Source: a bacterium (GTDB taxonomy: Bacteria; Patescibacteriota; Saccharimonadia; CAILAD01; JADZBC01). Taken from it: DNA of 64,000 nucleotides. The first letter of the stretch is position 1. The number at the start of each line of letters is the position of its first letter. Positions 1 through 64,000 of this stretch are shown here, piece by piece. The position numbers and the translations under genes are program-made. The stretch is taken from contig JADZBC010000009.1 in NCBI GenBank assembly GCA_020852295.1, positions 216,058-280,057 on the forward strand, read 5' to 3'. Under the pieces are notes generated by a model. The model saw only the letters and a program-made list of their open reading frames with translations. It made no database searches and was not told the origin of the DNA.

Positions 1-990
1 TCTGAGATCGTTCTGACAAGCGGGGGTAGTGAATCTGACAATTTGGCGATTTTTGGTTTGCTCAAAGATATCGGGCGTGGCGAGATTATCACCATTCCAA
101 CAGAGCATGTCGCCGTATTGAGCCCAATCGCTCAGCTTGGGCAAACTGGTTTTGTGCAGAAAATGGCAACCATTGATGAGACTGGTATGGTTGATTTGAG
201 CAAACTCGAAACTACTATTACCGATCAAACTGTATTGGTTGCGATAGCCTATGCAAGTAGTGAAATCGGCACGATACAGCCAATCGCTCAGATTGCTGAA
301 CTGGTACAGCAGGAGCGAGCCCGTCGGAAGCAGGCAAATGAACAGACGCCAATATTCTTACACTGTGACGCTTCGGCAGCAGCCGGCCGACTCAGTCTTG
401 ATACAAATAGACTCGGTATCGATACGATGAGTCTCAATGCTGCCAAGATCTACGGCCCAAAAGGCGTGGGTCTGCTGTATGTTCGTCGCGGCCTCAATCT
501 CTCGCCGATCATGCTGGGTGGTGGGCAAGAAGCTGGTCGACGAGCTGGCACGGAGAACGTACCGGGAGCTGCCGCTATGGCAAAATCTTTACAGATCGCA
601 GAACAAATGCGCAAAGCCGAAGTTAGTCGGCTCACTGCTATGACACAACAGCTGGCCAGGCGTTTAACCGAAGAATTGCCCAATGTGTTGATAAATGGGC
701 ATGCCAAAATGCGTCTGGCAGGACATCTGAGCTTTAGTCTCGATGGCTACAACGGTGAAGACCTTGTGGCGTATTTGGACACCGAAGGCATCATGGTCGG
801 TACTGGTGCTGCTTGTGAGGCGGCCAATCGTAAGCCGAGCCGAGCCGTCATGGCACTTGGTCGCAGTCAAACTCAAGCCCAAGGAACACTGCGACTGAGT
901 ATGGGTCGGGCGACTACTGAAGCTGATTTGACCAAGTTCCTAGAAGTACTTACGTCTATTTGTAAGACTCTTGATACAATAAAGGTATGA
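1..990 (+). CDS. cysteine desulfurase (NifS/IscS-like class V aminotransferase), 5-prime partial
   Basis: Frame 1 is open from base 1 (EIVLTSGGSESDNLAIFG precedes the first Met). HCDASAAAG and SLNAAKIYGPKGVGLLYVRRG motifs are typical of PLP cysteine desulfurases. The gene sits directly upstream of mnmA. Confidence 0.85.
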   Translation, partial: SEIVLTSGGSESDNLAIFGLLKDIGRGEIITIPTEHVAVLSPIAQLGQTGFVQKMATIDETGMVDLSKLETTITDQTVLVAIAYASSEIGTIQPIAQIAELVQQERARRKQANEQTPIFLHCDASAAAGRLSLDTNRLGIDTMSLNAAKIYGPKGVGLLYVRRGLNLSPIMLGGGQEAGRRAGTENVPGAAAMAKSLQIAEQMRKAEVSRLTAMTQQLARRLTEELPNVLINGHAKMRLAGHLSFSLDGYNGEDLVAYLDTEGIMVGTGAACEAANRKPSRAVMALGRSQTQAQGTLRLSMGRATTEADLTKFLEVLTSICKTLDTIKV

Positions 991-1583
991 CCGAAGTCAA
1001 AAAATCACATGGTGGTTTATGGGTCCTTGGCTTTTTAGTTGCGAGCCTGATTGGCTTGGGTGTGTGGCTGAGTTTTTATCTGTCGCCACAGGACCCGATC
1101 GCCAAGGCTGACGCTATTGTGGTGGTGTCGGGCGGCCAGACCACAACCCGCGCCCAGCATGGTATTGATTTGTATAAGCAAGGCTATGCGCCACTTCTTA
1201 TTTTTTCCGGTGCGGCAATTGACGATGGGCCAAGTAACGCCCGAGAAATGAAGCTCCAGGCCCTCACTGCCGGAGTGCCACATCAGGCGATTGAAGTCGA
1301 TGAGGCAGCACAGAACACCTATGAAAATGCCATTAATGTTCAGAAAATCGCTCAAAACCGGTCTATCAAAAGTATGATTCTCGTGACCTCTCCGTACCAT
1401 CAGCGACGCGCTAACCGAACGTTTGTGCAAGTATTTGGTGATAACTTTCCGATTATCAACTCAAGTTCGTACGACAGTCGCTGGAGTAAGTCTGGCTGGT
1501 GGAGCAATCCATTTGGCGTGCGCATCACCATGAGTGAGGCACTCAAGCTACTTTTTATTCAATTCACTGGTAATTATCGATGA
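987..1583 (+). CDS. DUF218 / YdcF-SanA-ElyC-like membrane-anchored protein
   Basis: N-terminal TM helix followed by a VVVSGG...YEN...LVTSPYHQRRA pattern characteristic of the DUF218 family. Ends in an ATGA overlap with the next gene. Confidence 0.55.
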   Translation: MTEVKKSHGGLWVLGFLVASLIGLGVWLSFYLSPQDPIAKADAIVVVSGGQTTTRAQHGIDLYKQGYAPLLIFSGAAIDDGPSNAREMKLQALTAGVPHQAIEVDEAAQNTYENAINVQKIAQNRSIKSMILVTSPYHQRRANRTFVQVFGDNFPIINSSSYDSRWSKSGWWSNPFGVRITMSEALKLLFIQFTGNYR

Positions 1584-2617
1584 GTCAAGTTGTATTCGTT
1601 GGTTTGTCGGGGGGAGTTGATAGCTCAGTCGCTGCGGCACTGCTCAAAGTTCAGGGCTACCATGTGACGGCAGTTTTTATGAAAAATTGGACGGCAGATG
1701 TAGCGGGCAACAAATGCCCCTGGGAGGAGGACCTCGCAAGTGCCCGGGCGGTGGCGGCACATCTGCACATACCGCTCAAGATCTATGATTTCCAAAAAGA
1801 GTATCGCGCCAAGGTCGCCGACTATATGGTCGATGCCTATCGTCGTGGCCTGACGCCAAATCCTGATGTGATGTGCAACCAAGAGATAAAGTTTCGTACG
1901 TTTTATGATATGTGTCGCAGTGAAGGCGCTGACTTTGTAGCAACGGGGCACTACGCACGGATGCACGATGGTCAGCTGTTGCGCGGCGTTGATCGCAACA
2001 AGGACCAAAGCTATTTTCTCTATCGCATGCCCCATGATGCAGCCGAGCATGCACTCTTTCCAGTTGGCGAATACGAAAAGTCAGAGATTCGACGCTTAGC
2101 AGAACGCTTTGACTTGCCGACAGCAAAACGACCTGACTCACAGGGGCTTTGTTTCGTAGGCAACGTAAGCCTCAAAGATTTTCTGCATGAGTTTATCGAC
2201 TATAAGCCTGGGGATATTGTTGATGACCAGGGTCACAAAGTTGGCCAACATGACGGTGCGTTTTTTTACACCATCGGTCAGCGGCATGGTCTCGGCGTCG
2301 GTGGCGGCAAGCCGTACTTTGTGTATGACAAGGATATGGCTAAAAATGAAGTCTATGTTACGACCGATCCTGACAGTGCACTGCTCAATAAAGATAGATT
2401 GATGGCCGCCGATGAGTATTGGTGGCAAGCGGTGGAAGCCGACAAAGTCTATGACGTGCAAGTGAGATATCGCAGCACGCCAGTTGAGGGTAGGATTATG
2501 CGACACAGTGACAAATTTGAAGTCGTTTTCAGCCAGACTGAGCGAGCCATCGCACCCGGTCAATCGGTCGTGATCTATGACGGCGATGTTGTGATTGGTG
2601 GTGGCATTATTCAATAA
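1580..2617 (+). CDS. mnmA: tRNA-specific 2-thiouridylase MnmA
   Basis: N-terminal PP-loop VGLSGGVDSSVAA. Conserved MnmA blocks (CNQEIKF, ATGHYAR, DQSYFL) are present. Synteny with the cysteine desulfurase supports the call. Confidence 0.9.
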   Translation: MSQVVFVGLSGGVDSSVAAALLKVQGYHVTAVFMKNWTADVAGNKCPWEEDLASARAVAAHLHIPLKIYDFQKEYRAKVADYMVDAYRRGLTPNPDVMCNQEIKFRTFYDMCRSEGADFVATGHYARMHDGQLLRGVDRNKDQSYFLYRMPHDAAEHALFPVGEYEKSEIRRLAERFDLPTAKRPDSQGLCFVGNVSLKDFLHEFIDYKPGDIVDDQGHKVGQHDGAFFYTIGQRHGLGVGGGKPYFVYDKDMAKNEVYVTTDPDSALLNKDRLMAADEYWWQAVEADKVYDVQVRYRSTPVEGRIMRHSDKFEVVFSQTERAIAPGQSVVIYDGDVVIGGGIIQ

Positions 2618-2640
2618 TGCTTGTGCTATAATATTCGCAT

Positions 2641-3327
2641 ATGCAGCCACAAGTATTTCATCCAGATCCAGATAAGAAACGCGATGATGCACCGCCACTC
2701 AATGCCTCAACGCCCGTCAGTCAAATGCGACCAAACAACCTTGGTCGCCCACGCAAACCATGGGGGCGCATTGTCGTCACGTTGTTAGTGCTAGTTGGCC
2801 TCGGTGTTGGCGGTTGGTATGGTTACCGCTGGTACCAGAACAATAATAAAGAGAAGGCAGATCTAAAGAGCCAGGTTGCAGATTTGCAGAAACAGAATGA
2901 GTCCCTTAAGTCTAGCGTGCAGCCAAGCCCAGCCCTTTCACCTGTCAATGACTTCTTTAATATCTCGGAGTTTTCAATTAAGTTTCGGCCAGGTACGACA
3001 CTTCCGGATTTAACCTACATTTATGACGGAAAAGATGACGTGAAATTTTCAACAAGAAGTTTAATGGCTGCTGCCTATAAGGCGCCCTCCGAGCTAACTG
3101 CTTGCTCTCCAGGCGATAATCCAATTGGACACATTGTTCGTTCTACTAAGCAAATAGAGAAAGCTGCCGGAATTATCGCTGTAAAGAAAATTGACGATAA
3201 ATACTATGCTCTTGAATCTGCGAACAATGGACCGGCATGCAGCCAGAATAAAGGAGTGTCAGATTTGCTTTTAAAGCAACAGAAGGCTCTAGAGTCCGCT
3301 TTCGAGACGCTTGCGTCATCTAAATAG
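2641..3327 (+). CDS. hypothetical membrane-anchored protein (N-terminal TM helix, coiled-coil, C-terminal domain)
   Basis: ORF with hydrophobic helix VVTLLVLVGLGVGGW and a KADLKSQVADLQKQNESLK coiled-coil stretch. A TGcTATAAT extended -10 lies immediately upstream. Confidence 0.45.
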   Translation: MQPQVFHPDPDKKRDDAPPLNASTPVSQMRPNNLGRPRKPWGRIVVTLLVLVGLGVGGWYGYRWYQNNNKEKADLKSQVADLQKQNESLKSSVQPSPALSPVNDFFNISEFSIKFRPGTTLPDLTYIYDGKDDVKFSTRSLMAAAYKAPSELTACSPGDNPIGHIVRSTKQIEKAAGIIAVKKIDDKYYALESANNGPACSQNKGVSDLLLKQQKALESAFETLASSK

Positions 3328-3359
3328 CCAACTACAGCACTATCTAGTATAATTTCAGC

Positions 3360-5240
3360 ATGAATACATCTGAAATCCGTCAGAAATACTTAGATTACTT
3401 CGCGCAGCGAGGCCATGCTGTTGTGCCACGGTCCAACATTGTACCCAAAGAAGATCCCACGACACTTTTTACCGGCTCCGGCATGCAGCCAATGGTGCCG
3501 TATTTGCTTGGCGAAGATCATCCCAAGGGCAATCGCATCGTTGATAGCCAAACATGTTTTCGAGCCGAGGATATTGATGAAGTGGGTGACAATCGTCACA
3601 CGACTTTTTTTGAGATGCTCGGCAACTGGTCGCTCGGTGACTACTTCAAGAAAGAACAGCTACCATGGTTTTGGGAGTTTTTGACCAAAGAAGTTGGCTT
3701 GGATCCAAAGCGGCTGTACGTGACGACATTTATCGGCGATGAGAAAAATAGCATTCCAAAAGATACCGAGGCTGCTGAGATCTGGAAGGGATTGTTTAAG
3801 GAAGTCGGCATTGAGGCGCAAGTGGCCGAGATCGGCTCAGAGGAAGACGGCTACAAACGAGGCGTCAAAGACGGTGAGCGTATCTTCTACTATGATGCCA
3901 AAAAGAACTGGTGGAGCCGCGCAGGTGTGCCGGAGAATATGCCAGCAGGTGAACCGGGCGGCCCCGATAGCGAAGTTTTCTACGAGTTTACTGATGTTGA
4001 GCACGATCCAAAGTGGGGTGAGCATTGTCATCCAAACTGTGACTGTGGACGATTTTTAGAAATCGGCAATTCCGTCTTTATGCAGTACCAGAAGCAAGCT
4101 GACGGTAGCTTCAAAGAGCTGCCGCAGCTCAATGTGGACTTTGGTGGGGGCTTGGAGCGCATTGGTATGGCGGCTCTGGACACCAACGATATCTTTCGGC
4201 TCGACAATATGTGGCCGATTATCGAAAAGCTACAAGAGCTGAGCGGTAAGAAATATGAAGATCATGTTGAGGCCAAGCGGGTCATTGCCGATCACTTGCG
4301 AGCCGTAGTTTGGCTGGCCAACGATGGCGTGGTACCAAGCAACACCAAGCAGGGTTACGTCATGCGTCGCTTTGCCCGCCGTGCCATTCGTCGCGGGCTC
4401 GAGCTCGGTATTTACCAGGACATGTTCAAGCATGTGGCAGGCGTTGTGGTTGAGATCTACAGATCAGCTTATCCGGAAATGGTTGAGAATTTGGCTGAAA
4501 TCGTGCGTGTGCTCGATGCTGAAGAAAAGCTCTTTCGTCAGACACTCAAAAAGGGCCTCAAAGAATTCAACAAACTTGTTAATGATAAAAAAGCGCTCGA
4601 TGGTGAGACTATCTTCCGCCTCTATGACACCAATGGTTTTCCGACTGAGCTCACCATCGAAGAGGCTGAAGCTCGAGAGATCCCTGTCGAGAAAGACTGG
4701 GAGAAGGTTTTCGATCGTGAGATGAAGGCACAAAAAGAGCGCTCTCGCACCGCTGCCGCCGGTATGTTCAAGGGTGGTCTGCAGGACAACTCAGAGATCG
4801 TGACACGCTATCACACCGCGACTCACCTTATGTATCGTGCCCTCAAAAATATTCTTGGCGACCACGTCACGCAGCGTGGCAGCAACATCACTCACGAACG
4901 AGCTCGTTTCGACTTTTCGCATCATGAAAAAATGACACCTGAGCAGATCAAGGCAGTCGAAGATATGGTCAATGAAGCGATCGTCAAAGATTACCCAGTG
5001 AGCTTTATGGAGATGCCGACCGATAAGGCGTTTGAGAGTGGCGCTATCGGCGCTTTTGGCGACAAGTATGGTGACAAAGTGAAAGTGTACACGGTGGGTG
5101 ACCCTGACGGGGATTGGTATTCACGCGAGATATGTGGTGGTCCGCATGTCACGCACACAGGCGAGATTGGCAAGTTCAAGATTGTCAAAGAAGAGAGCTC
5201 GAGTGCCGGGGTGCGTCGCATCAAGGCCGTTATTGAGTGA
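3360..5240 (+). CDS. alaS: alanyl-tRNA synthetase, short form lacking the C-terminal C-Ala domain
   Basis: Class II core motifs are present (FTGSGMQP, FFEMLGNWSLGDYFK). The editing-domain motif HTATHLMYRALKNILGDHVTQRGS is present. Length is only 626 aa. A TATAAT sits 6 nt before the ATG, suggesting a leaderless transcript. Confidence 0.85.
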   Translation: MNTSEIRQKYLDYFAQRGHAVVPRSNIVPKEDPTTLFTGSGMQPMVPYLLGEDHPKGNRIVDSQTCFRAEDIDEVGDNRHTTFFEMLGNWSLGDYFKKEQLPWFWEFLTKEVGLDPKRLYVTTFIGDEKNSIPKDTEAAEIWKGLFKEVGIEAQVAEIGSEEDGYKRGVKDGERIFYYDAKKNWWSRAGVPENMPAGEPGGPDSEVFYEFTDVEHDPKWGEHCHPNCDCGRFLEIGNSVFMQYQKQADGSFKELPQLNVDFGGGLERIGMAALDTNDIFRLDNMWPIIEKLQELSGKKYEDHVEAKRVIADHLRAVVWLANDGVVPSNTKQGYVMRRFARRAIRRGLELGIYQDMFKHVAGVVVEIYRSAYPEMVENLAEIVRVLDAEEKLFRQTLKKGLKEFNKLVNDKKALDGETIFRLYDTNGFPTELTIEEAEAREIPVEKDWEKVFDREMKAQKERSRTAAAGMFKGGLQDNSEIVTRYHTATHLMYRALKNILGDHVTQRGSNITHERARFDFSHHEKMTPEQIKAVEDMVNEAIVKDYPVSFMEMPTDKAFESGAIGAFGDKYGDKVKVYTVGDPDGDWYSREICGGPHVTHTGEIGKFKIVKEESSSAGVRRIKAVIE

Positions 5241-5243
5241 CCG

Positions 5244-7253
5244 ATGGGTGCAGAAAAGCCGACCAACCAAGAAGCAGATCCAATGCATGGTCAGTCGGGC
5301 AACTTCTATGCTGACTTAGCAAAATCCGTCGAGCAACAGCGTTCGTTGCGAGAGCGCACCGCCGAGGCGTGGAAAAAGTATGCAGGCTATGGCCCTGACT
5401 ATCAGCGACGCAACGCCGAGCGTGCACAATCTGCTCGTGTAAAGATTGACCAGTATGGTGGCGATCAACTTACTATCATTGCCAGCATTAACACGAAAAA
5501 ATTCAATAGCGCTGGCGTTGAGGTAAAGGGCGATGCGGCTAAGCAGCCGGGTCTGACCGAAGGTGAGGCGACAGACCTGCATGACTACAATCCAGAGTCG
5601 CGTAATCACGCCGATATTGAGGCTGCTTACAATGACTATCTCGCACGGACGAAACCAGAGGAGCGACTTGTGATTTTCGAGGGTCGCGTGCGCCCCGACG
5701 AGTTCATCTCAGATCGCGCTACGGCAATTCGCCAAGCATCCGAATCCGGATTACTGCAGTACCTCGCGCGCCGCGATGGCGTGGAGGCTACTTCTGGTGA
5801 GCCAACTGATGAAGCAGTCGCACGGTACTGCTACGAACGCGGTGTCCAGCCCGAGGAACTTGCATTGGTATTGGTGATTCGTGGTCTGACTCACGATCTG
5901 ACGAAAGACCTACCCGACGACATTAGTATGGATATTTATGGTGAGGCGGTCGTTAATGGCCTAGAGGGTTTTGTTGATTATTCCAATGAACAGAAAGCGG
6001 AGATATCGAAAGATCCCGTTCGGATGGCAAAGCTTCAGCAGCAGGCAGTTGAGCTCGCCAAGCGTCAAAACGAAATACTTAGTAGTCTTGGCTTACCGCA
6101 ATTTGAGATTGATGAGCAGGCAAATACGGTTCGCTTTGCATCAGCCGAAGATCGTGCTGCCCTTGCCAAGGCGTGGGATCCGAGTAGTGAAGGGCGCTTG
6201 TCGGACATCCACACCATCATGACCGAAGCGCGCGACAAACATATTCTGGAGACTATCGTGAGTGCCACGGAAGACGGCAAGAAAGTCTTCATGGCCTACG
6301 GCGGCTCGCACGTTGTGAGCCTCGAACCTTGTCTAGATGAATTCTATGGCAAGGCGGAAGCTGCAAGTCAGCCGTCGTCTGATAAAGAATCAGAGCTTGT
6401 TGGTCTTATTGACTCGATCACTCCAGTCGCCGACAAATCAGCAATGCTGTCGGTGCTGAAAGATCCGCGACTTGTTATGTCAAAAGAGGGCAGGGAAGAA
6501 ATCAAAAAGCTAATAAATGTTGATGATCTTCAGCCTGAACAGGTGCGACGATTGGTTGATGCGGGTGCCAAGGAAAAATTGAATGAGATAATCAGTCTGC
6601 GCATGAAGGAGGCGCTCGAGCAGATCTTGCCGCTCGAAGCGCTGCGCAGTGACAATATCATTATCGATCAAAAAGAATCTGCCGATATCGATCCGATCGA
6701 AGAAATTCGCCAAATCGTCACCGACCCAGAACTTACTGCCAACCAGGGAGCAATGCAGAATGTCCTCATTTCTGAACGATCGCAGTACGTATTGAAAGTA
6801 TTGAAGAGTGATCTCCAGGATAATCCTTACGCAAGAGAAACGCTCGCTCATTACGATGAAGTACTAAAGGCATTTGGTCATGATTTTCTGCCTCGTCAAA
6901 TTGGCTTTGAGTTGAGAAATCCTCCGCTTGCCGGCACCTTGCAGGAAAAAGTAGCCATCGATGAATATCAAGTCCTCAATGCCGTGACAGATTTGGAGCA
7001 ATTTGATGATCAGACACAAAGCCCCCAGAACAAAGAAAAAGTAAAAGAGTTTATTGCTGGGTTTGATAGATTGGCTCAGCAGGGCCTTACACTTGATGTG
7101 TTGGGTGATAATGTTTTGTGGAAAAAAGGGACAAACGGTGAGCTGGAGATTCTCATTGTAGACACTGGTTCCTTTAGTAATGACTATGAGGGCAGTGCTC
7201 AAAGTGTACAAGAGGCCAATCGCTTAATAGATCGTTTGCGTCAATTGGTGTAG
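5244..7253 (+). CDS. large hypothetical cytoplasmic protein (669 aa)
   Basis: Long uninterrupted ORF with native-like codon usage. No recognisable motif. Starts 4 nt after the alaS stop. Confidence 0.5.
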   Translation: MGAEKPTNQEADPMHGQSGNFYADLAKSVEQQRSLRERTAEAWKKYAGYGPDYQRRNAERAQSARVKIDQYGGDQLTIIASINTKKFNSAGVEVKGDAAKQPGLTEGEATDLHDYNPESRNHADIEAAYNDYLARTKPEERLVIFEGRVRPDEFISDRATAIRQASESGLLQYLARRDGVEATSGEPTDEAVARYCYERGVQPEELALVLVIRGLTHDLTKDLPDDISMDIYGEAVVNGLEGFVDYSNEQKAEISKDPVRMAKLQQQAVELAKRQNEILSSLGLPQFEIDEQANTVRFASAEDRAALAKAWDPSSEGRLSDIHTIMTEARDKHILETIVSATEDGKKVFMAYGGSHVVSLEPCLDEFYGKAEAASQPSSDKESELVGLIDSITPVADKSAMLSVLKDPRLVMSKEGREEIKKLINVDDLQPEQVRRLVDAGAKEKLNEIISLRMKEALEQILPLEALRSDNIIIDQKESADIDPIEEIRQIVTDPELTANQGAMQNVLISERSQYVLKVLKSDLQDNPYARETLAHYDEVLKAFGHDFLPRQIGFELRNPPLAGTLQEKVAIDEYQVLNAVTDLEQFDDQTQSPQNKEKVKEFIAGFDRLAQQGLTLDVLGDNVLWKKGTNGELEILIVDTGSFSNDYEGSAQSVQEANRLIDRLRQLV

Positions 7254-7270
7254 AAAAAGTGTAATCGCGA

Positions 7271-7333
7271 AGGCCCGCGAAAAAATCACGGGCCCGGGGC
7301 CGGGGGACAGGACTCGAGAGCCCCGTCCCCCGG
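7271..7333. terminator. bidirectional GC-rich hairpin pair between convergent genes
   Basis: Hairpin GGCCCG-cgaaaaaatca-CGGGCC at 7272-7294. Hairpin CCGGGGGAC-17 nt loop-GTCCCCCGG at 7300-7333. Both lie between the stop codons of the 5244..7253 (+) and 7377..8273 (-) genes. Confidence 0.55.
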
Positions 7334-7376
7334 CGGGTGTCGACGCGGTTCCCCCTGTGCACCGCGCGACACGATC

Positions 7377-8273
7377 TCACACCGTCGGGAAGCGCATCCC
7401 CAGCTTGCTGCCCAGCAGGTGCCGGAACGGCGGCTGCTGGTAGGGCTGCTGGAACTTGGCGACATGGTCGCGCATCATCTGGCGGTACTCCTCGGTGTGC
7501 AGACCGAGGCTTCGCGTTGCCAGAGGACGCGCCATCACGGTGATGACTCCCACGGCCCACATGAAGCAGGCCGGGTTGTCGATCGACCAGATGGCCAAGC
7601 TCCAGGCGCCAGCCATGGCGAGAAGTTGTGCGAAGAACTTCTTCTTGCCGTAGTGGTTGGCGCCGGGGACCTCTTGCCCGAGCTTCTGGCAGATGTGCTC
7701 CGTCGGCAGGCTGAGCTTGACCAGTGCCAGCTCCTCCTTGAGCGCCCACAGGGCAGTTCCGGTGAAGACCAGGCCGGCCACGGTGCCGTGGTACGACCAG
7801 GTCAGCCACCAGAACGCGCCCAGCAGGCTGATGAAGTACACCTTGTCGGCGAGCGGGTCGATGCCCTTGCCGATGTCGGTGACGCAGTTACGCCGCGCCT
7901 GATCCGGCGGGCGGTCCAGCATGTCTGGCCAGTTGGGGGCTCCCTTGGGCAGGTAGAGGTTGCGGGCAACCGGTCCGTCCAGCCCATCGAGCAGGGCGAG
8001 TCCGGCGGTCGCGACCAGCCACCAGATGGCAGCATTGGTCGATCCCTTCATGGTCGCGATCGCGAGCTGAGCCACCACGTAGGGCGACACCAGCATGCGG
8101 CCGATGCTCATGATGTTGGCGGACTGCCGCAGGATGGGGCGGAGTCGGGGGAAGCGCATCAGCGGCTGCATCCAGGAGAGGAAGAGCAGCTGAGCGATGT
8201 TGTCAAGGAGCTGGCGGAAGCCAGCCTCGATAGTTGCACCCAGTCCTTGCGGCTGGGAGTTGTCGATGGACAT
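7377..8273 (-). CDS. CDP-alcohol phosphatidyltransferase family protein (high-GC, foreign composition)
   Basis: Matches the signature D-G-x2-A-R...G-x3-D-x3-D (LDGPVAR...GKGIDPLADKVY). Multiple TM helices. About 65% GC with G/C-dominated third codon positions. The ATG at 8273 is preceded by a GAGGAGG RBS. The GTG at 8306 is an alternative start. Confidence 0.7.
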   Translation of the reverse strand: MSIDNSQPQGLGATIEAGFRQLLDNIAQLLFLSWMQPLMRFPRLRPILRQSANIMSIGRMLVSPYVVAQLAIATMKGSTNAAIWWLVATAGLALLDGLDGPVARNLYLPKGAPNWPDMLDRPPDQARRNCVTDIGKGIDPLADKVYFISLLGAFWWLTWSYHGTVAGLVFTGTALWALKEELALVKLSLPTEHICQKLGQEVPGANHYGKKKFFAQLLAMAGAWSLAIWSIDNPACFMWAVGVITVMARPLATRSLGLHTEEYRQMMRDHVAKFQQPYQQPPFRHLLGSKLGMRFPTV

Positions 8274-8309
8274 GGGGAAAGCCTCCTCGGCCGGGGATAG
8301 GTTCACATA

Positions 8310-8337
8310 ACATTATCAAAAAAAGTCAATATTTTCA
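8310..8337 (-). promoter_or_regulatory. candidate sigma70-like promoter (TTGAAA-16-TAATGT on the minus strand) for the phosphatidyltransferase gene
   Basis: An AT-rich -35/-10 pair sits upstream of a GC-rich leader and the GAGGAGG RBS. Confidence 0.4.
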
Positions 8338-8406
8338 AGTCTAACCCTGGCACAACGCCTACTGACGCGTTACAATAAAAGCGGTTATGCCAATCATAAT
8401 CTAACT

Positions 8407-9672
8407 TTGGGTAATTATTTGAAGCTTCCTCGTTTTCTAAAACCAAAAAGTACATCACAGTATCTTGTCGCGCTCGACATCGGTACGGAGTATGTGAAGG
8501 CTCTGATCGGACAGGTGGCTGGTGACAAGGTCGAGATCATCGGCGTTGGCCGGCAGCGACAACGCCTTACGGACATGAGCTCTGGTGCGGTGACCGACAT
8601 CGCCGGTGTCGTAGAGAATTGCGACGCGGCGCTGAAGCGGGCCGAGCAGATGGCAGGTGTCGTCGCCAAAGATGCTGTGCTTGGTATTGCCGGCGAGCTG
8701 GTCAAAGGCGGCTCGACTTCTATCAGCTATCGTCGCGCTCGGCCAAATATCCAGATCGATATGGTTGAGCTGAAGGATATTATTGAGCGAATCCAAAACG
8801 AAGCATTTGAACGTGTCCGTAAGGAACTGGCTTGGGAAACTGGCTACAAGGAGCTCGAAGTGAAGCTTGTCAACGCGGCGGTGGTCGATGTGTACATCGA
8901 TGGCTATCGCGTGACGAATCCAATCGGTTTTCAGGGGCGCGATGTTAGTATCCAGATTTTCAACGCGTTTGCTCCGATGGTGCATCTTGGCGCTCTACAA
9001 TCTGTCGCCAAGGATCTTGATCTCAATCTGATCAACATCGCTGCTGAGCCGTTTGCGGTCGCGAAGAGTGTTGGCGCAGAGGACTCGACAGAGTTTTCAG
9101 CCATTTTCATCGACATTGGTGGCGGTACCAGCGATATTGCAGTCGTCAACAATGGCGGGGTTGAGGGGACCAAGATGTTTGCAATCGGTGGCCGGAGTTT
9201 TACTAAGCGAATAGCCAGCAATCTCGGTGTGTCATTTGAAAAAGCTGAGCAGCTCAAGCTTGATCACTCAGCGGGTAAGCTGGGTGCCAAGCAGGAAAAA
9301 GATGTTGCGGCTGCTTTGGCTGGCGACATCGAAGTCTGGTTGAGTGGGGTTGAGCTGAGCTTGAGTGAATTTGATAAACTGGATCACTTGCCGAACCGTA
9401 TCATGCTCTGTGGAGGTGGTTCGGCTCTGCCAGAGATCAAGCAGGCTCTGATGGGCAGTACTTGGTATAAAAATCTTGGTTTCGCTCGTAAGCCAAAAGT
9501 TGATTTTGTTTCACCAAGTGAAGTGAGTCGCGTGGTTGATAAGACCGGCAAGTTGGTCAATCAGCAAGACATTACTCCGATGGGCTTGGCGAATCTCGGT
9601 CTTGATATCGTTGGCACGGAAAGCATTGGTGAAAATGTCTTACAGCGGCTAAGCCGGACGCTCAGCTTGTAG
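8407..9672 (+). CDS. ftsA: cell division protein FtsA (actin-like ATPase)
   Basis: The motifs LVALDIGTEYVKALIG, FIDIGGGTSDIAVV and LCGGGSALPEIKQAL match the FtsA/actin fold. Apparent TTG start at 8407. Confidence 0.8.
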   Translation: MGNYLKLPRFLKPKSTSQYLVALDIGTEYVKALIGQVAGDKVEIIGVGRQRQRLTDMSSGAVTDIAGVVENCDAALKRAEQMAGVVAKDAVLGIAGELVKGGSTSISYRRARPNIQIDMVELKDIIERIQNEAFERVRKELAWETGYKELEVKLVNAAVVDVYIDGYRVTNPIGFQGRDVSIQIFNAFAPMVHLGALQSVAKDLDLNLINIAAEPFAVAKSVGAEDSTEFSAIFIDIGGGTSDIAVVNNGGVEGTKMFAIGGRSFTKRIASNLGVSFEKAEQLKLDHSAGKLGAKQEKDVAAALAGDIEVWLSGVELSLSEFDKLDHLPNRIMLCGGGSALPEIKQALMGSTWYKNLGFARKPKVDFVSPSEVSRVVDKTGKLVNQQDITPMGLANLGLDIVGTESIGENVLQRLSRTLSL

Positions 9673-9714
9673 TAAAGCATAACATTGATCAAATTTTAGG
9701 TTATAATAACGCAT

Positions 9715-11331
9715 ATGAGTGATATCATTTATCTCGAATCTGACGCCGAGATCACCGAGGCGATCGACAAGCTCAAATCTGCGAAAAAAGACTCTGTGAA
9801 GTTGGTTGTGCCAGCACGATCCTCGTTGCTTCAGAGTGTGGTCAATCTTAAGCTTCTCAAAAAAGCTGCCGCAGATCACAAGCGAGAGCTAATTCTTATC
9901 ACCAACGACAAGACTGCGAAATATCTTGCTGGTGGTGTTGGTCTGGCGGTCGCAGCCAATCTGAAGGCCGAAGCGAAGATCCCTGAAGCCATCAAAGAAG
10001 AGCCGACACCGGACATCATTGAGCCTGATAAATCGCCGCTCGAAGATGATGATTTGCCTATCCACGATGGCAACAAAGCCAAATCGTCCGAGCCAGATGA
10101 ACCGGTAGTCCGGAGCCGATCCCTGACTGACGATCAGCCAGCCGTCGAGCCAAAAAAATCCAAAAAGTCATCGAAGCAGCCGAAGGTGCCAAACTTTAAT
10201 AACCTGCAGAAGCGCACTTGGATTGCTCTCGGTGCAGTTGTGGGTGTAGTCCTACTAATTGTACTGGCGACAGTTGTGCCGTCGGCACAAGTAACCCTAA
10301 AGGTGAATGCCAAAAAGCTCCCGCTGGATCTGAAATTCATCGCTGATAGTAGTATCACCAAGAGCGATTACCCGAACCGCATTGTGCAGGCTACTAAGCT
10401 GCAGACTGAGAAGGATTTGACAGGCAATTTCACAGCTACCGGCAAGAAGGACGTTGGTACGAAGGCGAGTGGTAGTGTGACAATTTCTAATGCATCCAAT
10501 TCGGACCCTATCTCAATTCCTGGTGGTACTACTTTGACCGCAGAGAATCTACGCTTCACGCTCAATGGCAGCACAACTGTGCCGGGTGCTAAGCTGCAGG
10601 GCGGGAACATTATTCCTGGTACTATCAAGGCCGATATTACGGCAAGTGGAAATGGTGATCAGTATAATCTCGGTAATGCCGTTTTCACGATTGCCGGCTT
10701 CAATGGCAAAGTAACCGCAACCGGCTCGACCAGTGGCGGTACATCCAAGCAGGTCACAATTGTGTCTCAGGATGATATCGATAAAGCCAAGGCGACATTG
10801 CTCGATCAGGGCAAGGATCAGCAGAAGAGCGATCTTGTCGAGAAAGCGGGCAAAGATGCCAAGGCTTTTGAGGAGAGTTTTGCGGTAGAGGTACAGAGTT
10901 TTAGTTCCTCGGTAGCGGCTGACAGCGAGAACAGTAGCGGCACCGTGACTGCCAAAGTCCGCTATAGTCTTTTGGCGGTAAAGAAAACTGAACTCGGCAG
11001 TCTTTTTGAAGCAAGCATTAAGTCAGATTTAGAGAAAGGTAGCGAGATCTATGACAATGGTGTGGAATCAGCAAAGTATGCGTTCATCAAATCGGCCGGT
11101 GACGGCAAGGCACAGATTAGTGCTACCGGAACTGCCTATTATGGCGTACCGCTGGATCTAAAGAAAATCGCCTCAGACCTCAAAAATAAGCCAAAAAAAC
11201 AGGTCAATAGCCTTGTGCAGGATTACCCTGATGTCACCGGGGCAACCGTCGACAGCTGGCCACCACTCTTTCCAAATATGCCGGCACTCGACGGCAATAT
11301 CAAGATCAAACTAAGTGTTTCCCAAGATTGA
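9715..11331 (+). CDS. hypothetical bitopic membrane protein in the division gene neighbourhood
   Basis: A roughly 85-aa N-terminal cytoplasmic domain, a charged Pro/Glu/Lys linker, one TM helix (WIALGAVVGVVLLIVLATVV), and a roughly 340-aa Ser/Thr/Gly-rich extracytoplasmic domain. A TATAAT sits 7 nt before the ATG. Confidence 0.5.
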   Translation: MSDIIYLESDAEITEAIDKLKSAKKDSVKLVVPARSSLLQSVVNLKLLKKAAADHKRELILITNDKTAKYLAGGVGLAVAANLKAEAKIPEAIKEEPTPDIIEPDKSPLEDDDLPIHDGNKAKSSEPDEPVVRSRSLTDDQPAVEPKKSKKSSKQPKVPNFNNLQKRTWIALGAVVGVVLLIVLATVVPSAQVTLKVNAKKLPLDLKFIADSSITKSDYPNRIVQATKLQTEKDLTGNFTATGKKDVGTKASGSVTISNASNSDPISIPGGTTLTAENLRFTLNGSTTVPGAKLQGGNIIPGTIKADITASGNGDQYNLGNAVFTIAGFNGKVTATGSTSGGTSKQVTIVSQDDIDKAKATLLDQGKDQQKSDLVEKAGKDAKAFEESFAVEVQSFSSSVAADSENSSGTVTAKVRYSLLAVKKTELGSLFEASIKSDLEKGSEIYDNGVESAKYAFIKSAGDGKAQISATGTAYYGVPLDLKKIASDLKNKPKKQVNSLVQDYPDVTGATVDSWPPLFPNMPALDGNIKIKLSVSQD

Positions 11332-11744
11332 GCAATACCGCAAAAATAGACGCGACCAGACTTGCAATTGATTATGGCGAAAAGCGTATTGGTCTGGCGA
11401 TCAAAAAGTCGGGCCATAGTACGGTTGCTACCTTAAATTATCTCCCCAATCAGGAGCGAGCTCTTGATGATTTGCAAAAAATTGTGGACGATTTCAAGAT
11501 TGAGTGCATAGTGTTGGGCTTGCCGCGCGGGCTCGATGGCCAAAAGACCAATCAGACCGATGCTGTGGAGGCCTTTGGTGAACGGCTAGCGAAGGTCGTT
11601 GGTGTGGATATTGTCTACCAGGACGAGACGCTGTCGAGCGAAGAGGCGGTCAGGAGATTGCCGAAAGGCCTAACCGCAAAACAGCAGCGCGAACGCATTG
11701 ATAGCGAGGCGGCGAAAGTGATTTTAGAGGACTATCTGTTATGA
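11328..11744 (+). CDS. ruvX: YqgF/RuvX-like Holliday-junction resolvase family nuclease
   Basis: N-terminal IDYGEKRIGLAIKKSG is the RNase H-like YqgF motif. Size is 138 aa. TTG start overlapping the previous stop. Confidence 0.8.
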   Translation: MSNTAKIDATRLAIDYGEKRIGLAIKKSGHSTVATLNYLPNQERALDDLQKIVDDFKIECIVLGLPRGLDGQKTNQTDAVEAFGERLAKVVGVDIVYQDETLSSEEAVRRLPKGLTAKQQRERIDSEAAKVILEDYLL

Positions 11745-12739
11745 AAAAACCAGTAAAACTCGTGCTGGCACTTGTCGGTGTTGTGGCGGCTGCTTTGCTG
11801 GTCGTTAGTTTTTATCTTACATACAAGATTACGACATCACGTAATAATCAGAGCGTCGAAACGCAAATAGTAGAGATAAAGAGCGGGAGCTCAATTGGCG
11901 ACATCGCACGACAGCTTGCTGATAAAAAGCTGATTGATTCAACAGTTGCCTTTGAGTTTTATGCTCGTTTTGGTCCCGCAAGAGGGAGGTTGTTGCCGGG
12001 GCCGTATGCTTTGAGCGCCAACATGAGCATCAAAAAGATAGTCGAGAAACTTGCAGCGGGTGATTTGGCAGTGGCGAAAATAACCATTCCAGAGGGGGTC
12101 ACGGTCAATAGGATTGCGCGATTATGGGTGGCGTCTGGCGCCGGCAATGAAGCTGACTTCAAGGCAGCGCTCAAGTTAGACTACGGCTATGATTTCCTGA
12201 AAGACCGAATGAATCCTAGTTCGCTCGAAGGTTACCTGGCACCAGCAACCTATCGGGTTGGTTATCAGGCGAAACCACGTGAGTTGATAGAAAAGATGTT
12301 GCAGCAGTTCGAAAAGACAGTTCGGCCGGTGCTGTATGGCGCAAATGAATCTGGGCTTAGCCCAGCGCAAGTGCTGACACTTGCTTCAATCGTCGAGGCA
12401 GAAGCCAATAATACGGTCGATCGTAAGCTGGTCGCTGGTATCTTCCTCAATCGACTCGAGCAGGGTATAAAGCTTCAGAGTGATGTGACGGTCAACTATG
12501 TCACCGGCAAAACGGCAACGCGTCCAGAGGATCTGTTGGTAGACAGTCGATACAATACTTATATCTACAAGGGTCTTACGCCCGGACCGATCAATAATCC
12601 GAGCCTTAACGCGATCGAAGCCGTTCTGCGCCCAACTCGTACAGATTATCTTTTCTTCATCGCCGGTAAAGATGGCAAGATGTACTATGCTCGTACAAAT
12701 GACGAGCACGAAGCGAATATAGACCGATACTTGAAATAA
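11741..12739 (+). CDS. mltG: endolytic murein transglycosylase MltG (YceG-like)
   Basis: N-terminal TM helix and a YceG domain. Conserved C-terminal block YLFFIAGKDGKMYYARTNDEHEANI. Confidence 0.85.
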   Translation: MKKPVKLVLALVGVVAAALLVVSFYLTYKITTSRNNQSVETQIVEIKSGSSIGDIARQLADKKLIDSTVAFEFYARFGPARGRLLPGPYALSANMSIKKIVEKLAAGDLAVAKITIPEGVTVNRIARLWVASGAGNEADFKAALKLDYGYDFLKDRMNPSSLEGYLAPATYRVGYQAKPRELIEKMLQQFEKTVRPVLYGANESGLSPAQVLTLASIVEAEANNTVDRKLVAGIFLNRLEQGIKLQSDVTVNYVTGKTATRPEDLLVDSRYNTYIYKGLTPGPINNPSLNAIEAVLRPTRTDYLFFIAGKDGKMYYARTNDEHEANIDRYLK

Positions 12740-12772
12740 AAAAAACGCTTTAAACTAAGCATTTTTCGTAGC

Positions 12773-13039
12773 TTGACGCCCCATACTCACCATGCTAGAC
12801 TACTTGGCGTACCTTGAAATAAGCACAAGCAGTTTCCGTTTAACTGTTTTTGCTTAATTCTCGTTACCTGCATCAACCTTTCAGATTTAAGAGAGTCCAT
12901 AATTAATTTAACTTCAGGTCGAAGCTCTTGGTCCGCTTGCGGAGACAGAAAGGTCGCAGTAGAGACGCATTACCGTAACTGATGTTTCGCGTCTGGGAGA
13001 AGTTTTATAAGTAGAAAAGCGCTTGGCCTAGTTCTTAAA
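12773..13039 (+). promoter_or_regulatory. candidate promoter (TTGACG-17-TAGACT) plus a roughly 230-nt untranslated leader upstream of the LysM-CHAP gene
   Basis: A 300-nt ORF-free gap with several stem-loops. These include CAGTT-tccgttt-AACTG followed by TTTTT, and TCCG-CUUG-CGGA. Confidence 0.35.
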
Positions 13040-14194
13040 GTGCGCCGCGAAGCATTCGCTGGTGTGAACGTCGACCAGACACTTTCGAAAATAAAAAACC
13101 CACAGTCAGTAGGAACTTCCTACTTTCCAAAGAAAAATACATCTGAAATACTCAATTCTGGCATCCAGAATATTAGTCGTTCGATAAAAGCTGAGCGAAC
13201 GTTTGCAAAACGTTTCGCTGGTCACAGCCTTGTGCTTGTGGCAGCAGCATTAATTTTAGGGTTTAGCCACTTTAGCGGCGGTAATTCGCTTGCCATCGCT
13301 AACCAAGGTGGTGGCGTCGGCGTGGCCGATGATCAGGTTAGCTTAATACAGACTGGGGCTATTTTGGCTGCCAGTACCAACAGCATGATCGCTTCTGACA
13401 TCAAGTCAAAAGCTGAAACGATGAGCTCACAAGTTTATCTCGCAACCGCAGGTGATAACTTTTTGGCAAAGCGCCAGCCTATTACAACCGCCGGCAGTAT
13501 TACCCGTGACATCACCACCTACCAGGTGCAAAACGGTGATACTATCTGGAGTATTTCGGCGAAGTTTAATATCACGACTGACACGGTGAAGTGGGCAAAT
13601 GACCTCAATGATGACAGTGTGCTCAAGCCAGGCGCAAACCTTACCATTCTACCGGTTAATGGTCTGCTGTTTACCGCTCAGGGTGGCGATGATGTTGCAG
13701 CGATTGCTACCAAGTATAAATCAAGCGCATCATTGATCGACAGCTACAACAACCTTGAAGGCAATGCACCGGCGGCAGGTCAAAAACTGATTATTCCTGA
13801 TGGAGTTATGCCAGAAGAGCCAAAGCCTGTCGTGCAAGTCGCCGTGGCTGCTCCACGAGCAACCACACCGAGCTTCACCCCAACCTATGGTGGCTACAAT
13901 GGCTACGCCTACGGTTACTGTACATGGTATGTCGCGTCGCGCCGTTCGGTACCAAGCAACTGGGGCAATGCTGTGAGCTGGTATTACAATGCGCAGTACT
14001 CGGGTTATGGAGTTGGTAGTGCACCGACACCGGGGGCAATTGCCTGGGAGCGTAGTAATCACGTTGCGCTCGTTGAAAGCGTCAGCGGTGGTATGGTCAC
14101 TGTATCTGAGATGAACTACTACGGTAATGGTGGCGGTTGGAACCGCGTATCGCGCCGCACTGTACCGGCTAGTACCTTCCTCTATATCTACTAA
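13040..14194 (+). CDS. secreted peptidoglycan hydrolase with two LysM domains and a C-terminal CHAP domain
   Basis: Two LysM repeats (YQVQNGDTIWSISAKFNITTDTVKWANDL and a second copy). CHAP catalytic Cys (YGYCTWYVA) and His (NHVALVE). Signal-anchor helix present. GTG start; exact start uncertain. Confidence 0.75.
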   Translation: MRREAFAGVNVDQTLSKIKNPQSVGTSYFPKKNTSEILNSGIQNISRSIKAERTFAKRFAGHSLVLVAAALILGFSHFSGGNSLAIANQGGGVGVADDQVSLIQTGAILAASTNSMIASDIKSKAETMSSQVYLATAGDNFLAKRQPITTAGSITRDITTYQVQNGDTIWSISAKFNITTDTVKWANDLNDDSVLKPGANLTILPVNGLLFTAQGGDDVAAIATKYKSSASLIDSYNNLEGNAPAAGQKLIIPDGVMPEEPKPVVQVAVAAPRATTPSFTPTYGGYNGYAYGYCTWYVASRRSVPSNWGNAVSWYYNAQYSGYGVGSAPTPGAIAWERSNHVALVESVSGGMVTVSEMNYYGNGGGWNRVSRRTVPASTFLYIY

Positions 14195-14237
14195 AAGCCA
14201 TAGCTTTTTGAGGCCAAATACTATATAATCATTTCCT

Positions 14238-15494
14238 ATGTTTGTCGATATAGCAAAAATTAGTGTTGCTGCCGGAAGCGGTGGTAATGGTCGCATGAGC
14301 TTTCGCTCTAGTCGAGGCAACCCAAAAGGCGGTCCCGATGGTGGCGACGGTGGGAATGGTGGCAGTATCATTGCGCGTGCTGATCACAATAGCGCTACGC
14401 TCAGTAAATACCGCACCAGCAAGCTCTGGAAGGCCGAAGACGGTCAGCAGGGTGGCAAGAGCCGTGCCCATGGCCGCAACGGCAAAGACTTAATCCTCCC
14501 AGTAGCACCTGGGACTATTGTGCGCCTCGGTGACCAGATCATTGCCGATTTGCCCAACGATGGCGATGAAGCGATAATCGCCAAGGGTGGCAAGGGCGGC
14601 TATGGGAACGCACACTTTGTCAGCTCGACCCGTCAAGCTCCCCGCATCGCTGAACTCGGCGAAAAGGGCGAGGAGCGTGAGCTTGTGCTTGAGCTGAAGT
14701 TGGTGGCAGACGTTGGTCTGGTTGGTTTGCCGAATGCTGGCAAGTCGACGCTGCTCTCAGTGGTGAGCAATGCGCGACCACAAATTGCTGATTATCCCTT
14801 TACTACACTGGTGCCAAATCTAGGCATTATGGAGGTGGGCGACCAGAGCTTAGTCCTAGCTGATATACCTGGACTTATCGAGGGTGCCGCTGAGGGTAAA
14901 GGACTGGGTGATGAATTCTTGCGCCATGTCGAGCGCAACCGAGTGCTGCTACATCTGATTGATGCTTCGAGTGAAGATGTTGCGAACTCATATAGAGTAA
15001 TTATGGGCGAACTCAAAAATTACCAAGTCGATTTGTCTGATCGTCCTCAGGTTGTAGCCCTTTCCAAGGTTGAGTTGGTTGAACCAGCCGAGCTCAAGCA
15101 AAAGGTGGCTCAGCTGGCTAAGGCGGCCAAACTCAAACAAAAAGACATCATTTGCTTCTCAGCACAGACCCATCACAATCTTGATCAGTTAAAAAACCGA
15201 CTCCTTTTGGTGGCCAGCCAATCACAGCAAGAGGTTCACATTGAGGATGAAATGCCAGTTATTTCACTAAAAGCTGACGATGATTTTTGGGAAGTTAGTA
15301 AGGTGGATGATGGCTACCGAGTGGATGGGGTCGCGATCGAGCGTTTTGCTGCACGGACGAACTTTGATCAGCCACAGGCCGTCCTCCGACTGCGCGATAT
15401 CCTCATCAAGCGGGGTGTCGGCTATGAGCTCGAACGGCAAGGCGCATCATATGGCGACATAGTGCATATAGGCGACAAGGAGATTCGATGGTAG
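14238..15494 (+). CDS. obg: GTPase Obg
   Basis: Glycine-rich Obg fold (GGNGGMSF...GGDGGNGG). G1 motif GLPNAGKSTLL, followed by a C-terminal extension. A TATAAT sits 8 nt before the ATG. Confidence 0.9.
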   Translation: MFVDIAKISVAAGSGGNGRMSFRSSRGNPKGGPDGGDGGNGGSIIARADHNSATLSKYRTSKLWKAEDGQQGGKSRAHGRNGKDLILPVAPGTIVRLGDQIIADLPNDGDEAIIAKGGKGGYGNAHFVSSTRQAPRIAELGEKGEERELVLELKLVADVGLVGLPNAGKSTLLSVVSNARPQIADYPFTTLVPNLGIMEVGDQSLVLADIPGLIEGAAEGKGLGDEFLRHVERNRVLLHLIDASSEDVANSYRVIMGELKNYQVDLSDRPQVVALSKVELVEPAELKQKVAQLAKAAKLKQKDIICFSAQTHHNLDQLKNRLLLVASQSQQEVHIEDEMPVISLKADDDFWEVSKVDDGYRVDGVAIERFAARTNFDQPQAVLRLRDILIKRGVGYELERQGASYGDIVHIGDKEIRW

Positions 15495-16033
15495 ATTTCA
15501 CAATTGATGACATCGCTATCGAGGCCAAGACCGAGCCAGATTTGTTCTCACCCAAAGCACTCGACAGTGGCACGAGGCTACTCATTGAGCAGGCAGTCAA
15601 AGTGGAAGCTCAAACAATTTTAGATTGGGGTTGTGGCTGGGGCGCTATCTCACTGTATATGGCAAAAAGCCGGCCGCAGTCACGCGTCATGGCGCTGGAT
15701 AGCGATATCGCTGCTATTAGCACGACTCGGGCAAATGCTGAGCATAATGATGTGCGCAATCTTGAAGTGATCGCCAGCCACGGTTTCTCCGAGGTGCCGG
15801 CCGATCTCAAGTATGATCTGATTCTGAGTCACCCGCCAACACATCGTGGTCGTCAGGTTGTAGATCAGATGGTCGCTGATAGCCTGGAGCGCTTAAATGA
15901 CGGTGGTCAGCTGCTTGTTGTTTCGGAGGCGAGGATAAAGCCGTGGTTGGCACGGACTATCAAAAATGTCTTTGGTGACTACAAGATCCTCAAGCGCAAT
16001 CCAAAATATGTGGTTTTGCGCGGCATCAAGTAG
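15488..16033 (+). CDS. class I SAM-dependent methyltransferase (RsmC/RlmG small-domain type)
   Basis: SAM-binding motif DWGCGWGAISL and the N-methyltransferase motif SHPPTH. Confidence 0.7.
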   Translation: MVDFTIDDIAIEAKTEPDLFSPKALDSGTRLLIEQAVKVEAQTILDWGCGWGAISLYMAKSRPQSRVMALDSDIAAISTTRANAEHNDVRNLEVIASHGFSEVPADLKYDLILSHPPTHRGRQVVDQMVADSLERLNDGGQLLVVSEARIKPWLARTIKNVFGDYKILKRNPKYVVLRGIK

Positions 16034-16034
16034 C

Positions 16035-16063
16035 TTGTAGTCTTTATCTTTTACTATTACAAT
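16035..16063 (+). promoter_or_regulatory. sigma70-like promoter TTGTAG-17-TACAAT driving the high-GC 143-aa gene
   Basis: AT-rich hexamers with a 17-nt spacer. Located 50 nt upstream of a GAGGGGGG RBS and the ATG. Confidence 0.45.
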
Positions 16064-16112
16064 CTGGGCCAGGTGGATCTACCGCCGCACATGCAACCGA
16101 GGGGGGTGACGC

Positions 16113-16544
16113 ATGAATGTACATGGCAATATGGCACATCGACACTTCAAGCCAGAAGTGACGGCTCGTGTCGTGGCCGATCGAGTGGTGGCAGCCGGGG
16201 GAGATGCGGTGGTGGTGCCAGAGTTGGTCAAGCACCGCAAGGGTGGCCTGGAGATCGTGGGCTGGCAAGTTCACTACGCACCGAGCTACCTGCCCGACTG
16301 GGTACTCGATCCGCGCTGCAAGGAGGAGCCGAAGGTAATGAAGCTCCTCAAGGTGCTCAGCCAGTGGCACGACTGGATCAACGTTCAGCGCATCCGCAAC
16401 GAGCTGTACCTCGATGAGCGCGAGTTCCAGCGCACGGTTGATCTGGCACGCATGCTTCACCTGGTGGAGCACCCAGGAGGTTCGCAGTCGCGGCTCGTGC
16501 TGCTGTCGGCAGGCAGGGCGCGCGTTGAGGCGGCTTCCGCCTAG
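16113..16544 (+). CDS. hypothetical protein, high-GC foreign cassette (143 aa)
   Basis: Third codon positions are almost all G/C. The GAGGGGGG RBS is 6 nt upstream. Has its own promoter and a perfect terminator. The opposite-strand ORF 16044..16751 is a GC-shadow frame. Confidence 0.55.
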   Translation: MNVHGNMAHRHFKPEVTARVVADRVVAAGGDAVVVPELVKHRKGGLEIVGWQVHYAPSYLPDWVLDPRCKEEPKVMKLLKVLSQWHDWINVQRIRNELYLDEREFQRTVDLARMLHLVEHPGGSQSRLVLLSAGRARVEAASA

Positions 16545-16570
16545 AGACCCGGTGCTTCGGCACCGGGTCT
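16543..16570 (+). terminator. intrinsic terminator hairpin GAGACCCGGTGC-TTCG-GCACCGGGTCTC
   Basis: A perfect 12-bp stem with a UUCG tetraloop. Overlaps the stop codon of the 143-aa gene. Confidence 0.6.
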
Positions 16571-16597
16571 CAACCCGTTTATGATATAATTTATTCA

Positions 16598-16789
16598 ATG
16601 GTAAACGTAAAAAAAGCAGACGAGTTTTTTCGCAAAGAGATCGATACTGCCGAGATAGAGCGCAGTGCTCATTACACGTTTCGTGATGGTTTTCGACTTG
16701 GCTTCGGCATCTTCTGCGGGTTTTTACTTGGCAGTGTGATTTTAGTCGCAATTGTCTGGCTACTTGGCAGCGTCTTTAAGATCGGCTAG
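16598..16789 (+). CDS. small hypothetical membrane protein (63 aa)
   Basis: A single C-terminal TM helix. Native composition. A TATAAT sits 7 nt before the ATG. Confidence 0.4.
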   Translation: MVNVKKADEFFRKEIDTAEIERSAHYTFRDGFRLGFGIFCGFLLGSVILVAIVWLLGSVFKIG

Positions 16790-16833
16790 GCTCGATTTTT
16801 TTTATCAATTCTGCTAGTATTACTATCTGACAT

Positions 16834-16910
<77 letters not shown>

Positions 16911-16945
16911 TTTGTTCTTATCCAGCAACCCAGGAGGGTGAAGCA

Positions 16946-17188
16946 ATGGCTGATCAGCCAGATGAAACAACCGAGCCGGTCATCCGGCTCACTGGTGGCA
17001 CCATGGAGGTCCACCAGCTCGGTGGAGACGGTGAGGCGCCTCTCGTCGATCGTCCAGATGTCGCCCTACACGGCCTCGGCATCTTCGACCAGGCGGTCGA
17101 GGCGGCCGGTGGGCAGATCGAGGGAGATGTGCACCTGCGCACTCCGGGAGGCCTCCGACTCATCCGAGGCGGAAACGCCGACAACTGA
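16946..17188 (+). CDS. hypothetical small protein (80 aa), high-GC, immediately 3-prime of tRNA-Ala
   Basis: An AGGAGGG RBS is 7 nt upstream of the ATG. G/C-rich third positions. Followed by a hairpin terminator. The overlapping ORFs 16862/16866 (+) and 16954 (-) are artefacts. Confidence 0.45.
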   Translation: MADQPDETTEPVIRLTGGTMEVHQLGGDGEAPLVDRPDVALHGLGIFDQAVEAAGGQIEGDVHLRTPGGLRLIRGGNADN

Positions 17189-17211
17189 GACACAGGGGCT
17201 CGGGAGCTTCC

Positions 17212-17241
17212 GAAGAGGGGCCTTCGGGCTCCTCTTCATTT
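17212..17241 (+). terminator. hairpin GAAGAGGGGCC-TTCG-GGCTCCTCTTC followed by ATTTT
   Basis: A 10/11-bp stem with a UUCG loop and a U-rich tail. Terminates the tRNA-adjacent high-GC ORF. Confidence 0.5.
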
Positions 17242-17257
17242 TAGCTATAATAATAAT

Positions 17258-17692
17258 ATGAAACCTGACCAGACTATCGCGCATGTCTTGCAGTTGGATC
17301 TGCAGGCGCTACGGATCGCCAATATCTCAACGATCGCCTTTGATGCCGATCGCACGCTTGGACATTTCTTTTTTCGGCAACCAGAGAAGAATATTGAGGA
17401 TTTTATCACTCAAGTATCGCAGGACTTCGGAATAATCCTGGCGACCAATCGTCGCCGACCCATAATCTTTGCAAATCTTTTTGGTGCAAGCATAGTGCAA
17501 CCGGTGCTGGGTCTCAAACCCAAACCCCATGCAGAATTCTTCCAAAGGATTATTGACACCGCAGGAGTGCCAGTGAACCAGATTGCGATGGTTGGTGATA
17601 GCATGCGTAAGGATATTGAACCGGCGCAGCGGTCTGGCATGTATACTGTGTGGGTTGATTCCAGGCGCGGTGATGCTAAACACATAGTATAA
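17258..17692 (+). CDS. HAD-superfamily phosphatase (YqeG-like HAD-IIIA)
   Basis: Motifs IAFDADRTL and MVGDSMRKDIEPA. A TATAAT sits 6 nt before the ATG. Confidence 0.6.
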   Translation: MKPDQTIAHVLQLDLQALRIANISTIAFDADRTLGHFFFRQPEKNIEDFITQVSQDFGIILATNRRRPIIFANLFGASIVQPVLGLKPKPHAEFFQRIIDTAGVPVNQIAMVGDSMRKDIEPAQRSGMYTVWVDSRRGDAKHIV

Positions 17693-17699
17693 TGTTGGC

Positions 17700-18161
17700 A
17701 TGGTAGATCATGATCCAACACAAGATCCTGCTTTGGTCGAGACAGCGCATGCTTCCTTGAGCCCAGTCGAAGTGATCGAAAAGAAATTTAGTGAGATATA
17801 CGAACTTCATATGAGTCATCCGGATCGAAACTATGTATCGGCGAGTGGCGAGGCAGAAGTCGCCCGACTGAGTACACCGGAGGGTCAGCTGATTGATGTC
17901 ATGCGACCTTCGCTTGACCGTCTGCCGGGAGATGTACGCGTTTTTCATATTTATGAATATCAGCGGGCGATCAATCTAGAAACTGGACAGCCATCGCAGG
18001 ATAAGGTGTATCGTGAGTTTGCAGTACAAGATGGCGGCGTCTTTGGTGAGATTCTCACAGATCGTAGCGGCCAAGCCTACTTCGTGGAGATGACGGAGGG
18101 TGCCGCAGAACTTGCCCAAAGGGTTGCTCAGGCCAATCTGGTGCCCTACCCAGAAGCTTAG
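17700..18161 (+). CDS. hypothetical protein (153 aa)
   Basis: ORF with native composition. No recognised motif. Confidence 0.4.
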   Translation: MVDHDPTQDPALVETAHASLSPVEVIEKKFSEIYELHMSHPDRNYVSASGEAEVARLSTPEGQLIDVMRPSLDRLPGDVRVFHIYEYQRAINLETGQPSQDKVYREFAVQDGGVFGEILTDRSGQAYFVEMTEGAAELAQRVAQANLVPYPEA

Positions 18162-18215
18162 CCTAATCTTTGTTATAATAACCCTAGCCCAACACAAGAT
18201 TGGGCGTAACTATCT

Positions 18216-19502
18216 ATGGTAAAAGCAGCAGCATCCAAACTTATCGCTCGACGACTCCGCACAAAGATGGAGCAGCTTTTGGCTAAGCATAATTTTTCGG
18301 TCATCTGTGTCACGGGCAGTGTTGGCAAAACAAGTGCAAAATACGCCATCGCCAAAGTATTATCGACCAAGTATCGCACCTATGTCAGTGACGAAAGCTA
18401 CAATTGGGACATCGGTTTACCACTCTCGCTTTTTGGCCTGAAGGCACCAGACAGATTGGCTAGCGTGGCTGCCTGGCAGAAGATCTTCCGTCAGATTAAC
18501 AAGCTCATCCGTAATTATCCCTATGAAGTCGTAGTACTTGAGATCGCCGAAGACGAGCAGCAGACGATGCAGGAGTATGTTGATTTACTCAAGCCTGACT
18601 TCTTTGTCGTGACGGGTGCCACGGCAGTACACATGGCCCGTATGCACTCGGTGAAGAATATCGAGCGTGACATTATTGAGCTGGCGAGTTCGGCGAAGCG
18701 AGTCATCTACAATGCCGATTTTCCAGTTTTTAGTAAGGCATTTGGCAAACAGAAGCACAACCTTAGTTACGGGATCGCCAAGGGGCAGGCGCATTTTGGT
18801 CAGCTCAAGCGGAGCCGCGAAGGGTTGCTCAAGGGCGAGCTCATTCTCGGACACAACCGCAAGCTACTCATCACTCAGCAGGTTATGCAAGCCGGGCTTT
18901 ACTCGCTGCTAGCTGCCTCGTTGATCGCCCACGAGTATGATATCGAGGTAAGCCCACTGGTCGAGACACTATCGCAGCTCCAGCCGCTCCGCGGGCGGGG
19001 TCGGTTACTTGCGGGGATCAATGATGCAAAGTTGATTGACGATAGCTATAATAGCTCGCCTGAAGCGACAGTGGCGGCACTTAATACACTCAATGAGTTC
19101 AAGGGTCGCAAGATAGCAGTACTTGGCAGCATGAATGAGCTCGGTAGTTATAGCAGTACTGCTCATGCGCAGGTTGGCGAGGTGGCTGCTCGGACGGCTG
19201 ATATGCTGGTGACTATCGGAGCTGATGCCGAGCGCTATCTTGTATCGGCCGCCCAAACTGTTGGTATGTCGGCCAGTAACATCAAGCGGTTTGATTCACC
19301 ATACGTTGCCGGTCACTTTCTCAAAAAAACACTCCGAGCCGGGGACGTGGTTTTGATTAAGGGTTCACAGGATAGAGTTTTTAGTGAAGAGGTAACACGA
19401 ATAATCCTCGCCAAGCATCTTGACCCAGCTCAAGAGCTTGTTCGCCAGACGAGTTTTTGGCAACGTAAAAAGAAACGAGCTTTCCCAAATGAATCGTACT
19501 AA
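18216..19502 (+). CDS. Mur ligase family protein (MurF-like)
   Basis: P-loop VTGSVGKTSAKY. Mur ligase middle and C-terminal blocks. Confidence 0.7.
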   Translation: MVKAAASKLIARRLRTKMEQLLAKHNFSVICVTGSVGKTSAKYAIAKVLSTKYRTYVSDESYNWDIGLPLSLFGLKAPDRLASVAAWQKIFRQINKLIRNYPYEVVVLEIAEDEQQTMQEYVDLLKPDFFVVTGATAVHMARMHSVKNIERDIIELASSAKRVIYNADFPVFSKAFGKQKHNLSYGIAKGQAHFGQLKRSREGLLKGELILGHNRKLLITQQVMQAGLYSLLAASLIAHEYDIEVSPLVETLSQLQPLRGRGRLLAGINDAKLIDDSYNSSPEATVAALNTLNEFKGRKIAVLGSMNELGSYSSTAHAQVGEVAARTADMLVTIGADAERYLVSAAQTVGMSASNIKRFDSPYVAGHFLKKTLRAGDVVLIKGSQDRVFSEEVTRIILAKHLDPAQELVRQTSFWQRKKKRAFPNESY

Positions 19503-19842
19503 AAGATTTTTCAGCCAATATGGTCCGCAGTTTCCGGCTACGCTTGCGAACATAGCTGCCAGGTCGGAGGGTAATCCGCAAAAGTATTTGCTTAGCTATC
19601 GGCGAACCGAGGATTTTTTCGAAGAGGCCAAGCATATAAAAGCGAACCCACAAACACGATATTACCAGCTGTTGGTTTATGCCATGATTGTGCCGGCTTG
19701 GATTGTGATGGCGTTGCTACTCTTTGTACTTCGAATATCTGTATTGAGCTGGGTGATTTTAGCCGTGATAGTATGCGCCCTCGCACCTACCATACTTGCG
19801 TATGGTCTGGCGGCCGCCATCAAATTGCTGCCCAAGAAATAA
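19489..19842 (+). CDS. hypothetical membrane protein (117 aa)
   Basis: Two C-terminal TM helices. The start overlaps the previous stop (ATG at 19489). Confidence 0.4.
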   Translation: MNRTKRFFSQYGPQFPATLANIAARSEGNPQKYLLSYRRTEDFFEEAKHIKANPQTRYYQLLVYAMIVPAWIVMALLLFVLRISVLSWVILAVIVCALAPTILAYGLAAAIKLLPKK

Positions 19843-19875
19843 TGCCCTTTTAGCGGCCGCTGCTATAATACTCTT

Positions 19876-21123
19876 ATGAAAAAGCGCCTGTATTTTATCG
19901 CGGCCCGTTACTTTAGCTTCTTTGCCCGACTTAAACTGCAGCGCTGGCATCCACGGATCTTTGTCGTTACCGGATCGAGCGGAAAAACCACGACGCTTCA
20001 TCTGCTAGAAGCGCAGTTTGGTTCATTAGCTCACTTCTCGCATCATGCCAACAGTGCCTTTGGGATTCCGTTTGATATTCTTGGGCTTCGTAGGCGTTCG
20101 CTGAAACGAGTTGAGTGGCTGAACCTTTTTCTATCCGCACCAATCAAGTGTTTGTTACCAACGCGTTCCGAGAAAATATATATTGCTGAAGTTGACTGCG
20201 ATCGTCCAGGGGAAGGAGAATTTCTCGGGCAGCTTCTTCGGCCAGAGGCTTTGATCTGGCTTTCGAGTACCCAGACCCATGCCAAGAACTTTGACCACCT
20301 CGTCGGTGATAAATATAGCACGGTCGAAGAAGCGATCGCCGACGAGTTTGGTAACTTGGTTTCCGCCACGACCGGTGTTGTTATCGCAAATGCCGATAAT
20401 ATCGGCATCGCTGCGCAGCTACAACGCACCAAGGCGCGCATTGTCGAGGTGACGGATGACATGATTGAAGTTTTTCGCCCTAGTCTTGATCGGACTCACT
20501 TCACCATCGAATCAGTTAAATGTAGCGTGCCAGCGCTGGTGCCGCGTGAAGTTGGCTTATCGGTCGCGGCGATTAAGAAGCTTGCTGAGTACGCAGAGCA
20601 GGATTTTGATGAGGCGTTTGGCCAATTTGTGTTGCCACCGGGCAGAAGTTCGGTTTTTCGAGGCAAGAAAGACACAGTACTAATCGACAGTACATACAAT
20701 GCCTCACTTGATGCAGCGGAAGCCATGATTGAGCTTTTTGCGCAGCTGAAGGCCGACAAAAAATGGCTCGTCATAAGTGATATTCTGGAGCAGGGTCGCT
20801 CTGAGGCCGCAATACATCGTCGGCTCGCTGAGGCGATTGGCAAGTTAAAAGCTGATAAAATAATTGTGATGGGGCCGCGCGCTGGTAAACACACTGCTCC
20901 AGTACTCGATCAGCTTGGCGTTGACTACATCGCAGTCGATGGGCCAAAGCAGGTGCTTGATGTGCTGCGACGCAACATCAAGGGCGGCGAGACAATCCTT
21001 TTTAAGGGTACTCGTTTTTTAGAGGGGGTTGTCGAAAAGCTCCTCGCCAATCCAGATGACGCGCAGCTCCTGTGTCGCCGTGAGCCAGTCTGGCAAAAAC
21101 GAAGAAAGCGATTTGGAATATGA
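19876..21123 (+). CDS. Mur ligase family protein (second paralog)
   Basis: P-loop VTGSSGKTTTLH. A TATAAT sits 6 nt before the ATG. Confidence 0.65.
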   Translation: MKKRLYFIAARYFSFFARLKLQRWHPRIFVVTGSSGKTTTLHLLEAQFGSLAHFSHHANSAFGIPFDILGLRRRSLKRVEWLNLFLSAPIKCLLPTRSEKIYIAEVDCDRPGEGEFLGQLLRPEALIWLSSTQTHAKNFDHLVGDKYSTVEEAIADEFGNLVSATTGVVIANADNIGIAAQLQRTKARIVEVTDDMIEVFRPSLDRTHFTIESVKCSVPALVPREVGLSVAAIKKLAEYAEQDFDEAFGQFVLPPGRSSVFRGKKDTVLIDSTYNASLDAAEAMIELFAQLKADKKWLVISDILEQGRSEAAIHRRLAEAIGKLKADKIIVMGPRAGKHTAPVLDQLGVDYIAVDGPKQVLDVLRRNIKGGETILFKGTRFLEGVVEKLLANPDDAQLLCRREPVWQKRRKRFGI

Positions 21124-21809
21124 AGAAAATCTATATCATACATGGCTGGGCATACAACCTCGATAAGTGGAATGACTTTTGTAAACACCTCAAGCAAGCA
21201 GGTTATGAGCCGGTCCAGTTAAGAGTACCGGGCCTAACAGAACCAAGCGATCAGACCTTCACGATTGATGATTATGTTGGATGGCTCGATGAACAGCTCA
21301 AGCACGAGAAGGGCGAGCGCGTCGTAATGGCACACTCAAATGGCGGCCGTATCGCATTGCACTATCTAGCACAGCACCCCGGTGCGATTAGCAAACTCAT
21401 ACTGGTTGATAGCGCGGGTAATGATATTGCGGGGCGCGTCGGGTGGAAGCGACGTGTCATAACGCCGCTTGCAAAGGTCGCGAAACGGTTTATTCGCTCG
21501 GCCGGTTATCGCAAGGCGGTCTATAAATTTATCAAGGCAACTGATTACCACAATGCACCGCAAAACATGAAGGCCACGATGCAAAATATGCTCGAGTCAG
21601 ACCGAGGTTTTGATGAGCAGATACGGGACATACATGTGCCGTGCTTGATAGTATGGGGCGAACGTGATCAGTTGACTCCGCTGCGCGACGGCAAGAAGTT
21701 GGCCGAATTACTACGCGCCAAGCTACATGTGATCAAAGAAGCGCGCCATGCACCATTTGCAACTCATCCTCGTGAGGTTCTTGCGCTGGTAAAGGAATTC
21801 TTACAATGA
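21120..21809 (+). CDS. alpha/beta hydrolase (esterase-like)
   Basis: Nucleophile elbow MAHSNGG with His and Asp positions consistent with the fold. Confidence 0.6.
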   Translation: MKKIYIIHGWAYNLDKWNDFCKHLKQAGYEPVQLRVPGLTEPSDQTFTIDDYVGWLDEQLKHEKGERVVMAHSNGGRIALHYLAQHPGAISKLILVDSAGNDIAGRVGWKRRVITPLAKVAKRFIRSAGYRKAVYKFIKATDYHNAPQNMKATMQNMLESDRGFDEQIRDIHVPCLIVWGERDQLTPLRDGKKLAELLRAKLHVIKEARHAPFATHPREVLALVKEFLQ

Positions 21810-23002
21810 TCTTTCAGTCGCTCGGCTCAAACTATACCTTCAATGACGTCTTGCAGGCCTTATTTGGTCTGGGCTCAAAGTCTGACAACAAAAAGCTCGC
21901 CAAGCTATTGGCCGAGCGCTACGGCGGCGAAGTGCGGCTGTTTTATAAGGGGCGTGAGGCAATGGCGGTTGGTCTTGGTGCGCTGCCTGTCAAAGGCAAG
22001 AAAGTCGCCATCCTAGGCTTCACCTGCTATGCCGTTTATCAGGCCGTGGAGTCGGCCGGAGCAGAGGCTGTTTATATCGATTTGCCCAGCGATAGTCTCA
22101 ACTTTACAGTCGATGAGTTGCAAAAAGCTTGCAAGAAACACAAAGATATCGCAGCGGTGATCGTCCAGAACACGCTTGGTGTGCCAGCGCCGATTACGAA
22201 GATTGCAGAATTTTGCCGTAAGCATGATGTGGTCCTCGTGGAGGATCTTGCCCACAGTATTGGCGCGCGCTATAGCTCGGGCGAGGAAGCGGGGACAGTT
22301 GGTGACCTGGTTTGTCTTTCTTTTAGTCGCGATAAAGTGATCGATGCTGTCTCAGGTGGTGCACTGGTAGTACGCAATGAAAAGTTGCGCGCTAAAGTTG
22401 GCGATGTGGCAGTGCGGCGACTGAGTAAAGCCTTGGGCTGGCGAGATCGGATCTATCCATTGCTCGCGACACTGGTTCGTCAAAACTATATGATCGGACT
22501 TGGTAAAATCTTTCATGCAATCTTTATTCGGCTTGGTTTTATGCAGAAGGCGACTGATTCCTCAGCAGCAAATCCAGCCCAGCAGCTACCGGCTTGGAAT
22601 GCACGCGCGGCGCTCAACTGCTATTCCGATCTAGAAACCAATCTTAATCATCGCCGCCTTATCGCCACCATTTATGCTGACAACTTGCCAGTCCGATTGC
22701 TGGTTGGCGATGTTGAGGCAGCCGTGACGCGGGGGACAAACCTACGCTTTCCGATTGCAGTTACGGATCGTGATGGGCTTGTGGCGGATTTGAAAAAATT
22801 CGGTATCCACGTGAGCGATACTTGGTACGATAGCCCAGTTGCGCCACCGCGGCACCTTAGTAAGACCAACTACCAAACCGGAGACTGTCCGAATGCTGAG
22901 CGGCTGTGCGACACAATCATCAACCTACCAACCCACATTGGGGTATCCAAGATGATGGCCAAACTTATCTGCGAAAGGATCGAGCGGTGGCAGTCAAAAT
23001 AG
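21806..23002 (+). CDS. DegT/DnrJ/EryC1/StrS-family PLP aminotransferase
   Basis: Fold blocks GFTCYAVYQAV, VVLVEDLAHSIGARY and SFSRDKVID (PLP-lysine). Confidence 0.75.
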   Translation: MIFQSLGSNYTFNDVLQALFGLGSKSDNKKLAKLLAERYGGEVRLFYKGREAMAVGLGALPVKGKKVAILGFTCYAVYQAVESAGAEAVYIDLPSDSLNFTVDELQKACKKHKDIAAVIVQNTLGVPAPITKIAEFCRKHDVVLVEDLAHSIGARYSSGEEAGTVGDLVCLSFSRDKVIDAVSGGALVVRNEKLRAKVGDVAVRRLSKALGWRDRIYPLLATLVRQNYMIGLGKIFHAIFIRLGFMQKATDSSAANPAQQLPAWNARAALNCYSDLETNLNHRRLIATIYADNLPVRLLVGDVEAAVTRGTNLRFPIAVTDRDGLVADLKKFGIHVSDTWYDSPVAPPRHLSKTNYQTGDCPNAERLCDTIINLPTHIGVSKMMAKLICERIERWQSK

Positions 23003-24009
23003 TTAAAGATCTATCGCAGGCTGCCTGGGAAAAATTCATTGCTGCCCATCCAGACGCAAATTTTTTGCAATCTTGGTGGTGGGGTGAATTTAACGAGCAG
23101 ATTGGGCGCTCGGTGTATCGACTTGGCTATGAAAAATCTGGCAAGTTGGTTGGCGTGATGCTGGCGGTAGTAGAACCGGCGCGACGTGGCCGTTATCTGA
23201 CCGTTGCCGGTGGCCCGATACTAGATTGGCGTGATGGGTCGACAGTTGCAGCCTGGGTTGATTCACTGAGGGATTTGGCTCGTCGGGAGCGCTGTGTGTT
23301 TGTGCGCGTGCGGCCGCAGCTTTTAGCTGATACATTCTCTCGTGAGCTTTTTGAGCGACAGGGGTTTCGATCGGCACCGATGCATCTCAGTGCCGAATTA
23401 ACATCCCAGCTTCAGCTCGATCGATCAGAAGAAGATTTACTCGCCAATATGCGGCAACAAACGCGCTATGAGATTCGGCGTGCCCAAAAAATCGGTATCG
23501 AGGTGATCGTCACCAAAGACAGCGCTGCACTTCATGATTTTTACAAACTGCAACTCGAGACTGCACAGCGACAGGGCTTCGTGCCGTTTAGCGAGAAATT
23601 CCTAACCACCCAATTTGCAGTCTTTGCTCAGGCAGATAGCGCACTGCTCTACACCGCGTCCTACGAGGGTAAAGTCCTGGCTCAGGCTTTTGTTATTTTC
23701 TATGGAAAGGAAGCGGCTTATCACTATGGTGTTTCGACTCTCGATGGCCGGAAGTATCCAGGGGCGTATCTCATTCAGTGGGAGGCGATCCGAGAGGCCA
23801 AGCGGCGCAATATGTCGCGCTACAATTTTTGGGGAGTTGCACCACACGGCGAGACCCAGCATCGTTTCCATGGCGTGTCTGTTTTTAAGCGCGGCTTTGG
23901 CGGCGAAGACGTCGAGTATCTGCATGCCCGGGATCTTGTGATTGCACCGGCACGCTATGGCGCTAGTTGGTCTATTGAACAAATTAGGAAGCGCTTGAGG
24001 CGGGTGTAG
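22987..24009 (+). CDS. FemAB-family peptidoglycan aminoacyltransferase
   Basis: FemX-like N-terminal and C-terminal blocks (FLQSWWWGEF, YHYGVSTLDGRKYPGAYL). Start placed at an in-frame GTG. The longest ORF begins at 22906, inside degT. Confidence 0.6.
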   Translation: MAVKIVKDLSQAAWEKFIAAHPDANFLQSWWWGEFNEQIGRSVYRLGYEKSGKLVGVMLAVVEPARRGRYLTVAGGPILDWRDGSTVAAWVDSLRDLARRERCVFVRVRPQLLADTFSRELFERQGFRSAPMHLSAELTSQLQLDRSEEDLLANMRQQTRYEIRRAQKIGIEVIVTKDSAALHDFYKLQLETAQRQGFVPFSEKFLTTQFAVFAQADSALLYTASYEGKVLAQAFVIFYGKEAAYHYGVSTLDGRKYPGAYLIQWEAIREAKRRNMSRYNFWGVAPHGETQHRFHGVSVFKRGFGGEDVEYLHARDLVIAPARYGASWSIEQIRKRLRRV

Positions 24010-24464
24010 TGAATCCGACTAATCAAACTGGTAAGTTGCCCGAAACTGCGCCCGACCAACAGGCTCAGTGGATATACCGCTGGAATTGGGGCGCGTTTGT
24101 TTTTGGATGGTTATGGGGCATATTCAACAGAGTATATATTGAGTCAATGGTCCAGTTTGGGGTTATCACATTTTTTGCCGGCATACTGTTGATAGACCAT
24201 ATGGTAGCGCATTTCGCAAAGCTCGTTTGCTTGATAGTGATAATGTGGAGCGCAATATATTTCGGGATGCGTGGCACTGAGCTAGCATGGCGCAAAGATC
24301 TGGTGAAGGATGTGGAACAATTTTTAAAACGCCAGCGGGGTTGGATGTATGCCGCCCCATTTGGCATCGTACTAATTCCGATTTTCGTAGTTGCGATGGT
24401 TTATCTTGTAATGATGGTGTTATTGGTGCTCGTCGCAATTTGGATGCTTGGCAAGACGGGCTAG
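24009..24464 (+). CDS. hypothetical polytopic membrane protein (151 aa)
   Basis: Four predicted TM helices. Native composition. Confidence 0.4.
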   Translation: MNPTNQTGKLPETAPDQQAQWIYRWNWGAFVFGWLWGIFNRVYIESMVQFGVITFFAGILLIDHMVAHFAKLVCLIVIMWSAIYFGMRGTELAWRKDLVKDVEQFLKRQRGWMYAAPFGIVLIPIFVVAMVYLVMMVLLVLVAIWMLGKTG

Positions 24465-24510
24465 TGGTGCACGGAGGCAAAATTAACCTGATTTTGATAC
24501 AATTACAGCT

Positions 24511-26922
24511 ATGACAAACTATGAACCGCAAAAAGTAGAGAAAAAGTGGCAAAAGGTCTGGGAGGAAACCGGACTCTATAAGACTACGCAGCACCCCAAG
24601 AAAAAGTTTTACAACTTAGTAATGTTCCCATATCCATCGGGTAACCTGCACATTGGTCACTGGTACAACTTCGCACCGGCCGATACACTGGCTCGCTATG
24701 CCCGGATGCGAGGCCATGACGTACTGAGCCCTATTGGGTTTGACAGTTTTGGTTTGCCGGCAGAAAACGCGGCGATCAAGCGAGGCCTCAAGGCCGACAA
24801 GTGGACTGATCAAAATATTGCCGATATGACTGAACAGCTCAAGGCAATCGGAACCATGTACGACTGGGATAAAACTCTCAAGACGTCGGATCCAGAATAT
24901 TATCGCTGGACGCAATGGATGTTTTTACAGCTATATCATGCCGGTAAAGCCTACCAAAAAGATGGCTTAGTCAATTGGTGCCCAAATGACAAGACAGTGC
25001 TCGCCAATGAGCAAGTCATTCATGGTAAGTGCGATCGATGTGATGCCGTGGTGGAGCGCAAGAATCTGAAGCAGTGGTACTTCAAGATTACCGATTATGC
25101 CGAACGGCTCATTAAGGACCTCGATGCGGTTGAATGGCCTGAGCGTATCAAACAGATGCAGCGCAATTGGATTGGTCGAAGCCAGGGCGCGCGCATCAAA
25201 TTCCCCGTCGATGGCACTGAAGAAGTTCTTGAAGTTTTTACGACTCGACCGGACACAATCTTTGGTGTGACGTATATGGTTGTCGCGCCGGAGCACCCGC
25301 TAGTCGACGTGATTACTACTGAAGAGCAGCGGTCAGCTGTAGTACAATATATTGAGAAAGCTGGCAGTAAAACGGATGTTGATCGCATGGAGGCCAAGCA
25401 AAAGACAGGCGTTTTTACTGGGCGCTATGCGGTGAATCCGGCAACGAACGAACAGATCCCAATTTGGGTTGGCGATTATGTCTTGATGGGCTACGGCACT
25501 GGAGCAATCATGGCCGTTCCAGCGCATGACGAACGCGACTTCGAGTTTGCCACCACGCACGGGTTGGAGATACGACAAGTTATTGCCGGTAAGCAACTAC
25601 CTCATCTTGAGAATGGCAAGCTGATCAATTCAGCGAAGTTTGACGGCCTGAGTGTTGACGATGCAAAGTCTGAGATAACTGCTTGGCTCGGTGAAAAGCA
25701 TGTCGGCCACGCTGAAGTGCAGTATCGTCTGCGCGATTGGCTGATCTCTCGACAGCGCTATTGGGGCGCGCCAATTCCGATCATCTACTGTGATAGCTGT
25801 GGCGTAGTGCCAGTACCGGTGAAGGACCTGCCGGTTGTGCTGCCACTCGATCAGGAGTTTGATAAGTCAGGCCGATCACCACTGCTAGACCATCCTGACT
25901 ACACGCACGCGAAGTGCCCAGAGTGCGGGAAAGACGCTCGACGCGAAACCGACACCATGGACACATTTGTAGATTCGAGCTGGTACTATCTGCGCTATGT
26001 TGATCCAAGCTATCAGGATGGTCCGTTTGACCACAAGGCTGTGTCGCGATGGCTGCCAGTTGATCGTTATATCGGTGGTGCGGAACACGCCGTCATGCAT
26101 TTGCTGTACGCGCGCTTCTTCACAAAATTCTTGCACGATGAAGGCCATGTTGATTTTGTAGAGCCTTTCGCGAAGCTCATCAACCAGGGGATTATCTTGG
26201 GGCCTGATGGCAATAAGATGAGTAAATCCAAAGGCAATGTCGTTGATCCCGATGACTACGTCAGCAAGTATGGTTCCGACGCCGTCCGCGTGTATATTAT
26301 GTTCATGGGCCCTTATGACGAAGGCGGCCCATGGGATCCAAACCGATTCGAGGGTAGCTATCGTTTCATCAAAAAGATCTGGGATATGGTTGGCGGGGAA
26401 TACGAACCCACCAAGATTGACGGTGTAGCCTCGACAGAACTAGATAGCCGACTTCATAAAACGCTTGCGCGCGTCACCGATGATCTTGAGAATGTGAAGT
26501 TCAATACCGCTATTGCCGCCCTCATGGAGCTGGTAAATTATGCCGGTGGTATCCGAGCGGCCGGTTCGGTGGATTCGGCACAGTGGCAGGAATTTCGTCT
26601 CACACTAACACGGATGATGGCGCCGTTTGCGCCACACCTGAGCGAAGAGCTCTGGGAGATGCTCGGTCAAACCGAGAGCGTCCATAAAGAGGCTTGGCCA
26701 GCATTTGATCCAGCGAAGCTCGTTGAAGAAAGCCTCACGATAGTTGTGCAGGTCAATGGGAAGCTGCGTGGTCAATTTATGGTTGCGCGTGATACTGAGC
26801 GAGCGGTTGTTGAGAAGCAGGCACTCGAACTTGCCGAAGCGCAAAAATGGACACAAGATCGAGAGATCATCAAAGTTATTTTGGTACCAAACAAGCTCGT
26901 CAACATCGTTACAAAATCATGA
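24511..26922 (+). CDS. leuS: leucyl-tRNA synthetase
   Basis: HIGH motif (PYPSGNLHIGH) and KMSKS motif (GNKMSKSKGNVV). The CP1 editing domain is present. A TACAAT sits 7 nt before the ATG. Confidence 0.9.
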   Translation: MTNYEPQKVEKKWQKVWEETGLYKTTQHPKKKFYNLVMFPYPSGNLHIGHWYNFAPADTLARYARMRGHDVLSPIGFDSFGLPAENAAIKRGLKADKWTDQNIADMTEQLKAIGTMYDWDKTLKTSDPEYYRWTQWMFLQLYHAGKAYQKDGLVNWCPNDKTVLANEQVIHGKCDRCDAVVERKNLKQWYFKITDYAERLIKDLDAVEWPERIKQMQRNWIGRSQGARIKFPVDGTEEVLEVFTTRPDTIFGVTYMVVAPEHPLVDVITTEEQRSAVVQYIEKAGSKTDVDRMEAKQKTGVFTGRYAVNPATNEQIPIWVGDYVLMGYGTGAIMAVPAHDERDFEFATTHGLEIRQVIAGKQLPHLENGKLINSAKFDGLSVDDAKSEITAWLGEKHVGHAEVQYRLRDWLISRQRYWGAPIPIIYCDSCGVVPVPVKDLPVVLPLDQEFDKSGRSPLLDHPDYTHAKCPECGKDARRETDTMDTFVDSSWYYLRYVDPSYQDGPFDHKAVSRWLPVDRYIGGAEHAVMHLLYARFFTKFLHDEGHVDFVEPFAKLINQGIILGPDGNKMSKSKGNVVDPDDYVSKYGSDAVRVYIMFMGPYDEGGPWDPNRFEGSYRFIKKIWDMVGGEYEPTKIDGVASTELDSRLHKTLARVTDDLENVKFNTAIAALMELVNYAGGIRAAGSVDSAQWQEFRLTLTRMMAPFAPHLSEELWEMLGQTESVHKEAWPAFDPAKLVEESLTIVVQVNGKLRGQFMVARDTERAVVEKQALELAEAQKWTQDREIIKVILVPNKLVNIVTKS

Positions 26923-27458
26923 TCTATTTCGTGCGTCATGGTGAATCGGAGGCGAATGCGGCCGACGTGCTGGCTGGTTCGCAAATAGACTCACCAATGA
27001 CCGAAAAGGGCCGTGCCCAGGTGGGCCAAGCCATAGAGTACATAAAGCAACATGGCATCAAAATAGACCATATCGTAAGCTCGCCCATGATACGAACGCG
27101 GGAGACGGCAGAAATGATTGCACAAGCGATAGGGATCAACCCCAAATCGATTACATATGATCCACGGTTAATCGAGCATGATTGTGGTAGCTTGACCGGG
27201 CACAGTACGCAGGTGAGCTCGGTCGAACTTGTCACCGCCCCAGGCGCGGAGAGCGCCGAGGCTCTGTTGCGTCGTGTGCAGGCTGCACTACGCGACATTA
27301 TGAAGTTCGACGGCAATACGCTTATTGCCAGTCACGCAGGAGTTGGCCGCATGATAATTGCGAAGCATCGCGGTATGGACCTGAATCATTACAACGATGT
27401 TGAAGGGATTACAAACGGCGCAGTCGTGGAGCTTGATCTGACGGGCGTCGTTGACTAA
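26919..27458 (+). CDS. histidine phosphatase (phosphoglycerate mutase family)
   Basis: Catalytic motif IYFVRHGESEAN. ATGA overlap with the leuS stop. Confidence 0.7.
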   Translation: MIYFVRHGESEANAADVLAGSQIDSPMTEKGRAQVGQAIEYIKQHGIKIDHIVSSPMIRTRETAEMIAQAIGINPKSITYDPRLIEHDCGSLTGHSTQVSSVELVTAPGAESAEALLRRVQAALRDIMKFDGNTLIASHAGVGRMIIAKHRGMDLNHYNDVEGITNGAVVELDLTGVVD

Positions 27459-27640
27459 CAGCAACCCATTGCCACTTTCGCCTAAATCTGGTATTATGAG
27501 CCAGAAGTTATGCTTGAGTAGCATACTGGCTGCGGCCAAACAAAGCTAAAAGACATAGCCGACTTATGAGGTGATCTTCCTTCCAGGTGAAGGACGCTTT
27601 GTCGCTACTCCCAAGCTTCTGAATTAAAAAGGAGATAACC

Positions 27641-27808
27641 ATGCCGGTACCAAAGAAGCGTACGACTGCTGCTACCAAGGGTCAGCGTCGTAGCCACGAC
27701 AGCTTGAAGAGCGCAGCTCTTATCCTCGAAAAAAGTAGTAATGTGCGTGTGCCACGCCGACTCCACAAAGCCGCCAGTCTCGGTATCGCTCGCGTTCGCA
27801 AAGGTTAG
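27641..27808 (+). CDS. rpmF: 50S ribosomal protein L32
   Basis: MPVPKKRTTAATKGQRRSH is the L32 signature. GGAG RBS. Confidence 0.85.
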   Translation: MPVPKKRTTAATKGQRRSHDSLKSAALILEKSSNVRVPRRLHKAASLGIARVRKG

Positions 27809-27816
27809 GTGCCAAT

Positions 27817-28299
27817 ATGGCGTCAAATCGTCATCTCGGTCGAGTCGTCGCCCTACAGACACTCTATGAGTATGATTTTCGACAAAGCCTAGCTTTACCT
27901 GAGCTTACTAGTGACATCAACAAGATGCTCGAGCGCAATCTAGCGGTCTATGCGGATAATTTCGAAGAAAATGATTTTGTTCGAGACCTAGTAGAGGGTG
28001 CCATGAAGAACCAGCAGAAAATTGACGATATGATCGCGCCGGCAGCTCCGGAGTGGCCGATCGATCAGATTGCCAAGATTGATAAAGCTGTGTTGCGATT
28101 GAGCCTCTACGAGCTGATGATTAAGCGTGAAGTACCACCAAAGGTTGCGATCAACGAAGCCGTTGAGCTCGCCAAGGCATTCGGTGGCGACAACTCAAGC
28201 AAGTTTGTAAATGGCGTACTTGGCACAATTTATCGACAGAGTGATTTTTATGAACCAGAAGAAGACACCAAAGCGTCCAAACAAAAAGACGCGAAATAG
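27817..28299 (+). CDS. nusB: transcription antitermination factor NusB
   Basis: NusB block RHLGRVVALQTLYEYDF. Size is 160 aa. Confidence 0.85.
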   Translation: MASNRHLGRVVALQTLYEYDFRQSLALPELTSDINKMLERNLAVYADNFEENDFVRDLVEGAMKNQQKIDDMIAPAAPEWPIDQIAKIDKAVLRLSLYELMIKREVPPKVAINEAVELAKAFGGDNSSKFVNGVLGTIYRQSDFYEPEEDTKASKQKDAK

Positions 28300-28756
28300 C
28301 CAAAATCAGAAAGCACGGGCCGTACGCGAATACTCGGCGGGTGGTATTATTTTTCGTCGTTCCGAAAAAGGGCTCGAGTTTTTGCTAATCCAGGACCTCA
28401 AGAATCGCTGGACGATAGCGAAGGGTCATGTCGAATCTGGTGAAACGCTTGAACAAACAGCCCTACGTGAGATTACCGAAGAAACCGGCCTACGTAGTCT
28501 GCGCATCATCGATCAGCTTGATAAGTTACACTTTTTCTATCGTATGAAGGGCAAGCTCATCTTCATGACCAATTTTGTATTCCTGATTGAGGCAACAGAT
28601 CCAAGCGAAGAGTTGGTTCCCGAAGAGTCAGAGGGGATTATTGATGTACGCTGGTTTGATGAAGCAACCGCGCGAGCAATGATAGAATATAAAGCAACCA
28701 AAGTATTGTTTGACTCAGCGATTCGAAAGATTCGCGATCTGGAGCCAAAGGCCTAA
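28250..28756 (+). CDS. NUDIX hydrolase
   Basis: Nudix box GHVESGETLEQTALREITEETGL. The only ATG start overlaps nusB by 50 nt, so the start is uncertain. Confidence 0.6.
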   Translation: MNQKKTPKRPNKKTRNSQNQKARAVREYSAGGIIFRRSEKGLEFLLIQDLKNRWTIAKGHVESGETLEQTALREITEETGLRSLRIIDQLDKLHFFYRMKGKLIFMTNFVFLIEATDPSEELVPEESEGIIDVRWFDEATARAMIEYKATKVLFDSAIRKIRDLEPKA

Positions 28757-29439
28757 TGTTTGACCACAAATCAATTGAAAAAATACTCGGTATCGAGTTT
28801 TCAAAACCAGAGCTGATCCGCCAGGCATTTATTCATCGCAGCTATATCAACGAGCATAGCAGTTCAGGATTGTCGCATAATGAGCGACTGGAGTTCTTGG
28901 GTGATGCGGTGCTCGAGCTGGTCGTGACTGATCATCTGTATCGCAATTTTGATAATCCAGAAGGTGAGCTGACGAGCTGGCGGAGTGCTCTGGTGAAGAC
29001 CGAATCGCTGGCTGCCCAGGCGCAAAAACTTGAGCTCGGCCAGTACTTGCAGATGAGCCGCGGTGAAGCCAAAAATGGTGGCCGTGAACGCGTTGCCCTT
29101 CTGGCTAACTTATTTGAAGCCATCATTGGTGCGATTTATCTTGATCATGGCTATGAAGCCGCCAAGAACTTTGTGCACGAACATATTATTGCTCAGCTGG
29201 ATCAGATTTTGAGCTCACGAAGCTACATTGATGCCAAGAGCCAATTCCAAGAACTTGCCCAAGAGCGTGAAAATACTACGCCACATTATCGAGTGGTCTC
29301 CGAAGAGGGTCCTGATCACAACAAGATTTTCGAAGTAGCAGTGTTTCTTGGTGCAGTGGAGAAAGGTCGCGGCAAGGGTAACTCTAAGCAATCTGCTCAA
29401 CAGGCTGCCGCGGCTGACGCCCTAAAGTCTTATTCATAG
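28756..29439 (+). CDS. rnc: ribonuclease III
   Basis: Signature ERLEFLGDAVLELVVTDHLY and a C-terminal dsRBD. Confidence 0.9.
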   Translation: MFDHKSIEKILGIEFSKPELIRQAFIHRSYINEHSSSGLSHNERLEFLGDAVLELVVTDHLYRNFDNPEGELTSWRSALVKTESLAAQAQKLELGQYLQMSRGEAKNGGRERVALLANLFEAIIGAIYLDHGYEAAKNFVHEHIIAQLDQILSSRSYIDAKSQFQELAQERENTTPHYRVVSEEGPDHNKIFEVAVFLGAVEKGRGKGNSKQSAQQAAAADALKSYS

Positions 29440-29528
29440 CGCACAAGGTTGACCCTGTCTGGCGATGGGGCCATCATAGATTCTAGGCATAGTGCCAACC
29501 GGAATGGCCGAACTGAGGGGGTGAACTC

Positions 29529-29999
29529 ATGGCACGGAAATCCGGTGATCTAATTGATATCCATGTGTCGGTCGACTCACTCGTACCGTCTGAGGTAGTG
29601 GTAAGGGAGACGAGCTTTCCGATCTCGGCGGGTCGAGTTGTCGCGCTGATGAAGCGGGGGGAGTGTTGGCGCAACCAGCTTGAGCCCCATGACGCGAGTG
29701 AAGGTGTCGAACTACCCGAATTCGGTCCCGTTGCTGACGCGATCAACCGTGCGTTGGCAGATGATGATCGGATCAGTGGCTGGTTTATCGTCGATGCTCA
29801 CACACTCATTGTCCAGCTCAATGACTTAGGCTGGGATGATGAGCGGACCAACGGCGCACTCGAGGTGGCGCAGTGGCTGTGCGAGGTGCTGCAGCGCGCA
29901 CTAAGCGCAACTGGCAGTCGACGCCACATCAAGTTCGCACCACCGGCCTTCACGCTGTTCGCGGACTACCACTGCACTCCCATGGATGTCACAACCTAG
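29529..29999 (+). CDS. hypothetical protein (156 aa), high-GC island gene 1
   Basis: GAGGGGG RBS. G/C-dominated third positions. Lies between rnc and smc. Confidence 0.5.
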   Translation: MARKSGDLIDIHVSVDSLVPSEVVVRETSFPISAGRVVALMKRGECWRNQLEPHDASEGVELPEFGPVADAINRALADDDRISGWFIVDAHTLIVQLNDLGWDDERTNGALEVAQWLCEVLQRALSATGSRRHIKFAPPAFTLFADYHCTPMDVTT

Positions 30000-30127
30000 A
30001 TCTCTCTAGTCCTGGAGGGGTCTAGAGAACGCAATTATATTTCTCGATACTTGACCAGGGCACCAACTACTCCTATGCTTAGGGCGAGCGACCGCTCGCA
30101 CCATCTACAATCTGGAGGTACGTCACG

Positions 30128-31159
30128 ATGACGCCCACCCTCATGCGACGGGTCGGCGCATCTGCCGGCACGATCGTTGACGCACTCACTCATCCGCCCT
30201 ATGGCTGGGGTGAGCATCGCGACTTCGAGTCGCACGCCGATCATGGCTCGGTTGCCGTTACGTTTGAGGATCAGCCGGTGGTGGTGGAGTACTACCACTT
30301 CCCGGCCGGTCCGCATGCGCCGACGGTCTTCATCTGCAACGGCTTCACGGCCAATGCAGGGGTGTATGGCCCACTCGGCAAGGCTGTCTGGCACCACGAG
30401 CACAACGTTGTGCTATTGAGCCTGCCTGGTCACGGCGGCACTACGCTGCCAATGCATCGTCCACTTGGCTATGCCGACACTGCCGAGATCATGATCTCGG
30501 CGATCGAGGCAATCCGTCATGAGACTAGCATGGTCGGGGAGATCATCCTGGCCGGTCACTCTCACGGTGGCGGTGTAGCGATGGCGATCGCGGTGCGGCT
30601 GGGTCAGCAGGCCAATCGGCTGATCTTGCTGGCTTCGGTCGGTGGGCCCGAATGGAGCCGGATCACAACCCACATGCAGCAGAGCCTTGATGGCATTCGC
30701 GCTTGCCACCCCAATCTCGGACAGGTGAGTCGGGACCTACAAGTCCTGGCCATGCTGTTCGGAGAGGGGCTGCTGATGGTGCCACCACCGTGGGATGCCG
30801 TCAACGCCGGCAAGGAGCTGATCCTGCCGTTCGCCCGTGGCTTCCGCGGCTGGCGTCGTCCGCTTGAACTGTGGAGTGTGGCAATCGACACCATCGTCGG
30901 CGACGCTTACTCGCTCGAGAGCGATCTCGCGCAGGTGAAGCGACTGGGTATCCCAACGGCCTGTGTGGCGGGCAAGCTCGATGGCGTGATCAACCGCAAG
31001 GTCATCCGGCAACAGGCCAAGCTGGCGGGTGCTGGGGAGTTTCACTACACCACCACCCATGCCAGCTTCCTCGCACCGGAGGCACGTCGTCGTATCGCCG
31101 AGCTCATCACTCTGCCAGATGATTCGTTCAAGTTGGCCGTCGAGAAGCATCTTCGCTGA
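30128..31159 (+). CDS. alpha/beta hydrolase (high-GC island gene 2)
   Basis: G-x-S-x-G nucleophile elbow (AGHSHGG). A CTGGAGG RBS sits upstream. Confidence 0.65.
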   Translation: MTPTLMRRVGASAGTIVDALTHPPYGWGEHRDFESHADHGSVAVTFEDQPVVVEYYHFPAGPHAPTVFICNGFTANAGVYGPLGKAVWHHEHNVVLLSLPGHGGTTLPMHRPLGYADTAEIMISAIEAIRHETSMVGEIILAGHSHGGGVAMAIAVRLGQQANRLILLASVGGPEWSRITTHMQQSLDGIRACHPNLGQVSRDLQVLAMLFGEGLLMVPPPWDAVNAGKELILPFARGFRGWRRPLELWSVAIDTIVGDAYSLESDLAQVKRLGIPTACVAGKLDGVINRKVIRQQAKLAGAGEFHYTTTHASFLAPEARRRIAELITLPDDSFKLAVEKHLR

Positions 31160-31179
31160 TCGGTCTCTGCCCACTCGGG

Positions 31180-31207
31180 GAACCCGCCCCCGGGTGGGTT
31201 CTTCGTT
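31180..31207 (+). terminator. hairpin GAACCCGCC-CCCG-GGTGGGTTC followed by TTCGTTG
   Basis: The stem contains one G-U pair. Lies directly after the island hydrolase stop. Confidence 0.45.
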
Positions 31208-31254
31208 GTACTTGCATACCGCAGACCGCTACAATGGTAGGTAATGAGGGTGAC

Positions 31255-33711
31255 ATGCTACTTCGAAGAATAGAAATATCTGGCTTTAAGTCTTTTGGTG
31301 CGCGAACCAAAGTTGATGTGTCGAGTCGGATTGTTGGTATTGTGGGCCCGAATGGCGCAGGGAAAAGCAATGTTGTCGATGCAGTCCGTTGGGTACTAGG
31401 TGAGCAGTCGATCAAGGCCTTGCGACTGAAAAAATCAGAAGAAATTATTTTTGCCGGTACCCCCAAGAAGTCGCGTGCCAGCATGGCTGAAGTGACGATT
31501 CGGCTCGATAACTCTGATAATAAAATTCCGATTGAACTCACCGAGATAGAGCTCACCCGGCGTCTCTATCGATCCGGTGAAAGTGAGTATTTGCTCAACG
31601 GCCGCAAGACTCGGCTTGGGCAGATCGAGCTTCTCTTGGCACGGAGCGGATTTGGTACCGGCAGTTACAGTGTTGTTGGTCAGGGTATGATCGACCAGAT
31701 CTTGCTTGCCAATCCGGCTGAACGCAAAGCAATGTTCGATGAAGCTAGTGGCATAAAAGCCTATGAACTGGATCGAGCGCAGCATTTGAAAAAGATTGAG
31801 AAGAGCCGCTCAAACTTATCGAGTGTTGAGGCAATTCTGCGCGAGCTGGCGCCTCAGCAGCAGGCACTGAAGGCGCAGGCTGAGCTTTTGCAGCGTCGAA
31901 GTGAGATACGGGTGCAGCTGACGGAGTCTCGACAGCACTACATTGCCCAGCAGGCACTTGCGCAGCGCGAACGCCTATCGCAAGTTGATCGCGACATGAA
32001 AGCCGATACAAAGAAACTGGAAGCGATTCGCTCACAGGAAAAAGCGGTGCGTACCGCAATCACTGAGCTTGAGAAGAAGCAGTCAGATGCGATACGGCAA
32101 ATATCCACAAATAGTAAAAGTCTAAAGCGAACCGAGCAATTGCGTGACGATACCGTACGTCAGTTAGCACAGTTGCAGGCTGAGCATAGTAGTTTGCTCG
32201 GTCAAGTGCCGGATAAGCGCAAGGAGGAGTCTCAACTCACGCGTGAACTGACAGCCAAAACCACCCAGCTCGAAAAGATTACCGCTCGGCTTATAAAGAT
32301 CAATCAGGCAATTGCGAACTATCAAACAAAAATATCTGAGTACGACGACAAGCTGAAGAAAGTGCATGCCGAACAGTCGAAAGTGAGGAGCCAGATACTG
32401 CGTAATAGTAAAAACCGTTATTTGCAGCATGCCCTTGGTCTCACGCAGCTATTGTCTGATCATTTGAGTAAGAAGCACGTCGTTGACGAACAGCAGCTCA
32501 ACTTGGCGGTGCATAAGTTGGCTCGTTTTCTACGGCTCGCCATTGACCTTCAGCCCGAAGAGCTGCCAGCAAAACTTACTCGGCTCCAAAATAGCGCCAA
32601 TCGTCTGATGGCGCATCGCGATGAGGTCAACGAGCAGCAGACGGCTGAGATAATTCGCTTGCGAGCTCTGGAGCTTGATCAGGCCACGATAGAGGCTGAA
32701 ATGGCGGAAATTAAAGAAGACCTACAGAGCCTGGCGGATCCCAAAGTAACAACCGAGCAGAGCAAGCTTGCCGACAAAATCAAGCAACTACAGTCAAAAC
32801 TCGATGATTACGACAGTCAACTTGAGCAATTGCGTGGCAGTTTTGTGCAAACCCAAGAGACGACAGGTGCCGCAGACCTCGCTGCGCTGAACACCAAGCT
32901 CCAGGGCATTATCGTCGAGCGAGTTCAGCTAGAGGCACAACTCAAAGATCGGGAAGCTGACAAGAAGTCTCTTATTGCAGAGGAGCAGCAGTGGCTGGAA
33001 CAAGCCAAACAGTGGGGAATTGCGCTCAGTGCTGTACCAAAGCAGCCGCGCCCAACGACACTGGCCGAGATCAATCGGCTGGAGGGTGAGCTCGAAGCTA
33101 TCGCTGAGATCGATCCGGCGCTGCTCGAGGAGGTAGCTGCGATTGATGAACGGGTGGATTATCTCAATCGGCAGGTAGCCGACTTGGCTCAAGCAATCGT
33201 CGATACAGAGGCGATCATTTCGAAGCTCGAAAAGAAGATTGCCAATCAATTTGAAACACGATTTCGGAAGATCAATAAGCAGTTCGCACACTATTTCGGG
33301 ATTTTGTTTGGTGGCGGCGATGCGCAGCTCAGTCTTGTGCAGGGGGATGAGTCGGAGTATGGCATCGAGATCCTGGTGACGCCACCCAATAAGCGCCCCG
33401 GGGTACTGAGTAGTCTATCTGGTGGTGAAAAAGCGTTGAGTAGTATTGCTCTCCTAGCTGCCATCTTATCGGTCAACCCGAGCCCGTTTGTGATTCTTGA
33501 TGAGGTTGATGCAGCGCTCGATGAGGCCAATTCGGTCAAATTCGGCAAAATCATACAGGAGATTTCTCGATTCTCGCAGGTGTTAGTGATTACACACAAC
33601 CATCAAACCATGCAGGTAGCAGGTGAATTGATGGGGGTAACGGCCGGTCCTGATGGTAGCTCAACCATTCTCAGTGTCCAGCTCGCCGTGGCCGAAGCCC
33701 TGAGTCATTGA
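31255..33711 (+). CDS. smc: SMC-like chromosome segregation ATPase (unusually short, 818 aa)
   Basis: N-terminal Walker A (GPNGAGKSNVVDAVRWVLGEQS). C-terminal signature LSGGEKALSSIAL and Walker B ILDEVDAALD. A long coiled-coil middle. The first in-frame ATG after the RBS-like GGTAGGTAATGAGGG was taken as the start. Confidence 0.8.
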   Translation: MLLRRIEISGFKSFGARTKVDVSSRIVGIVGPNGAGKSNVVDAVRWVLGEQSIKALRLKKSEEIIFAGTPKKSRASMAEVTIRLDNSDNKIPIELTEIELTRRLYRSGESEYLLNGRKTRLGQIELLLARSGFGTGSYSVVGQGMIDQILLANPAERKAMFDEASGIKAYELDRAQHLKKIEKSRSNLSSVEAILRELAPQQQALKAQAELLQRRSEIRVQLTESRQHYIAQQALAQRERLSQVDRDMKADTKKLEAIRSQEKAVRTAITELEKKQSDAIRQISTNSKSLKRTEQLRDDTVRQLAQLQAEHSSLLGQVPDKRKEESQLTRELTAKTTQLEKITARLIKINQAIANYQTKISEYDDKLKKVHAEQSKVRSQILRNSKNRYLQHALGLTQLLSDHLSKKHVVDEQQLNLAVHKLARFLRLAIDLQPEELPAKLTRLQNSANRLMAHRDEVNEQQTAEIIRLRALELDQATIEAEMAEIKEDLQSLADPKVTTEQSKLADKIKQLQSKLDDYDSQLEQLRGSFVQTQETTGAADLAALNTKLQGIIVERVQLEAQLKDREADKKSLIAEEQQWLEQAKQWGIALSAVPKQPRPTTLAEINRLEGELEAIAEIDPALLEEVAAIDERVDYLNRQVADLAQAIVDTEAIISKLEKKIANQFETRFRKINKQFAHYFGILFGGGDAQLSLVQGDESEYGIEILVTPPNKRPGVLSSLSGGEKALSSIALLAAILSVNPSPFVILDEVDAALDEANSVKFGKIIQEISRFSQVLVITHNHQTMQVAGELMGVTAGPDGSSTILSVQLAVAEALSH

Positions 33712-33714
33712 CAT

Positions 33715-33751
33715 TTACCCTGGTTTTCAGGTAAAATACTCTGGTATTTTT
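33715..33751 (+). terminator. two consecutive hairpins (TTACC..GGTAA; ATAC-tctg-GTAT followed by TTTT) after smc
   Basis: Stem-loops followed by a U-run, directly after the smc stop codon. Confidence 0.45.
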
Positions 33752-33762
33752 AGAAGGAACCT

Positions 33763-34227
33763 ATGCTTGTAATTCGATTGGCCCGTGTGGGTCGCAAAAA
33801 ATATCCGGTCTACCGTATCGTTGCTGCTGACAAACGTCGAGCGGCTACTTCAAAATTTGTTGCTGTACTTGGTAACTACAACCCTCACACCAAAGAGTTG
33901 GTTATCAAGAAAGAGCAGCTCATCGACTTCGTGAACAAAGGCGCCCAGCCGAGCAACCGAGTACTCCAGCTTATGCAACAGGAGAAGATGGAGCTGCCAA
34001 AGTGGGCCAGCATCAAGACTCGTAATCGTAAGCCAAAGAAAGAAGCTGAAGAAGGCGAAGCTACTGCCGAAGTGGCTACCGAATCAGCCGATGCCAAGAC
34101 TGCACCAGCTGATGCTGATGCTACCGAAACCGCTCAGAGTGCCGAAGCTGCACAGACAAATGACGCTGATGCTCAAGAAGCTGCTGCCGAAGCCGCTGAA
34201 GCTGCCAACGACGAAGCTGCCGCCTAA
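33763..34227 (+). CDS. rpsP: 30S ribosomal protein S16 with a long Ala/Glu-rich C-terminal tail
   Basis: MLVIRLARVGRKKYPVYRIVAADKR is the S16 signature. AGAAGGA RBS. Confidence 0.85.
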   Translation: MLVIRLARVGRKKYPVYRIVAADKRRAATSKFVAVLGNYNPHTKELVIKKEQLIDFVNKGAQPSNRVLQLMQQEKMELPKWASIKTRNRKPKKEAEEGEATAEVATESADAKTAPADADATETAQSAEAAQTNDADAQEAAAEAAEAANDEAAA

Positions 34228-34320
34228 TCAAGGCCTACTCTGGTAAATCTCAAAGATTAGATTTACAATAAACCCATTAGTACCTTTTGTTATCACTACT
34301 AAAAACTGAGGAGAAGAGAT

Positions 34321-34710
34321 ATGGCTGAAGCCGATCAAGCATTTGTCGAGTATGTCGTCAAAGCAATTGTTGATAATCCTGATAAAGTAGAAATCAAACG
34401 TACGGTAGATGAGCGGGGTGTTTTGCTCGAGCTCAGTGTTGACCCAGATGATATGGGTAAGATCATCGGAAAGGCTGGGGCTACGGCCAAGTCAATCCGG
34501 ACACTTTTGCGTGTGCTCGGTGCCAAGAGCGATGCACGATTCAATCTCAAGATTGTTGAGCCAGAGGGCAGTGAGCATGCTGCAGCTAGCCACGAAGAGC
34601 CGCAGTCGGCTCAGGCTGAGGCGCCAGTCGATGAAGGTGACGCCAAGCTAGACGCCATCAAGGCTAAGGCCAAAGAAGGTCTCGAAGATCTCGACGATCT
34701 GGACATCTAA
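34321..34710 (+). CDS. KH-domain RNA-binding protein (YlqC/UPF0109-like) with an acidic C-terminal tail
   Basis: KH GxxG loop in IIGKAGATAKSIRTLL. Position between rpsP and trmD is conserved in monoderms. Confidence 0.75.
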   Translation: MAEADQAFVEYVVKAIVDNPDKVEIKRTVDERGVLLELSVDPDDMGKIIGKAGATAKSIRTLLRVLGAKSDARFNLKIVEPEGSEHAAASHEEPQSAQAEAPVDEGDAKLDAIKAKAKEGLEDLDDLDI

Positions 34711-34716
34711 TATTCC

Positions 34717-35124
34717 ATGGCCGACCTATCTAGCCATGGGGTTGTCGCAGTAGTAGTTAAGGACGGTAAATACTTACTACTCAATGACGTTAGAGATCTA
34801 ATGTACGGAAAGTGGGCTCCACCTCATGGCAGATGTGAGTCAACTGACACCTCAGAAGAAGATGCGGTTAAGCGAGAAACTACCGAAGAAACCGGACTAC
34901 GCGTAACCCCAATTCGAAAATTACTTACTCAACCCGCTGATACAAAAGTAAAAACAGTCTCTTTTTGGCATTGTGAAGTGGAGGGTGAGAGCGAAGTGGT
35001 GCTTGATGCCACTGAGTCATCTGAATACAAATGGTGCAGTGTGGACGAGGCTCTCGCATTGCCACTGTATCCTGGCACACAAATATTTTTTGAAAAGATA
35101 AAGAACGACGAAATTCAAATTTGA
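34717..35124 (+). CDS. NUDIX hydrolase (135 aa)
   Basis: Nudix box GRCESTDTSEEDAVKRETTEETGL. Confidence 0.65.
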   Translation: MADLSSHGVVAVVVKDGKYLLLNDVRDLMYGKWAPPHGRCESTDTSEEDAVKRETTEETGLRVTPIRKLLTQPADTKVKTVSFWHCEVEGESEVVLDATESSEYKWCSVDEALALPLYPGTQIFFEKIKNDEIQI

Positions 35125-35795
35125 AGATACATATAATCACACTTTTTCCAGAAATGTTTGAGGGGCCGTTTGCGCACTCTATGATTTGGAAGGCGCAGGA
35201 CAAAGGTCTGGTCGAGATCAAACTCGTCAATCTACGTGACTTTGGTATTGGTCCGCGCAAGACGGTCGATGATACGCCATATGGTGGCGGGGATGGTATG
35301 GTGCTGCGGGTTGAGCCAGTCTTTGCAGCGGTTGAGTCGATAAAGGAAACAGGGCCCGAAGCAAAAGTACTCCTCATGACGCCACGCGGCAAGCCATTTG
35401 TGCAGGCTGATGCACAAAAGCTCAGTACCGAGCAATCGCTTATTATTTTGTGTGGTCACTACGAAGGTTTCGATGAGCGCATCATGAGCCTCGTCGATCT
35501 AGAGATATCGATGGGAGACTTTGTACTGACTGGCGGTGAGATTCCGGCGATGGCGGTGGTCGATAGTGTGGTGCGATTGATACCGGGCGTACTCGGTGGT
35601 GAGATGAGTGCGCACGATGAGTCGTTTAGCCACGGCCTGCTGGAGTATCCACAATACACACGGCCAGATGAGTGGCGGGGGATGAAGGTACCCGATGAGC
35701 TCAAGTCGGGGAACCATGCGCAGATCGCCCAGTGGCGCAAAGACCAGGCGATTCGTAAAACAGGTGAAAATCGACCCGAGCTACTAGATTTTTAG
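35121..35795 (+). CDS. trmD: tRNA (guanine37-N1)-methyltransferase
   Basis: TrmD blocks IHIITLFPEMF, YGGGDGMVL and LTGGEIPAM. Confidence 0.9.
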   Translation: MKIHIITLFPEMFEGPFAHSMIWKAQDKGLVEIKLVNLRDFGIGPRKTVDDTPYGGGDGMVLRVEPVFAAVESIKETGPEAKVLLMTPRGKPFVQADAQKLSTEQSLIILCGHYEGFDERIMSLVDLEISMGDFVLTGGEIPAMAVVDSVVRLIPGVLGGEMSAHDESFSHGLLEYPQYTRPDEWRGMKVPDELKSGNHAQIAQWRKDQAIRKTGENRPELLDF

Positions 35796-35799
35796 GGTG

Positions 35800-35856
35800 G
35801 AGCAGGGGATCAACCTCCCCTAGCGCTCTCCCCTGCTTCCCTGCGATTTTTTTTAC
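35800..35856 (+). terminator. trmD terminator: GAGCAGGGGA...TCCCCTGCTTC hairpin followed by T8
   Basis: A 10-bp GC-rich stem with a 19-nt loop, followed by TTTTTTTT. Confidence 0.6.
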
Positions 35857-35899
35857 TTCTTGCCCTCCCCGCACCCTAGCTCTCCCCTGTTTGGATATA

Positions 35900-35928
35900 T
35901 TGACAAATCCCCTATTTTATGCTAATAT
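35900..35928 (+). promoter_or_regulatory. consensus sigma70 promoter TTGACA-17-TAATAT (cassette copy 1)
   Basis: Perfect -35 and a near-consensus -10 with a 17-nt spacer. Duplicated at 36580-36608. Confidence 0.6.
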
Positions 35929-36034
35929 TTCTTCTAATTCCTACCTGTATGGATAGGTGGAGGAGCCCTCGGGTAACTCAGCGGCGTAGCTCTGGCGCCA
36001 CCCCAGAGCACTTGAAATGGAAGGAGGTGCTCGG
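35929..36034 (+). promoter_or_regulatory. structured roughly 105-nt leader, copy 1 (mutually exclusive hairpins GGCGU..GCGCC and GCTCTGG..CCAGAGC)
   Basis: Conserved against copy 2 at about 75% identity, with compensatory substitutions. Ends in an AAGGAGG RBS. Confidence 0.5.
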
Positions 36035-36463
36035 ATGAGCACCACCGAACTGAAGAAGGTCAACCTGCTCGAGTTCTTCGAGAAGGTGATCAACGGTCCC
36101 TCCCGCGAGGAGCTGTTCGACAGCCTGCGGCTGTTCAACCTCCGCCAGACGCTGGTCGAGTTCACGCTCGAGCAGAAGCGGCTGCGCGGATCGATGGTCA
36201 AGCCGACGGTCATCAAGGCCCGCGTCATGGGCATCCGTCCCGAGGACGGGTCGTCCAACCGCTGGCTGGTGGACCTGCTGGTCAACCAGATCGTCAACAG
36301 CGACACCGAGCCGGAGGACCCGTACGTCTCGATCTACTTCGACACCCAGGTGCGAGCAGGGCACATCATCGTCCCGCCGCAGCGCGAGGTCGTCGTGCGA
36401 GACGGACAGATCGTGCTGGACGGCACGGTGATCGGGAACCTCCCGGCCGCCACGTTCAGCTGA
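36035..36463 (+). CDS. hypothetical protein A (142 aa), high-GC cassette cargo, paralog of the 36713..37075 protein
   Basis: AAGGAGG RBS 8 nt upstream. Shares GPSREELFD(S/A)L and GI(R/S)xEDGSxNxW(L/I) blocks with protein B. G/C-rich third positions. Confidence 0.55.
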   Translation: MSTTELKKVNLLEFFEKVINGPSREELFDSLRLFNLRQTLVEFTLEQKRLRGSMVKPTVIKARVMGIRPEDGSSNRWLVDLLVNQIVNSDTEPEDPYVSIYFDTQVRAGHIIVPPQREVVVRDGQIVLDGTVIGNLPAATFS

Positions 36464-36469
36464 TCTTCG

Positions 36470-36577
36470 GCAAGCCAGGCCACTGGGGCCCGTGAAGATT
36501 CTACGCTTCAACGATCCGATACGTTAATTCGGGTCACCACCCAAGTTCATAACTCGTTTGTGAGTTTAGGTGGAAAG
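36470..36577 (+). repeat. 3-prime flank repeat copy 1 (about 108 nt, 97% identical to 37079-37184)
   Basis: Direct repeat containing an AACTC-gtttgt-GAGTT hairpin. Immediately followed by the next promoter. Confidence 0.7.
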
Positions 36578-36579
36578 TA

Positions 36580-36608
36580 TTGACAATATGTATTAAATAT
36601 GCTAATAT
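36580..36608 (+). promoter_or_regulatory. consensus sigma70 promoter TTGACA-17-TAATAT (cassette copy 2)
   Basis: Same hexamers and spacing as copy 1. Confidence 0.6.
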
Positions 36609-36712
36609 TTCTTCGATTCTTACCTGCATGGGTAAGTGGAGACGCCTTCGGGCATCTTAACGGCGCAGCTCTGGCGCCATCCCAGAGCACAAAACAGAAA
36701 GGGGTGTCTCGT
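36609..36712 (+). promoter_or_regulatory. structured leader, copy 2
   Basis: Hairpins CTTACC-tgcatg-GGTAAG and GCC-TTCG-GGC. Alternative pair GGCGC..GCGCC and GCTCTGG..CCAGAGC. RBS AAAGGGG. Confidence 0.5.
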
Positions 36713-37075
36713 ATGAGCACCGCCACCATCCACCCCGAAGACAAGTTCTTCGGACCCTCCCGCGAGGAGTTGTTCGACGCACTCGAACACGACCGAACCC
36801 TTCGCATGACACTGGAGAAGGACTGGTCGCAGACCAGCGATCCGCGGCAGATCGTCTTCCGGGTCATCGGCATCAGCCGCGAAGATGGTTCGAACAACTC
36901 CTGGATCCTGGAGATCGCCCTCGTGTCTGCCGTGGAGGAGCGGTTCTACCAGGGGGTCGAGGCATCGCTCAACTTCGGTGATCGCGGAGGTAAGAAGTTC
37001 GCCTCCGTCCTCGGTCGCAAGATCCGGGTGCACTACTCCTCAGCGAAGGCTGAAGGCCGATTCCTGGAGTTCTGA
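36713..37075 (+). CDS. hypothetical protein B (120 aa), paralog of protein A
   Basis: The ATG follows the leader. Conserved blocks are shared with protein A. High GC3. Confidence 0.55.
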   Translation: MSTATIHPEDKFFGPSREELFDALEHDRTLRMTLEKDWSQTSDPRQIVFRVIGISREDGSNNSWILEIALVSAVEERFYQGVEASLNFGDRGGKKFASVLGRKIRVHYSSAKAEGRFLEF

Positions 37076-37078
37076 GTG

Positions 37079-37184
37079 CAAGCCAGGCCACTGGGGCCGT
37101 GAAGCTTCTACGCTTCAACGATCCGATACGTTAATTCGGGTCACCACCCAAGTTCATAACTCGCTTGTGAGTTTAGGTGGAAAA
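37079..37184 (+). repeat. 3-prime flank repeat copy 2
   Basis: Near-identical to 36470-36577 (one indel, three substitutions). Confidence 0.7.
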
Positions 37185-37194
37185 TACTAAAACG

Positions 37195-37237
37195 GTACAA
37201 GCCCCCGACAAGATTGCTCTCGTCGGGGGCTTTGTAC
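37195..37237 (-). terminator. strong hairpin GTACAAAGCCCCCGAC-12 nt-GTCGGGGGCTTGTAC with a U-rich tail on the minus strand
   Basis: A 15-16-bp stem abutting the stop of the minus-strand ligase gene. May act bidirectionally. Confidence 0.6.
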
Positions 37238-38508
37238 TACACCAACACCGTGCCGGTCAGGATGGCATCCTTCGCGCCGTGCACGGCCTTGTTCGGCCGA
37301 GCCGTGATGGCGATGTCCTCCACGCCGGTTCGGCTGAAGTAGGCGGTGAGGCGCAGCTGCCATTCACCCGGCGGATCGAGCTGACCGCGCTCGTCGAATC
37401 GCTGCCAGGCGAACCGGCGGTTGGTCACCTCGCGCTGGAGGATGTTGGCGCCCCGCTGCCGACTGGCCGCCAGCAGCGCCTCGCCGAACTCCGGCTCGTC
37501 GCCGAAGTAGATGCCGCGCATTCCCGAAGCCACTGACTGCTTGAGCACCAGACCGTGGTGGTTCGACAGCTGGGGCGTTGTCCAGTCGCGGCCGATGATG
37601 TGGGTCATCGGCAAGTGCGACCGCACGACACGCAGAGCCGATTCACTGATCTGACTGCGCACCAGCGCTTCGATGGCCGGGTCGCCCACCGCGTTGCTCA
37701 CCACCCCGAGCAGCGACTTGCTCGCCAAGAAGTGCTTGGGGGAGATGAGGCACTGCAGCGTGCCACTCTTCAAGCCGGCGCGGAGCCAGTCGATGAGCGG
37801 CTTGTTGTAGTTCATCGGCGGCATGTCGATGAGGGTCGGCGGCAGCACCTCGCCCGTGCGGGCGTGACGCATGACGCCGGAGTGCACATCGACCTGCAGC
37901 TCGTTGATCACAGCCATCTCGATGCCCAGGAGCTTGAGCTCGCGAGCGATGATCGCAAACTCCGGCTCGTAGAAGCGCTGCGTGTCACCGAACAGGAACG
38001 TCACCGCGTCAATGCGGCGGCGCCGGCACTCAGCGGCGATGTAAGCAGCGACACCCGGGAGCTGTGCGGCCTCGGGCCGGAGCACCTGGCAGATGCGTCG
38101 ACCGATGATGGAGTAGCCCCAGCTGCGGGGGTTCGTCGCATCGATCTCGGCCAACCAGATGTGGCCCTGCTCGTCGATGAGCAGGTCGCACTTGCGCAGG
38201 ATGGGGAGGTTGCGCGGCCGGTTGTTGGGCAGCTTGTAGGGCGTGCCCTGCTTGAGGGTGTTGCCGATGCGTCCGTACGGCAGCATCTTGCCACACAGAT
38301 CCGGCTGCTCGCTGATGGCGACGATCCGGCTGATACCACCCAGCACCTCGTCGATGGCGGGGGCCAGCTGGTTGAGCTGGTTGAGCTGGTCGCTACCCAG
38401 TTCGTATACGTCCGGTGAGAGCTGGAAAGCGTGCGACCGCTCCTGCTCGCCGTTCCAAATGCCCGTCTCACGGACAGTTTCTTGCAACTCCGCAAACATG
38501 GTGTCCAT
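37237..38508 (-). CDS. glutathionylspermidine-synthase-like (YgiC/YjfC family) ATP-grasp amidoligase, high-GC
   Basis: Motif order matches the GspS-like family. The N-terminal block LIDEQGHIWLAEIDATNP matches YgiC LDLAWDG..LLENNADTP. The C-terminal lysine block GLVLKQSVASGMRGIYF matches YgiC YVVKPIFSREGANVSI. Start taken at the second ATG, which has an AAAGGA RBS. The longest ORF starts at 38541. Confidence 0.6.
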   Translation of the reverse strand: MDTMFAELQETVRETGIWNGEQERSHAFQLSPDVYELGSDQLNQLNQLAPAIDEVLGGISRIVAISEQPDLCGKMLPYGRIGNTLKQGTPYKLPNNRPRNLPILRKCDLLIDEQGHIWLAEIDATNPRSWGYSIIGRRICQVLRPEAAQLPGVAAYIAAECRRRRIDAVTFLFGDTQRFYEPEFAIIARELKLLGIEMAVINELQVDVHSGVMRHARTGEVLPPTLIDMPPMNYNKPLIDWLRAGLKSGTLQCLISPKHFLASKSLLGVVSNAVGDPAIEALVRSQISESALRVVRSHLPMTHIIGRDWTTPQLSNHHGLVLKQSVASGMRGIYFGDEPEFGEALLAASRQRGANILQREVTNRRFAWQRFDERGQLDPPGEWQLRLTAYFSRTGVEDIAITARPNKAVHGAKDAILTGTVLV

Positions 38509-38575
38509 GGCGGGTCCTTTCGGGTTGGGGTGCGTGTGCACCGATGTGAAGGTGTAGTCCTGCTGAATCGCAGGC

Positions 38576-38607
38576 TACCGGCAGATACTGCAGTGAACTA
38601 CCGGCAA
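38576..38607. promoter_or_regulatory. direct repeat CTACCGGCA(G/A) x2 with 22-bp periodicity upstream of the ligase gene
   Basis: Two 10-mers two helical turns apart, in the 103-nt gap between the HAD stop and the ligase start. Confidence 0.35.
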
Positions 38608-38611
38608 ACTG

Positions 38612-39049
38612 TTATTCAGTGATGAGTTTTTGAAATTGCGAAAGAGTGGTGATGGTATGCTCGGGCGTAAAGCCAACTGGTTCTTCGTCGGCGAAGCGAC
38701 CCTGGCGATACCAGACGGTTGGCCAGCCAGCTTTATGGCCGAACGCGATCTCGCCAAGCGCGCGATCGCCAATGACAAACGATTTGCTTAAGTCGGTGTC
38801 ATACTTTTGAGCGAGTTGGCGAAATACTTTTTGCGACTTGGTATCCATCAAAATAATTTCGGCGAAGTACTCTGCAATACCGAGCTGCTCAATCAGTGCC
38901 TGGCGTGACGGTGCAGCCATGGCAAGCAGGATGAGTGTATAGCCTTGATCGCGTGCGGTATCAAGTAGCGATTGTGCGCCGTCGATGAGCTGATTTGTGT
39001 CTGGATCGTAAAGTGTTCGATTGAAGTCGAAGATGATGAGTTGGTTCAT
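38612..39049 (-). CDS. HAD-family hydrolase
   Basis: Motif I IIFDFNRTLYD and C-terminal motif VIGDRALGE. Native composition. AGGAA RBS. Confidence 0.65.
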   Translation of the reverse strand: MNQLIIFDFNRTLYDPDTNQLIDGAQSLLDTARDQGYTLILLAMAAPSRQALIEQLGIAEYFAEIILMDTKSQKVFRQLAQKYDTDLSKSFVIGDRALGEIAFGHKAGWPTVWYRQGRFADEEPVGFTPEHTITTLSQFQKLITE

Positions 39050-39282
39050 GATTGTTCCTTTCGTTAGACTAAAAAACCTCTTGGAGGCCAAGAGGTCGTC
39101 GGTTTTTTAGATTTTGCGTATAGCTAAAATGACCTCTCGGCTGAGTGGCTGTTCCAAAAGTGATAGTGAAACTGGTTGGCTGTTTGCTTCATGTTGCGAC
39201 AAATACTAACAATCATTTTCGGTTATGTCAACAGTCAATGTATTTGTGCTAGAAGCCGAGTAGTTGTTATGCTTTATATAGC

Positions 39283-40404
39283 ATGAATCCGGACGACCAA
39301 ACACAACCAGACGTTTTAGCGACTCCACCAGCGCAGCCGACAGATATGCAGGCGGGGGTTGAGCAGACTATTTCGCAGCGCCCAACGATTATCCCACCAC
39401 CACAATCAGGTCCACCAACACCACCGCCGGCGCCCAATACTTCATCGATTATCCCGCCACCTGTCACTCCGGCGTCAGCTCCGCAGCCTGTAGAGCATAT
39501 GGCTACGCCTGCACCAACTGTCGAGAGCCCAGCCCCAAGTTTGCCAACAAGAGCCGAGCCTATTGTGCCTCAGCCGCAGCCAGACCCAGCGGTGGGTTTG
39601 CCAGAAGGTGGCCCAGCCGCTCCGAGTCCGCTCGAGCAGATGGTTTCTCATCCTGTGGGGTCAGCTCCTCAGCCGCAACCTGCCACAATGCCAACCACGT
39701 CTGAGCCCGCATCCAATGCAGCTCCGGTAGCAGCATCTCTACCATCGGCAACGCCGTCATCCCAGCACGTCGCCTTACCGATGAAGCCATCAAAAATACC
39801 ATTGATACTCGGTGTGGTCTTCGCGGCTCTGCTCCTTATATCGGGTGCGGTATATGCCTTCTCGTTGCTCTTCGGCGGCTTTAGTAAGGTGTCAAAACCG
39901 GTAGCTTCGACCAGCACCTTGCCATCGAAGACCGCATCTTCGCTGGCCGACTATTCAGCACTCTGTAATCGCACGACGATATCAAACTCAGCTGGTTTTG
40001 GTGCGAAACCGCACAAAGCGATATTCTTTCAGTCGTCAGCGGTGTCTGAAGACGACTATACACAAAGCGTCTTGAGCTTTGCCGATAAGACTTGGGAGGC
40101 GACCACGAAGGATCTTGCGTCAATTCAGCTGGTTGGCTGTCTGAAGCGGACCAATCCCGTCAAGGCCAAGCAGTGCAGCTTTACCAGTAGTGGCAAGCAA
40201 GTGAACATCAACTACTACTCGGTCACCTACCAGCTCAGTGTGTTTGAGGCCAAGACGGGGAAGTCGCGGGTGAGCGGCACGATAAGCGGCACTGCGGATA
40301 AGTGTCCAAGCTCCGTTTTGTACAATCCATCGGATCCAAAGGTGTTCGCCAATCCAGATAGTAAAGCGGTCGAAGATGCGATAAAGGAGCTCATGAATTC
40401 GTAA
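39283..40404 (+). CDS. hypothetical Pro-rich bitopic membrane protein
   Basis: A roughly 170-aa Pro/Ala/Gln-rich N-terminus, one TM helix (IPLILGVVFAALLLISGAVYAF), and a roughly 170-aa extracytoplasmic domain. Confidence 0.45.
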   Translation: MNPDDQTQPDVLATPPAQPTDMQAGVEQTISQRPTIIPPPQSGPPTPPPAPNTSSIIPPPVTPASAPQPVEHMATPAPTVESPAPSLPTRAEPIVPQPQPDPAVGLPEGGPAAPSPLEQMVSHPVGSAPQPQPATMPTTSEPASNAAPVAASLPSATPSSQHVALPMKPSKIPLILGVVFAALLLISGAVYAFSLLFGGFSKVSKPVASTSTLPSKTASSLADYSALCNRTTISNSAGFGAKPHKAIFFQSSAVSEDDYTQSVLSFADKTWEATTKDLASIQLVGCLKRTNPVKAKQCSFTSSGKQVNINYYSVTYQLSVFEAKTGKSRVSGTISGTADKCPSSVLYNPSDPKVFANPDSKAVEDAIKELMNS

Positions 40405-40418
40405 TGGGTAGTCGATTG

Positions 40419-41000
40419 CTAATCGCCGGATGGAGTCCGGAGACACTCACTGCGATCGGACTGTTCTTTATGGGATGGATAGCGCTTTTGGTAGTCTGTG
40501 CCCTTTGTATTGCAGGACTTCTGCTTTTTTTGGTCAATAGTTACAGTTAGGGTGCCTGGGGCAGCCTGGACAAAACTAACCATCCCAAAGGTAAAGACCA
40601 CAATAGATAAAATAGCACTAGCTGTGCCGAAACTTAACCAGTAGACTATATCCTTCCAGGTATGGCGGGCTCTGGGTATGATAACTACCTTAGCATGATG
40701 CAGGGCAGTATAGTGAACGTCTGGTAGCTCTTGGCGAAGTGGCATTAGGTGCTGTCGGTAGTCTATATAGGTATATAACGCTAGACCTAGTAGGCCGCTG
40801 ACAGGAATCAATAGATGGATATACCACTGATCATACAGTACTGATGGTTGATAAAAGAGCTGGTAGAGGAAGTTGTTGATGGGAGCGAGCCGGGTAGAAA
40901 CAGCAAACAGACCAAGCACTAAAATTAGCATCAAAGCAAACACAGCAAGTGCTCGTGCTTTATTGGATGTCATTTTGTCTCGTAAAGTCTTGATCTTCAT
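40419..41000 (-). CDS. hypothetical polytopic membrane protein
   Basis: Four predicted TM helices. Native composition. Confidence 0.4.
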   Translation of the reverse strand: MKIKTLRDKMTSNKARALAVFALMLILVLGLFAVSTRLAPINNFLYQLFYQPSVLYDQWYIHLLIPVSGLLGLALYTYIDYRQHLMPLRQELPDVHYTALHHAKVVIIPRARHTWKDIVYWLSFGTASAILSIVVFTFGMVSFVQAAPGTLTVTIDQKKQKSCNTKGTDYQKRYPSHKEQSDRSECLRTPSGD

Positions 41001-41150
41001 GTTTATAATATTTCTCTTCGAGCCACGAAAGCCTCAGCTCGCTTGAAAATCCTCCTCCCGGCCTTTTTATAGGATATCTGCCCCATGGGAGTACGATACC
41101 TCAGATTACCAGGGTAGATTATAAAATGCCTATTCAGCATTTATTATAGC

Positions 41151-41507
41151 TTAAGCTTGATTACCTAACCACTGCTTCAGCGCAACGGCTTGATTATTCT
41201 CTGTGTCACGGGCCGAGTACACGAGCGTCACCGCTTGCTTATCTGCCGATTGGCGAAGAAGATCCTTGGCTGCGTTGGATTTGTCCAACTCTACAAAATA
41301 CTTAGCCTTAAATTCCTCAAACCTAGCAGGGTCATGGTTGAACCATTTACGCAGCTCATTACTAGGGGCGATGTCCTTACACCATTCATCGATTTGCAGA
41401 TCTTCTTTCTTGATGCCGCGCGGCCACAATCTATCCACGAGTATCCTATACCCGTCATCGTCGGCAGGCTTTTCGTAGGCTCGCTTAATACGGATGTTCA
41501 TACTCAT
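41151..41507 (-). CDS. DUF488-family protein
   Basis: RAYEKPADDDGYRILVDRLWPRG...KDIAPSNELRKWFNHDP matches the DUF488 pattern. AGGAG RBS. The ORF-track start at 41708 is an upstream extension. Confidence 0.65.
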   Translation of the reverse strand: MSMNIRIKRAYEKPADDDGYRILVDRLWPRGIKKEDLQIDEWCKDIAPSNELRKWFNHDPARFEEFKAKYFVELDKSNAAKDLLRQSADKQAVTLVYSARDTENNQAVALKQWLGNQA

Positions 41508-41708
41508 TATTATACTCCTAGTTGGGTATAGGTAGTCTTGTGTCCGATCCTTAGATATTAGGAAAATGGCGTATTTTAGATGCCTAATCTTGCAAAAAAC
41601 TAAAAATACTTTTTCAAAAACACTAGCCTTACACAATATGTAGCGTATATAATACTTAAGCAAACACCACATACGGTGTAGTACCTCGACACGAGAAAGG
41701 CAAGTCAA

Positions 41709-44363
41709 ATGACTTCAACGAACCAGGTAAAGCTGGGAATAGGACGCCACTTCACGGAGGCGTCGGTTCACCCCTACGATATGGTGGAGTGGGAGCTGCG
41801 TGATAGTCGGCTCATGAACCACGCTACCGGTGAGGTAGCGTTTGAGCAGGCCGGCGTGGAAGTTCCGCTAGTCTGGTCGCAGAGCGCTACAAACATCGTG
41901 GCGCAGAAGTACCTGCGTGGCTCACTTGGCTCTGATGGGCGAGAGAGCAGCTTGCGCGATCTGATCGATCGAGTCGTCAACACCATCACCGCATGGGGGG
42001 ACGCCGATGGTTATTTTGCCGACGATGATGAGCGCGAAGCCTTTAGGGCTGAGCTGAGCTTCATTCTGTTGACACAGCGAGCAGCGTTTAACTCACCGGT
42101 GTGGTTCAATATCGGTGTGGCTGATTCGCCGCAGCAGGCTAGCGCTTGTTTCATTTTGTCGGTGGAGGATTCGATGGAGTCCATCAAGGATTGGTGGGCT
42201 CAGGAGGCGATCATCTTTCAGGGAGGATCTGGCGCCGGCGCGAATCTCTCGCATCTGCGCGGTTCGAGCGAGCCGATTGGCGGCAGCGTCAATACTAGCT
42301 CCGGGCCGTTGGCATTCATGCAAGCGGCAGATGCGGCAGCTAACGCTATCAAGTCCGGTGGCAAGACGCGCCGAGCAGCCAAAATGGTCATCCTCGACGT
42401 CGATCATCCAGACATCGTCGAGTTTGTCGCAGCCAAGAAAGCGGCCGAAGACATGGCGCGCGCTTTGAGCGTGTCGGGCTTTGACATGAGTTTTGATTCG
42501 ACGCACGCTAGCTGGATTCCGTATCAGAACGCCAACAACAGCGTTCGGGTGACCGATGAGTTCATGCAAGCGGTGGAGGAGAACGAGACTTGGCGGCTGA
42601 AGGCTCGGCTGGATGGTCACGTGGTGGCTGAGATGCCGGCTCGCGAGCTGATGTGCATGATCGCCGAGGCCGCTTGGGCTTGTGGTGATCCTGGATTGCA
42701 GTTTGACACCACTGCCAACAAGTGGCATACCTGCCCGAGCGCTGGGCGCATCAATGGGTCAAATCCTTGCAGCGAGTACATGCATCTGGACGATTCCAGC
42801 TGCAATCTCGCCAGCTTGAACCTGCTGAAGTTTCTCGATGAGGATGGTGGCTTCGAGCTCGATGATTTTCTGCAAACTGTCACGGTGATCTTTATGGCTC
42901 AGGATATCCTGACCGGTCATGCTGACTACCCGACGGAGAAGATCGCCGAGACCAGTCGTCGTTTTCGGCAGCTGGGCATCGGCTACACCAACTTGGGCGC
43001 GCTTCTGATGGCGACCGGTCTACCCTACGACTCGGAAGAGGGTCGTTATCTGGCGGCGACGATCACGGCGCTGATGACCGGTCAGAGCTATCTGGCTAGC
43101 GCGCAGATGGCAGAGCGATTGGGAGCCTTTGAGGGCTTTGAGGCTGATCGAGGTTCGGTCCTCAAGGTGTTGCGTAAGCACACCAAGGCTCTCAAGGGCG
43201 TTGGTAAGTGTCAGCTGCCTTTGGCTGACAGGCTTTATGCGCAGGCAATGGTCATCTGGGAGGATGTCAACTGTTTGGCTCAGAGGCACGGCATTCGTAA
43301 CGCTCAGGCTTCGGTGCTGGCTCCGACTGGTACCATTAGCTTTATGATGGACTGCGACACCACTGGCATCGAGCCGGATTACGATCTGGTCAAGACCAAG
43401 CTTTTGGTCGGTGGTGGCAGCATGAAGATAGTCAATCAGACCATCGAGCGGGCCTTGCGGAATCTGAAGTATTCAGAGGCTGACATCGTGGGTATCATCG
43501 ATTACATCGAGGAGAACTCGACGGCGGTCGGCGCGCCCAAGCTGGAAGGCCACCACTTGCCGGTATTCGCAACTGCCAATGGCGAAAACGCGATTTCGGC
43601 AGAGGGTCATTTGCTCATGATGGCGGCAGTGCAGCCGTTCCTCTCGGGCGCGATTTCCAAGACGGTGAACTTGCCTAACGATGCGACGGTGGAGGATATC
43701 GAAGCCGCGTACGTGGAGGCATGGCATCTGGGCCTGAAGGCTGTCGCGGTGTACCGCGATGGTTGCAAGGTCGCGCAGCCACTGTCGTCGACGGTGCAGC
43801 TCGCATCAATAGAAGCCGTCGGTAAGCGTGAGCTGCCCAAGCAGCGCGAGTCTCGGACATACGAGTTTAGCGTTGCTGGCACCAAGTGCTTCGTGCATGT
43901 CGGTCTTTTTGCCGACGGTAGCCCGGGTGAGATTTTCTTTCATGTCACCAAGCAGGGCTCGACGATGTCAGGCATCATGGACAACTTCGGTATAGCCCTC
44001 TCGCTGGGTTTGCAGCAGGGAGTACCGCTGGAGTCGTTCGTGAAGCGCTACGTCGGCACGAAGTTTGAGCCACATGGCATGACGGATGATCCGGAGTTGA
44101 GGATCGCCAACAGTATTCTCGACTACGTTTTCCGGCGCTTGGCTCTGGACTTTCTGTCGCCCGAGGCGCGGACAGCGCTGAACATCTTCTCGAGCGCTGA
44201 GAGGACTGAGGCGCTGGAGGCAGAGGTGTCGGGTGTGTCGACTGCTAAGGCGACGGTCGCCGATCCAAACGCGCCGATGTGCCAGTCCTGTGGCTTGCAG
44301 ATGCGTCGAGCTGGCAGTTGCTACGTTTGCGAGCAGTGCGGCACTACCAGTGGCTGTAGCTGA
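41709..44363 (+). CDS. nrdJ: class II (adenosylcobalamin-dependent) ribonucleotide reductase
   Basis: Monomeric class II core with the active-site NPCSE block. C-terminal Cys4 zinc ribbon CQSCG...CEQCG. About 57% GC, slightly above native. Confidence 0.9.
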   Translation: MTSTNQVKLGIGRHFTEASVHPYDMVEWELRDSRLMNHATGEVAFEQAGVEVPLVWSQSATNIVAQKYLRGSLGSDGRESSLRDLIDRVVNTITAWGDADGYFADDDEREAFRAELSFILLTQRAAFNSPVWFNIGVADSPQQASACFILSVEDSMESIKDWWAQEAIIFQGGSGAGANLSHLRGSSEPIGGSVNTSSGPLAFMQAADAAANAIKSGGKTRRAAKMVILDVDHPDIVEFVAAKKAAEDMARALSVSGFDMSFDSTHASWIPYQNANNSVRVTDEFMQAVEENETWRLKARLDGHVVAEMPARELMCMIAEAAWACGDPGLQFDTTANKWHTCPSAGRINGSNPCSEYMHLDDSSCNLASLNLLKFLDEDGGFELDDFLQTVTVIFMAQDILTGHADYPTEKIAETSRRFRQLGIGYTNLGALLMATGLPYDSEEGRYLAATITALMTGQSYLASAQMAERLGAFEGFEADRGSVLKVLRKHTKALKGVGKCQLPLADRLYAQAMVIWEDVNCLAQRHGIRNAQASVLAPTGTISFMMDCDTTGIEPDYDLVKTKLLVGGGSMKIVNQTIERALRNLKYSEADIVGIIDYIEENSTAVGAPKLEGHHLPVFATANGENAISAEGHLLMMAAVQPFLSGAISKTVNLPNDATVEDIEAAYVEAWHLGLKAVAVYRDGCKVAQPLSSTVQLASIEAVGKRELPKQRESRTYEFSVAGTKCFVHVGLFADGSPGEIFFHVTKQGSTMSGIMDNFGIALSLGLQQGVPLESFVKRYVGTKFEPHGMTDDPELRIANSILDYVFRRLALDFLSPEARTALNIFSSAERTEALEAEVSGVSTAKATVADPNAPMCQSCGLQMRRAGSCYVCEQCGTTSGCS

Positions 44364-44404
44364 CTCAAGCGCTTGATCGGCTGCGGATAGCTAGTCAAGC
44401 CAAC

Positions 44405-44457
44405 TCTCTCCCGAGTTTACCCCATTGAGGGGTAGGCTCGGGAGTTTTATTTTTTTA
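44405..44457 (+). terminator. nrdJ terminator: nested hairpin CTCTCCCGAG..(CCCC-attga-GGGG)..CTCGGGAG followed by TTTTATTTTTTT
   Basis: A 10-bp outer stem, an inner 4-bp stem, and a long U-tract. Confidence 0.65.
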
Positions 44458-44598
44458 CGCCTCAAGACAAAACACGCATTTGCTACCGCGCCTAAGTAAC
44501 CAAAAATCACTATCCTGCAATCATCGTATTTACGTATCTGGGCGAATCTGACATAATGCCTACGTTTTGTACCTCCTCACAAGGAAAGGATTGGTAAC

Positions 44599-45585
44599 GT
44601 GTCAGAACTTCGTACTCAAGCTGAGTTGGAAGCAGTATTGCACCGCTTCGATGCTGAAGAAGTCTTTCATATGCAGGCGCGTCTCTCTGATAGACACACT
44701 GAAAAAAGTATATTACGGACGATGCCATTTGATAGCCATAAGGATTTTCATCGACCCGAAAGGGTAGTTTTCGCACCATTTCAGCCAGCTTGGTCCAACA
44801 CGGCACTTCAGCCATTTGGCCCAGCGGTTCATTCCGGATTTGACCTGATCATGGAGGCTTGGCGACGAGTACCATCGCTTCTGGCGATTATCGCCGGAGA
44901 GATGCGCAACCACGGCCGCAATTTTACATTGGTGACAAATCACGGCGCCCTCTTCGACATCGGTCTGGTGCATGGCGCCTTGCGGATAGTCATCGAAGAT
45001 TGCCTGCCTGCCGATGTTTTCACCGAGCAAAGTACGGTGATCGTGAGTGGTGGAGTGCGAACTTTGGAGGCAGTATTGGTCGTTGACGGCGTGGAAGTCG
45101 TGATTCCAGCCATAGAAGTATTGCAGTTTTTCACTCGTGTACTGACCAGTTTTCCCACGACTATCACTGTCAAAAGTCTCAATTTCGATCCGGATTTAGT
45201 ATCGGCTTCTAATGAGCTGGTACGCTTGTCGCATCGCCAGATCTTGGAGCGGGGCGGACAACTCTTGGCGGTGGCGCCTAGTGCGTCCGAAGATCGCTTG
45301 CTGCTCAATGGTAAGCATATGCAACCATTGAAAAATGGCACCATGGATCTGATGATGGGTACGTGGGCGCTTCCGGTAGCTGTGACGCTGGACGGTGAAG
45401 AGCCGTCAGCTTGTACTATTTTGGAGCCACACTGGCTTGACACACATGAGTCGTGCCATGCGATGATGGAGGCGATTGCTCGTCAGTGTCATCGCCAGTC
45501 ACTAGTGGAGCACACCTATCACCGTAAGCCCAGGCTCTACGAAAAAGCCCTGGCAGCGTATAGTCGTCGCCACCATCGATCTTGA
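44599..45585 (+). CDS. hypothetical protein (328 aa), possible HxxxxD acyltransferase-like
   Basis: GTG start with an AAGGAAAGGA RBS. TNHGALFD resembles acyltransferase motif I. The family call is weak. Confidence 0.4.
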   Translation: MSELRTQAELEAVLHRFDAEEVFHMQARLSDRHTEKSILRTMPFDSHKDFHRPERVVFAPFQPAWSNTALQPFGPAVHSGFDLIMEAWRRVPSLLAIIAGEMRNHGRNFTLVTNHGALFDIGLVHGALRIVIEDCLPADVFTEQSTVIVSGGVRTLEAVLVVDGVEVVIPAIEVLQFFTRVLTSFPTTITVKSLNFDPDLVSASNELVRLSHRQILERGGQLLAVAPSASEDRLLLNGKHMQPLKNGTMDLMMGTWALPVAVTLDGEEPSACTILEPHWLDTHESCHAMMEAIARQCHRQSLVEHTYHRKPRLYEKALAAYSRRHHRS

Positions 45586-45590
45586 TCAAT

Positions 45591-45624
45591 AGCCGCAGCT
45601 CCTTCGCGGACTGCGGCTTTTTTA
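45591..45624 (+). terminator. hairpin AGCCGCAG-11 nt-CTGCGGCT followed by TTTTTT
   Basis: A perfect 8-bp stem and U-tract, 6 nt after the stop. Confidence 0.6.
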
Positions 45625-45646
45625 TTAACTCGACTTACGCAATGCA

Positions 45647-45679
45647 AAAGGTTCGACCACGATAAGGGGCCGAACCTTT
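45647..45679. terminator. bidirectional hairpin AAAGGTTCG-14 nt-CGAACCTTT
   Basis: Flanked by A-run and T-run on both sides. Serves the minus-strand DUF308-like gene. Confidence 0.5.
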
Positions 45680-45702
45680 ATTAGGATTTTTGTAAGATGG
45701 GT

Positions 45703-45951
45703 TTATTTTTTCTTGTTGGTTGCCGACTGCTCTTGCAGCTGCTTGACTTGTAGACCCAGCGCGATGGCGACCGGTCCGGCGATCAAGCCGTAGATGCCCA
45801 AGACCCACGCGAAAGCAATGCCGCCCGTTAGTGGGTGGCGCAGCACGAAGACTCCAGCCAGTGCGGTAATGATACCGACTACTACGAGCAGGGCGCGCAT
45901 GGAGCCGTGATAGTCGAAGGCAGCGATAAACTCAAACAAACCGCGGACCAC
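45703..45951 (-). CDS. DUF308/HdeD-like membrane protein, apparently N-terminally truncated
   Basis: GTG start at 45951 gives 82 aa with two TM helices. Family-like sequence (SAWWLTLLLGVVQVAAGAYIAQRPGITLAVLILVIGFVL) continues upstream in frame to 46119. This upstream extension contains no ATG/GTG/TTG. Confidence 0.4.
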   Translation of the reverse strand: MVRGLFEFIAAFDYHGSMRALLVVVGIITALAGVFVLRHPLTGGIAFAWVLGIYGLIAGPVAIALGLQVKQLQEQSATNKKK

Positions 45952-46127
45952 CAGTACAAAACCGATTACCAGTATCAGTACGGCTAGGGTGATACCTGGT
46001 CGTTGGGCGATATAAGCGCCAGCCGCGACTTGGACAACTCCCAGAAGCAGTGTTAGCCACCAGGCGCTATTGGTGCGCGATGTTGGATCGAGATCATCAA
46101 CAGGTTGATACCACGGCGGTTATTTAC

Positions 46128-46787
46128 ATGGGGACTTTTTGTCCGCCGGCCGCAGCTATGGCTTACCGGAGTCTGGCTAGCTTGTTTGAGGCGAGAGGGT
46201 ACTCAGTCTCGATCAAAGCCATTCCTAAGCTGGGGTTAGGCAGAATCGACGAGGCGGCTAGGCAGCTTGCGGACGAGGTATTTCATACTTCACGTGCTGA
46301 GCGCTATGTTTTAGTCGGTCATAGTCAAGGCGCGTTGATTGCCCTGTATCATGCTCGCAGATATCCGTCCTTGGTCGAGGCGGTGTTTGGTTTTGGCGGT
46401 CCGTTCCACGGCACTTGGCTGGCAAATCTTGGCCGCTTGTCGAGGTTGCCAGCGGTCCGCACTATGGCCGCGCATTCGCGGTTTTTGCGTGAGTTGCGTG
46501 AAGATTCATCGTATGAGGCCGAGAATATTCATTCATTATACTCGGTCTTCGATGAGCTGGTCGTGCCGTGGTTCGCATCAACGGTAAGTGGGGCGAATAA
46601 CGTCGTCTTGGCGCCAGCTCGACTGCATCCATTGCTGGTGCGGCTGGGGCTAACTCGTAGTCGGGGAATCGAGTTAGTCGATGGTTGGGCGGATCATTTG
46701 GGCGTGATATGGCACCCGGCACTGCATCGGCAGGTTGATTTAGCGCTGGACCGGCTAGAGACAGATCGACTCGTGTTGGCGGCGTGA
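46128..46787 (+). CDS. alpha/beta hydrolase, lipase-like
   Basis: GHSQG nucleophile elbow (VGHSQGALIALY). The start is an internal Met of the 46050 ORF, so the start is uncertain. Confidence 0.5.
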   Translation: MGTFCPPAAAMAYRSLASLFEARGYSVSIKAIPKLGLGRIDEAARQLADEVFHTSRAERYVLVGHSQGALIALYHARRYPSLVEAVFGFGGPFHGTWLANLGRLSRLPAVRTMAAHSRFLRELREDSSYEAENIHSLYSVFDELVVPWFASTVSGANNVVLAPARLHPLLVRLGLTRSRGIELVDGWADHLGVIWHPALHRQVDLALDRLETDRLVLAA

Positions 46788-46847
46788 ATTCTCGCGATAT
46801 GTTGGATTTGTACCGTATTCTTTTATAGATGTCGCCGCCGCGGCATT

Positions 46848-46877
46848 GCCCCGCACTTTTGTGTGGGGCTTTTTTTT
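46848..46877 (+). terminator. hairpin GCCCCGCAC-TTTT-GTGTGGGGC followed by T8
   Basis: A 9-bp stem with one G-U pair and a long U-tract. Confidence 0.65.
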
Positions 46878-47071
46878 GGGTCAGATAGCTGGAAAATTAC
46901 TCGAGAATAAGCTATAATTCAGCGGTACTTTGAAAGTGGGTATTGATGGGGTGCGCGCTAAGTTGGTGTCTTGTCATTTATGACAAGCTATAAAATCTTC
47001 AGGTGCCTTACCATCGCTAAAAACACAAAAGTAACGAAGTGATTAGAGAACATGCTTTGTTTGATAGATTA

Positions 47072-47147
47072 TGGGGTGTGGCCAAGTTGGTAAGGCGCCT
47101 GTTTCTGGCACAGGAGATCATAGGTTCGAGTCCTATCACCCCAGCCA
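47072..47147 (+). tRNA. tRNA-Gln (anticodon CUG), CCA encoded
   Basis: Cloverleaf: acceptor TGGGGTG/CACCCCA with a U1-A72 pair typical of bacterial tRNA-Gln. Anticodon stem CCTGT/ACAGG with loop TTCTGGC. T-arm ATAGG-TTCGAGT-CCTAT. Discriminator G plus CCA. Confidence 0.85.
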
Positions 47148-47306
47148 AATATATCAACAGAATATATAACCTATGCCTCATATTCTCATTGACGTCATTC
47201 GAAAGAGACATAAAGAACAGAGTTGAAAAAGAGTCGTTTATCCGGCTCTTTTTGCTTGCCCATATCCACACTTGCGGCTCTATTCCGCTTATGAAATGAT
47301 AGTGAA

Positions 47307-47942
47307 ATGATGCAATCTGTACTATCGTACCTAGAATCGATCTCAGCTATCTTGCCGCTACCATTGTTTGTACTCATTGGTTCTCTGGCCGAAGAAATTA
47401 TCGCTCCAATACCATCGCCGTTCGTACTTACATTGGCAGGATCGTTGGCAGCTGCACAAAATGTCAACTTTATCTCCCTGATTGGCCTTGCCTTGATCGC
47501 GGCACTAGCCAAGACCGCCGGAAGCTATCTTTTCTATGTCGTGGCCGACAAAACAGAGGATATCCTAACCGGAAAATTTGGACGTCTGATAGGTTTTAGC
47601 CACAAAAGCATTGAGTCGATCGGTAAGAAACTTGAAAAAAGCTCACGGGATGAGATCGCCATATTTCTCTTGCGAGCCACGCCGCTCATTCCTACAGCAC
47701 CCGTTTCTGTCGTAGCCGGCCTTGTAAAACTCGAAGTAAAAAGATATCTCATCGCGAGTTTTGCTGGGCTCTGGGTACGAGCAATCTTTTTTCTATATAT
47801 GGGATATACCGCTCAGGGCACGTTATCTGACCTGACGAATCAGCTGTCAGGCTACGAGACGTATGGAAAAATATTTCTTTTGCTGATGGGGGTAGTAGGT
47901 GTTGTATATTTTTATAGAAAGCGCAAAAAGATACATTCGTAA
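47307..47942 (+). CDS. DedA/TVP38-family membrane protein
   Basis: A 211-aa polytopic protein with a VTT-like G-rich motif region. Confidence 0.55.
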   Translation: MMQSVLSYLESISAILPLPLFVLIGSLAEEIIAPIPSPFVLTLAGSLAAAQNVNFISLIGLALIAALAKTAGSYLFYVVADKTEDILTGKFGRLIGFSHKSIESIGKKLEKSSRDEIAIFLLRATPLIPTAPVSVVAGLVKLEVKRYLIASFAGLWVRAIFFLYMGYTAQGTLSDLTNQLSGYETYGKIFLLLMGVVGVVYFYRKRKKIHS

Positions 47943-47969
47943 TCATACAAACACAATCATGAAAGCATT

Positions 47970-49412
47970 TTGCTCTGTGGACGGGAGAGACACGTGAAGA
48001 TTTCGCAGCTAAAACTTAAGCCCTTACCGGTGCCGCCTGCGCTACGAAAGATTATCGGGCCTAGTTTTATCATTCTCGGCATGGGGCTCGGTACTGGTGA
48101 GATCATTCTGTGGCCATATTTAGTGAGTAACTATGGCATGGGCATCATATGGGGTGCTGTTCTGGGAATTTCCTTCCAGTTCATTATCAATATGGAGATC
48201 AGTCGCTATGCCCTAGCGCGTGGCGAAAGCGTTTTTGTTGGATACTCTCGTATGTTACGACGTTTGCCGATCTGGTTTGTGATCTCAACATTTATTCCCT
48301 GGATGTGGCCCGGCATTGCGGCTGTCTCGTCCGTCATCGTGGTGCATTTATTGAGACTAAGCCCCTCGAGTACGAAATGGGTCACCATCATCATTTTGCT
48401 TACAATCGGCATGATTTTGTCCTTCAGTAAGCTCATCTACTCAACGGTGGAGCGATTCCAGAAAGCGATTATTGCAATTGGTGTACCATCGCTGCTCGTC
48501 ATTAGTTATTTGGTGAGCGACCAAAGAACCGTCAATGCAACCCTCAACGGCTTGGTTGGCGTAGGGGAAGGCTACCTATTCTGGCCGCCAACAATAGCAG
48601 TTGCTACATTCTTGGCGGCAATGGCGTATTCGGGTGCGGGCGGTAATTTGAATCTGGCTCAATCTCTGTATGTTAAAGAGAAAGGCTATGGCATGGGGCG
48701 TTATTCTGCCAAACTAGCCAGCCTGTTTACGGGCGCAAGTCAGTCAAAAAAAGATGTCGCCCTCACCGGTGCTCGTTTTGCGATAAATAGACGTAATCTT
48801 GATCGTTATAATAGGTGGTGGCGAGTCATTAATATTGAGCATTTTATTGTTTTTTGGCTCACCGGAGTTATCACTTTGATTCTACTGGCGATTCTAGCGT
48901 ATGCAACCACGTATGGGATTAGTGGTGCCAGTAATAATATTAGCTTCGTGATTAGTGAAGCCGGTCTGATTGCTCAAAAGATCTCTCCACTTATCGGCAC
49001 TTTGTTTTTAGTAATTGTTGCTGCAACGTTATTTGGCACCCAGCTGAACATCTATGATGCCACGAGTCGGATCATAACAGAAAATGTTTTGCTTCTGATG
49101 CGGTCTGATGCGAAAGCATCCTCAAGGCAATTATCGCTCACTTACTACACGAGTCTGTGGCTATTTATCGTATCCGGAATCATCATTTTTCTACTTGATT
49201 TTGCTCAGCCGCTCCAGCTCATAATTATTGCTGCCGTTCTAAATGCAATTAGTATGTTTGTTCATACGGGTCTAACACTATTACTTAATAAAACAAAACT
49301 ACCAAGGCAAATACAGCCCTCAACTGCACATACGATAGCGATGCTTGTTGTTTTTGTATTCTACGGTGGCCTGAGTATGTATGTTGTGGTAGCAGAGCTA
49401 ATGAAGTTCTAG
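47970..49412 (+). CDS. Nramp-related divalent metal ion transporter (divergent)
   Basis: A roughly 11-TM protein. N-terminal IGPSFIILGMGLGTGEII resembles the Nramp GPG/DPGN region. Start uncertain (GTG at 47994 is possible). Confidence 0.45.
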   Translation: MLCGRERHVKISQLKLKPLPVPPALRKIIGPSFIILGMGLGTGEIILWPYLVSNYGMGIIWGAVLGISFQFIINMEISRYALARGESVFVGYSRMLRRLPIWFVISTFIPWMWPGIAAVSSVIVVHLLRLSPSSTKWVTIIILLTIGMILSFSKLIYSTVERFQKAIIAIGVPSLLVISYLVSDQRTVNATLNGLVGVGEGYLFWPPTIAVATFLAAMAYSGAGGNLNLAQSLYVKEKGYGMGRYSAKLASLFTGASQSKKDVALTGARFAINRRNLDRYNRWWRVINIEHFIVFWLTGVITLILLAILAYATTYGISGASNNISFVISEAGLIAQKISPLIGTLFLVIVAATLFGTQLNIYDATSRIITENVLLLMRSDAKASSRQLSLTYYTSLWLFIVSGIIIFLLDFAQPLQLIIIAAVLNAISMFVHTGLTLLLNKTKLPRQIQPSTAHTIAMLVVFVFYGGLSMYVVVAELMKF

Positions 49413-49478
49413 TTGGCAAAAACGATGTATGGCGCTTAGTCTCAATCTAGCTACTGAGTGTGTCAAACAATAAGAATC

Positions 49479-51152
49479 CTATACTTCGGGTTGTGGTACA
49501 AATCCGGTGTGCTGTGGATCTCCTTCGGGCGTGGTGTTGACCAGCGGGATGGAGTTGGCGCGCAGGTCGCGTACCCACTGGCGATCGCCACTAAATCCCG
49601 GCTGCGTCATCAGGGTATGACTCAAAAAGAGCCAGTTGAGTGCATTGGGGACGGTGGTGAATTCATAGTTGTGAGCCTTGGCGAGCAGGCGAGTTGATTC
49701 GCAGAGCCGTTCGTAGGCGATATGATCCGTCATGAGAGCATAGATTTTATCCACCCAGGCCTGAATATCTTCAGGATCGAGTACGTAGCCTGACTGCCCT
49801 GGGACGATCTGTAGTGGTATGCCGCCGCGCGATGAGCCGAGCACTGGGATGCCCTGCAGAATGGCATCAGTCACGCGCGATTCAAAACCCTCCTTGGTAG
49901 ATGGCTGCAGGGCGAGACTGCTGTGGCGCAAAAGGGCATTGATAGCAATGTCGTTAGCGGGGACGCGGGCGATCTTGATGTCATCTTTGATGTGCCAGTA
50001 TTTCTCGCGTCGCAGACGCATCATTTCATCAAGCAACGGCTTGCCATCAGGATCGTCAACCGAACCGTTGCCAATAATCGCAAGCTGAGGAATTTGTTCG
50101 GTTCGGAGTCCGTGGCTGCGCATCATGTCATGCGCTCGCGCGTAGGCTTCGAGGGCAATTGGCATACCCTTGGAGGGGTCGAACCGGGCAATCAGGGCAA
50201 TGTAGCGGCGACTAGTAGTGAGCGGTTTCTGTTGTTCGTTTTTCTGGAGTTGGGCGTTGATAAAACCAAGTCCGACGAGCGACTCGATATGGGTGAGTGG
50301 TCGATTGAGATCGTCGAGCGGATCGCTGGTGGCCGGCATGAAGACAACCTTTTCGTTGGGCACATCGGGCGGTACAAATTCATCTTTCGGGTGGGTAATA
50401 AAGACGTCCGCTCGCTTCACTTGGTTGTGATTCCATATAAAATCCCAAGTGGTGTGTTGTGGTGTGCCGGGCGTACTCATGAGCTTGCCTTCAGTCTGGA
50501 TGTGGTCACGAAATAGAATCTTAGCACCCGGGTTGTAGCCAGGTTTTTTGGTGCTGCCCTTGATGAACGGGATTAATCCTGAGGGCTGCCAATCATCTAT
50601 CACGATCACGTCGGCTGAGCTGAGAGGCTCGCGTAGAGTCCGAGCATTGTGCTCGATCCACCGATTGTAGATCTCTTTGTCCTCCGCGGTGAGGTGCACT
50701 TCGGGATCAGCTACACCCTGAAGGACGTTGTGGAATTTGTGCTTGGTGATATCAAACGCCGCCTGGTCGGGCGTGAGGACATACCAATGGGCATCGATGC
50801 CGACCAATTGCAGAAGGGCGATCAGTGGCGCGCGCATGATGGCAACGCCGCCACCCTCGGCTGTCGCGTTGACGAAGATGATTTTTTTACCGCGCAGCGC
50901 TTCGCTGTAGGTTTTGAGCAGGGCAATGTCGCGACCTGACCCGGCTGCATTATAGTCGTTGGCGCTGATCTTGCTGCGAATATGTACTTCACGCGTTTGC
51001 TCGTCAAGCAATTTCTCAAACGTATGATGTTTAACTACAGAAAAGCTGCCTCTTGTGTGAGGTGGCTGCTGTCTTGATTGAAGTCGATTTTTTATTTTGG
51101 CGAGCATTTTTATTTTGGTTATGTTACCTACAATTATACGCTCTTCAGTCAA
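49479..51152 (-). CDS. GT4-family glycosyltransferase with an N-terminal extension
   Basis: C-terminal GT-B domain with an E-x7-E motif (EGFESRVTDAILQGIPVL). Size is 557 aa. Confidence 0.65.
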   Translation of the reverse strand: MTEERIIVGNITKIKMLAKIKNRLQSRQQPPHTRGSFSVVKHHTFEKLLDEQTREVHIRSKISANDYNAAGSGRDIALLKTYSEALRGKKIIFVNATAEGGGVAIMRAPLIALLQLVGIDAHWYVLTPDQAAFDITKHKFHNVLQGVADPEVHLTAEDKEIYNRWIEHNARTLREPLSSADVIVIDDWQPSGLIPFIKGSTKKPGYNPGAKILFRDHIQTEGKLMSTPGTPQHTTWDFIWNHNQVKRADVFITHPKDEFVPPDVPNEKVVFMPATSDPLDDLNRPLTHIESLVGLGFINAQLQKNEQQKPLTTSRRYIALIARFDPSKGMPIALEAYARAHDMMRSHGLRTEQIPQLAIIGNGSVDDPDGKPLLDEMMRLRREKYWHIKDDIKIARVPANDIAINALLRHSSLALQPSTKEGFESRVTDAILQGIPVLGSSRGGIPLQIVPGQSGYVLDPEDIQAWVDKIYALMTDHIAYERLCESTRLLAKAHNYEFTTVPNALNWLFLSHTLMTQPGFSGDRQWVRDLRANSIPLVNTTPEGDPQHTGFVPQPEV

Positions 51153-51177
51153 GGATTCAACCGCACAATAGATGCAG

Positions 51178-51711
51178 CTACATGCTTGGCATGGACATAA
51201 AGTTGACGTTCGAAGGAATACTTAGCTTTGCTTCATCGACGGTCCAGCTGGAACATTTAAGTTCAAATTTCTGGTTTGGGTCGGCAGCGTTTGAATTTCC
51301 GTTCGAACCCTTACCGCTTGTGAGTGTTGACTTATTGTAGATAAAACCAACAGTTTTGCCATCTGTCTCGGTCCATCCGTAGACCTTGTCATTGAGCAGT
51401 AGCGTATTGATCGTACCGCTATTTCCCTTGGTAGCCTTTACGTCTATCGTCATGAGGCCGCGTGCTTTGCCATCAGTGTACATCTTACCTAGCCCGTTAC
51501 CGCTGCTGCTGGTGTAGCTGAAGGTACATTGACGGGCGCTGCCCGCATCGACGATCGAGAAGATATTGCCGCTTTCAGACGTCTGCTCGGTACTTTGCTT
51601 GCTAGTGCTCTCAGTTGTTTGCTGGGCTGGCTTTGCAAAGACAAAATAGCTCATCAGACCAGCTACGATACCAACTACGAAAATCGCCCCAATGATAAGT
51701 TTAGACTTCAT
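51178..51711 (-). CDS. hypothetical secreted protein
   Basis: N-terminal signal peptide MKSKLIIGAIFVVGIVAGLMSYFVFA. Ser/Thr-rich region. Confidence 0.45.
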   Translation of the reverse strand: MKSKLIIGAIFVVGIVAGLMSYFVFAKPAQQTTESTSKQSTEQTSESGNIFSIVDAGSARQCTFSYTSSSGNGLGKMYTDGKARGLMTIDVKATKGNSGTINTLLLNDKVYGWTETDGKTVGFIYNKSTLTSGKGSNGNSNAADPNQKFELKCSSWTVDEAKLSIPSNVNFMSMPSM

Positions 51712-51825
51712 ATTTTTCTCCTTACATATAGACTCAGGATACTCCCGAGGAGAGAATTATTAAAGACTAGAATGCTTAAGTATTTACCCGCGGAGTATAA
51801 TAGTAAGTAGGAAGAGAGGTGCATT

Positions 51826-52332
51826 ATGAAGCTACCAAATACCTACACAGACAAAAATGAAACAGGTTGCTGCGCTGTGCCAAATGTCTCGGCGTGGAAC
51901 GAGAAAGAGGTGAGTTTTGAGGATAAGAAATTTATCCGGCAGTACACCCGTAGTTTTCTGTTTATACCTCTCAACATGGCTAAAGTCATGACTCAGCTGC
52001 AGAAAATTGCCGCCGAAGCTCACGTCGAAGTGGATCCAAAGGAAGTGATGATATTGAGCCGCGATCTATTGCCGTGGAAAGCAGAGCAGCTCTATGCGGT
52101 GAGCAAAGAGGTGCCCGGGGCAGATAACGTGACATTGTCAGGAGATTTTCTGACCCAAACGTTCGAAGGTCCATATAGTGATGCAAAAAAATGGTATGAC
52201 AGTCTGACGGCGTTTGCGAAAAAGAAAGCCAAGACAGTGGAGCGTGTTTATTTGTTTTACACCACGTGCCCAAAATGTGCTAAGCACTATGGCAAAAACT
52301 ATACGATCGGCCTCGCGAAGATAGCCAGCTAA
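51826..52332 (+). CDS. hypothetical protein (168 aa)
   Basis: ORF with native composition. Cys pairs CC...CPKC. Confidence 0.4.
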   Translation: MKLPNTYTDKNETGCCAVPNVSAWNEKEVSFEDKKFIRQYTRSFLFIPLNMAKVMTQLQKIAAEAHVEVDPKEVMILSRDLLPWKAEQLYAVSKEVPGADNVTLSGDFLTQTFEGPYSDAKKWYDSLTAFAKKKAKTVERVYLFYTTCPKCAKHYGKNYTIGLAKIAS

Positions 52333-53249
52333 TCGCGTCTGCGCAGAAAATACCAGGCTAAGGCGGCGCTCATGGCGCCGGCGATGAGTGCTATGATCCA
52401 AAAAGTCATCGGGTGGCTTTCGTCGCCCGGTAGTTTGACGTTCATGCCATACAGTCCGGAAATCATGGTCGGAATGGTCAGTGCTAGTGTGATGACAGTA
52501 AGTAGCCGGATGGTCTCATTGAGTCGTGTATCCATAACTGCTCGAAACGAATCGCGCACGTTCGTGATAGTACGTAGCAAGCTCTTACAGCGGGCGATAA
52601 CCTGCTCGAGCTCGATCGACAAATCCTCAACTAAATCTTTGTCTTCATCAAATTTCTTTAACTTGCCGCCAAGCAGTCTCTCGACAACTTCATTGGTCGG
52701 CAGGAGTGCATCAAGAAAGTCATTGAGCTGACGCTCATACTCTACAAACACAGCAATATCCTCGGAGCGGAGGCTGGTAAACTTGCGAATCGCCACGCGT
52801 AATTGCCGATTGATTGCAGCAACTTTTTGCTGGTACTCAACCACAACTCGCTCAAGTAGCAGCAGTACCAGCTGTGACTGCATGGTGGTAGCGATCGGGA
52901 CCTTTTCTACTAGTGGTTGCCACAGACTGCCCAGTGAATCGTGGCAAACTGTTACGACGCAATCTTTGTGGACGATAAACATGATCGGGGTAGTAAAGTC
53001 ACCTTGGCTCTCATCGAGCATTGGTGCACGAATGATGAAATAAGTATTTGGGCCGACCGTCTCTAGGCGGGGAATCTCATAGGGGTCAAGCGCGTCAGTC
53101 ACGAGATCCTGGTCGACGCCGAGCTGATCGACGAGCTGACTTACCTCGGTCTCATTTGGGTTTTCAATGCGCACCCAGCAACCCTTCTGCAGCTCCTTGA
53201 TGGTCTGGGGGTGGGGCGAGGCGAGCGAACTAAAAAGAATCTTTTGCAT
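52329..53249 (-). CDS. corA: magnesium transporter CorA
   Basis: Two C-terminal TM helices with the YGMNV (GMN) signature. Confidence 0.85.
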   Translation of the reverse strand: MQKILFSSLASPHPQTIKELQKGCWVRIENPNETEVSQLVDQLGVDQDLVTDALDPYEIPRLETVGPNTYFIIRAPMLDESQGDFTTPIMFIVHKDCVVTVCHDSLGSLWQPLVEKVPIATTMQSQLVLLLLERVVVEYQQKVAAINRQLRVAIRKFTSLRSEDIAVFVEYERQLNDFLDALLPTNEVVERLLGGKLKKFDEDKDLVEDLSIELEQVIARCKSLLRTITNVRDSFRAVMDTRLNETIRLLTVITLALTIPTMISGLYGMNVKLPGDESHPMTFWIIALIAGAMSAALAWYFLRRRD

Positions 53250-53257
53250 AAGGAGCC

Positions 53258-53746
53258 CTAAACTTTAAAGACAAGCCCGACGAGTACGCCGAGCAGTGCT
53301 GCCATGCCACCGACAAACAAAATCTTAAGGCCACCTTTGATGGGACTAACATGAATTAGTTTGCCTTTGACGTAGCCAAGCAGAAACAGGCCGATAAGTG
53401 CAAAGACAATTGAAAAGATCAGTGAGCCGGGGTAGTTAAAGAACACCACTGGCAGGAGCGGTACGAGCCCGGCCAGGAAGTAGGATACGAGCATGAGCAG
53501 CCCACTGAGTAGTGGACCCTGGCTGTGGCGTTTTATCTTATCAATTTCCTGGACTGCATCATCACTCAGGTATTCACCAGCCCCCATTGAGAGGGCTTCA
53601 ATCGCGATCGCCACCGCGCCACCCAGCAACACTACCTTGCGGTCAGCTCCTACACTGAGGCCCGCAATCAGACCAGTGGTCGAGACTAGGCTGTCTTCGA
53701 TCCCAAAAATTACGCTTCGGACATACTCAAGGTTTGTTTTTTTCAT
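53258..53746 (-). CDS. VIT1/CCC1-family iron/manganese transporter (short form)
   Basis: FGIEDSLVSTTGLIAGL and GAGEYLS blocks. Four TM helices. Confidence 0.6.
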   Translation of the reverse strand: MKKTNLEYVRSVIFGIEDSLVSTTGLIAGLSVGADRKVVLLGGAVAIAIEALSMGAGEYLSDDAVQEIDKIKRHSQGPLLSGLLMLVSYFLAGLVPLLPVVFFNYPGSLIFSIVFALIGLFLLGYVKGKLIHVSPIKGGLKILFVGGMAALLGVLVGLVFKV

Positions 53747-53767
53747 ACTGATATCTTAGTGCAATCC

Positions 53768-54208
53768 CTACTTGCTGCCAAATAGTAGGTATATCGTTGG
53801 CATAAGTATAAAAAATAGAAACCCGAACATGCAAAGCATGGAAATAATAAATGAGAGAAAACCTTTAATAGGAACCGCATTATATTCGAATGGTTCATCG
53901 TCGAGTGGGGCAAACGGGCCTCGCCATCGTCGGATAGATAATGACCAGTACAAAAACCGGCCTGTTTTACGGATAAAGATAATATATGGGATGTAGAAAA
54001 AAAGGAGATATTCGACGAAAAACACATTCATGAAAATAATGAGCGGTACATACTCAGCTTGTTCAGTAGAGTTGGTTTCGCCGAGCTTGATGTAGAAGTA
54101 GCCAAGAATACCCATTACGACCGCATAATACAAAAGAAACGCTGCGATGCGTCGCCCAGTAACGAACGGGAAGTCCTTTGGTTGTTTGGCTATGTTTTTT
54201 GTTGCCAT
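53768..54208 (-). CDS. hypothetical polytopic membrane protein
   Basis: ORF with four hydrophobic helices. Confidence 0.4.
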   Translation of the reverse strand: MATKNIAKQPKDFPFVTGRRIAAFLLYYAVVMGILGYFYIKLGETNSTEQAEYVPLIIFMNVFFVEYLLFFYIPYIIFIRKTGRFLYWSLSIRRWRGPFAPLDDEPFEYNAVPIKGFLSFIISMLCMFGFLFFILMPTIYLLFGSK

Positions 54209-54261
54209 AGTAAAAGCTTAAGTGGTTCGCATGATAAAGGCAATTGCTCTTGTCAAAAGTA

Positions 54262-54343
54262 TTGCAATATTGCCTAATTTATGTTAGAGTATATTTTCCG
54301 CTCAATCCCGAGTGGTAACCCGTTCCCCGACAACTGGAGTGAC
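54262..54343 (+). promoter_or_regulatory. cassette 1 promoter (TTGCAA-17-TAGAGT) and leader with hairpin plus conserved CCCGTTCCCCGACA box
   Basis: The box at 54319-54332 is shared verbatim with cassettes 2 and 3. GGAG RBS. Confidence 0.5.
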
Positions 54344-54712
54344 ATGCCCAAGAAGAAGAACAACCCCAAGCTCGTGACCGGTGAGGTCAAGTGGACCCTG
54401 ACGGACCGAGGCAAGGCTGGTCGTTGCCACCACCTGGTGGACATCGATGGCAAGCGAGTGCGCGGCACCGCCGGCATCAAGCTGGACGGCTACTGCACCA
54501 TCGTCTACAACCCCGCCAACGAGACCATCCGCTTCGTCGAGCGTTCGATCATGGACATCGACGAGGTGCCGCGTGGCGCCAAGCTGGTCCTCGAGCACGT
54601 GGGCGACCCGGTCGCCCGCTGGGGCTTCCTCCCGGCCGATCTCGGCGGCAACCCGCCGGAGGGCACGGTCGTGATCATCGGCTCCTCGGAGCTGGCCACG
54701 GCCAACGCCTGA
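54344..54712 (+). CDS. hypothetical protein P1 (122 aa), high-GC cassette cargo
   Basis: GC3 about 90% by eye. GGAG RBS 6 nt upstream. Unique sequence. Confidence 0.55.
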   Translation: MPKKKNNPKLVTGEVKWTLTDRGKAGRCHHLVDIDGKRVRGTAGIKLDGYCTIVYNPANETIRFVERSIMDIDEVPRGAKLVLEHVGDPVARWGFLPADLGGNPPEGTVVIIGSSELATANA

Positions 54713-54732
54713 GACCTTCGGGTCGAACGGGA

Positions 54733-54804
54733 CCCGGGACGCAGTTGCGTCCCGGGGATCCCCCTGAGCTATCTTATGCAAAGATGGTTGAGGGGGATTT
54801 TTTG
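54733..54804 (+). terminator. conserved 3-prime element 1: CCCGGGACGC-AGTT-GCGTCCCGGG hairpin, then ATCCCCC-(TGAGC..GGTTGA loop)-GGGGGAT hairpin, then T6
   Basis: The two-hairpin module is repeated after each of the three cassettes. Confidence 0.6.
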
Positions 54805-54817
54805 TAGCTATACAATA

Positions 54818-54894
54818 TTGAAATTACATTATAAATATGTTAAAGTGATATGACCCTCTCACGAGGGCCCGTTCCCCGACACAAGGAGGCAGCA
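54818..54894 (+). promoter_or_regulatory. cassette 2 promoter (TTGAAA-17-TAAAGT) and leader with CCCTC-tcac-GAGGG hairpin plus CCCGTTCCCCGACA box
   Basis: Same architecture as cassettes 1 and 3. AAGGAGG RBS. Confidence 0.5.
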
Positions 54895-55269
54895 ATGCCC
54901 GAAAGCACCCAGACAATCCTCGCGGTTGTCAGCGAAGTCCATGCCCGGCACGCTCCGCACACCTTCGACGCCATGGGACTGTTCATTCTCGACAGTGATC
55001 AGCCCCACGACGCGTCGTATCGCGGTTTGCGTCCGCTCGGCTTCCGCTGTTCGCACTTCGATGAGCAGACAGGTCGAGTCTGGTTCGGTGACGTCGATGA
55101 GGCACACCGTGTCTCGGCGCCGTCCATCCGCGACCTGGAAGCCGGCCAACAGTTGGTCCTTATCCAGGAGCAGGCTGGTGAGTTGCTGTGGGGTCTGCCC
55201 ACGCCCACTCTCAAGGCGGCCCTCGACTACATGTTCGATGGGTTCATGCAGCTGGCCTACGGTGGCTGA
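54895..55269 (+). CDS. hypothetical protein P2 (124 aa), high-GC cassette cargo
   Basis: Perfect AAGGAGG RBS 7 nt upstream. GC3-rich. Unrelated to P1 and P3. Confidence 0.55.
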   Translation: MPESTQTILAVVSEVHARHAPHTFDAMGLFILDSDQPHDASYRGLRPLGFRCSHFDEQTGRVWFGDVDEAHRVSAPSIRDLEAGQQLVLIQEQAGELLWGLPTPTLKAALDYMFDGFMQLAYGG

Positions 55270-55288
55270 CACCTCGGCTGGAACGGGA

Positions 55289-55358
55289 CCTGAGGCGCGC
55301 AAGCGCCTCGGGAGTCCCCCTGAGCTATCTTATGCAAAGATGGTTGAGGGGGATTTTT
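55289..55358 (+). terminator. conserved 3-prime element 2: CCTGAGGCGC-GCAA-GCGCCTCGGG (GNRA loop), then TCCCCC-(TGAGC..GGTTGA)-GGGGGA, then T5
   Basis: The second hairpin is identical to element 1. The first hairpin is structurally equivalent with sequence covariation. Confidence 0.6.
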
Positions 55359-55362
55359 AGTA

Positions 55363-55449
55363 TTGAAAAAATTGTGTAATCATGCTATAGTATCAAAACT
55401 CTCTCAGCCGAGAGGGTATCCGTTCCCCGACAGATTAGATTGGACCCCG
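55363..55449 (+). promoter_or_regulatory. cassette 3 promoter (TTGAAA-17-TATAGT) and leader with CTCTC-tcagcc-GAGAG hairpin plus CCGTTCCCCGACA box
   Basis: The -35 starts right after the U-tract of element 2. The box lies at 55420-55432. Confidence 0.5.
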
Positions 55450-55926
55450 ATGACCCAACGCAATTCATCCTCCCGCCGTCCACGAGGTGATCAGCCTCGT
55501 CGTGCTGGAGGTACTCCCTCCCGTGCCGATGCCCGAACGGGCGGCACACGTACGGGCCAACCGCCGCGTCGCAAGATGTCGGCTACCACCCATCGAGCCA
55601 TCGTCAAGGTGCTCGACCCCCGCAACGAGGGTCAGTACTTCGGCTTCGTTCGACTGCTCGACGAGCAGGGTGTGCAGACCGGCGAGGAGGTCTACTTCCG
55701 CTGGAATGACGGCAGCCCCGTCGAGTACAAGCCGGGCGGCCACGTCTGGTTCGTCGACCCGAACAACAAGGGCGACCACAAGCGCAAGCCGGTGGTCGAG
55801 CGACCCATGCCGGGCGACCACATCGTCTGCCGTGTCGTGGTCACGCATCGCGGCAAGAAGGTCCTGATGTGGGGCTTCTACGACCGCGACCTCCACGAGG
55901 CAGCGATTCGTCAGGGTTGCGACTGA
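55450..55926 (+). CDS. hypothetical protein P3 (158 aa): Arg-rich disordered N-terminus plus OB-fold (cold-shock-like) domains
   Basis: AIVKVLDPRNEGQYFGFVRLLDEQG...EVYFRWNDG resembles the CSD signature GxVKWFNxxKGFGFI...DVFVHxS. High GC3. Confidence 0.5.
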   Translation: MTQRNSSSRRPRGDQPRRAGGTPSRADARTGGTRTGQPPRRKMSATTHRAIVKVLDPRNEGQYFGFVRLLDEQGVQTGEEVYFRWNDGSPVEYKPGGHVWFVDPNNKGDHKRKPVVERPMPGDHIVCRVVVTHRGKKVLMWGFYDRDLHEAAIRQGCD

Positions 55927-55943
55927 TCCAAGTCGGGGCAACG

Positions 55944-56005
55944 CCCGGAGCGCGCAAGCGTTCCGGGTAGCCCCTGAGCCAATAGTCATGTTGGTTGAGG
56001 GGCTA
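55944..56005 (+). terminator. conserved 3-prime element 3: CCCGGAGCGC-GCAA-GCGTTCCGGG, then TAGCCCC-(TGAGC..GGTTGA)-GGGGCTA
   Basis: Same two-hairpin topology as elements 1 and 2, with compensatory stem changes. No U-tract. Confidence 0.5.
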
Positions 56006-56046
56006 GAGATAATCATTAAAAAGTGCTATAGTTGAAGCCTAATTAG

Positions 56047-57897
56047 GTGGCGACTGTAGACACGCAGGCGCTTATTTTTATGGCACAAAATCCCCAAAAC
56101 ATTCGAAATATTGCAATTATTGCCCACGTTGACCACGGTAAGACGACCTTGGTCGATGGTCTGCTCAAGCAGTCCAAGACATTTCGCGATAACCAGGCCG
56201 AGATGGAGCAGTCGCTCATCATGGACAGTGGTGATCAAGAGCGCGAACGGGGTATTACTATTACTGCCAAGGTAACTGCCGTCTCGCATGGCGATTACCG
56301 AATCAATATTATCGACACACCGGGTCACGCGGATTTCTCAGGTGAAGTGGAGCGAACGCTGAACATGGCTGATGGCTGTATTCTTGTCGTCGATGCTCAA
56401 GAGGGGCCAATGCCGCAGACGAAGTTTGTGCTCCAGCAGGCTTTGGTCAACAACCTCAAGCCAATCGTTGTTATCAATAAGATCGACAAGCCAGCCCGAC
56501 GTATCGCCGAGGTTGAGAATGAATTGGCCGATCTCTTTTTGGAGCTGGCAGTTCATGAGGATCAGCTCCATTACCCGATTTACTACGCGGTGGGTCGCGA
56601 AGGGAAAGCCTGGGCTCAGATGCCAGACGACCCAGAGTCGGCGGGCGACCTTGAAGTCCTGTTTGACGCTATCATCAAAGATATCCCGGCTCCAACGGTT
56701 GAGCTCGATAAGCCGCTCCAGATGCTCGTAACTGCCCTGAGCTATGATTCGTATAAAGGGAAGTACGCGGTCGGCCGTATTAACCGCGGTCAGGTCAAGG
56801 CCGGTGACAGCGTGATGATTTGTAAACTCGATGGCAAACAGGTCCGCGCCAAGATCGAAGGCGTTTTCATGAGTCACGGCCTCAGTCGGTTTGACGTACC
56901 AGTCGGTGTGGCGGGCGATATCGTCCAGCTCACTGGACTTGGCGACATCAAGATCGGCGAGACGGTGGCGGATGCAGAAAAGCCTGAGGCCCTACCGGTC
57001 ATGCAGGTTGAAGAGCCAACACTTAAGATCTACATTGGTCCAAACACCAGTCCATTTAAGGGTCAAGAGGGCGAATTTGTTACTAACAACCAGATTGGCG
57101 AGCGTCTACACAAAGAGCTCGAGACCAACATTGGTCTGCGCGTTGAAAATGAAGGCCTTGGATATCTTGTATCGGGTCGCGGTGAGTTGCACCTGAGCGT
57201 GCTGATTGAGAATATGCGCCGAGAAGGCTTTGAGATGGAAGTTGGTCGCCCGCAGGTCGTGACCCGCCAAGTCGACGGGAAGACTGAGGAGCCGCTGGAG
57301 GAGCTCATCATCGAGGTGCCGGCTGAGCACGTTGGAGCTGTGCAGATGGAGCTGGGAGCTCGACAGGCTCAGGCCAAGGAGCAGTTTGTGACGAGCAAAG
57401 GTGTTACCAAGCTCGTTTATGAAGTGCCTACTCGCGTGCTGCTTGGTTTGCGCAACATTTTAGTCACCAAGACCAAGGGTACGATTATTATGAACTCGCT
57501 CGTCATCGGCTATCAGCCACAGGGTCCAGCCCTCCGACAGCTTCGCAATGGCGTACTGATCGCCTATGAATCCGGCACTACCACACCATACGCGTTGCAG
57601 AGTGCTCAAGAGCGCGGCACCGTCTTCGTCGGGCCAGCCGTTAAGGTGTACGCTGGGCAGATTGTTGGCCTCAATGCTCGTAGTGACGACTTAGAAGTGA
57701 ATGTCTGTAAAGAGAAACACCTTACCAACATGCGTAGTAGTAGCAGTGATGGTGTTGTGCAGCTCACGCCGCCAACCATCTTAAGCCTTGAAGAGTGCAT
57801 CGACTTTATTGAGAATGATGAGCTGGTCGAGGTTACGCCAAAATCACTTCGTCTGCGCAAGCGTGAACTCAGCGCGAATCAGCGCAAGAAGCGCTAG
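56047..57897 (+). CDS. typA: translational GTPase TypA/BipA
   Basis: G1 motif AHVDHGKTTLVD, G3 motif DTPGHADF, and the BipA C-terminal domain. The start may be GTG at 56047 or ATG at 56080. Confidence 0.9.
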   Translation: MATVDTQALIFMAQNPQNIRNIAIIAHVDHGKTTLVDGLLKQSKTFRDNQAEMEQSLIMDSGDQERERGITITAKVTAVSHGDYRINIIDTPGHADFSGEVERTLNMADGCILVVDAQEGPMPQTKFVLQQALVNNLKPIVVINKIDKPARRIAEVENELADLFLELAVHEDQLHYPIYYAVGREGKAWAQMPDDPESAGDLEVLFDAIIKDIPAPTVELDKPLQMLVTALSYDSYKGKYAVGRINRGQVKAGDSVMICKLDGKQVRAKIEGVFMSHGLSRFDVPVGVAGDIVQLTGLGDIKIGETVADAEKPEALPVMQVEEPTLKIYIGPNTSPFKGQEGEFVTNNQIGERLHKELETNIGLRVENEGLGYLVSGRGELHLSVLIENMRREGFEMEVGRPQVVTRQVDGKTEEPLEELIIEVPAEHVGAVQMELGARQAQAKEQFVTSKGVTKLVYEVPTRVLLGLRNILVTKTKGTIIMNSLVIGYQPQGPALRQLRNGVLIAYESGTTTPYALQSAQERGTVFVGPAVKVYAGQIVGLNARSDDLEVNVCKEKHLTNMRSSSSDGVVQLTPPTILSLEECIDFIENDELVEVTPKSLRLRKRELSANQRKKR

Positions 57898-58060
57898 CCA
57901 AAGTTAATAGAGCCTTACGCTGAAAATAACACCCAGTTAAAACAGGGTGTTATTTTTTTAGAAAACTATTGTCGCGAAGTCTTAAAATGATGGTATTATT
58001 GAAATAACATAAGCACAATGTGCCTTATAATAGTATTGATTTTAGGAAGGATACATATCT

Positions 58061-60424
58061 ATGGCATTACGCCGCAAGTCACGTAAGCACAAGACTACTC
58101 ATAAGGCAGCATTGCATCCACATCACGCCAAACCATACCGCAAGCGACATCTGTTTGCGCTTGGCTTCTTTACCGCTTCAGTATTGGCGGTTGCTTTCTT
58201 TGGTGCTCAAAATCTAGCCAATAACGCGGCGCTCCGAACTAGTGCACAGGATGCCGCCCAGAGCATTGCAGCGAAGAACACGTTGAATACCAGCCCAATC
58301 GTTATGCGCTCAAATCTTGGTTTTGAATTAACTTACGATCCGGGAATGTTTAGTGTTACAGCAACATCCATAGAAAAAGATGGTAAACCAAAGACTTATG
58401 ATTATGCTGCTAACACCCCAACACGAGATTATTCACTGGTGCAGTTTGTACCAGCCGACACAAGCAATCAGTATGACAAGTCAGCGTTGACAGTCTATGC
58501 GCCACAGGACAAAACAGTCATACAGGCGGATCTGGCCGGTGTTGCACAAAGTTACGCCGATCGATCTGATGCCACCTTCAATGTTATTACCTCAAAAACT
58601 GAGACAGCCACCATCAACGGTCAGTCGTACCAAAAGATCACCTACGACAGTGTACCAAAGGCACGTGCTGGTAAAACAAATCTGGCAACCGTACGATCTG
58701 TTATTTATGTCGGTATTCTCGGCAATAAAAAGCCGATCATTCTCAAGATTAGTGATGTTACCGATACGATTAGTCCGCTGTCCAAATACGAAGAAGTTGT
58801 GGGTAGTCTGAAGCAGACCGGTGCGGTGGCTGCAGCGGCAAGCTTTGATCGCCAGGTGCTCATGACGGCTGCCGACATTGTCACAAAACGTAGTGGCAAG
58901 TTGAGCCTGGCAAGCGCAAATGCGTTTACTGATCGCGCTGAGGCAGCTACGTTACCTGATGCTAGCTCACGTGTCACCAACGAATACACACCGGCAGTGA
59001 CGAAGATTTATCACCTCAACTGTGGGTCGATTACCTATCAGGGGCAACCGCTCCTGCGAGATGGCTGCCTTGGCGTTACCGGCACAGGCTTCTTTGTCTC
59101 GGCAGACGGCTACATTGCCACCAACGGCCACGTTGTTTCTACGACTGCCAAGGATATCGTAGCGTACTCACTCAGCGAAGAAGTGCTGCGTCGTATCTTT
59201 GAGATTGAAGGCTACTCGCCAGCGGAAATCGATGAGCTCATTAACACAGTGTTGTCTGATCCAACCGCAGCTGCTGCAGTGCTCGCCGCGATCTATAAGT
59301 TGCCCGAAGGCTACCTCAAGATCAATAATCAGCTTGATGTGTATCTAGCGACACTTGGGAAAGATGCCCCAGATACGAAGAGCTTCCTGCGATCCCGTAG
59401 CTATAGTGATACATCAACTATTAAAAATGCGAAGCTTATCGGCTATGACTACGACAGCGCCGATCTCGTATCGACCAAGTTCACGCACTCCGATGTGGCC
59501 TTGCTGAAGCTGGATGGCAAAGACTTTCCAGTTACGACTCTCGGTAGTATCGACGGTGTTTCCAAGGGTTCTAAGTTGACGGTTATCGGCTTCCCAGGAA
59601 TTGCCGATCAGGGTGGTGGCTTAACTGATGCTACCAAGATCGAAGCGACTGCTACAACCGGCACTGTCAGTGCGATTCGCGACAGTAATGACGGTAAGCG
59701 CAAGTTGATCCAGTCTGACGCGAAGATAAGTCACGGCAACAGTGGTGGTCCAGTATTTGACGAGTCAGGTAAAGTCTTCGGGCTCGCTACCTATGTTTTG
59801 ACCGGTGAAAATGGCGATAGTAACTACTCATATATGCGCGACATCAAAGACCTCAAGGACCTAGCGCGCGATAAGGGCGTTACGTTTGATACCAATAGTG
59901 CCACCCAAAAGGCTTGGTCGGCTGGTCTCGACAGCTTCTATAAGGCGCACTACACGGCTGCCATTAACAAGTTCAAAGAAGCTCAGAAGCTCTACCCGTC
60001 ACTTGCCTTGGCTGATGACCTTATCAAAACAGCGCAGACTAAGATTGCCAACGGGGAAGAAGTCCCAGAGCCAATTTGGAGCTTCCTGCTCTGGGGTGTT
60101 GGAATTCTCTCGCTGGGCGGTGCAGTCGTCATGGTTGTGATTATCTCCAAGCACCGTGTTAAGCATGCAGTTTACACGGCGACGAATGCTGGTCAGACGC
60201 CATTGGCCGCGGCAGTGCCTGCAATGGCTGGTGCTCCAGCTGCTGCACCAGCAACCGGTTTTTCCGCACCTAAAGTAGCAATGGGGCCAATGCCACCAAC
60301 GGCAGTCCAGCCACAGATGCAGCAACCTGTTGCACCACAACAGCCGCCAGCGCAACCGCCGGTGCAACCTCAGCCGCCGCAGGGCCCTACTCCGCCGCAA
60401 AATCCACCAACCATGCCAGTCTAA
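58061..60424 (+). CDS. membrane-anchored trypsin-like (S1/HtrA-type) serine protease with a large N-terminal domain and a Pro-rich C-terminal tail
   Basis: Catalytic triad context GHVV (His), SDVALLKL (Asp) and GNSGGPVFD (Ser). TM helices near both ends. The C-terminus is Pro/Gln-rich. Confidence 0.75.
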   Translation: MALRRKSRKHKTTHKAALHPHHAKPYRKRHLFALGFFTASVLAVAFFGAQNLANNAALRTSAQDAAQSIAAKNTLNTSPIVMRSNLGFELTYDPGMFSVTATSIEKDGKPKTYDYAANTPTRDYSLVQFVPADTSNQYDKSALTVYAPQDKTVIQADLAGVAQSYADRSDATFNVITSKTETATINGQSYQKITYDSVPKARAGKTNLATVRSVIYVGILGNKKPIILKISDVTDTISPLSKYEEVVGSLKQTGAVAAAASFDRQVLMTAADIVTKRSGKLSLASANAFTDRAEAATLPDASSRVTNEYTPAVTKIYHLNCGSITYQGQPLLRDGCLGVTGTGFFVSADGYIATNGHVVSTTAKDIVAYSLSEEVLRRIFEIEGYSPAEIDELINTVLSDPTAAAAVLAAIYKLPEGYLKINNQLDVYLATLGKDAPDTKSFLRSRSYSDTSTIKNAKLIGYDYDSADLVSTKFTHSDVALLKLDGKDFPVTTLGSIDGVSKGSKLTVIGFPGIADQGGGLTDATKIEATATTGTVSAIRDSNDGKRKLIQSDAKISHGNSGGPVFDESGKVFGLATYVLTGENGDSNYSYMRDIKDLKDLARDKGVTFDTNSATQKAWSAGLDSFYKAHYTAAINKFKEAQKLYPSLALADDLIKTAQTKIANGEEVPEPIWSFLLWGVGILSLGGAVVMVVIISKHRVKHAVYTATNAGQTPLAAAVPAMAGAPAAAPATGFSAPKVAMGPMPPTAVQPQMQQPVAPQQPPAQPPVQPQPPQGPTPPQNPPTMPV

Positions 60425-60438
60425 CAAGATAGGCAGTC

Positions 60439-60471
60439 GAGGCCCATCGTTTGATGGGCCTCGTGTATAAT
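60439..60471 (+). promoter_or_regulatory. terminator hairpin GAGGCCCATC-GTTT-GATGGGCCTC, immediately followed by extended -10 TGTATAAT
   Basis: Perfect 10-bp stem after the protease stop. TGnTATAAT sits 24 nt upstream of the heliorhodopsin ATG, which has an AGAGG RBS. Confidence 0.55.
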
Positions 60472-60495
60472 GTACGTATAAACATAAGAGGTTAC

Positions 60496-61266
60496 ATGGC
60501 GACGCAAAGTCAGAAGATTACAAAACTGGTTCGATTTAATCGCATCATGGCCGCCCTCCATTTCCTTCAGGGCGTAGCAATGGTATTGCTTAGTAAGAAT
60601 TTTACATTGCCCATTCAGGCAAATTTCTTGAGTTTTGACGTAAAGACCCAAAGCCTCGTTCCTGCCACCAAGACTCTCTTTGATCTGCCGTTAGCTTGGC
60701 TCGTAGCTGGCTTTTTATTTATGTCAGCTGCTGCACACCTCATAATCTCGACCATTTATAAGAAGCGCTACGAGAAGGGGCTCAAGCAGGGTATCAATCG
60801 GGCTCGTTGGATCGAATACTCTATTTCAGCCAGTACCATGATGGTGGCGATTGCTCTGCTGGTTGGTATCTATGACGCGGGGCTTTTGATTGCTATCTTT
60901 GCGCTAACTGCTGTCATGAACTTGCTGGGTTTGGTTATGGAGATCCACAATCAAACTACTCAAAAAACAAATTGGGTTAGCTATATCGTAGGCTGCATCA
61001 GCGGAATAGTACCCTGGATTGTGGTAGCACTTTACTTCTGGTCAGCTGCCCAGTACGGTGACGGCAAAATCCCAGACTTTGTGTACTGGATATATGTCAG
61101 TATTTTTATCTTCTTCAACTGCTTTGCCATCAATATGATTCTGCAATACAAGAAGTGGGGCAAGTGGTCAGACTACCTTTATGGTGAGCGCGCCTACATC
61201 ATCCTGAGTCTTGTTGCGAAATCGCTTCTTGCGTGGCAGGTTTTTGCCGGTACACTGCGCCCCTAG
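60496..61266 (+). CDS. heliorhodopsin (7-TM retinal protein)
   Basis: Close match to characterised heliorhodopsin blocks: FNRI near the N-terminus, WIEYSISAS, GCISGIVPWI, and KWSDYLYGERAYIILSLVAKSLLAWQVFAGTL. The Schiff-base Lys sits in VAKS. Seven hydrophobic helices. Confidence 0.85.
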   Translation: MATQSQKITKLVRFNRIMAALHFLQGVAMVLLSKNFTLPIQANFLSFDVKTQSLVPATKTLFDLPLAWLVAGFLFMSAAAHLIISTIYKKRYEKGLKQGINRARWIEYSISASTMMVAIALLVGIYDAGLLIAIFALTAVMNLLGLVMEIHNQTTQKTNWVSYIVGCISGIVPWIVVALYFWSAAQYGDGKIPDFVYWIYVSIFIFFNCFAINMILQYKKWGKWSDYLYGERAYIILSLVAKSLLAWQVFAGTLRP

Positions 61267-61384
61267 CACAAAAAATAGACATTATTTAGAAATTATTGTA
61301 TAATTCTAATCGTATGATGAATGTCGAGCTCTATGAAGGTTTTCTCGCTGTTCATTAGTGAAGAAAACATAACGAAAGGCATTC

Positions 61385-62599
61385 ATGAGAAAGCGATCTT
61401 TTTCGCGTCCAAGCTCACCACGCAGTGGTGGCCAGTTTCGACGTAACGGTAGGGTAGTAAATTTTAACAGTCGACCAAAACGCGGTCCTGCAGCGATTGA
61501 CCCACAGCGGTTCATCAATAAAGCAATAGCGCCAGTTGAGCAAGAGGTCTATGTACCTCATCATCAGTTTACGGATTTTGCTTTTACCGAAGGACTGAAA
61601 GCAAATATTATTAAGCGCGGTTTTACCGCCCCAACCCCAATCCAAGATAAATCCATAACGCCGGTGCTTGAAGGGCGAGACCTGATTGGTCTGGCCAATA
61701 CGGGTACCGGTAAGACGGCAGCCTTTTTGCTGCCCCTAATTGATCACATGCAGCGCCGCAACGGTCGTGGGACCGTACTGATTGTCGTGCCCACACGAGA
61801 GCTAGCAGTGCAGATTGATGATGAGTTTCGAGAATTTGGCAAAGGCTTGCGACTATATTCGGCACTCTGTGTTGGCGGCGCGAGTATGAATCGACAAATC
61901 GAGCAGTTGCGACGCCGGCCGCAGTTTGTGATCGGTACGCCGGGACGTCTCAAGGACTTGGTCCAGCAACGCGTACTGAAGCTTGAGCACACCAACGCGT
62001 TGGTGCTCGATGAGGCTGATCGCATGCTCGACATGGGCTTTATTAACGATATTGAATTTCTGATGAGTAAGCTGCCAGAAGAGCGCCAGTCACTTTGTTT
62101 TTCGGCAACGCTTAGTCCGGAGATCGAGCGCTTAGTGCATCGTTTGCTCAAAGACCCGGTGACTGTATCAGTGCGAACCGCCGAAACAAGTCAGAATGTC
62201 GATCAGGACATTGTGCGGGCTGGCAGCAAAGAGGAGAAGCTGGAGCTTCTTATTGACCTACTTAAGCAAGAAGATTTTGACAAGGTGTTGGTGTTTGGTC
62301 AGACAAAGTGGGGAGTGCAACGCTTGGCCGACACTTTGAAGAAGCACGATATTGTAGCTGAAGCCATTCACGGCGACAAGTCTCAGCCACAGCGCCAGAA
62401 AGCACTGCGGGCCTTCAAGAATAACCAAGCGAAAGTATTGGTGGCGACCGACGTTGCGGCGCGCGGACTCGACATTCCAAATGTTTCGCACGTGATCAAC
62501 TTTGATCAGCCTAATAACTATGACGATTACATCCACCGTATCGGTCGAACCGGTCGTGGTGGCAAGGCCGGCAAAGCACTGACCTTCGTCGCACACTAA
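61385..62599 (+). CDS. DEAD-box ATP-dependent RNA helicase
   Basis: Q-motif, TGTGKTAAF, DEAD, SAT and HRIGRTGRGG motifs. An Arg/Ser-rich N-terminal tail. A roughly 80-nt 5-prime UTR follows a TGTATAAT. Confidence 0.85.
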   Translation: MRKRSFSRPSSPRSGGQFRRNGRVVNFNSRPKRGPAAIDPQRFINKAIAPVEQEVYVPHHQFTDFAFTEGLKANIIKRGFTAPTPIQDKSITPVLEGRDLIGLANTGTGKTAAFLLPLIDHMQRRNGRGTVLIVVPTRELAVQIDDEFREFGKGLRLYSALCVGGASMNRQIEQLRRRPQFVIGTPGRLKDLVQQRVLKLEHTNALVLDEADRMLDMGFINDIEFLMSKLPEERQSLCFSATLSPEIERLVHRLLKDPVTVSVRTAETSQNVDQDIVRAGSKEEKLELLIDLLKQEDFDKVLVFGQTKWGVQRLADTLKKHDIVAEAIHGDKSQPQRQKALRAFKNNQAKVLVATDVAARGLDIPNVSHVINFDQPNNYDDYIHRIGRTGRGGKAGKALTFVAH

Positions 62600-62649
62600 A
62601 AGTCTCTGGCCAATAGGCGTATAATTGAACTGTAAGCAAGGAGAAATAT

Positions 62650-63039
62650 ATGTCGACTTACATTCATGATGCAAAGGACAAAGCCAAAGAAAACAGCTAT
62701 TTCCGCCAAGTAGTAGCACACTCAGACAAGACCCAGGTGGTCTTGATGAGCTTGCTACCAGGTGAAGATATTGGTATGGAAGTGCACCCCAACGAGGATC
62801 AGGTGCTCTACTGCGTAGCGGGTAGCGGTAAATGTGTTTTGGATGGTGCTGAGCACTCGTTTGAGAAGGGGGATGTGGTGCTTGTCAGTGCCGGTACTGA
62901 GCACAACTTTATCAACGGTGACGATGAACCAATGAAGATTATCACTACCTACTCACCACCTCACCACAAGGATGGCACTGTTCACAAGACAAAAGCCGAT
63001 GCCGAAGCAGCTGAGGCTGCAGAACACGGCGACTCCTAG
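62650..63039 (+). CDS. cupin-domain protein
   Basis: Cupin motifs G(x)5HxH-like (MEVHPNEDQVLYCVAG) and GTEHNF. Confidence 0.7.
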   Translation: MSTYIHDAKDKAKENSYFRQVVAHSDKTQVVLMSLLPGEDIGMEVHPNEDQVLYCVAGSGKCVLDGAEHSFEKGDVVLVSAGTEHNFINGDDEPMKIITTYSPPHHKDGTVHKTKADAEAAEAAEHGDS

Positions 63040-63056
63040 TCTTTTACAAAAGACAC

Positions 63057-63085
63057 AAAAAGGCAACCAATTAGGTTGCCTTTTT
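63057..63085 (+). terminator. AAAAGGCAACC-AATTA-GGTTGCC followed by TTTTT
   Basis: Perfect 7-bp stem with flanking A-run and U-tract. Its 3-prime half doubles as the -35 (TTGCCT) of the next promoter (TTGCCT-17-TATAGT). Confidence 0.65.
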
Positions 63086-63143
63086 AGTAAAATTATGTTA
63101 TAGTATCAACCTTCGTTTTGTTCGTCTAGCGGGGAGGTATCCC

Positions 63144-63854
63144 ATGGAAGCGAAGAAGCCATCTGCCCGCGAGCTCGTCTCACTGGCAGTTCTCGTGACG
63201 GTCTTCACTTGGTTGAGCCGTCGTCGTGTTGGACTCGGCCTCAGCCGAGCACGGAGTGGCTGGAAGGCCAACCCGCTGCGCATGGTTGCGCAACTGGTCA
63301 CCTCGGTGATCATCGGCCAGGGCATCTTCTGGCTGGTGGGTTACGACCAGCTTGGTATCAGCATGAACCCGACTCATCAGATGGGTCGACTCAAGCAATT
63401 GGCCGAGCGATTGGCTGAGAAGGTGCCGGATGACCCGCTCTGGGCCTGGCTCCTCAAGGCGCTTGAAATCGCCACCGACTTCGGGAAGTGCCCGATCGAG
63501 GGAGCGGTTTACCTGCGTCACGGCATCGTCAGCGATGCCGTAGCGGCTGGTGTGACGCAGCCATGGTGGAGTGTGGTCGAGGGAGCTGAGAAGTTCAACG
63601 GGGCGCTGATGCATCCCGAGCGGGTCAACACCCGTGAGCAGATCGCGCTCTCGATCGGCTGCACACTCGGCAGCCTATTCCGCTACCTGTTGGCCGCGAT
63701 CGTGTGGTTCGGTGGCGGTGTCATCAATCGCCAGCTGACCGATCGACTCGAACGCGGCTATCGCGAGCTGGACCCCGTGATCATCACTGGTTCTGGTGTG
63801 GTGGTGGCAGTCATCATCGGTCACGGCCTTCGGGTCGGCAACCAGACGAACTGA
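63144..63854 (+). CDS. hypothetical polytopic membrane protein, high-GC island gene
   Basis: GGGGAGG RBS. GC3-rich. Four or more TM helices. Followed by a complex GC hairpin. Confidence 0.55.
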   Translation: MEAKKPSARELVSLAVLVTVFTWLSRRRVGLGLSRARSGWKANPLRMVAQLVTSVIIGQGIFWLVGYDQLGISMNPTHQMGRLKQLAERLAEKVPDDPLWAWLLKALEIATDFGKCPIEGAVYLRHGIVSDAVAAGVTQPWWSVVEGAEKFNGALMHPERVNTREQIALSIGCTLGSLFRYLLAAIVWFGGGVINRQLTDRLERGYRELDPVIITGSGVVVAVIIGHGLRVGNQTN

Positions 63855-63861
63855 AGTACGA

Positions 63862-63919
63862 CCCCGGTGGGCACAGCGATCTCGAATCCGTCCTGCCGGG
63901 GTCGCTGTGCGTTTATTTG
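63862..63919 (+). terminator. nested GC hairpins (CCCCGG..CCGGGG; CACAGCGA..TCGCTGTG) followed by TTTATTT
   Basis: Lie directly after the island membrane-protein stop. Confidence 0.45.
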
Positions 63920-63974
63920 ATACTACTCGAATCTGAGTTGGTTTTGAGTTACAATTGTTGGTATATAACGCTTA

Positions 63975-64000
63975 TGGATATCAAAAAAGTACCAGCTTCA
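63975..64000 (+). CDS. start of an unidentified gene (3-prime partial at window edge)
   Basis: An ATG sits 6 nt after a TATATAAC -10-like element. The reading frame MDIKKVPAS stays open to the end of the window. Confidence 0.3.

Follow-up and report, generated by a model that had tools for sequence, protein, structure and literature searches.

Saccharibacteria are naturally competent (PMC10633639), and uptake of host DNA by one of their type IV secretion systems has been proposed (10.1101/2025.01.22.634366). In the window, the whole stretch of 64,000 nucleotides analysed here, a first-pass annotation had described at least seven GC-rich islands as likely acquisitions, unameliorated in appearance, from a high-GC donor. 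Its suggestion that the DNA may belong to Saccharibacteria is supported by the relatives carrying syntenic orthologs, which are Candidatus Saccharibacteria or Saccharimonadia. We consider it probable, with some reserve, that the islands consist of accessory genes restricted to the lineage and long resident in soil Saccharimonadia, where they occupy variable slots, and that a gene-specific force holds their GC content. The slots lie between housekeeping genes: AlaRS-FtsA, rnc-smc, TrmD-HAD, upstream of TypA and beside tRNA-Ala. The probable entry route would be old insertion at intergenic hot spots, the recipient being a naturally competent epibiont, and the GC-richness of the islands would represent a separate compositional steady state under gene-specific directional force.

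The GC content of the whole window is 51.5%, and 44 native genes have a GC of 0.49 ± 0.03 and a GC3 of 0.52 ± 0.05 (maximum 0.60), in agreement with the native value of about 50% described before. Compared to these, all 12 genes listed in the seven islands (11% of the window) are composition outliers, with GC of 0.58-0.66 (z = 3-6) and GC3 of 0.64-0.94 (z = 2.8-9.2). The islands therefore exist, at 58-66% GC instead of the 65-70% claimed. Third positions that are almost only G or C are found in five of the genes (7377-8273, 36035-36463, 36713-37075, 37237-38508 and 54344-54712; GC3 0.81-0.94) but not in the remaining ones (0.64-0.76). With the reading frames as first annotated, GC3 > GC1 > GC2 in the island genes, the pattern of real coding sequence. 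The high GC3 is not expression-driven, because that of ribosomal protein S16 is only 0.46.

Table 1. Coordinates and composition of the islands and neighbouring features in the window
Feature	Position	Strand	Composition	Remarks
Island 1	7279..8338	-		Promoter, GC-rich leader with GAGGAGG, transferase CDS, 3' hairpin
CDP-alcohol phosphatidyltransferase CDS	8273-7377	-	GC 0.65, GC3 0.88	Island 1
GC-rich hairpin and T-run	about 7332-7279	-		3' region of island 1
Promoter TTGAAA-17-TAATGT	8338-8310	-		Island 1
Island 2	16035..16584	+	GC3 0.75	143-aa orphan, CDS 16113-16544; hairpin terminator 16548-16584
Promoter TTGTAG-17-TACAAT	16035-16063	+		Island 2
tRNA-Ala(GGC)	16834-16910	+		Island 3 directly after
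tRNA-Ala(GGC) with island 3	16834..17245	+	CDS: GC 0.65, GC3 0.68	80-aa orphan of island 3, CDS 16946-17188
Hairpin terminator	about 17196-17240	+		Island 3
Island 4	29529..31205	+		rnc-smc slot
156-aa orphan	29529-29999	+	GC3 0.64	Island 4
Alpha/beta hydrolase	30128-31159	+	GC3 0.73	Island 4; GHSHG nucleophile elbow
Terminator hairpin	about 31163-31205	+		Island 4
Island 5a	35900..37190	+		Two tandem cassettes, small-protein paralog pair
CDS pair	36035-36463; 36713-37075	+	GC3 0.94; 0.81	Island 5a
94-nt structured 3' element, two copies	36486-36579; 37093-37186			Island 5a; 96% identical
Promoter TTGACA-17-TAATAT, two copies	35900-35928; 36580-36608	+		Island 5a
Island 5b	37204..38508	-	GC 0.65, GC3 0.88	423-aa ATP-grasp ligase, CDS 38508-37237
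Hairpin	37204-37232	-		Ends island 5b
HAD-like hydrolase	38612..39231	-	GC3 0.54	CDS 39091-38612; native GC, not an island
Promoter TTGACA-17-TAGTAT	39231-39203	-		HAD gene
Island 6	54262..55998	+		Three tandem cassettes
CDSs	54344-54712; 54895-55269; 55450-55926	+	GC3 0.91; 0.74; 0.76	Island 6
Island 7	63076..63915	+	GC3 0.75	236-aa predicted membrane protein, CDS 63144-63854
Promoter TTGCCT-17-TATAGT	63076-63104	+		Island 7
Hairpin terminator	about 63862-63915	+		Island 7

The typical island, a layout seen in most of them, is a compact self-contained unit in which an AT-rich promoter of sigma70-like type precedes a GC-rich leader and a GC3-rich CDS, followed by a GC-rich hairpin (Table 1). 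The four promoters quoted earlier are all present, the spacer of TTGAAA/TAATGT being 17 and not 16 nucleotides. Most islands have such a promoter, but the ligase gene has none of its own and ORF 16946-17188 has no visible separate one. In a scan of two island regions, promoter-like sites were 3-4 fold more frequent than in shuffled sequence. GC-rich hairpins followed by a T run, described as bounding every island, can be recognized by eye after islands 1, 2, 3, 4, 6 and 7, but a simple terminator scan of two island regions found no enrichment over shuffles.

The composition steps are sharp at gene boundaries, as they would be if a 50% GC and a 65% GC organism had been joined during assembly or binning. 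There is next to no probability of such an artefact, and an assembly chimera is ruled out, since independent assemblies, with several samples and sources represented, share the same junctions. Islands 1 and 6 have identical junctions in >10 independent assemblies; all three cassettes of island 6 recur in 10 independent contigs, island 1 recurs in L105-L107 and as orthologs in the JGI contigs L013 and L036, and the ligase-HAD junction is found in L005. The islands are also only 0.4-1.7 kb pieces within a contig of 383,787 bases and are abutted by native-style promoters.

The 143-aa protein of island 2 has no Pfam or PHROG match, and identical copies of it were found only on 9 contigs, all from the same species. 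The predicted membrane protein of island 7 has no family match. In island 6, the CDS of each cassette is preceded by an AT-rich promoter and by a leader that contains a hairpin and CCGTTCCCCGACA (54320, 54869, 55420), and a conserved 3' element of hairpin and terminator closes the cassette. The encoded proteins are very distant paralogs with a common C-terminal ...LV..H.G..V..WGF..DL motif. The paralogs of island 5a share 41% amino-acid identity over 63 residues, and their leaders of about 100 nt are 83% identical between copies. The cassettes of both islands would be tandem duplicates, with fast divergence of the proteins but conservation of the non-coding elements on the 5' and 3' sides.

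Three of the 12 island genes (transferase, ligase and alpha/beta hydrolase) were traced in relatives; homologs with less than about 35-40% identity escape the word-indexed searches. In every relative with context checked, the homolog occupies the same slot in another Saccharibacteria genome. The best non-self identities are 38-76%, none from a high-GC context. The transferase matches Pfam PF01066 with 48.8 bits (cut-off 22), has 4 homologs in protein collections of billions, and retains an invariant D-G-x2-A-R...G-x3-D-x3-D motif across 8 orthologs. The FtsA-proximal slot holds an ortholog in L011, L012, L013, L014, L015, L016, L017 and L036, always divergent from FtsA in the loci compared. 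In about 17 loci of more distant Saccharibacteria, AlaRS directly adjoins FtsA, so that at least one island does represent an insertion into an older gene order. Considering that the transferase breaks this ancestral adjacency, an ancient foreign origin is possible, and an old actinobacterial origin of the traced genes is likewise possible. In other lineages the slot contains different genes, often GC-elevated.

The AlphaFold model of the ligase (pLDDT 91) has a glutathione-synthetase / glutathionylspermidine-synthase-like predicted fold, and a Foldseek search with it matched glutathione synthetases (E down to 1e-16, TM about 0.6). The ligase has 13 homologs among 5.8 billion proteins. It adjoins the same HAD gene in L001, L003, L005, L007, L009 and L010; that of L009 also adjoins TrmD, the same arrangement as in the window. 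Identities to the window for the ligase/HAD pairs are 69/68, 56/57, 55/59, 50/41, 45/51 and 41/29%, and this tracking of HAD identity by ligase identity is expected for vertical descent. The HAD gene, downstream of which the ligase sits, is its conserved upstream partner and probably its operon mate. In all relatives the HAD GC3 is 0.40-0.62 while the ligase is only about 100 bp away in one apparent operon, and the sharp composition boundary between them is kept within about 100 bp.

For the hydrolase, an exhaustive HMMER search found two true relatives among 1.84 billion representatives. One of them, P0051, is located between RNase III and SMC in L103, where its GC3 is 0.49 and not above its flanks. 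The rnc-smc slot of L009 contains a different gene and lacks the 156-aa gene of island 4. The same relative also lacks the island 5a cassettes in its syntenic interval between TrmD and the ligase.

Transferase and ligase orthologs have a GC3 above their own-locus median in 12 of 13 relatives, which are not phylogenetically independent. The difference ranges from -0.00 to +0.38 (median about +0.18) in genome backgrounds of 0.42-0.57 GC. Between the window and L036, the FtsA protein is 97% identical with a saturated pS of 0.77, and the transferase beside it has a GC3 of 0.88 and 0.86, respectively. For the ligase, the codon mismatch between the window and L005 reaches 88% of its saturation value. 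The strong/weak states (G/C or A/T) of synonymous third positions are nearly independent (phi 0.11, p = 0.08), and GC3 at those sites is still 0.88 in the window and 0.84 in L005. The native HAD gene of the same pair has kept more memory (phi 0.30). To account for the ligase data, neutral relaxation would have to start from an ancestral GC3 >1. Synonymous sites near saturation with a GC3 of 0.81-0.88 indicate a steady state and not a decaying relic; the transferase and ligase have been GC-rich for much longer than would be expected under neutral drift. It should be mentioned that GC elevation is not universal. It is absent from the L103 hydrolase and the L015 transferase and small for the ligase in L001, L003 and L010 (+0.05 to +0.08), and the elevation as such may therefore stem from lineage-specific events.

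This synonymous turnover with GC3 still high, and the same-slot Saccharibacteria orthologs as sole homologs at 38-76% identity at best, render improbable the proposal that the islands are recent unameliorated acquisitions, most attractively from the actinobacterial host of the epibiont. The codon usage of the islands does resemble that of a genuine 63-66% GC organism, and is unlike both native genes and high-GC Saccharibacteria. The genes missing from the syntenic slots of L009, the tRNA gene flanked by islands 2 and 3, and the competence and proposed DNA import cited above would also agree with recent transfer, as would a GC-rich PurH in L009 whose closest solved structure is the M. tuberculosis enzyme. 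In contrast, the transferase is nearer, among solved structures, to Staphylococcus PgsA than to mycobacterial PI-phosphate synthase. No match to the island proteins was obtained by tblastn in 50,697 phages (actinophages included) or 72,556 plasmids, nor any donor-like homolog of the traced genes in phages, plasmids or protein collections, leaving the suggested host donor without support. The near-consensus AT-rich sigma70 promoters imply that the islands either have long been resident or have captured promoters. No signal of phage, plasmid, defence or mobility functions turned up, and the reported lack of integrases and transposases holds among the part of the ORFs scanned against Pfam. Same-lineage best matches with similar composition, which the first-pass annotation regarded as the mark of old residents, are found for the transferase and ligase; the hydrolase shows the former only.

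As for the force that would maintain long-resident islands at high GC, our best guess is selection on coding sequence or mRNA, with G/C-ending codons setting these genes apart in translation or mRNA stability. We favour it over GC-biased gene conversion, the next candidate, in which accessory genes would be recombination hot spots of a transformable population and heteroduplex repair would favour G/C. Recombination among close strains is pervasive: when the window is compared to a strain of about 97% identity, the pS of native genes varies from 0.006 to 0.34 gene to gene. This makes biased conversion or allele replacement feasible. All three codon positions are GC-shifted, as is the amino-acid composition (Gly+Ala+Arg+Pro fraction of 0.31 in island and 0.26 in native proteins), which a DNA-level bias fits as well as selection does. 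Leaders (0.59) and 3' regions (0.60) of the islands are also GC-rich compared to native ones (0.39 and 0.43). However, the HAD/ligase boundary would be hard to produce by conversion tracts, and islands 1 and 6 are neither more diverse among strains than other parts nor mosaic in any special way. Two-fold codon families differ widely in their native-to-island shift, Lys AAG rising from 0.55 to 0.99 and Asp GAC from 0.38 to 0.62 only, which argues against a uniform A/T-to-G/C pressure. Reported effects of biased gene conversion in bacteria are far smaller than the GC3 difference of +0.2 to +0.4 found here. Such conversion is accordingly given a small chance.

Smaller still is the likelihood that a pool of high-GC relatives repeatedly supplies replacement alleles for the islands, by homologous recombination in the conserved flanking regions. 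Saccharibacteria loci of 0.60-0.64 GC do exist in the same FtsA clade (L020, L029, L035), and recombination is frequent. The synonymous divergence of the transferase between the window and L036 is 70% of saturation, below the 91% of FtsA, and a later inter-lineage transfer would also fit this difference. However, none of the high-GC loci has a transferase homolog by FtsA, ligase and transferase homologs never occur in a background >0.57 GC, and the identity of the ligase goes along with that of the native gene beside it. Codon usage in the high-GC relatives is AAA 0.67, GAA 0.44 and TTT 0.43, whereas the islands use AAG 0.99, ATC 0.94, TTC 0.93 and CTG/CTC, with TTA, ATA and AGA absent. Intermediate GC3 was also observed in genes beyond those first listed, namely a class II ribonucleotide reductase (41709-44363; 0.69), a DUF308 gene (45703-45951; 0.70) and a second hydrolase (46050-46787; 0.58).

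Islands of deviant composition are routinely taken as recent horizontal transfer and, in epibiotic Saccharibacteria, as gene flow from the host. The window has a GC content of 51.5%, and a 400-base profile shows sharp peaks of 0.60-0.67 where the first-pass annotation had located its GC-rich islands. These islands are real, as all twelve of their genes deviate from the 44 native genes both in GC (0.58-0.66 against 0.49 ± 0.03; z = 3-6) and in GC3 measured in whichever frame shows a coding-type pattern (0.64-0.94 against 0.52 ± 0.05; z = 2.8-9.2). The original description of 65-70% GC with almost exclusively G/C third positions was somewhat too high, GC3 being at least 0.81 in only five of the twelve genes. 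The deviation extends to the flanks: in the islands GC is 0.59 over the leader (-40 to -1) and 0.60 over the 60 bases that follow the stop codon, as against 0.39 and 0.43 in native genes. Unlike the GC-rich leaders, the promoter zone of the islands is AT-rich. Two-fold codon families are shifted very unevenly from native to island genes (Lys from 0.55 to 0.99, Asp merely from 0.38 to 0.62), and the amino-acid composition of the islands is shifted as well. Intermediate GC3 was also noted for genes absent from the original list, namely a class II (B12) ribonucleotide reductase, a DUF308 membrane protein and a second alpha/beta hydrolase.

A chimeric assembly had been named as an alternative source of the islands. 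However, island 6, an array of tandem small-protein cassettes, was found together with its flanks in ten independent contigs. Island 1, a CDP-alcohol phosphatidyltransferase gene, was found in three close-strain contigs, with an ortholog in two JGI contigs, and an ortholog of the ATP-grasp ligase gene of island 5b adjoins its HAD-like neighbor in one JGI contig. This recurrence in independent contigs indicates that the islands are not assembly artefacts. The database record with the identical ligase, a contig of 383,787 bases, also annotates the small island ORFs. The earlier guess at the organism also holds, because the relatives with syntenic orthologs are Candidatus Saccharibacteria or Saccharimonadia.

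Positions of the features discussed, in window coordinates unless another locus is named
Feature	Position	Strand	Remark
Segment compared with close-strain locus L105	43-12739
CDP-alcohol phosphatidyltransferase (island 1)	7377-8273	-
LysM-CHAP peptidoglycan hydrolase and TreT-like (trehalose synthase type) glycosyltransferase	13040-14194 and 49479-51152	+ and -	native composition
HAD-like small hydrolase beside the 80-aa ORF of island 3	17258-17692	+	~143 aa
Alpha/beta hydrolase (island 4)	30128-31159
Cassette array, island 5a	35900-37190
ATP-grasp ligase (island 5b)	37237-38508	-	100% identical to hypothetical protein IT414_02190
HAD-like small hydrolase beside the ligase	38612-39091	-	~143 aa
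Promoter of this HAD-like gene	39231-39203
Class II (B12) ribonucleotide reductase	41709-44363	+	GC3 0.69
DUF308 membrane protein	45703-45951	-	GC3 0.70
Second alpha/beta hydrolase	46050-46787	+	GC3 0.58
Segment compared with close-strain locus L093	48895-57897
Cassette array, island 6	54235-56030
Interval lacking the 601-aa gene of close strains	57898-58060
Heliorhodopsin	60451-61266	+	Pfam PF18761, E = 1e-100; native composition
601-aa gene of close strains	L093 9004-10976		native GC
PurH / MGS-domain genes of relatives	L009 7608-9152 and L007 3520-4170	-	GC 0.63 in genomes of 0.42-0.45 GC

The island 1 product belongs to Pfam PF01066 (48.8 bits; cut-off 22). It has the transferase motif D-G-x2-A-R-x8-G-x3-D-x3-D, and D96, G100, A103, R104, G135, D139 and D143 are invariant in eight orthologs. 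The closest solved structure is that of a PgsA, not of the mycobacterial PI-phosphate synthases. It is noted that the transferases of the window's clade carry a 22-residue insertion, YLPKGAPNWPDMLDRPPDQARRN, in the spacer of the catalytic motif (residues ~106-130), which more distant orthologs do not have. The island 4 hydrolase scores above the cut-offs of Hydrolase_4, Abhydrolase_6 and Abhydrolase_1, and its nucleophile elbow, G-x-S-x-G, reads GHSHG. For the ligase, the family scan gave nothing over the Pfam or NCBIfam cut-offs, with only a YheC/D fragment at 16.7 bits. The predicted structure (pLDDT 91) has an ATP-grasp fold of the glutathione synthetase / glutathionylspermidine synthase type, and in Foldseek the model matches glutathione synthetases, GspS, YgiC and YjfC with a probability of 1.0, E-values down to 1e-16 and TM ~0.6. 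The other nine island proteins have no Pfam matches, and those scanned against PHROGs, NCBIfam and PADLOC have none there either. Each of the two HAD-like small hydrolases of the window directly adjoins a GC-rich gene. Genes of native composition in the window include a heliorhodopsin, a LysM-CHAP peptidoglycan hydrolase and a TreT-like glycosyltransferase; the latter two could possibly serve host-interaction functions of an epibiont on Actinobacteria.

Three island genes could be traced in relatives. Among 5.8 billion proteins the ligase has 13 homologs, and in all six distinct relatives with retrieved DNA it lies directly downstream of the same HAD-like gene. In one of these (locus L009), the stretch NusB-TrmD-ligase-HAD is collinear with the window from 27.6 to 39 kb. 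Across relatives the identity of the ligase to that of the window tracks the identity of the HAD-like protein, as expected for vertical descent. The transferase has four homologs in the protein collection, and 80 loci were fetched through FtsA for its survey. It was found in eight loci from the two sources, divergent from FtsA in every one. In ~17 more distant Saccharibacteria loci AlaRS directly adjoins FtsA, so that the transferase must be an insertion into this adjacency, and the view that at least one island was inserted is borne out. This insertion took place before the split of a clade in which FtsA proteins share just 74-76% identity. Other lineages have unrelated genes at this site, and several of these are elevated in GC. 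As seen in loci L013-L092, the interval just upstream of FtsA is a hot spot, with occupants raised by +0.11 to +0.17 GC in L064, L071, L072, L078 and L085. When 1.84 billion representatives were searched exhaustively with HMMER, the hydrolase had two true relatives (38% and 43% identity), and past these only generic nucleophile-elbow matches. The one relative with a fetched contig has the gene between RNase III and SMC, which is the slot it occupies in the window. It should be mentioned that the 156-aa gene of island 4 and the island 5a paralogs are absent at the syntenic slots of L009.

The transferase, ligase and hydrolase are thus present at the same slots in relatives rather than patchily distributed, and their homologs, assigned by genomic context, are Saccharibacteria orthologs only, with no donor taxon among them. 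The first-pass annotation had read the islands as recent, unameliorated acquisitions from a high-GC donor such as an actinobacterial host, and had conceded that best matches within the native lineage, of similar composition in relatives, would mark them as old residents. By that standard the reading fails for the traceable islands. These three genes are old, lineage-specific and syntenic, and two of the three stay GC-rich in relatives. The shortcut from GC content to recent transfer fails for every island of the window that can be tested.

To evaluate composition in relatives, the GC3 excess was calculated by subtracting the median of all other ORFs of a locus from the GC3 of its ortholog. Values for the ligase are +0.08, +0.08, +0.30, +0.27, +0.27 and +0.05, and those for the transferase +0.38, +0.22, +0.18, +0.18, +0.22, +0.18 and -0.00. 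The excess is above zero in 12 of the 13 relatives, which are not independent samples, and its size varies between lineages. The backgrounds of the ortholog loci lie between 0.42 and 0.57 GC, and the preference for AAG, ATC and TTC is also kept in the orthologs. The hydrolase ortholog, in L103, shows no GC3 elevation.

The persistence of high GC3 can be set against synonymous turnover. Saturation was judged from codon mismatches where two proteins share a residue, scaled to a within-residue shuffle. In the pair of the window and L036, the FtsA proteins are 97% identical while their synonymous sites are saturated (pS 0.77; 91% on the shuffle scale), and the transferase is at 70% of saturation. 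GC3 is 0.88 and 0.86 in the two transferases, and 0.57 and 0.44 in the neighboring FtsA genes. Between the window and L005 the ligase has reached 88% of saturation and the HAD-like gene 74%. The strong/weak (G/C versus A/T) states at synonymous third positions of the ligase are almost independent in this pair (phi 0.11, p = 0.08), with GC3 of 0.88 and 0.84 at these sites, and the HAD-like gene retains more memory (phi 0.30). GC3 of 0.81-0.88 is therefore kept between lineages at 70-91% of synonymous saturation, and amelioration in progress is not seen. If the genes were relaxing toward background at their own turnover rate, roughly one half to two-thirds of the excess would have gone from each lineage since the split, and on this rough inference an ancestral GC3 above 1 would be required. 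The outgroup GC3 of ~0.61-0.68 even suggests that the clade of the window and L005 moved up in GC3. Considering that the synonymous sites have turned over while GC3 stayed high, we conclude from two gene families that high GC3 behaves as a gene-specific stationary state rather than as slow amelioration. This evolutionary persistence was unexpected, and no report of persistently high-GC genes in Saccharibacteria was found in the literature searched.

Several forces might keep GC high in individual genes. Translational selection for expression is unlikely, as ribosomal protein S16 has a native-like GC3 of 0.46. Supply from high-GC Saccharibacteria is also unlikely, since their codon preference for AAA, GAA and TTT differs from that of the islands, and no transferase homolog was found at the FtsA site of their loci. 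The window's FtsA clade spans genome GC of 0.44-0.64, and three Saccharibacteria loci of 0.60-0.64 GC (L020, L029 and L035) reach high GC through C-ending codons with AAA, GAA and TTT kept, a pattern unlike that of the islands. Biased gene conversion would require recombination, for which strain comparisons over two segments (Table) offer a view. Between the window and a co-occurring strain (~97% nucleotide identity) pS differs widely among genes (0.006 to 0.34), a mosaic typical of frequent homologous recombination and in line with natural competence. In a comparison of substitution directions the close strains other than the window proved nearly identical among themselves. Island 6 has a pS of 0.024 against 0.106 in its flanks. 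Constraint on island 6 was considered as an explanation of this low value and dropped, because native genes cover the whole range of 0.006-0.34 and island 1 is mid-range; the two islands are not distinctive within the recombination mosaic. These close strains carry an extra gene for a secreted-looking 601-aa protein between TypA and a Trypsin_2 protease, which the window lacks.

The composition boundary between the HAD-like gene and the ligase is sharp and conserved, and lies within one apparent operon. This sharp boundary and the uneven shift of codon families point to a force that works on single coding sequences more than to biased conversion of a region, and the shift in amino-acid composition keeps a bias at the DNA level in play. 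With modest confidence we propose that the GC of these genes is kept by gene-specific selection on codon or mRNA composition, and rank biased conversion second. One candidate force would be a regulon defined by codon or mRNA composition, with G/C-ending codons and with AAA, AUA and UUA avoided, which could uncouple the translation or mRNA survival of island genes from the rest of the genome. Another candidate would be a highly localized conversion bias. In Streptomyces, the bldA tRNA and TTA codons make up a codon-defined regulon. By analogy, and in keeping with the type of maintenance favored here, the island genes could also be a small gene set marked by a codon choice that persists through evolution, although they show a whole-gene shift to G/C-ending codons and not the use of one rare codon.

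A wider reading, which we hold tentatively and consider rather doubtful, is that Saccharibacteria with genomes of 42-57% GC maintain a subset of lineage-specific accessory genes in a stable GC3-rich state beyond synonymous saturation. The subset would comprise lipid head-group, ligase and small-protein cassette genes, perhaps concerned with host interaction. If this held genome-wide, GC-based detection would overcall recent horizontal transfer in this phylum, and some force would have to maintain gene-specific base composition in small, recombining genomes. Such maintenance bears on the open debate over whether bacterial GC is shaped by selection or by biased gene conversion, and the system is testable, as many metagenomic populations of these organisms exist.

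The islands share features with several known types of gene unit. Genomic islands, or 'alien' genes, are compositionally atypical acquired segments whose decay is described by the amelioration model. The window islands likewise are discrete, gene-sized segments with GC and codon usage far from those of the genome, and they fill slots of variable content that separate conserved genes. One lies next to a tRNA gene (islands 2 and 3, both of small orphan genes, flank tRNA-Ala), and at least one is an insertion. However, the traceable genes hold their positions across deeply diverged relatives, have no homologs outside the lineage and show no amelioration despite synonymous turnover. As originally stated, no integrase or transposase accompanies the islands: no such Pfam domain was found among the ORFs scanned. 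A search for flanking direct repeats gave internal cassette duplications only. Recently acquired genes and orphan genes of bacteria are typically AT-rich, which is the opposite of the composition seen here.

Phage morons are prophage genes of deviant composition that each form an independent unit with a promoter and a terminator. All four promoters quoted in the first-pass annotation are found in the sequence, and promoter-like sites exceed those of shuffles in both island regions scanned. A hairpin terminator and a promoter had been assigned to every island. Most units are followed by a GC-rich hairpin with a T run. The ligase has no promoter of its own and starts ~100 bp behind the HAD-like gene of native GC, which has one. 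The units resemble morons in their own sigma70-type promoters, factor-independent terminators and composition unlike that of their neighbors. They differ in being embedded among housekeeping genes (FtsA, AlaRS, TypA, SMC and TrmD), without phage relatives, and an origin as phage or prophage cargo was rejected for lack of any phage context, as were plasmid and defence origins. Searches by tblastn of 50,697 phage genomes and 72,556 plasmids gave no hit to any island protein, and the scans of island proteins against PHROGs, NCBIfam and PADLOC gave generic hydrolase (esterase) and PgsA matches only. In the viral contigs scanned, cassette protein 3 had no match, and the leader motif of island 6 had a single chance match, within a helicase gene.

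Island 6 consists of three tandem cassettes whose proteins are barely alignable, with a C-terminal motif alone in common. Their promoters, leaders (a hairpin and CCGTTCCCCGACA) and 3' elements are 71-78% identical between cassettes, and the 3' hairpin shows compensatory changes. In the tandem pair of island 5a, the proteins are 41% identical over 63 residues, the leader 83% and the 94-nt 3' element 96%. In both arrays the non-coding parts are conserved far above the proteins (17-41% identity) and could represent regulatory RNA or DNA elements that have not been recognised so far; an Rfam scan gave two tRNAs only and no known riboswitch or leader. The structure model of the island 6 protein family has a pLDDT of only 51. 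The small-protein islands are absent from ~1.1 Mb of fetched relatives, mostly other parts of the genome. The tandem arrangement of short ORFs, with a conserved 3' element that forms a hairpin behind each, recalls integron cassette arrays. Integron cassettes are normally promoterless and end in attC sites, however, whereas a promoter-like site and a conserved 5' leader precede the ORF of every cassette here. No IntI integrase was found, and the arrays do not fit an integron. Since each array is made up of diverged paralogous ORFs, its origin is explained by tandem duplication. Islands 5a and 6 look like tandem duplications with fast-diverging proteins and conserved regulatory RNA or DNA elements.

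Host-to-epibiont transfer has been proposed for Saccharibacteria and other CPR (candidate phyla radiation) bacteria. The low GC of clade G6 has been ascribed in part to transfer from streptococci (PMC8386444), and both natural competence in Saccharibacteria (PMC10633639) and a type IV secretion system that originated in monoderms (10.1101/2025.01.22.634366) have been described. The idea is plausible for this same group of organisms, but the window offers no identifiable donor for any island, and the genes that can be traced are confined to Saccharibacteria. An ancient foreign origin of the islands is possible. A GC-rich PurH / MGS-domain gene was observed in two distant low-GC Saccharibacteria (L009 and L007). 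Among solved structures the L009 PurH is closest to that of M. tuberculosis (390 bits, against 304 for the next), and it may show that such transfer occurs in the phylum.

Follow-up and report, generated by a model that had tools for sequence, protein, structure and literature searches.

A Predicted Pseudoknotted 5′ Leader Dedicated to a Patescibacteria-Specific Gene Family: Candidate Translational Control Rather than Mutually Exclusive Hairpins

Introduction

Two similar leaders stand one after the other in a 64,000-nucleotide stretch of Saccharimonadia DNA (here ‘the window’, i.e., the whole of the stretch which was analysed), and within each of them are two short helices, one of which can be written as GGCGY/GCGCC and the other as GCTCTGG/CCAGAGC. 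A first, sequence-only reading took these to be hairpins which cannot form together, that is, it viewed the leaders as riboswitch- or attenuator-like. The question raised by this locus is whether the two helices are alternatives to one another, i.e., the two states of a switch, or instead are parts of one and the same fold, and, if the latter, what such a fold might be doing immediately upstream of a gene. As ‘hairpin’ may be read as prejudging the matter, the terms S1 (GGCG:CGCC) and S2 (GCTCTGG:CCAGAGC) are used here for the two helices, with P1 and P2 referring to the two hairpins which precede them.

Two Tandem Cassettes

The region from 35.9 to 37.2 kb of the window consists of two tandem cassettes that share a common layout: a near-consensus promoter, a leader of approximately 100 nt, one of two paralogous ORFs, and a conserved 3′ element, in that order. 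This two-cassette unit is flanked by trmD (35121–35795) and by a convergent, high-GC ORF. Features located below are on the forward strand. Both promoters are of a near-consensus sigma-70 type, i.e., TTGACA, a 17-nt spacer, and then TGCTAATAT, with that of cassette 1 found at 35900–35928 (extended −10, 10/12 matches, TG present) and that of cassette 2 at 36580–36608.

ORF 1 (36035–36463; 142 aa) belongs to a family of small proteins recognised by the motif GPSREELFD, and ORF 2 (36713–37075; 120 aa) is its divergent paralogue, the two being 41% identical over 63 aa. Between these two tandem paralogues it was observed that the flanks are far better conserved than is the coding sequence. It was observed as well that the coding regions of family genes possess a GC content far above that of their genomes.

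Following the ORFs are the 3′ elements, found at 36470–36579 in cassette 1 and at 37080–37186 in cassette 2. These are approximately 110 nt long and 96% identical between copies, that of cassette 1 consisting of four hairpins (with Hb loop TACGTTAAT). No U-run follows this first element, the next promoter instead beginning immediately, and an intrinsic terminator (37201–37235; GCCCCCGAC...GTCGGGGGC TTTGT) is present after cassette 2 only, where it ends the unit. A candidate antisense promoter inside the 3′ element (36527–36498) was set aside as it is conserved neither in the second window copy (W2) nor in a homologous locus, L001.

Anatomy of the Two Leaders

Each leader begins where the −10 box ends and stops one base short of its ATG, i.e., 35929–36034 and 36609–36712. 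They are 83% identical over 75 nt, and searching the 64-kb window with a covariance model (flavour A, as defined below) yielded no third copy. From 5′ to 3′ each consists of P1, P2, the S1 and S2 helices, a purine-rich linker bearing a Shine-Dalgarno (SD) sequence, and a hairpin that encloses the AUG.

P1, the 5′-terminal hairpin, spans 35940–35957 in leader 1 (CCTACCT, loop GTAT, GGATAGG) and 36619–36636 in leader 2 (CTTACCT, loop GCAT, GGGTAAG), with the leader 1 loop being of a form, G-N-A-Y, to which we will return. The initial reading saw in this stem a compensatory change between copies, C-G versus T-A, that preserves pairing. That change is real, but copy 1, as CCTACC/GATAGG, has a C·A mismatch as well. 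P2 spans 35960–35979 (GAG..GCC-CTCG-GGT..CTC, with an internal loop) and 36639–36658 (GAGA.GCC-TTCG-GGC.TCTT), and here the difference reported between copies, GCC-CTCG-GGT versus GCC-TTCG-GGC, was described correctly. Among homologues, both the sequence and the length of the P2 loop differ.

The interleaved helices lie within GGCGTAGCTCTGGCGCCACCCCAGAGCAC (35983–36011) in leader 1 and within GGCGCAGCTCTGGCGCCATCCCAGAGCAC (36662–36690) in leader 2, and both the 7-bp GCTCTGG/CCAGAGC and the 4-bp GGCG/CGCC are present just where first noticed. In leader 1 they occupy 35983–36009, with S1 pairing 35983–35986 with 35996–35999 and S2 pairing 35989–35995 with 36003–36009. In leader 2 they occupy 36662–36688, with S1 pairing 36662–36665 with 36675–36678 and S2 pairing 36668–36674 with 36682–36688.

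The Shine-Dalgarno sequence and start-codon hairpin of leader 1 occupy 36021–36043, i.e., AAGGAGG at 36021–36027 and then GGTGCTC, loop GGAT, GAGCACC at 36026–36043, with the ATG at 36035–36037. The hairpin of this first copy (W1) overlaps the 3′ end of its Shine-Dalgarno sequence. In leader 2 the equivalent segment is found at 36699–36721, consisting of a Shine-Dalgarno-like AGGGG and GGTG(T)CTC, loop GTAT, GAGCACC (36703–36721), with the ATG at 36713–36715.

A Leader That Travels with One Gene Family

Homologous loci were retrieved by protein motif alone, which is to say without bias towards any RNA sequence. The resulting sample (n = 80) consists of 40 loci from GTDB species genomes of the Candidate Phyla Radiation (CPR), which include Saccharibacteria, Paceibacterota, Nomurabacteria, Falkowbacteria, Vogelbacteria and Minisyncoccia, along with 40 metagenome contigs. 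In all 80 (40/40 and 40/40, respectively) a leader immediately precedes the gene, and, over approximately 370 kb of flanking DNA searched with both of the covariance models described below, no credible leader hit is found anywhere else. Leader length is approximately 90 to 110 nt in each genome locus and a strong promoter is seen with nearly all of them, with a comparable promoter at the same distance in 40 of 45 parsed leaders. Nearly all of these units are monocistronic, that is, consisting of promoter, leader, ORF and terminator. No conserved gene neighbours were found, the genomic context of the family being variable, and a 434-aa neighbour is unrelated to the 432-aa neighbour in locus L047.

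The leaders come in three sequence ‘flavours’, or subtypes: A, which includes the window copies and those of Saccharibacteria; B, which is Paceibacteria-like; and C, which is intermediate. A covariance model built on flavour A (R1) recovers all A leaders at 88–111 bits and finds as well all ten C leaders, with E from 1e-9 to 2e-4. A model built on flavour B (R2) recovers all 24 B leaders at 82–126 bits and matches C leaders weakly, though at coordinates identical to those of the R1 hits. Of the 40 metagenome loci, 27 are matched by R1 and 10 by R2, the remaining three giving hits that are weak or truncated. Such cross-detection by R1 and R2 counts in support of A, B and C being, as judged from their sequences, probably homologous.

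Covariation and the Case for RNA

Pairing was counted for a five-helix model on alignments made with MAFFT only, i.e., from sequence without reference to structure, with slid and shuffled versions as controls. For 11 distinct flavour A sequences, 92.4% of cells are paired versus 39–49% in slid controls, and 20 of 30 pairs have changed on both sides. Enlarging flavour A to 19 distinct sequences gives 95.1% (slid, 39–50%) with 23 of 30 pairs changed on both sides, and flavour B, with 24 distinct sequences, gives 96.5% (slid, 38–50%) and 16 of 26. In none of these three alignments do any of 500 shuffles reach what is observed.

Individual helices within flavour A contribute as follows. P1 has 96% of its cells paired and five covarying pairs, and all six pairs of P2 covary. 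S1 is 94.7% paired, showing G-C to A-U replacement at two positions along with several G-U pairs. S2 is 100% paired with six covarying pairs, existing, e.g., as GUCUCUC:GGGAGAU in locus L007. In flavour B, three pairs of S1 and six of S2 covary. The range of forms taken by these helices is considerable. S1 is seen as GGCG:CGCC, AGCG:CGCU, GACG:CGUC, GAGG:CCUC, GGGG:CCCC or GCGG:CCGC in flavours A and C and as CAGAG:CUCUG, CAGGG:CCCUG or CGGAG:CUCCG in flavour B, while flavour B forms of S2 include UCUUUAU:AUAAAGA, GUUCUAA:UUAGAAC and UCCCUAA:UUAGGGA. RNAalifold, supplied with the enlarged flavour A alignment, independently predicts P1, P2, S2 and the start-codon hairpin.

The original argument, that covariation between two copies indicates a functional RNA structure, is consequently well borne out: homologous leaders stand at 80 of 80 loci, further covarying homologues exist beyond the two window copies in both flavour A and flavour B, and the statistics exceed all 500 shuffles and every slid control.

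Palindromes beside promoters may also be viewed from a different perspective, namely as DNA operators bound by a dimeric transcription factor, and both P1 and the start-codon hairpin indeed are near-perfect DNA palindromes beside a promoter. In the enlarged flavour A alignment, however, sense-strand G-U pairs are common (two positions have UG in 10 of their 19 cells, and the base of P2 has GU in 8 of 19). Non-standard cells are seldom seen, among them the A·C or C·A that would be expected from G-U pairing on the other strand. Selection therefore acts on an RNA rather than on a DNA palindrome. Half-sites, furthermore, change freely while pairing is kept, and interleaved pseudoknot strands have no meaning as a DNA operator. 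We regard a DNA operator as scarcely credible.

One Fold or Two?

All 46 parsed leaders present their strands in the same order: S1 5′, S2 5′, S1 3′, S2 3′. (Parsing was done with a search for the pseudoknot only; seven leaders, L005, L020, L024, L028, L031, L035 and L045, were mis-parsed and were resolved by eye.) That is, the 5′ strand of S2 lies inside the S1 loop and its 3′ strand lies downstream, with both stems supported. The layout of S1 with S2 is, as read from these comparisons, that of a predicted H-type pseudoknot and not that of a two-state switch. Within flavour A, including leader 1, the connecting loops L1, L2 and L3 are 2, 0 and 3 nt in length, and in flavours B and C they are 3–5, 0–2 and 4–12 nt, with the third loop A-rich. 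Judged by the usual rules for groove crossing, loops of 2, 0 and 3 nt look adequate for a 4-bp and a 7-bp stem. Covariation and loop lengths together thus suggest that S1 and S2 would be formed simultaneously.

How, then, might the two helices have come to be seen as mutually exclusive? The hairpins were said to share a central GG. In fact they share one G, and that only if hairpin 1 is granted a fifth pair, i.e., of its Y with the last G of GCTCTGG. In the window copies this 5-bp version does overlap hairpin 2 by that G, but the pair in question is canonical in only 4 of 19 distinct type A leaders, and the conserved 4-bp S1 and 7-bp S2 helices do not overlap at all. As both helices moreover are kept and covary in every lineage, the ‘classic switch geometry’ that was originally proposed is not supported.

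Folding of the window leaders in nested form gives S2 a pair probability of 1.0 and 0.79 and the stand-alone S1 hairpin a probability of approximately 0. Hairpin 2 accordingly is favoured and hairpin 1 is not; given these values, a two-state thermodynamic equilibrium between hairpins is not predicted. Across the leaders, no conserved alternative pairing was found, and within the leader no terminator hairpin with U-run. Nor was there found, in terms of a riboswitch expression platform, any conserved pairing that excludes an aptamer, whether as terminator/antiterminator or as SD/anti-SD.

The idea of an attenuator fares no better. The sole upstream ORF, beginning at 35949 with an AUG in the P1 loop, is 29 codons in length with its UGA overlapping the main AUG; it is not conserved even in copy 2, where it is 10 codons in length, and it is absent from subtype B, whose loops are GUAC. 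Leader-peptide attenuation was rejected on this basis, along with the leader’s lack of a terminator.

A further potential source of switching is GAGCAC, which occurs twice in each of W1 and W2, once in the S2 3′ strand and once in the coding sequence, such that the two could compete for GUGCUC. This competition is real in the window copies, weaker in L001 and L004, and absent from L005, L006, L019, L028 and others, i.e., it is not conserved, and it was not retained as a switch. The minimum free energy (MFE) structure displaying the competition arose from a sequence truncated at the AUG. Two other candidate interactions were rejected as well. Kissing between the P1 and start-hairpin loops would be suited to GUAC and GUAU, which are self-complementary, but not to GGAU/GGAU (L001) or GGAC/GGAC (L016), and the pairing of a conserved GUUCUUU, found after the pseudoknot, as an anti-SD is weak and inconsistent.

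Mutual exclusion of hairpins thus would have on its side the one-G overlap and doubled GAGCAC of the window copies, and against it the non-canonical status of the overlapping pair in most type A leaders, the co-occurrence and covariation of both helices everywhere, the near-zero probability of hairpin 1, and the lack of both a terminator and a conserved leader peptide. It is largely refuted by the comparative data and is, in our estimation, very improbable. The lesson is that two overlapping hairpins do not on their own make a switch.

The Start Codon Within a Hairpin

Bases found just upstream of the AUG pair with the G of that AUG and with codons 2 and 3. The resulting hairpin varies from GGUGCUC-GGAU-GAGCACC in W1, through GUC-GUAU-GAC in many A and C leaders, to CAUC-GUAC-GAUG in B. 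As the fifth helix of the model it covaries with codons 2 and 3, with changes from C-G to G-C, A-U and U-A. Predicted stabilities in the window are −11.4 kcal/mol for W1 (pair probability 1.0) and −7.6 kcal/mol for W2, the window hairpin being 7 bp versus 4 bp (approximately −2.6 kcal/mol) in subtype B. No recognisable Shine-Dalgarno sequence is found between pseudoknot and AUG in flavour B.

Accessibility was compared over the region from −16 to +15 between 45 family genes and, as controls, 218 ORF starts taken from the same DNA. The family has a median MFE of −4.2 kcal/mol versus −1.5 kcal/mol for controls (Mann-Whitney p = 3e-11), and the probability of the AUG being unpaired is 0.31 versus 0.70 (Mann-Whitney p = 3e-8). 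The leader, that is, most likely controls translation initiation by means of occlusion of the start codon.

The Partner Protein

Both ORF 1 and ORF 2 carry the invariant motif GPSREELFD...LRL, found in a family of small proteins of approximately 90 to 170 aa. A profile search of 1.84 billion representatives returned 649 clusters (as defined at 50% identity) at E up to 1e-3 and 137 at 1e-10. Where named, members are annotated as ‘hypothetical protein’, and all named source organisms are Patescibacteria. Searches of Pfam, NCBIfam, PADLOC, PHROGs and PDB sequences provided no match for the protein. An AlphaFold2 model, made from a 70-sequence alignment, has a pLDDT of 91, with nothing significant found by Foldseek and with but a weak resemblance to the Sm-like fold. 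The protein, in other words, is without known family or recognisable fold. It also is not basic: median pI is 7.9 for the family and 5.5 and 5.9 for the window copies. A phage or defence origin was considered and dropped, as no relatives were found in IMG/VR and neither PADLOC nor PHROGs gave a hit.

What Might the Leader Respond To?

The explanation which is favoured here, tentatively and with confidence falling a little short of even, is that of a dedicated, pseudoknotted leader of a Patescibacteria-specific gene, acting by translational control and with a protein as effector. Transcripts would start a few bases before P1. The leader would then set translation initiation by keeping the start codon base-paired (in the window, part of the Shine-Dalgarno sequence as well). 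The effector would be an RNA-binding protein that acts in trans and recognises two similar G-(U/G)-A-(U/C) loops, i.e., that of P1 and that of the start hairpin. The simplest candidate is the gene’s own product, serving as an autogenous repressor. A folded scaffold and 5′ stabiliser may be provided by P2 together with the pseudoknot.

What points in this direction? P1 and the start hairpin have loops that change together, being GUAU or GGAU in A and C and GUAC in B. Coding does not explain loop conservation in B as the B loop lies outside of the AUG. Much else fails to carry over between flavours, including the loop of P2, the nucleotides at junctions and the length of the linker, and the AAC before S1 and UG after P1 that are conserved in A and C are UC and UU in B. 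Only the G-N-A-Y loops are shared across the family as a whole. Most leaders also have a GUAC or GUUC motif after the pseudoknot. A protein effector is favoured, then, because the leader is associated exclusively with one gene, its loop motif is duplicated, its junctions are poorly conserved, and no conserved alternative fold was found. As with autogenous operators generally, the element is found only with its gene and the start codon lies inside conserved structure. These arguments for a protein effector nevertheless are weaker than those for the structure. The predicted partner is not a basic protein; a stable AUG hairpin would be off even without a repressor, so that the signal might instead be an activator, temperature or a ligand; and pseudoknots whose third loop is A-rich, as in B and C, are what one typically sees in small riboswitch aptamers.

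That last point leads to a ligand. A new class of riboswitch could be envisaged in which P1, P2 and the pseudoknot constitute an aptamer for a metabolite or ion, with the ligand altering how the start hairpin opens. Consistent with this are a pseudoknotted, multi-helix, strongly covarying fold within a 5′ UTR, the A-rich third loop of subtypes B and C, an occluded start codon, and the absence of known riboswitch classes from the leaders. Against it, junction and loop nucleotides differ between A/C and B, and the linker to the start hairpin ranges from approximately 10 to 30 nt. Pairing of the S2 3′ strand with the 5′ strand of the start hairpin is confined, by inspection, to the two window leaders and those most closely related to them, and the leader is tied to one family of small soluble proteins, occurring with no other gene in the flanks searched. 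A riboswitch is viewed as unlikely, if still worth serious consideration.

Alternatively, no specific effector might be involved. The 5′ domain would then stabilise the mRNA against 5′-end-dependent decay, and the AUG hairpin would either tune translation or serve as an RNA thermometer. In every subtype some 3 to 5 nt separate P1 from the predicted start of transcription, which is where a 5′ stabiliser should be; the start hairpin, at 4 bp (B) to 7 bp (window), is in a thermometer-like range; and monocistronic units are driven by very strong promoters. A stabiliser, on the other hand, has no need of a covarying pseudoknot, of a second hairpin or of conserved G-N-A-Y loops, and hairpin strength varies widely among lineages from similar habitats. 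This constitutive or physical-signal element too strikes us as unlikely.

There may be more to these transcripts than their 5′ ends. A type III hammerhead is observed at the equivalent 3′-UTR position in loci L007 and L047, that of L047 (6345–6413) being a sub-threshold Rfam match from a separate 600-nt search. Lying at this hammerhead position, the uncatalogued four-hairpin 3′ element of the window clade could be a new self-cleaving or protein-binding RNA. A still bolder proposal is of a Patescibacteria-restricted new riboswitch aptamer, or of a bipartite RNA consisting of leader and 3′-UTR processing element, controlling a protein family of new fold; of this we are doubtful.

A Family Absent from RNA Catalogues

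Rfam 15 consists of 4227 models, with membership requiring a covariance-model score at or above the gathering threshold. At that threshold the window contains two tRNAs only. Searching 35700–37300 at E up to 10 gave no match on the leaders. Among 45 homologous loci (12 searched at E up to 1 and the rest at the gathering threshold) only tRNA, rRNA and tmRNA were found, and no known riboswitch class matches the leaders in any of these scans. A description of the motif was not found in the literature searched. The leader thus is an RNA family that is absent from Rfam 15 and previously uncatalogued. The kind of element is already known, i.e., a cis-regulatory 5′-UTR RNA with a pseudoknot, and it is the family itself that is new.

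Much of bacterial diversity lies within the Patescibacteria (CPR), most of which are uncultured and for which almost no gene-regulatory RNAs have been described. Here the motif is known from over 80 examples that covary clearly and define a pseudoknot, with a seed alignment that is ready for Rfam. It is linked invariantly to a widespread and uncharacterised protein family (649 clusters), and offers a way into the study of a gene for which these reduced genomes use near-consensus promoters.

Comparison with Known Systems

Riboswitches that are built on an H-type pseudoknot and control translation include preQ1-II, SAM-II/SAM-V and fluoride. Like these, the leader is predicted to have a compact H-type pseudoknot within a 5′ UTR, with an A-rich third loop (B and C), and control would be at the ribosome-binding region rather than by terminator. 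Unlike these, it has no Rfam match at E up to 10, its Shine-Dalgarno sequence and AUG are outside of the pseudoknot in a separate hairpin 10 to 30 nt downstream, two extra hairpins precede the knot, junctions are unconserved across subtypes, and there is but one gene family.

Similarity may be seen also to cspA-type UTRs and RNA thermometers, i.e., a strong promoter, a long structured leader, a small beta-rich protein, monocistronic units, and, in many members, an AUG or Shine-Dalgarno sequence that is masked by a hairpin of modest stability. ROSE and fourU elements, however, are simple hairpins without pseudoknot, and no match to Rfam is seen here; the window hairpins (−7.6 and −11.4 kcal/mol), in addition, are much stronger than those of typical thermometers.

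Autogenous operators are the remaining comparison. In the E. coli thrS operator a dimer binds two anticodon-like hairpins, in MS2 the operator hairpin for the coat protein contains the replicase AUG, and the leaders of rpsO (S15) and of T4 gene 32 contain pseudoknots. The leader described here differs from all of these in having no sequence or model similarity to them, and in that its product is neither basic nor a known RNA-binding protein. It is like them, though, in being dedicated to one gene and in having its start codon inside or beside a conserved hairpin, like thrS in having two similar hairpin loops, and like rpsO and gene 32 in having a pseudoknot within its leader.

Conserved Flanks and Divergent Coding Sequences

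The two tandem cassettes of the window, as compared over 35880-37190, differ in how well their parts have been kept. Their leaders are 83% identical and their 3' elements 96% identical, the latter well above the identity of their ORFs, with the encoded proteins 41% identical over 63 aa. Conservation between the coding sequences is confined to the first 9 nt along with the GPSREELFD codons (93%). The non-coding flanks are far better kept than the proteins, suggesting either gene conversion of those flanks or instead rapid divergence of the coding part. In L004, one of the homologous loci found elsewhere (L004:5001-5430; GCA_020049695.1), the orthologue ends after 120 codons, and the sequence downstream of that stop resembles the remainder of the 142-aa ORF, matching ...DGQIVLDG...GNLP..TFS of the homologous locus L001. 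Either the stop in L004 is premature or the assembly is at fault there.

Coding GC in leader subtypes A and C, that is, the GC of the gene for the GPSREELFD small protein, exceeds locus GC by 10-20 points, e.g., 0.55 versus 0.35 in L033, and about 0.61-0.66 versus about 0.50 for the window ORFs (36035-37075). Horizontal transfer and selection on mRNA are possible causes of this excess. In subtype B the gene is found without raised coding GC. Raised coding GC was noted in the window as well as in L005, L010, L015, L033, and L044.

Leader Reading Frame and Post-Pseudoknot Motif

An upstream ORF begins on the forward strand at an AUG found in the P1 hairpin loop of leader 1 (35949-36038), as seen from the reading frame, and continues for 29 codons, with its terminal UGA overlapping the main start (AUGA). 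The leader 2 counterpart reaches a stop after 10 codons, and subtype B has no AUG at the corresponding start position. Directly 3' of the pseudoknot, the motif GUUCUUU is conserved in subtypes B and C (e.g., L008:2960-2975 and L042:2950-2965), where subtype A instead has GUAC. In subtype B this motif repeats the P1 5' strand. Its pairing with the Shine-Dalgarno sequence is weak, and it shows no covariation with pseudoknot stem S2.

The 3' Element

Behind each ORF, on the forward strand, lies a 3' element roughly 110 nt long (36470-36579 and 37080-37186), which has no match in Rfam. The element consists of four hairpins. One of these hairpins, Hb, is GAUCCGA-UACGUUAAU-UCGGGUC, the loop core of which, CGU(U/C)AAU, is kept in the two window copies and in L001, L004, L006, and L028, with C for U in L001 and L004, the stems displaying compensatory changes. 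As no U-run is present downstream of it, the cassette 1 element is not a terminator; in L006 a U-run follows Hb. Inside the cassette 1 element there is also, by sequence, a promoter-like site on the reverse strand (TTAACG-18-TAGAAT; 36527..36498), from which an antisense transcript would originate. The -10 box of this site is degraded in cassette 2 and missing in L001.

Genomic Surroundings

Convergent with the window cassettes is a high-GC (about 65%) ORF of 434 aa on the reverse strand (37237-38541), its match to YheC/D ATP-grasp being weak and below threshold (E 0.0045). Kinship with the 432-aa neighbor of the family gene in L047 was considered and rejected, the two being unrelated.

Beside the subtype-B cassettes of L021, L024, L025, L030, L034, and L041 lies a repeat of approximately 30 nt, ttcgaacatcNtcccaNgtNcggagc, and the adjacent units in L024 and L041 have at their start a strong promoter of similar kind, their transcripts beginning TAGT(A)GTTCTTT/TAGTAGTTTTTT. 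Judging from sequence, this repeat and these similar unit starts may indicate a region populated by small cassettes with high expression. Two further typical subtype-B cassettes (L032, L039) are found on contigs of MAGs labeled Gammaproteobacteria, contigs which probably are mis-binned Patescibacteria.

A Predicted Hammerhead Ribozyme

A type III hammerhead ribozyme is predicted, on the forward strand, in 2 of 88 loci, L047 (6345-6413) and L007 (3349-3386 region), residing in both cases within the family gene's 3' UTR, downstream of a long GC hairpin. The match to RF00008 scores 36.1 bits (E 3.9e-6 in a 600-nt search), which is below the gathering threshold of 48.5, and the hammerhead core is intact, with CUGAUGAG...CGAAAC along with a GUC cleavage triplet.

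Follow-up and report, generated by a model that had tools for sequence, protein, structure and literature searches.

A predicted circularly permuted ATP-grasp ligase of Saccharibacteria with a HAD-like operon partner and a putative leader-peptide attenuator

Escherichia coli YgiC and YjfC join amines to peptide C-termini, according to PMID 36745518 as cited in PMC12568646. Both adjoin small DUF1190 proteins, YgiB and YjfM, in agreement with the original prediction that E. coli family members sit beside small proteins. Fungal Cp1B, an ATP-grasp amide ligase of the E-64 pathway (PDB 9cjn), is a standalone small-molecule enzyme encoded in a secondary-metabolite cluster and acts on an epoxysuccinate substrate. 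Its authors also reported homoglutathione synthetase and YgiC/YjfC as the nearest structural relatives (PMC12568646). On the regulatory side, ribosome-mediated attenuators of the trpL, hisL, pheL and pheM type combine a short open reading frame (ORF) with over-represented codons, an intrinsic terminator just 5' of the first structural gene and a competing antiterminator pairing that would be hidden while a ribosome sits at the stop codon.

Here we describe a ligase gene in the window, by which we mean the whole analysed stretch of 64,000 nucleotides. It probably encodes an undescribed circularly permuted ATP-grasp carboxylate-amine ligase, placed second in a two-gene operon after a cap-less HAD-like gene and putatively controlled by leader attenuation. 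The features of the locus are listed in Table 1.

Table 1. Features of the ligase locus and of the adjacent small-protein cassettes (positions in the window)
Feature	Position	Strand	Details and basis
Operon promoter, sigma-70 type	39203-39231	-	TTGACA, 17 nt, TAGTAT, TG extension; promoter scan
Leader ORF	39124-39192	-	22 codons + stop (MKQTANQFHYHFWNSHSAERSF); apparently leaderless; Trp codon 39154-39156
Antiterminator half	39130-39141	-	GCCGAGAGGTCA; overlaps last leader codons; complementary to terminator 5' arm
Intrinsic terminator	39071-39097	-	GACCTCTTGG-cct-CCAAGAGGTT, then T-run; between leader ORF and HAD ribosome-binding site
Cap-less HAD-like gene	38612-39049	-	145 aa; first operon gene; motif I D-x-N-R-T; Pfam Hydrolase_like E 1.7e-9
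Conserved stem-loop, HAD-ligase intergenic region	38576-38606	-	loop UUCACUGCAGUAU; RNAalifold
Second HAD-ligase intergenic hairpin	~38559-38574		
Ligase gene	37237-38508	-	423 aa; orphan family; circularly permuted ATP-grasp fold; ORF, homologs, AF2, Foldseek, hhalign
Very stable hairpin between convergent second small gene and ligase gene	37194-37238	.	putative bidirectional terminator; folding
Small-protein cassette 1 (outside ligase system)	35900-36579	+	promoter 35900-35928; structured 5' UTR 35936-36011; CDS 36035-36463; conserved 3' element 36470-36579
Small-protein cassette 2 (outside ligase system)	36580-37186	+	promoter 36580-36608; structured 5' UTR 36615-36690; CDS 36713-37075; conserved 3' element 37078-37186

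Ligase gene and predicted fold

The gene proposed in the original prediction proved to be real. Its minus-strand ORF spans 37237-38541 from a GTG codon, and the in-frame ATG at 38508 is the likely start, given a conserved GAAAGGA ribosome-binding site 5' of it in homologs and a database entry that likewise has 423 aa. An antisense plus-strand ORF at 37555-38418 was rejected as a gene: its GC3 is 0.635 versus 0.877 in the minus frame, and both the family conservation and the confident fold lie on the minus strand.

Homology searches recovered 12 close homologs and, after clustering at 50% identity, 307 representatives. All named source genomes are Saccharibacteria MAGs, and the other sources are metagenome contigs. 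Among 107 diverse family members, Y180, K264, K323 and Q358 are invariant, and D108, E121, G329, R386, H410 and G411 are conserved in at least 90%. The two motif blocks on which the gene had originally been classified lie where they had been placed, LIDEQGHIWLAEIDATNP at residues 110-127 and LVLKQSVASGMRGIYF at residues 320-335. The motif-block residues D108, E121, D123, N126, K323 and G329 are invariant or at least 90% conserved in the family alignments.

The AF2 model of the ligase was confident (pLDDT 91, pTM 0.91). A Foldseek search of this model against the PDB returned 55 matches at E <= 1e-3, and the best 50 of the 55 were all permuted ATP-grasp ligases (GS, GspS, YgiC, YjfC, Cp1B and trypanothione synthetase). 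The best E-value was 9.5e-17, and TM scores were mostly 0.5-0.63 when normalised to the query, reaching 0.69 for YgiC-ADP when normalised to the target. The Mfla_0391 structure (PDB 3n6x) matched at fold level only (E 1.6e-11).

Profile-profile alignment of the 107-sequence family profile with YgiC/YjfC/GspS by hhalign gave a probability of 91.2% (E 1e-6, 283 columns), and 65.6% was obtained with YgiC alone. The alignment pairs D108/E121/D123 of the ligase with the Mg-site block D102/E115/N117 of YgiC, K264 with the NK motif, K323 and the SSGMKG loop with YgiC K302 and its loop, G329 with G309, and Q358 with Q336, the hinge Gln. The blocks matched in this way are precisely those that the original prediction had paired. 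The ligase thus shows the motif order of permuted ATP-grasp enzymes, in which the Mg2+-site block comes first and the ATP-binding Lys, Gly-rich loop and hinge Gln follow towards the C-terminus.

In sequence searches, neither Pfam GSP_synth (PF03738) nor CP_ATPgrasp_1 or CP_ATPgrasp_2 matched the ligase even at E <= 10. Ten diverse family members likewise gave no match to GSP_synth at E <= 1. The sole Pfam match was a sub-threshold one of 19 residues to ATPgrasp_YheCD, and scans of Pfam, NCBIfam, PHROGs and PADLOC yielded no usable model. When the PDB was searched by sequence, the single protein and profiles of 12 and 107 sequences all produced chance-level matches only. Because the GSP_synth and CP_ATPgrasp models fail, the protein is to be regarded as a new family and not as a YgiC/YjfC member; as no sequence HMM recognises it, the class assignment draws on the predicted structure and the 91% profile-profile match. 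The original assignment to GspS-like (YgiC/YjfC) amidoligases is therefore right at the superfamily level, where Foldseek, hhalign and the aligned blocks agree, but does not extend to GSP_synth membership. Judging from the model, the ligase is predicted to belong to the ATP-dependent, amide-bond-forming class with a circularly permuted ATP-grasp fold, as a new and undescribed family.

Compared with YgiC, YjfC and GspS, the ligase shares the permuted fold and the motif order: their xxD...ExN-A-D-T-P block aligns with KxD...ExD-A-T-N-P, and so do the NK/SK motif, the hhK motif with its Gly-rich loop and the hinge Gln. However, the ligase scores below any Pfam threshold and has only about 10-13% identity to them, its family has Asp or Glu at the position of the Mg-site Asn of ExN, and the Gly-rich loop is devoid of the Glu present in YgiC. 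The ligase also differs in its Saccharibacteria MAG sources, its phosphatase-fold partner and the leader-peptide attenuator 5' of it, and no DUF1190 neighbour of the YgiB/YjfM type was found in the window or at any homolog locus examined. Cp1B is a structural match (E 5.7e-14, TM 0.60) and falls in the same structural group, but has neither a phosphatase partner nor an attenuator.

Operon partner and leader region

The neighbourhood census covered 12 distinct loci out of the 307 representative clusters; a metagenome scan with a narrow alignment contributed just one extra locus. A HAD-like gene lies directly upstream of the ligase gene, on the same strand, in the window and at 10 of the 12 distinct homolog loci (L001-L007, L009, L017 and L019), with a gap of about 75-170 nt. 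This pairing holds down to 25% ligase identity. The intergenic region contains a stem-loop for which RNAalifold found compensatory changes in 8 of 9 pairs across 8 loci. No promoter-like site was found in the gap, so the two genes are probably co-transcribed.

Besides Hydrolase_like, the HAD-like protein matched Pfam Hydrolase (E 1.2e-6) and HAD_2 (E 3.8e-6), all three above the cut-offs. Its best sequence matches were PH1655 (PDB profile, E 2.2e-12) and YfnB, followed by weak matches to HAD-IIIA and YqeG models. Residues D8, N10, R11, T12, K71, D95 and E100 are invariant. In motif I, D8-x-N10-R11-T12 is invariant in 9 orthologs and departs from the canonical DxDx[TV], Asn replacing the Asp that acts as general acid/base. 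The protein shares the Rossmannoid HAD core with C0 HADs (HisB N-terminal domain, GmhB, MDP-1, YqeG) and with the type-IA group of YjjG, YfnB and PH1655, and it keeps the nucleophile Asp, the motif III Lys and the motif IV acidic pair. In contrast to both groups, it has DxNxT in motif I and a variable residue in place of the conserved motif II Ser/Thr. Its PDB alignments start past the cap region of type-IA HADs, and relative to its closest sequence relatives the cap is deleted. To judge from these residues, the partner may be a poor phosphatase, or no phosphatase at all.

At two loci of a distant clade the HAD-like gene is absent, and a 176-178-aa His_Phos_1 protein is encoded directly 3' of the ligase. 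These proteins are SixA-sized and have intact RHGE and GHSG motifs. The arrangement looks like a non-orthologous displacement by another phosphatase fold. The two loci are mutually syntenic and hence count as one evolutionary event.

Upstream of the operon, a comparable leader ORF was present at 11 loci, and in 11 of 11 the -10 hexamer ends 6-10 nt 5' of the leader ATG. At 10 loci the leader ORF is followed by a hairpin and U-tract; L018 has the ORF and no clear terminator. Trp, His, Tyr and Phe together make up 28.5% of leader residues versus a background of 9.4%, with 4.2-fold enrichment for Trp and 4.6-fold for His; Thr is enriched too. The leaders carry a mixed Trp/His/Phe/Tyr/Thr cluster with at most one Trp and one to three His each, and in none does one amino acid form a long run.

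The duplex between the leader end and the terminator 5' arm was analysed by folding. In the window, the antiterminator duplex has an energy of -18.3 kcal/mol, a value reached by none of 300 shuffles. The mean was -13.1 kcal/mol within a locus versus -9.4 kcal/mol between loci (permutation p = 5e-4), and in 8 of 10 loci at most about 2% of shuffles were as stable. In L009, L002 and L020 the pairing core differs in sequence, with matching changes on its two sides. The core of L004 lies past the stop codon, which marks it as an RNA-level and not a peptide-level element. With a ribosome placed at the Trp codon of the window leader, the minimum-energy fold shows the antiterminator pairing. Across loci, modelling of a stalled ribosome switched the minimum-energy fold in only 2 of 9 (the window and L005), and the terminator was kept elsewhere.

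The leader region resembles trpL/hisL/pheL/pheM-type attenuators in all three features named above: a short ORF enriched in particular codons, the position of the terminator and the alternative pairing. It differs in the mixed codon set with a single Trp and no long run, in the apparently leaderless ORF, and in controlling genes of no recognisable amino-acid biosynthesis pathway. A likeness to attenuators of amino-acid and aminoacyl-tRNA synthetase genes is seen in L018 and L020, where the leader ORF precedes a HisRS-containing operon, with a terminator in L020 only. Peptide-level conservation around [YH][HF][FA]W[FYH] fits a TnaC- or SpeFL-like arrest peptide as well.

None of four RNA elements (the leader, the HAD-ligase intergenic hairpin, the 5' UTR of the small genes and their 3' element) could be assigned to an Rfam family; a His_leader match at 37194-37316 (E = 7) was dismissed as due to chance. 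Our literature search found no account of leader-peptide attenuation in Saccharibacteria and relatives. A link to queuosine-modified tRNA, suggested by TGT or QueA near L001, L007 and L004 and by the His and Tyr codons of the leader, was rejected since Trp, Phe and Thr do not fit it.

At the other end of the operon, the hairpin between the convergent genes had folding energies of -31.0 kcal/mol (plus-strand RNA) and -34.4 kcal/mol (minus-strand RNA), with z-scores of -7.7 and -6.0, and none of 200 shuffles was as stable. Of the claim that it terminates transcription in both directions, the hairpin itself stands as real and very stable; the U-tracts are weak on either side, so bidirectional termination is plausible as a reading of the fold.

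Small paralogs and alternative readings

The two small plus-strand genes are paralogs (41% identity over 63 aa, E 6e-11) and converge on the ligase gene, both as originally described. Each is preceded by a structured 5' UTR that is supported by covariation and was found only 5' of small genes. The model of the small protein (pLDDT 87) gave no significant match in the PDB or BFVD. A reading of the repeated 3' element as integron attC was dropped, the R''/R' consensus being absent on inspection.

The original prediction joined the ligase and the two GPSREELFD-type paralogs into one acquired module, in which the ligase modifies or works with the small proteins. The genes are indeed adjacent and convergent in the window with a common terminator hairpin, GC3 is very high in all three (0.88 for the ligase, 0.94 and 0.81 for the small genes), and YgiC and YjfC do act on peptide C-termini, to which they attach amines (PMID 36745518, cited in PMC12568646). 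However, a small protein was found at none of the 12 distinct ligase loci and a ligase at none of the 3 distinct small-protein loci, and the recurrent neighbour of ligase homologs is the upstream HAD-like gene. According to tblastn, small-protein homologs were absent from the ligase loci fetched at that time, later-fetched ligase loci likewise had no such neighbour, and the ligase was absent from small-protein loci L012-L015. The small gene of L012 has the same place behind trmD, and the 1.2 kb downstream is non-ligase sequence. Each small gene, moreover, is served by a promoter of its own, the dedicated 5' UTR RNA was found only in front of small genes, and GC3 is elevated family-wide in both families, at unlinked loci. 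The module is thus close to refuted, and the small paralogs form separate cassettes next to the ligase operon and are not partners of the ligase. The related view, that the ligase simply arrived with a high-GC island in a recent transfer and lacks a conserved context, and that the hairpins upstream are generic terminators of its neighbours, seems to us quite improbable. It starts from a sound observation: the ligase gene is GC-rich as claimed (GC 0.652, GC3 0.877, neighbours about 0.5), composition jumps at 36-39 kb of the window, and further high-GC3 genes are scattered through it. Yet the HAD-like gene has a native GC3 of 0.54, and the GC3 elevation marks both gene families in many genomes and not the window locus alone. 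The order of HAD-like and ligase genes, the intergenic hairpin and the leader with its terminator are conserved across loci with 25-69% ligase identity. The HAD-ligase pair is also syntenic in related genomes, and L002 retains the flanking trmD, KH, rpsP and SMC genes as in the window. This synteny and the family-wide GC3 also weaken the foreign island of the original prediction.

Two further readings concern the substrate. The best structural matches of the ligase are glutathione and homoglutathione synthetases (PDB 1m0w, 2hgs and 3kal; E down to 9.5e-17, TM 0.60-0.63), the yeast, human and plant enzymes scoring E 1e-16 to 1e-13 at TM of about 0.6. In these enzymes too the topology is permuted, and the Mg-site block precedes the ATP-binding lysine and the glycine-rich lid in the chain. 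That the ligase is a functional eukaryotic-type glutathione or homoglutathione synthetase is nevertheless highly unlikely. Identity is 10-16%, Pfam GSH_synth_ATP does not match, PDB sequence searches miss these enzymes, and the ligase is about 50 residues shorter. A glutathione pathway context is also missing: no gamma-glutamylcysteine ligase gene occurs in any homolog neighbourhood examined, the phosphatase-fold partner has no place in glutathione synthesis, and control by a Trp/His/Phe/Tyr-rich leader would be unexpected for a thiol pathway. The leader ORF might instead encode a precursor or substrate peptide that the ligase modifies at its C-terminus or a side chain with the help of the phosphatase-fold protein, as in a RiPP-like cluster. 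In the HAD-type clade the leader peptide is conserved over much of its length (M-N-x-P-T-T...[YH][HF][FA]W[FYH]), relatives of the ligase act on peptide carboxylates, and a leaky terminator 3' of the precursor gene is common in RiPP clusters. We regard this reading as unlikely, given that the peptide C-terminus is not conserved and that the conserved AGAGGU core behaves as an RNA element, shifting relative to the stop codon (after it in L004) and co-varying with the terminator arm. The peptides are just 15-30 residues long with no division into leader and core, and no protease, transporter or leader-recognition gene is conserved in the homolog neighbourhoods.

Proposed regulation and significance

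In the attenuation model that we prefer, the sigma-70 promoter is placed such that the leader ORF, about 22 codons long, would be translated from an mRNA with little or no untranslated 5' leader. A ribosome reaching the leader stop codon would cover the antiterminator segment, allowing the terminator to form and transcription to stop. A ribosome stalled in the aromatic/His cluster would let the antiterminator form, and the HAD-like and ligase genes would be transcribed. Either scarce charged tRNA or nascent-peptide arrest could cause the stall; we infer both the direction of regulation and the signal sensed. The predicted ligase would activate a carboxylate as an acyl-phosphate with ATP/Mg2+ and then couple it to an amine. 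Its phosphatase-fold partner may act on a phosphorylated substrate, product or protein of the same pathway.

A more specific proposal, tentative when taken as a whole, is that the HAD/His_Phos-ligase pair forms a lineage-specific pathway, apparently of Patescibacteria, governed by a leaderless arrest or attenuation peptide. The trigger would be a shortage of an aromatic amino acid or histidine, or an aromatic ligand. The product might be a new amide-linked metabolite or a peptide or protein modification, possibly of the leader-encoded peptide, and the DxNxT HAD might serve as a phospho-carrier or macromolecule phosphatase, not as an ordinary sugar-phosphate phosphatase.

This work defines a family of at least 307 clusters (50% identity) that has no Pfam or NCBIfam model, together with its enzyme class, and identifies the real operon partner of the ligase family. 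It corrects a plausible but wrong pairing of enzyme plus substrate and defines a separate, covariation-supported RNA motif 5' of an orphan small-protein family. Much of the gene content in the tiny genomes of Saccharibacteria and related lineages lacks an assigned function, and the conserved regulatory leader offers a testable handle on the signal that these bacteria sense.

Ligase fold and family placement

The minus-strand ligase open reading frame was confirmed, and its in-frame ATG at 38508 yields a 423-aa product, equal in length to the database entry "hypothetical protein IT414_02190 [bacterium]". A GAAAGGA ribosome-binding site precedes this ATG and is kept in homologs. The gene has a GC-content of 0.652 and a GC3 of 0.877, versus ~0.5 for its neighbours. 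A search of 5.8 billion clusters returned 12 full-length close homologs (40–100% identity); a profile search of 1.84 billion representatives reached 307 clusters at E ≤ 1e-3, of which 139 also pass E ≤ 1e-30, mostly of 400–450 aa. Two family members, P0110 (619 aa) and P0112 (601 aa), carry an additional N-terminal region of ~170–190 residues without a Pfam match. Another, P0013, is a 414-aa predicted protein on a 2096-nt contig outside the window; its first ~150 residues are homologous to the ligase and its C-terminal part is a serine recombinase (Pfam Recombinase and Zn-ribbon). Probably a mobile element has broken up a ligase gene here, or the contig was assembled chimerically.

The sole Pfam match of the ligase was sub-threshold, covering 19 residues of ATPgrasp_YheCD across the E-x-D block. 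NCBIfam, PHROGs and PADLOC scans gave no match, PDB sequence searches, profiles included, no meaningful match, and ten diverse family members likewise no Pfam match. The AlphaFold model, built from an alignment of 12 sequences, reached pLDDT 91 and pTM 0.91. Foldseek comparison of this model with the PDB produced 55 matches at E ≤ 1e-3, and the best 50 of the 55 all fell among ATP-grasp ligases of the circularly permuted type: glutathione synthetases of yeast, human, plant and nematode origin (E down to 9.5e-17, TM 0.60–0.63), the fungal E-64 ligase Cp1B (E 5.7e-14), and YjfC, YgiC, Mfla_0391, GspS and trypanothione synthetase (E 1e-11 to 1e-8).

In a profile-profile comparison, the 107-sequence family profile matched an alignment of E. 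coli YgiC, YjfC and the GspS synthetase domain with 91.2% probability (E 1e-6, 283 columns). Paired motifs were KVDL..G..IAEID..N with RxDxxxDG..KLLExNADTP, PPKPFLGSKxLL with SNKALLPLLW, VLKxxVSSGMKGV with YVVKPIxSREGxNV, and ILQ with IYQ. The original prediction had called a GspS-like YgiC/YjfC enzyme from two motif blocks. The blocks, residues 110–127 and 320–335, hold family-invariant residues (D108, E121, D123 and N126; K323 and G329). Because these blocks pair in the comparison, the recognition was right at the superfamily level, in agreement with Foldseek, but by HMM the ligase is a member of neither GSP_synth nor CP_ATPgrasp. Y180, K264, K323 and Q358 are the same in all 107 members, at least 90% of which retain D108, E121, G329, R386, H410 and G411. 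The family has Asp or Glu in place of the Asn of ExN; in the distant clade, which includes loci L018 and L020, the Mg-site block is EIEGDKTHAFGY.

The analysis thus shows a permuted ATP-grasp fold whose nucleotide-site and Mg-site residues are conserved. The ligase would work in the manner of YgiC/YjfC/GspS, Cp1B and eukaryotic glutathione synthetase; it fails their family HMM tests and lacks their genomic contexts. We class it as a new family in a structural group already known, and the design of its operon is new as well; full-text literature searches returned nothing on this ligase family in Saccharibacteria.

A phosphatase-fold operon partner

Ligase homologs were examined at 12 distinct loci, comprising three Saccharibacteria MAG loci, one metagenome contig and eight from exact-protein look-ups. 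In the window and at 10 of these 12, a HAD-like gene (138–150 aa) immediately precedes the ligase in the same orientation, at a distance of roughly 75–170 nt. With the window copy as tblastn query, these genes showed 28–59% identity, and one was still found where the ligase itself is only 25% identical; L017 and L019 added two further loci beyond the tblastn set. Pfam matches to Hydrolase_like (E 1.7e-9), Hydrolase and HAD_2 identify a HAD-superfamily core. Alignments to the closest solved relatives, PH1655 and YfnB, begin only past their cap domain, so the protein is cap-less. In nine orthologs, motif I is an invariant D-x-N-R-T rather than DxDx[TV]; nor do the nucleophile Asp, the Lys or the acidic pair differ among them, whereas the Ser/Thr position of motif II is variable.

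No HAD gene is present at L018 and L020. There, a 176–178-aa His_Phos_1 protein with intact RHGE and GHSG motifs follows the ligase by 1–6 nt; since the two loci are mutually syntenic, the replacement counts as one event. The ligase has a conserved phosphatase-fold partner. That the partner's role involves a phosphoryl group is argued chiefly from the second, unrelated phosphatase fold that occupies its position. Cap-less HAD proteins and SixA-sized histidine phosphatases are members of classes that often act on macromolecules; for this reason, the target of the system may be a protein or peptide.

At L018:2247-5467 and L020:5001-8156, leader ORF, ligase, His_Phos_1, histidyl-tRNA synthetase and EamA transporter genes follow on one strand with very short gaps, which suggests co-regulation of the synthetase with the ligase in this clade. 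In the window, a ribonucleotide reductase gene (41709-44363) adjoins a DUF488 protein gene that lies two genes past the operon (41151-41510, minus strand; inactive N3 subclade model, E 2e-39).

The HAD–ligase gap contains a stem-loop, found at equivalent positions in L001, L003–L007 and L017, with compensatory changes in 8 of 9 pairs and a conserved 12–13-nt loop containing the palindrome CUGCAG. In the closest relatives, a second small hairpin follows. Neither a U-tract nor a promoter-like site was found at the stem-loop, so the two genes are probably co-transcribed; the stem-loop could serve in RNA processing or stability, or bind a protein.

Features of the ligase region (window positions unless a locus is named)
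Feature	Position	Strand	Remark
Small1 5' UTR	35936-36011	+	structured, ~76 nt
Small1 CDS	36035-36463	+	paralog of small2, converging on ligase
Small1 3' element	36470-36579	+	~110 nt
Small2 5' UTR	36615-36690	+	structured, ~76 nt
Small2 CDS	36713-37075	+	paralog of small1, converging on ligase
Small2 3' element	37078-37186	+	~110 nt
Hairpin between small2 and ligase	37194-37238	both	folding energies in text
Ligase ORF	37237..38541	-	423 aa from ATG
HAD–ligase intergenic stem-loop	38606-38576	-	loop UUCACUGCAGUAU; just after HAD stop codon
HAD-like gene	38612-39049	-	directly upstream of ligase
Terminator hairpin and T-run	39097-39071	-	between leader ORF and HAD ribosome-binding site
Leader ORF	39192-39124	-	22 codons, MKQTANQFHYHFWNSHSAERSF
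Operon promoter	39231-39203	-	farthest upstream, ahead of leader ORF
Small-gene 5' UTRs elsewhere	L012:5906-5979, L013:~3345-3420, L014:~5905-5985

The small paralogs as separate cassettes

The two convergent plus-strand genes are indeed paralogs (41% identity across 63 aa, E 6e-11). The hairpin separating them from the ligase also proved exceptionally stable (−31.0 and −34.4 kcal/mol on the two strands, z-scores −7.7 and −6.0), with weak U-tracts. The proposal that they form a module with the ligase found no support: none of the 12 ligase homolog loci carries a small-protein homolog, and no ligase occurs at the small-protein loci L012–L015 (the protein of L014 and L015 is the same). At L012, the small gene follows SMC-rpsP-KH-trmD, as in the window, and the next 1.2 kb lack a ligase.

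Nor does shared high GC at this locus speak for a common island, as had been suggested, because in many unrelated loci the GC3 of both families greatly exceeds that of the adjacent genes (window 37237-38508 and 36035-37075; L002, L004, L006, L012, L013, L014, L017 and L019). Examples are L006 (ligase 0.81 versus HAD 0.42) and L013 (small gene 0.78 versus neighbours 0.28–0.53); ribosomal protein S16 is not GC3-rich. Further isolated high-GC/high-GC3 genes occur in this ~50% GC genome at 7377-8306 (-), 30128-31159 (+), 63144-63854 (+) and ~55000-56000, among them genes for a CDP-alcohol phosphatidyltransferase (GC3 0.87) and an alpha/beta hydrolase (GC3 0.73), and an unassigned ORF (GC3 0.75); this may be a mosaic genome.

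Both small genes of the window are autonomous cassettes, each with its promoter (TTGACA-17-TAATAT), 5' UTR and 3' element. Given this and the absence of co-occurrence at the loci examined, we rejected the small proteins as ligase partners. Their family (39 matches) bears the signature GPSREELFDxLRLFNE...EDGSGxSW...YY...RxG; the model is mostly beta (pLDDT 87) and had no match in PDB or BFVD. The L012 ortholog (L012:6001-6425) matches residues 1–120 in one frame and 120–142 in another, which points to a frameshift or sequencing error.

The structured 5' UTR precedes every GPSREELFD-type gene examined and is conserved in L012–L015. It folds into three hairpins and a pseudoknot (linker GGCG with hairpin-3 loop CGCC); 98.3% of counted cells were standard pairs versus 33–47% in slid controls, and compensatory changes affected 16 of 24 pairs, matched by 0 of 500 shuffles. 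Across the window and loci (221 kb), its covariance model detected no copies beyond these, and Rfam gave no match; the 5' UTR is a candidate new cis-regulatory RNA or riboswitch. The 3' element (2–3 hairpins, z-scores −2.0 and −3.5, no U-tract) is 96–100% identical between copies versus only 41% for the proteins; L012 retains 86–88% of 58 nt (L012:6479-6536).

Leader architecture and proposed mechanism

The order of promoter, leader ORF, terminator and HAD ribosome-binding site in the window is repeated in L017, L001, L007, L002, L003, L004, L005 and L009. At L020, leader and terminator stand ahead of the ligase; L018 has the leader ORF and no clear terminator. The −10 hexamer ends 6–10 nt before the leader ATG in all 11 loci; the mRNA on which the leader ORF is translated is therefore probably leaderless or nearly so.

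The last leader codons contain an antiterminator segment (GCCGAGAGGTCA in the window) that resembles the terminator 3' arm and can base-pair with the 5' arm. This duplex averaged −13.1 kcal/mol within loci versus −9.4 between loci (permutation p = 5e-4), and at most about 2% of shuffles reached it in 8 of 10 loci. The pairing core changes in step with the terminator arm in L002, L009 and L020; in L004 it sits just past the leader stop codon, which identifies it as an RNA element. Leader ORF, antiterminator and terminator thus form a conserved architecture. When the model placed a ribosome at the Trp codon, the minimum-energy fold switched to the antiterminator in the window and L005 only. Since the other modelled loci showed no such switch, the attenuator model relies on co-transcriptional kinetics, as do classical attenuators.

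Five amino acids are over-represented in the leader peptides: Trp (4.2-fold), His (4.6-fold), Phe (2.5-fold), Tyr (2.1-fold) and Thr (2.4-fold). Combined, Trp, His, Tyr and Phe account for 28.5% of residues versus 9.4% in the background (nominal P 6e-16, the sequences being related). A single Trp lies within a [YH][HF][FA]W[FYH] patch in 10 of 11 leaders. Such a pattern is compatible with either a sensor of charged-tRNA shortage or a motif for nascent-peptide arrest. Neighbouring genes, namely the histidyl-tRNA synthetase of L018 and L020, a divergent class-II aminoacyl-tRNA synthetase in L004, an upstream class-Ib synthetase in L009, a downstream prephenate dehydratase in L019 and a Trp-repressor-family gene in L006, are weak contextual hints, because these genomes are dense in housekeeping genes. 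No paper describing leader-peptide attenuation in Patescibacteria turned up in full-text literature searches.

In the proposed mechanism, a ribosome stalled in the aromatic/His cluster would allow read-through into the operon. The ligase would convert a carboxylate with ATP to an acyl-phosphate and pass the acyl group to an amine, and the phosphatase-fold partner would act on a phosphorylated substrate, product or protein. The HAD–ligase operon is a solid new system, open to testing, in a lineage about which little is understood.
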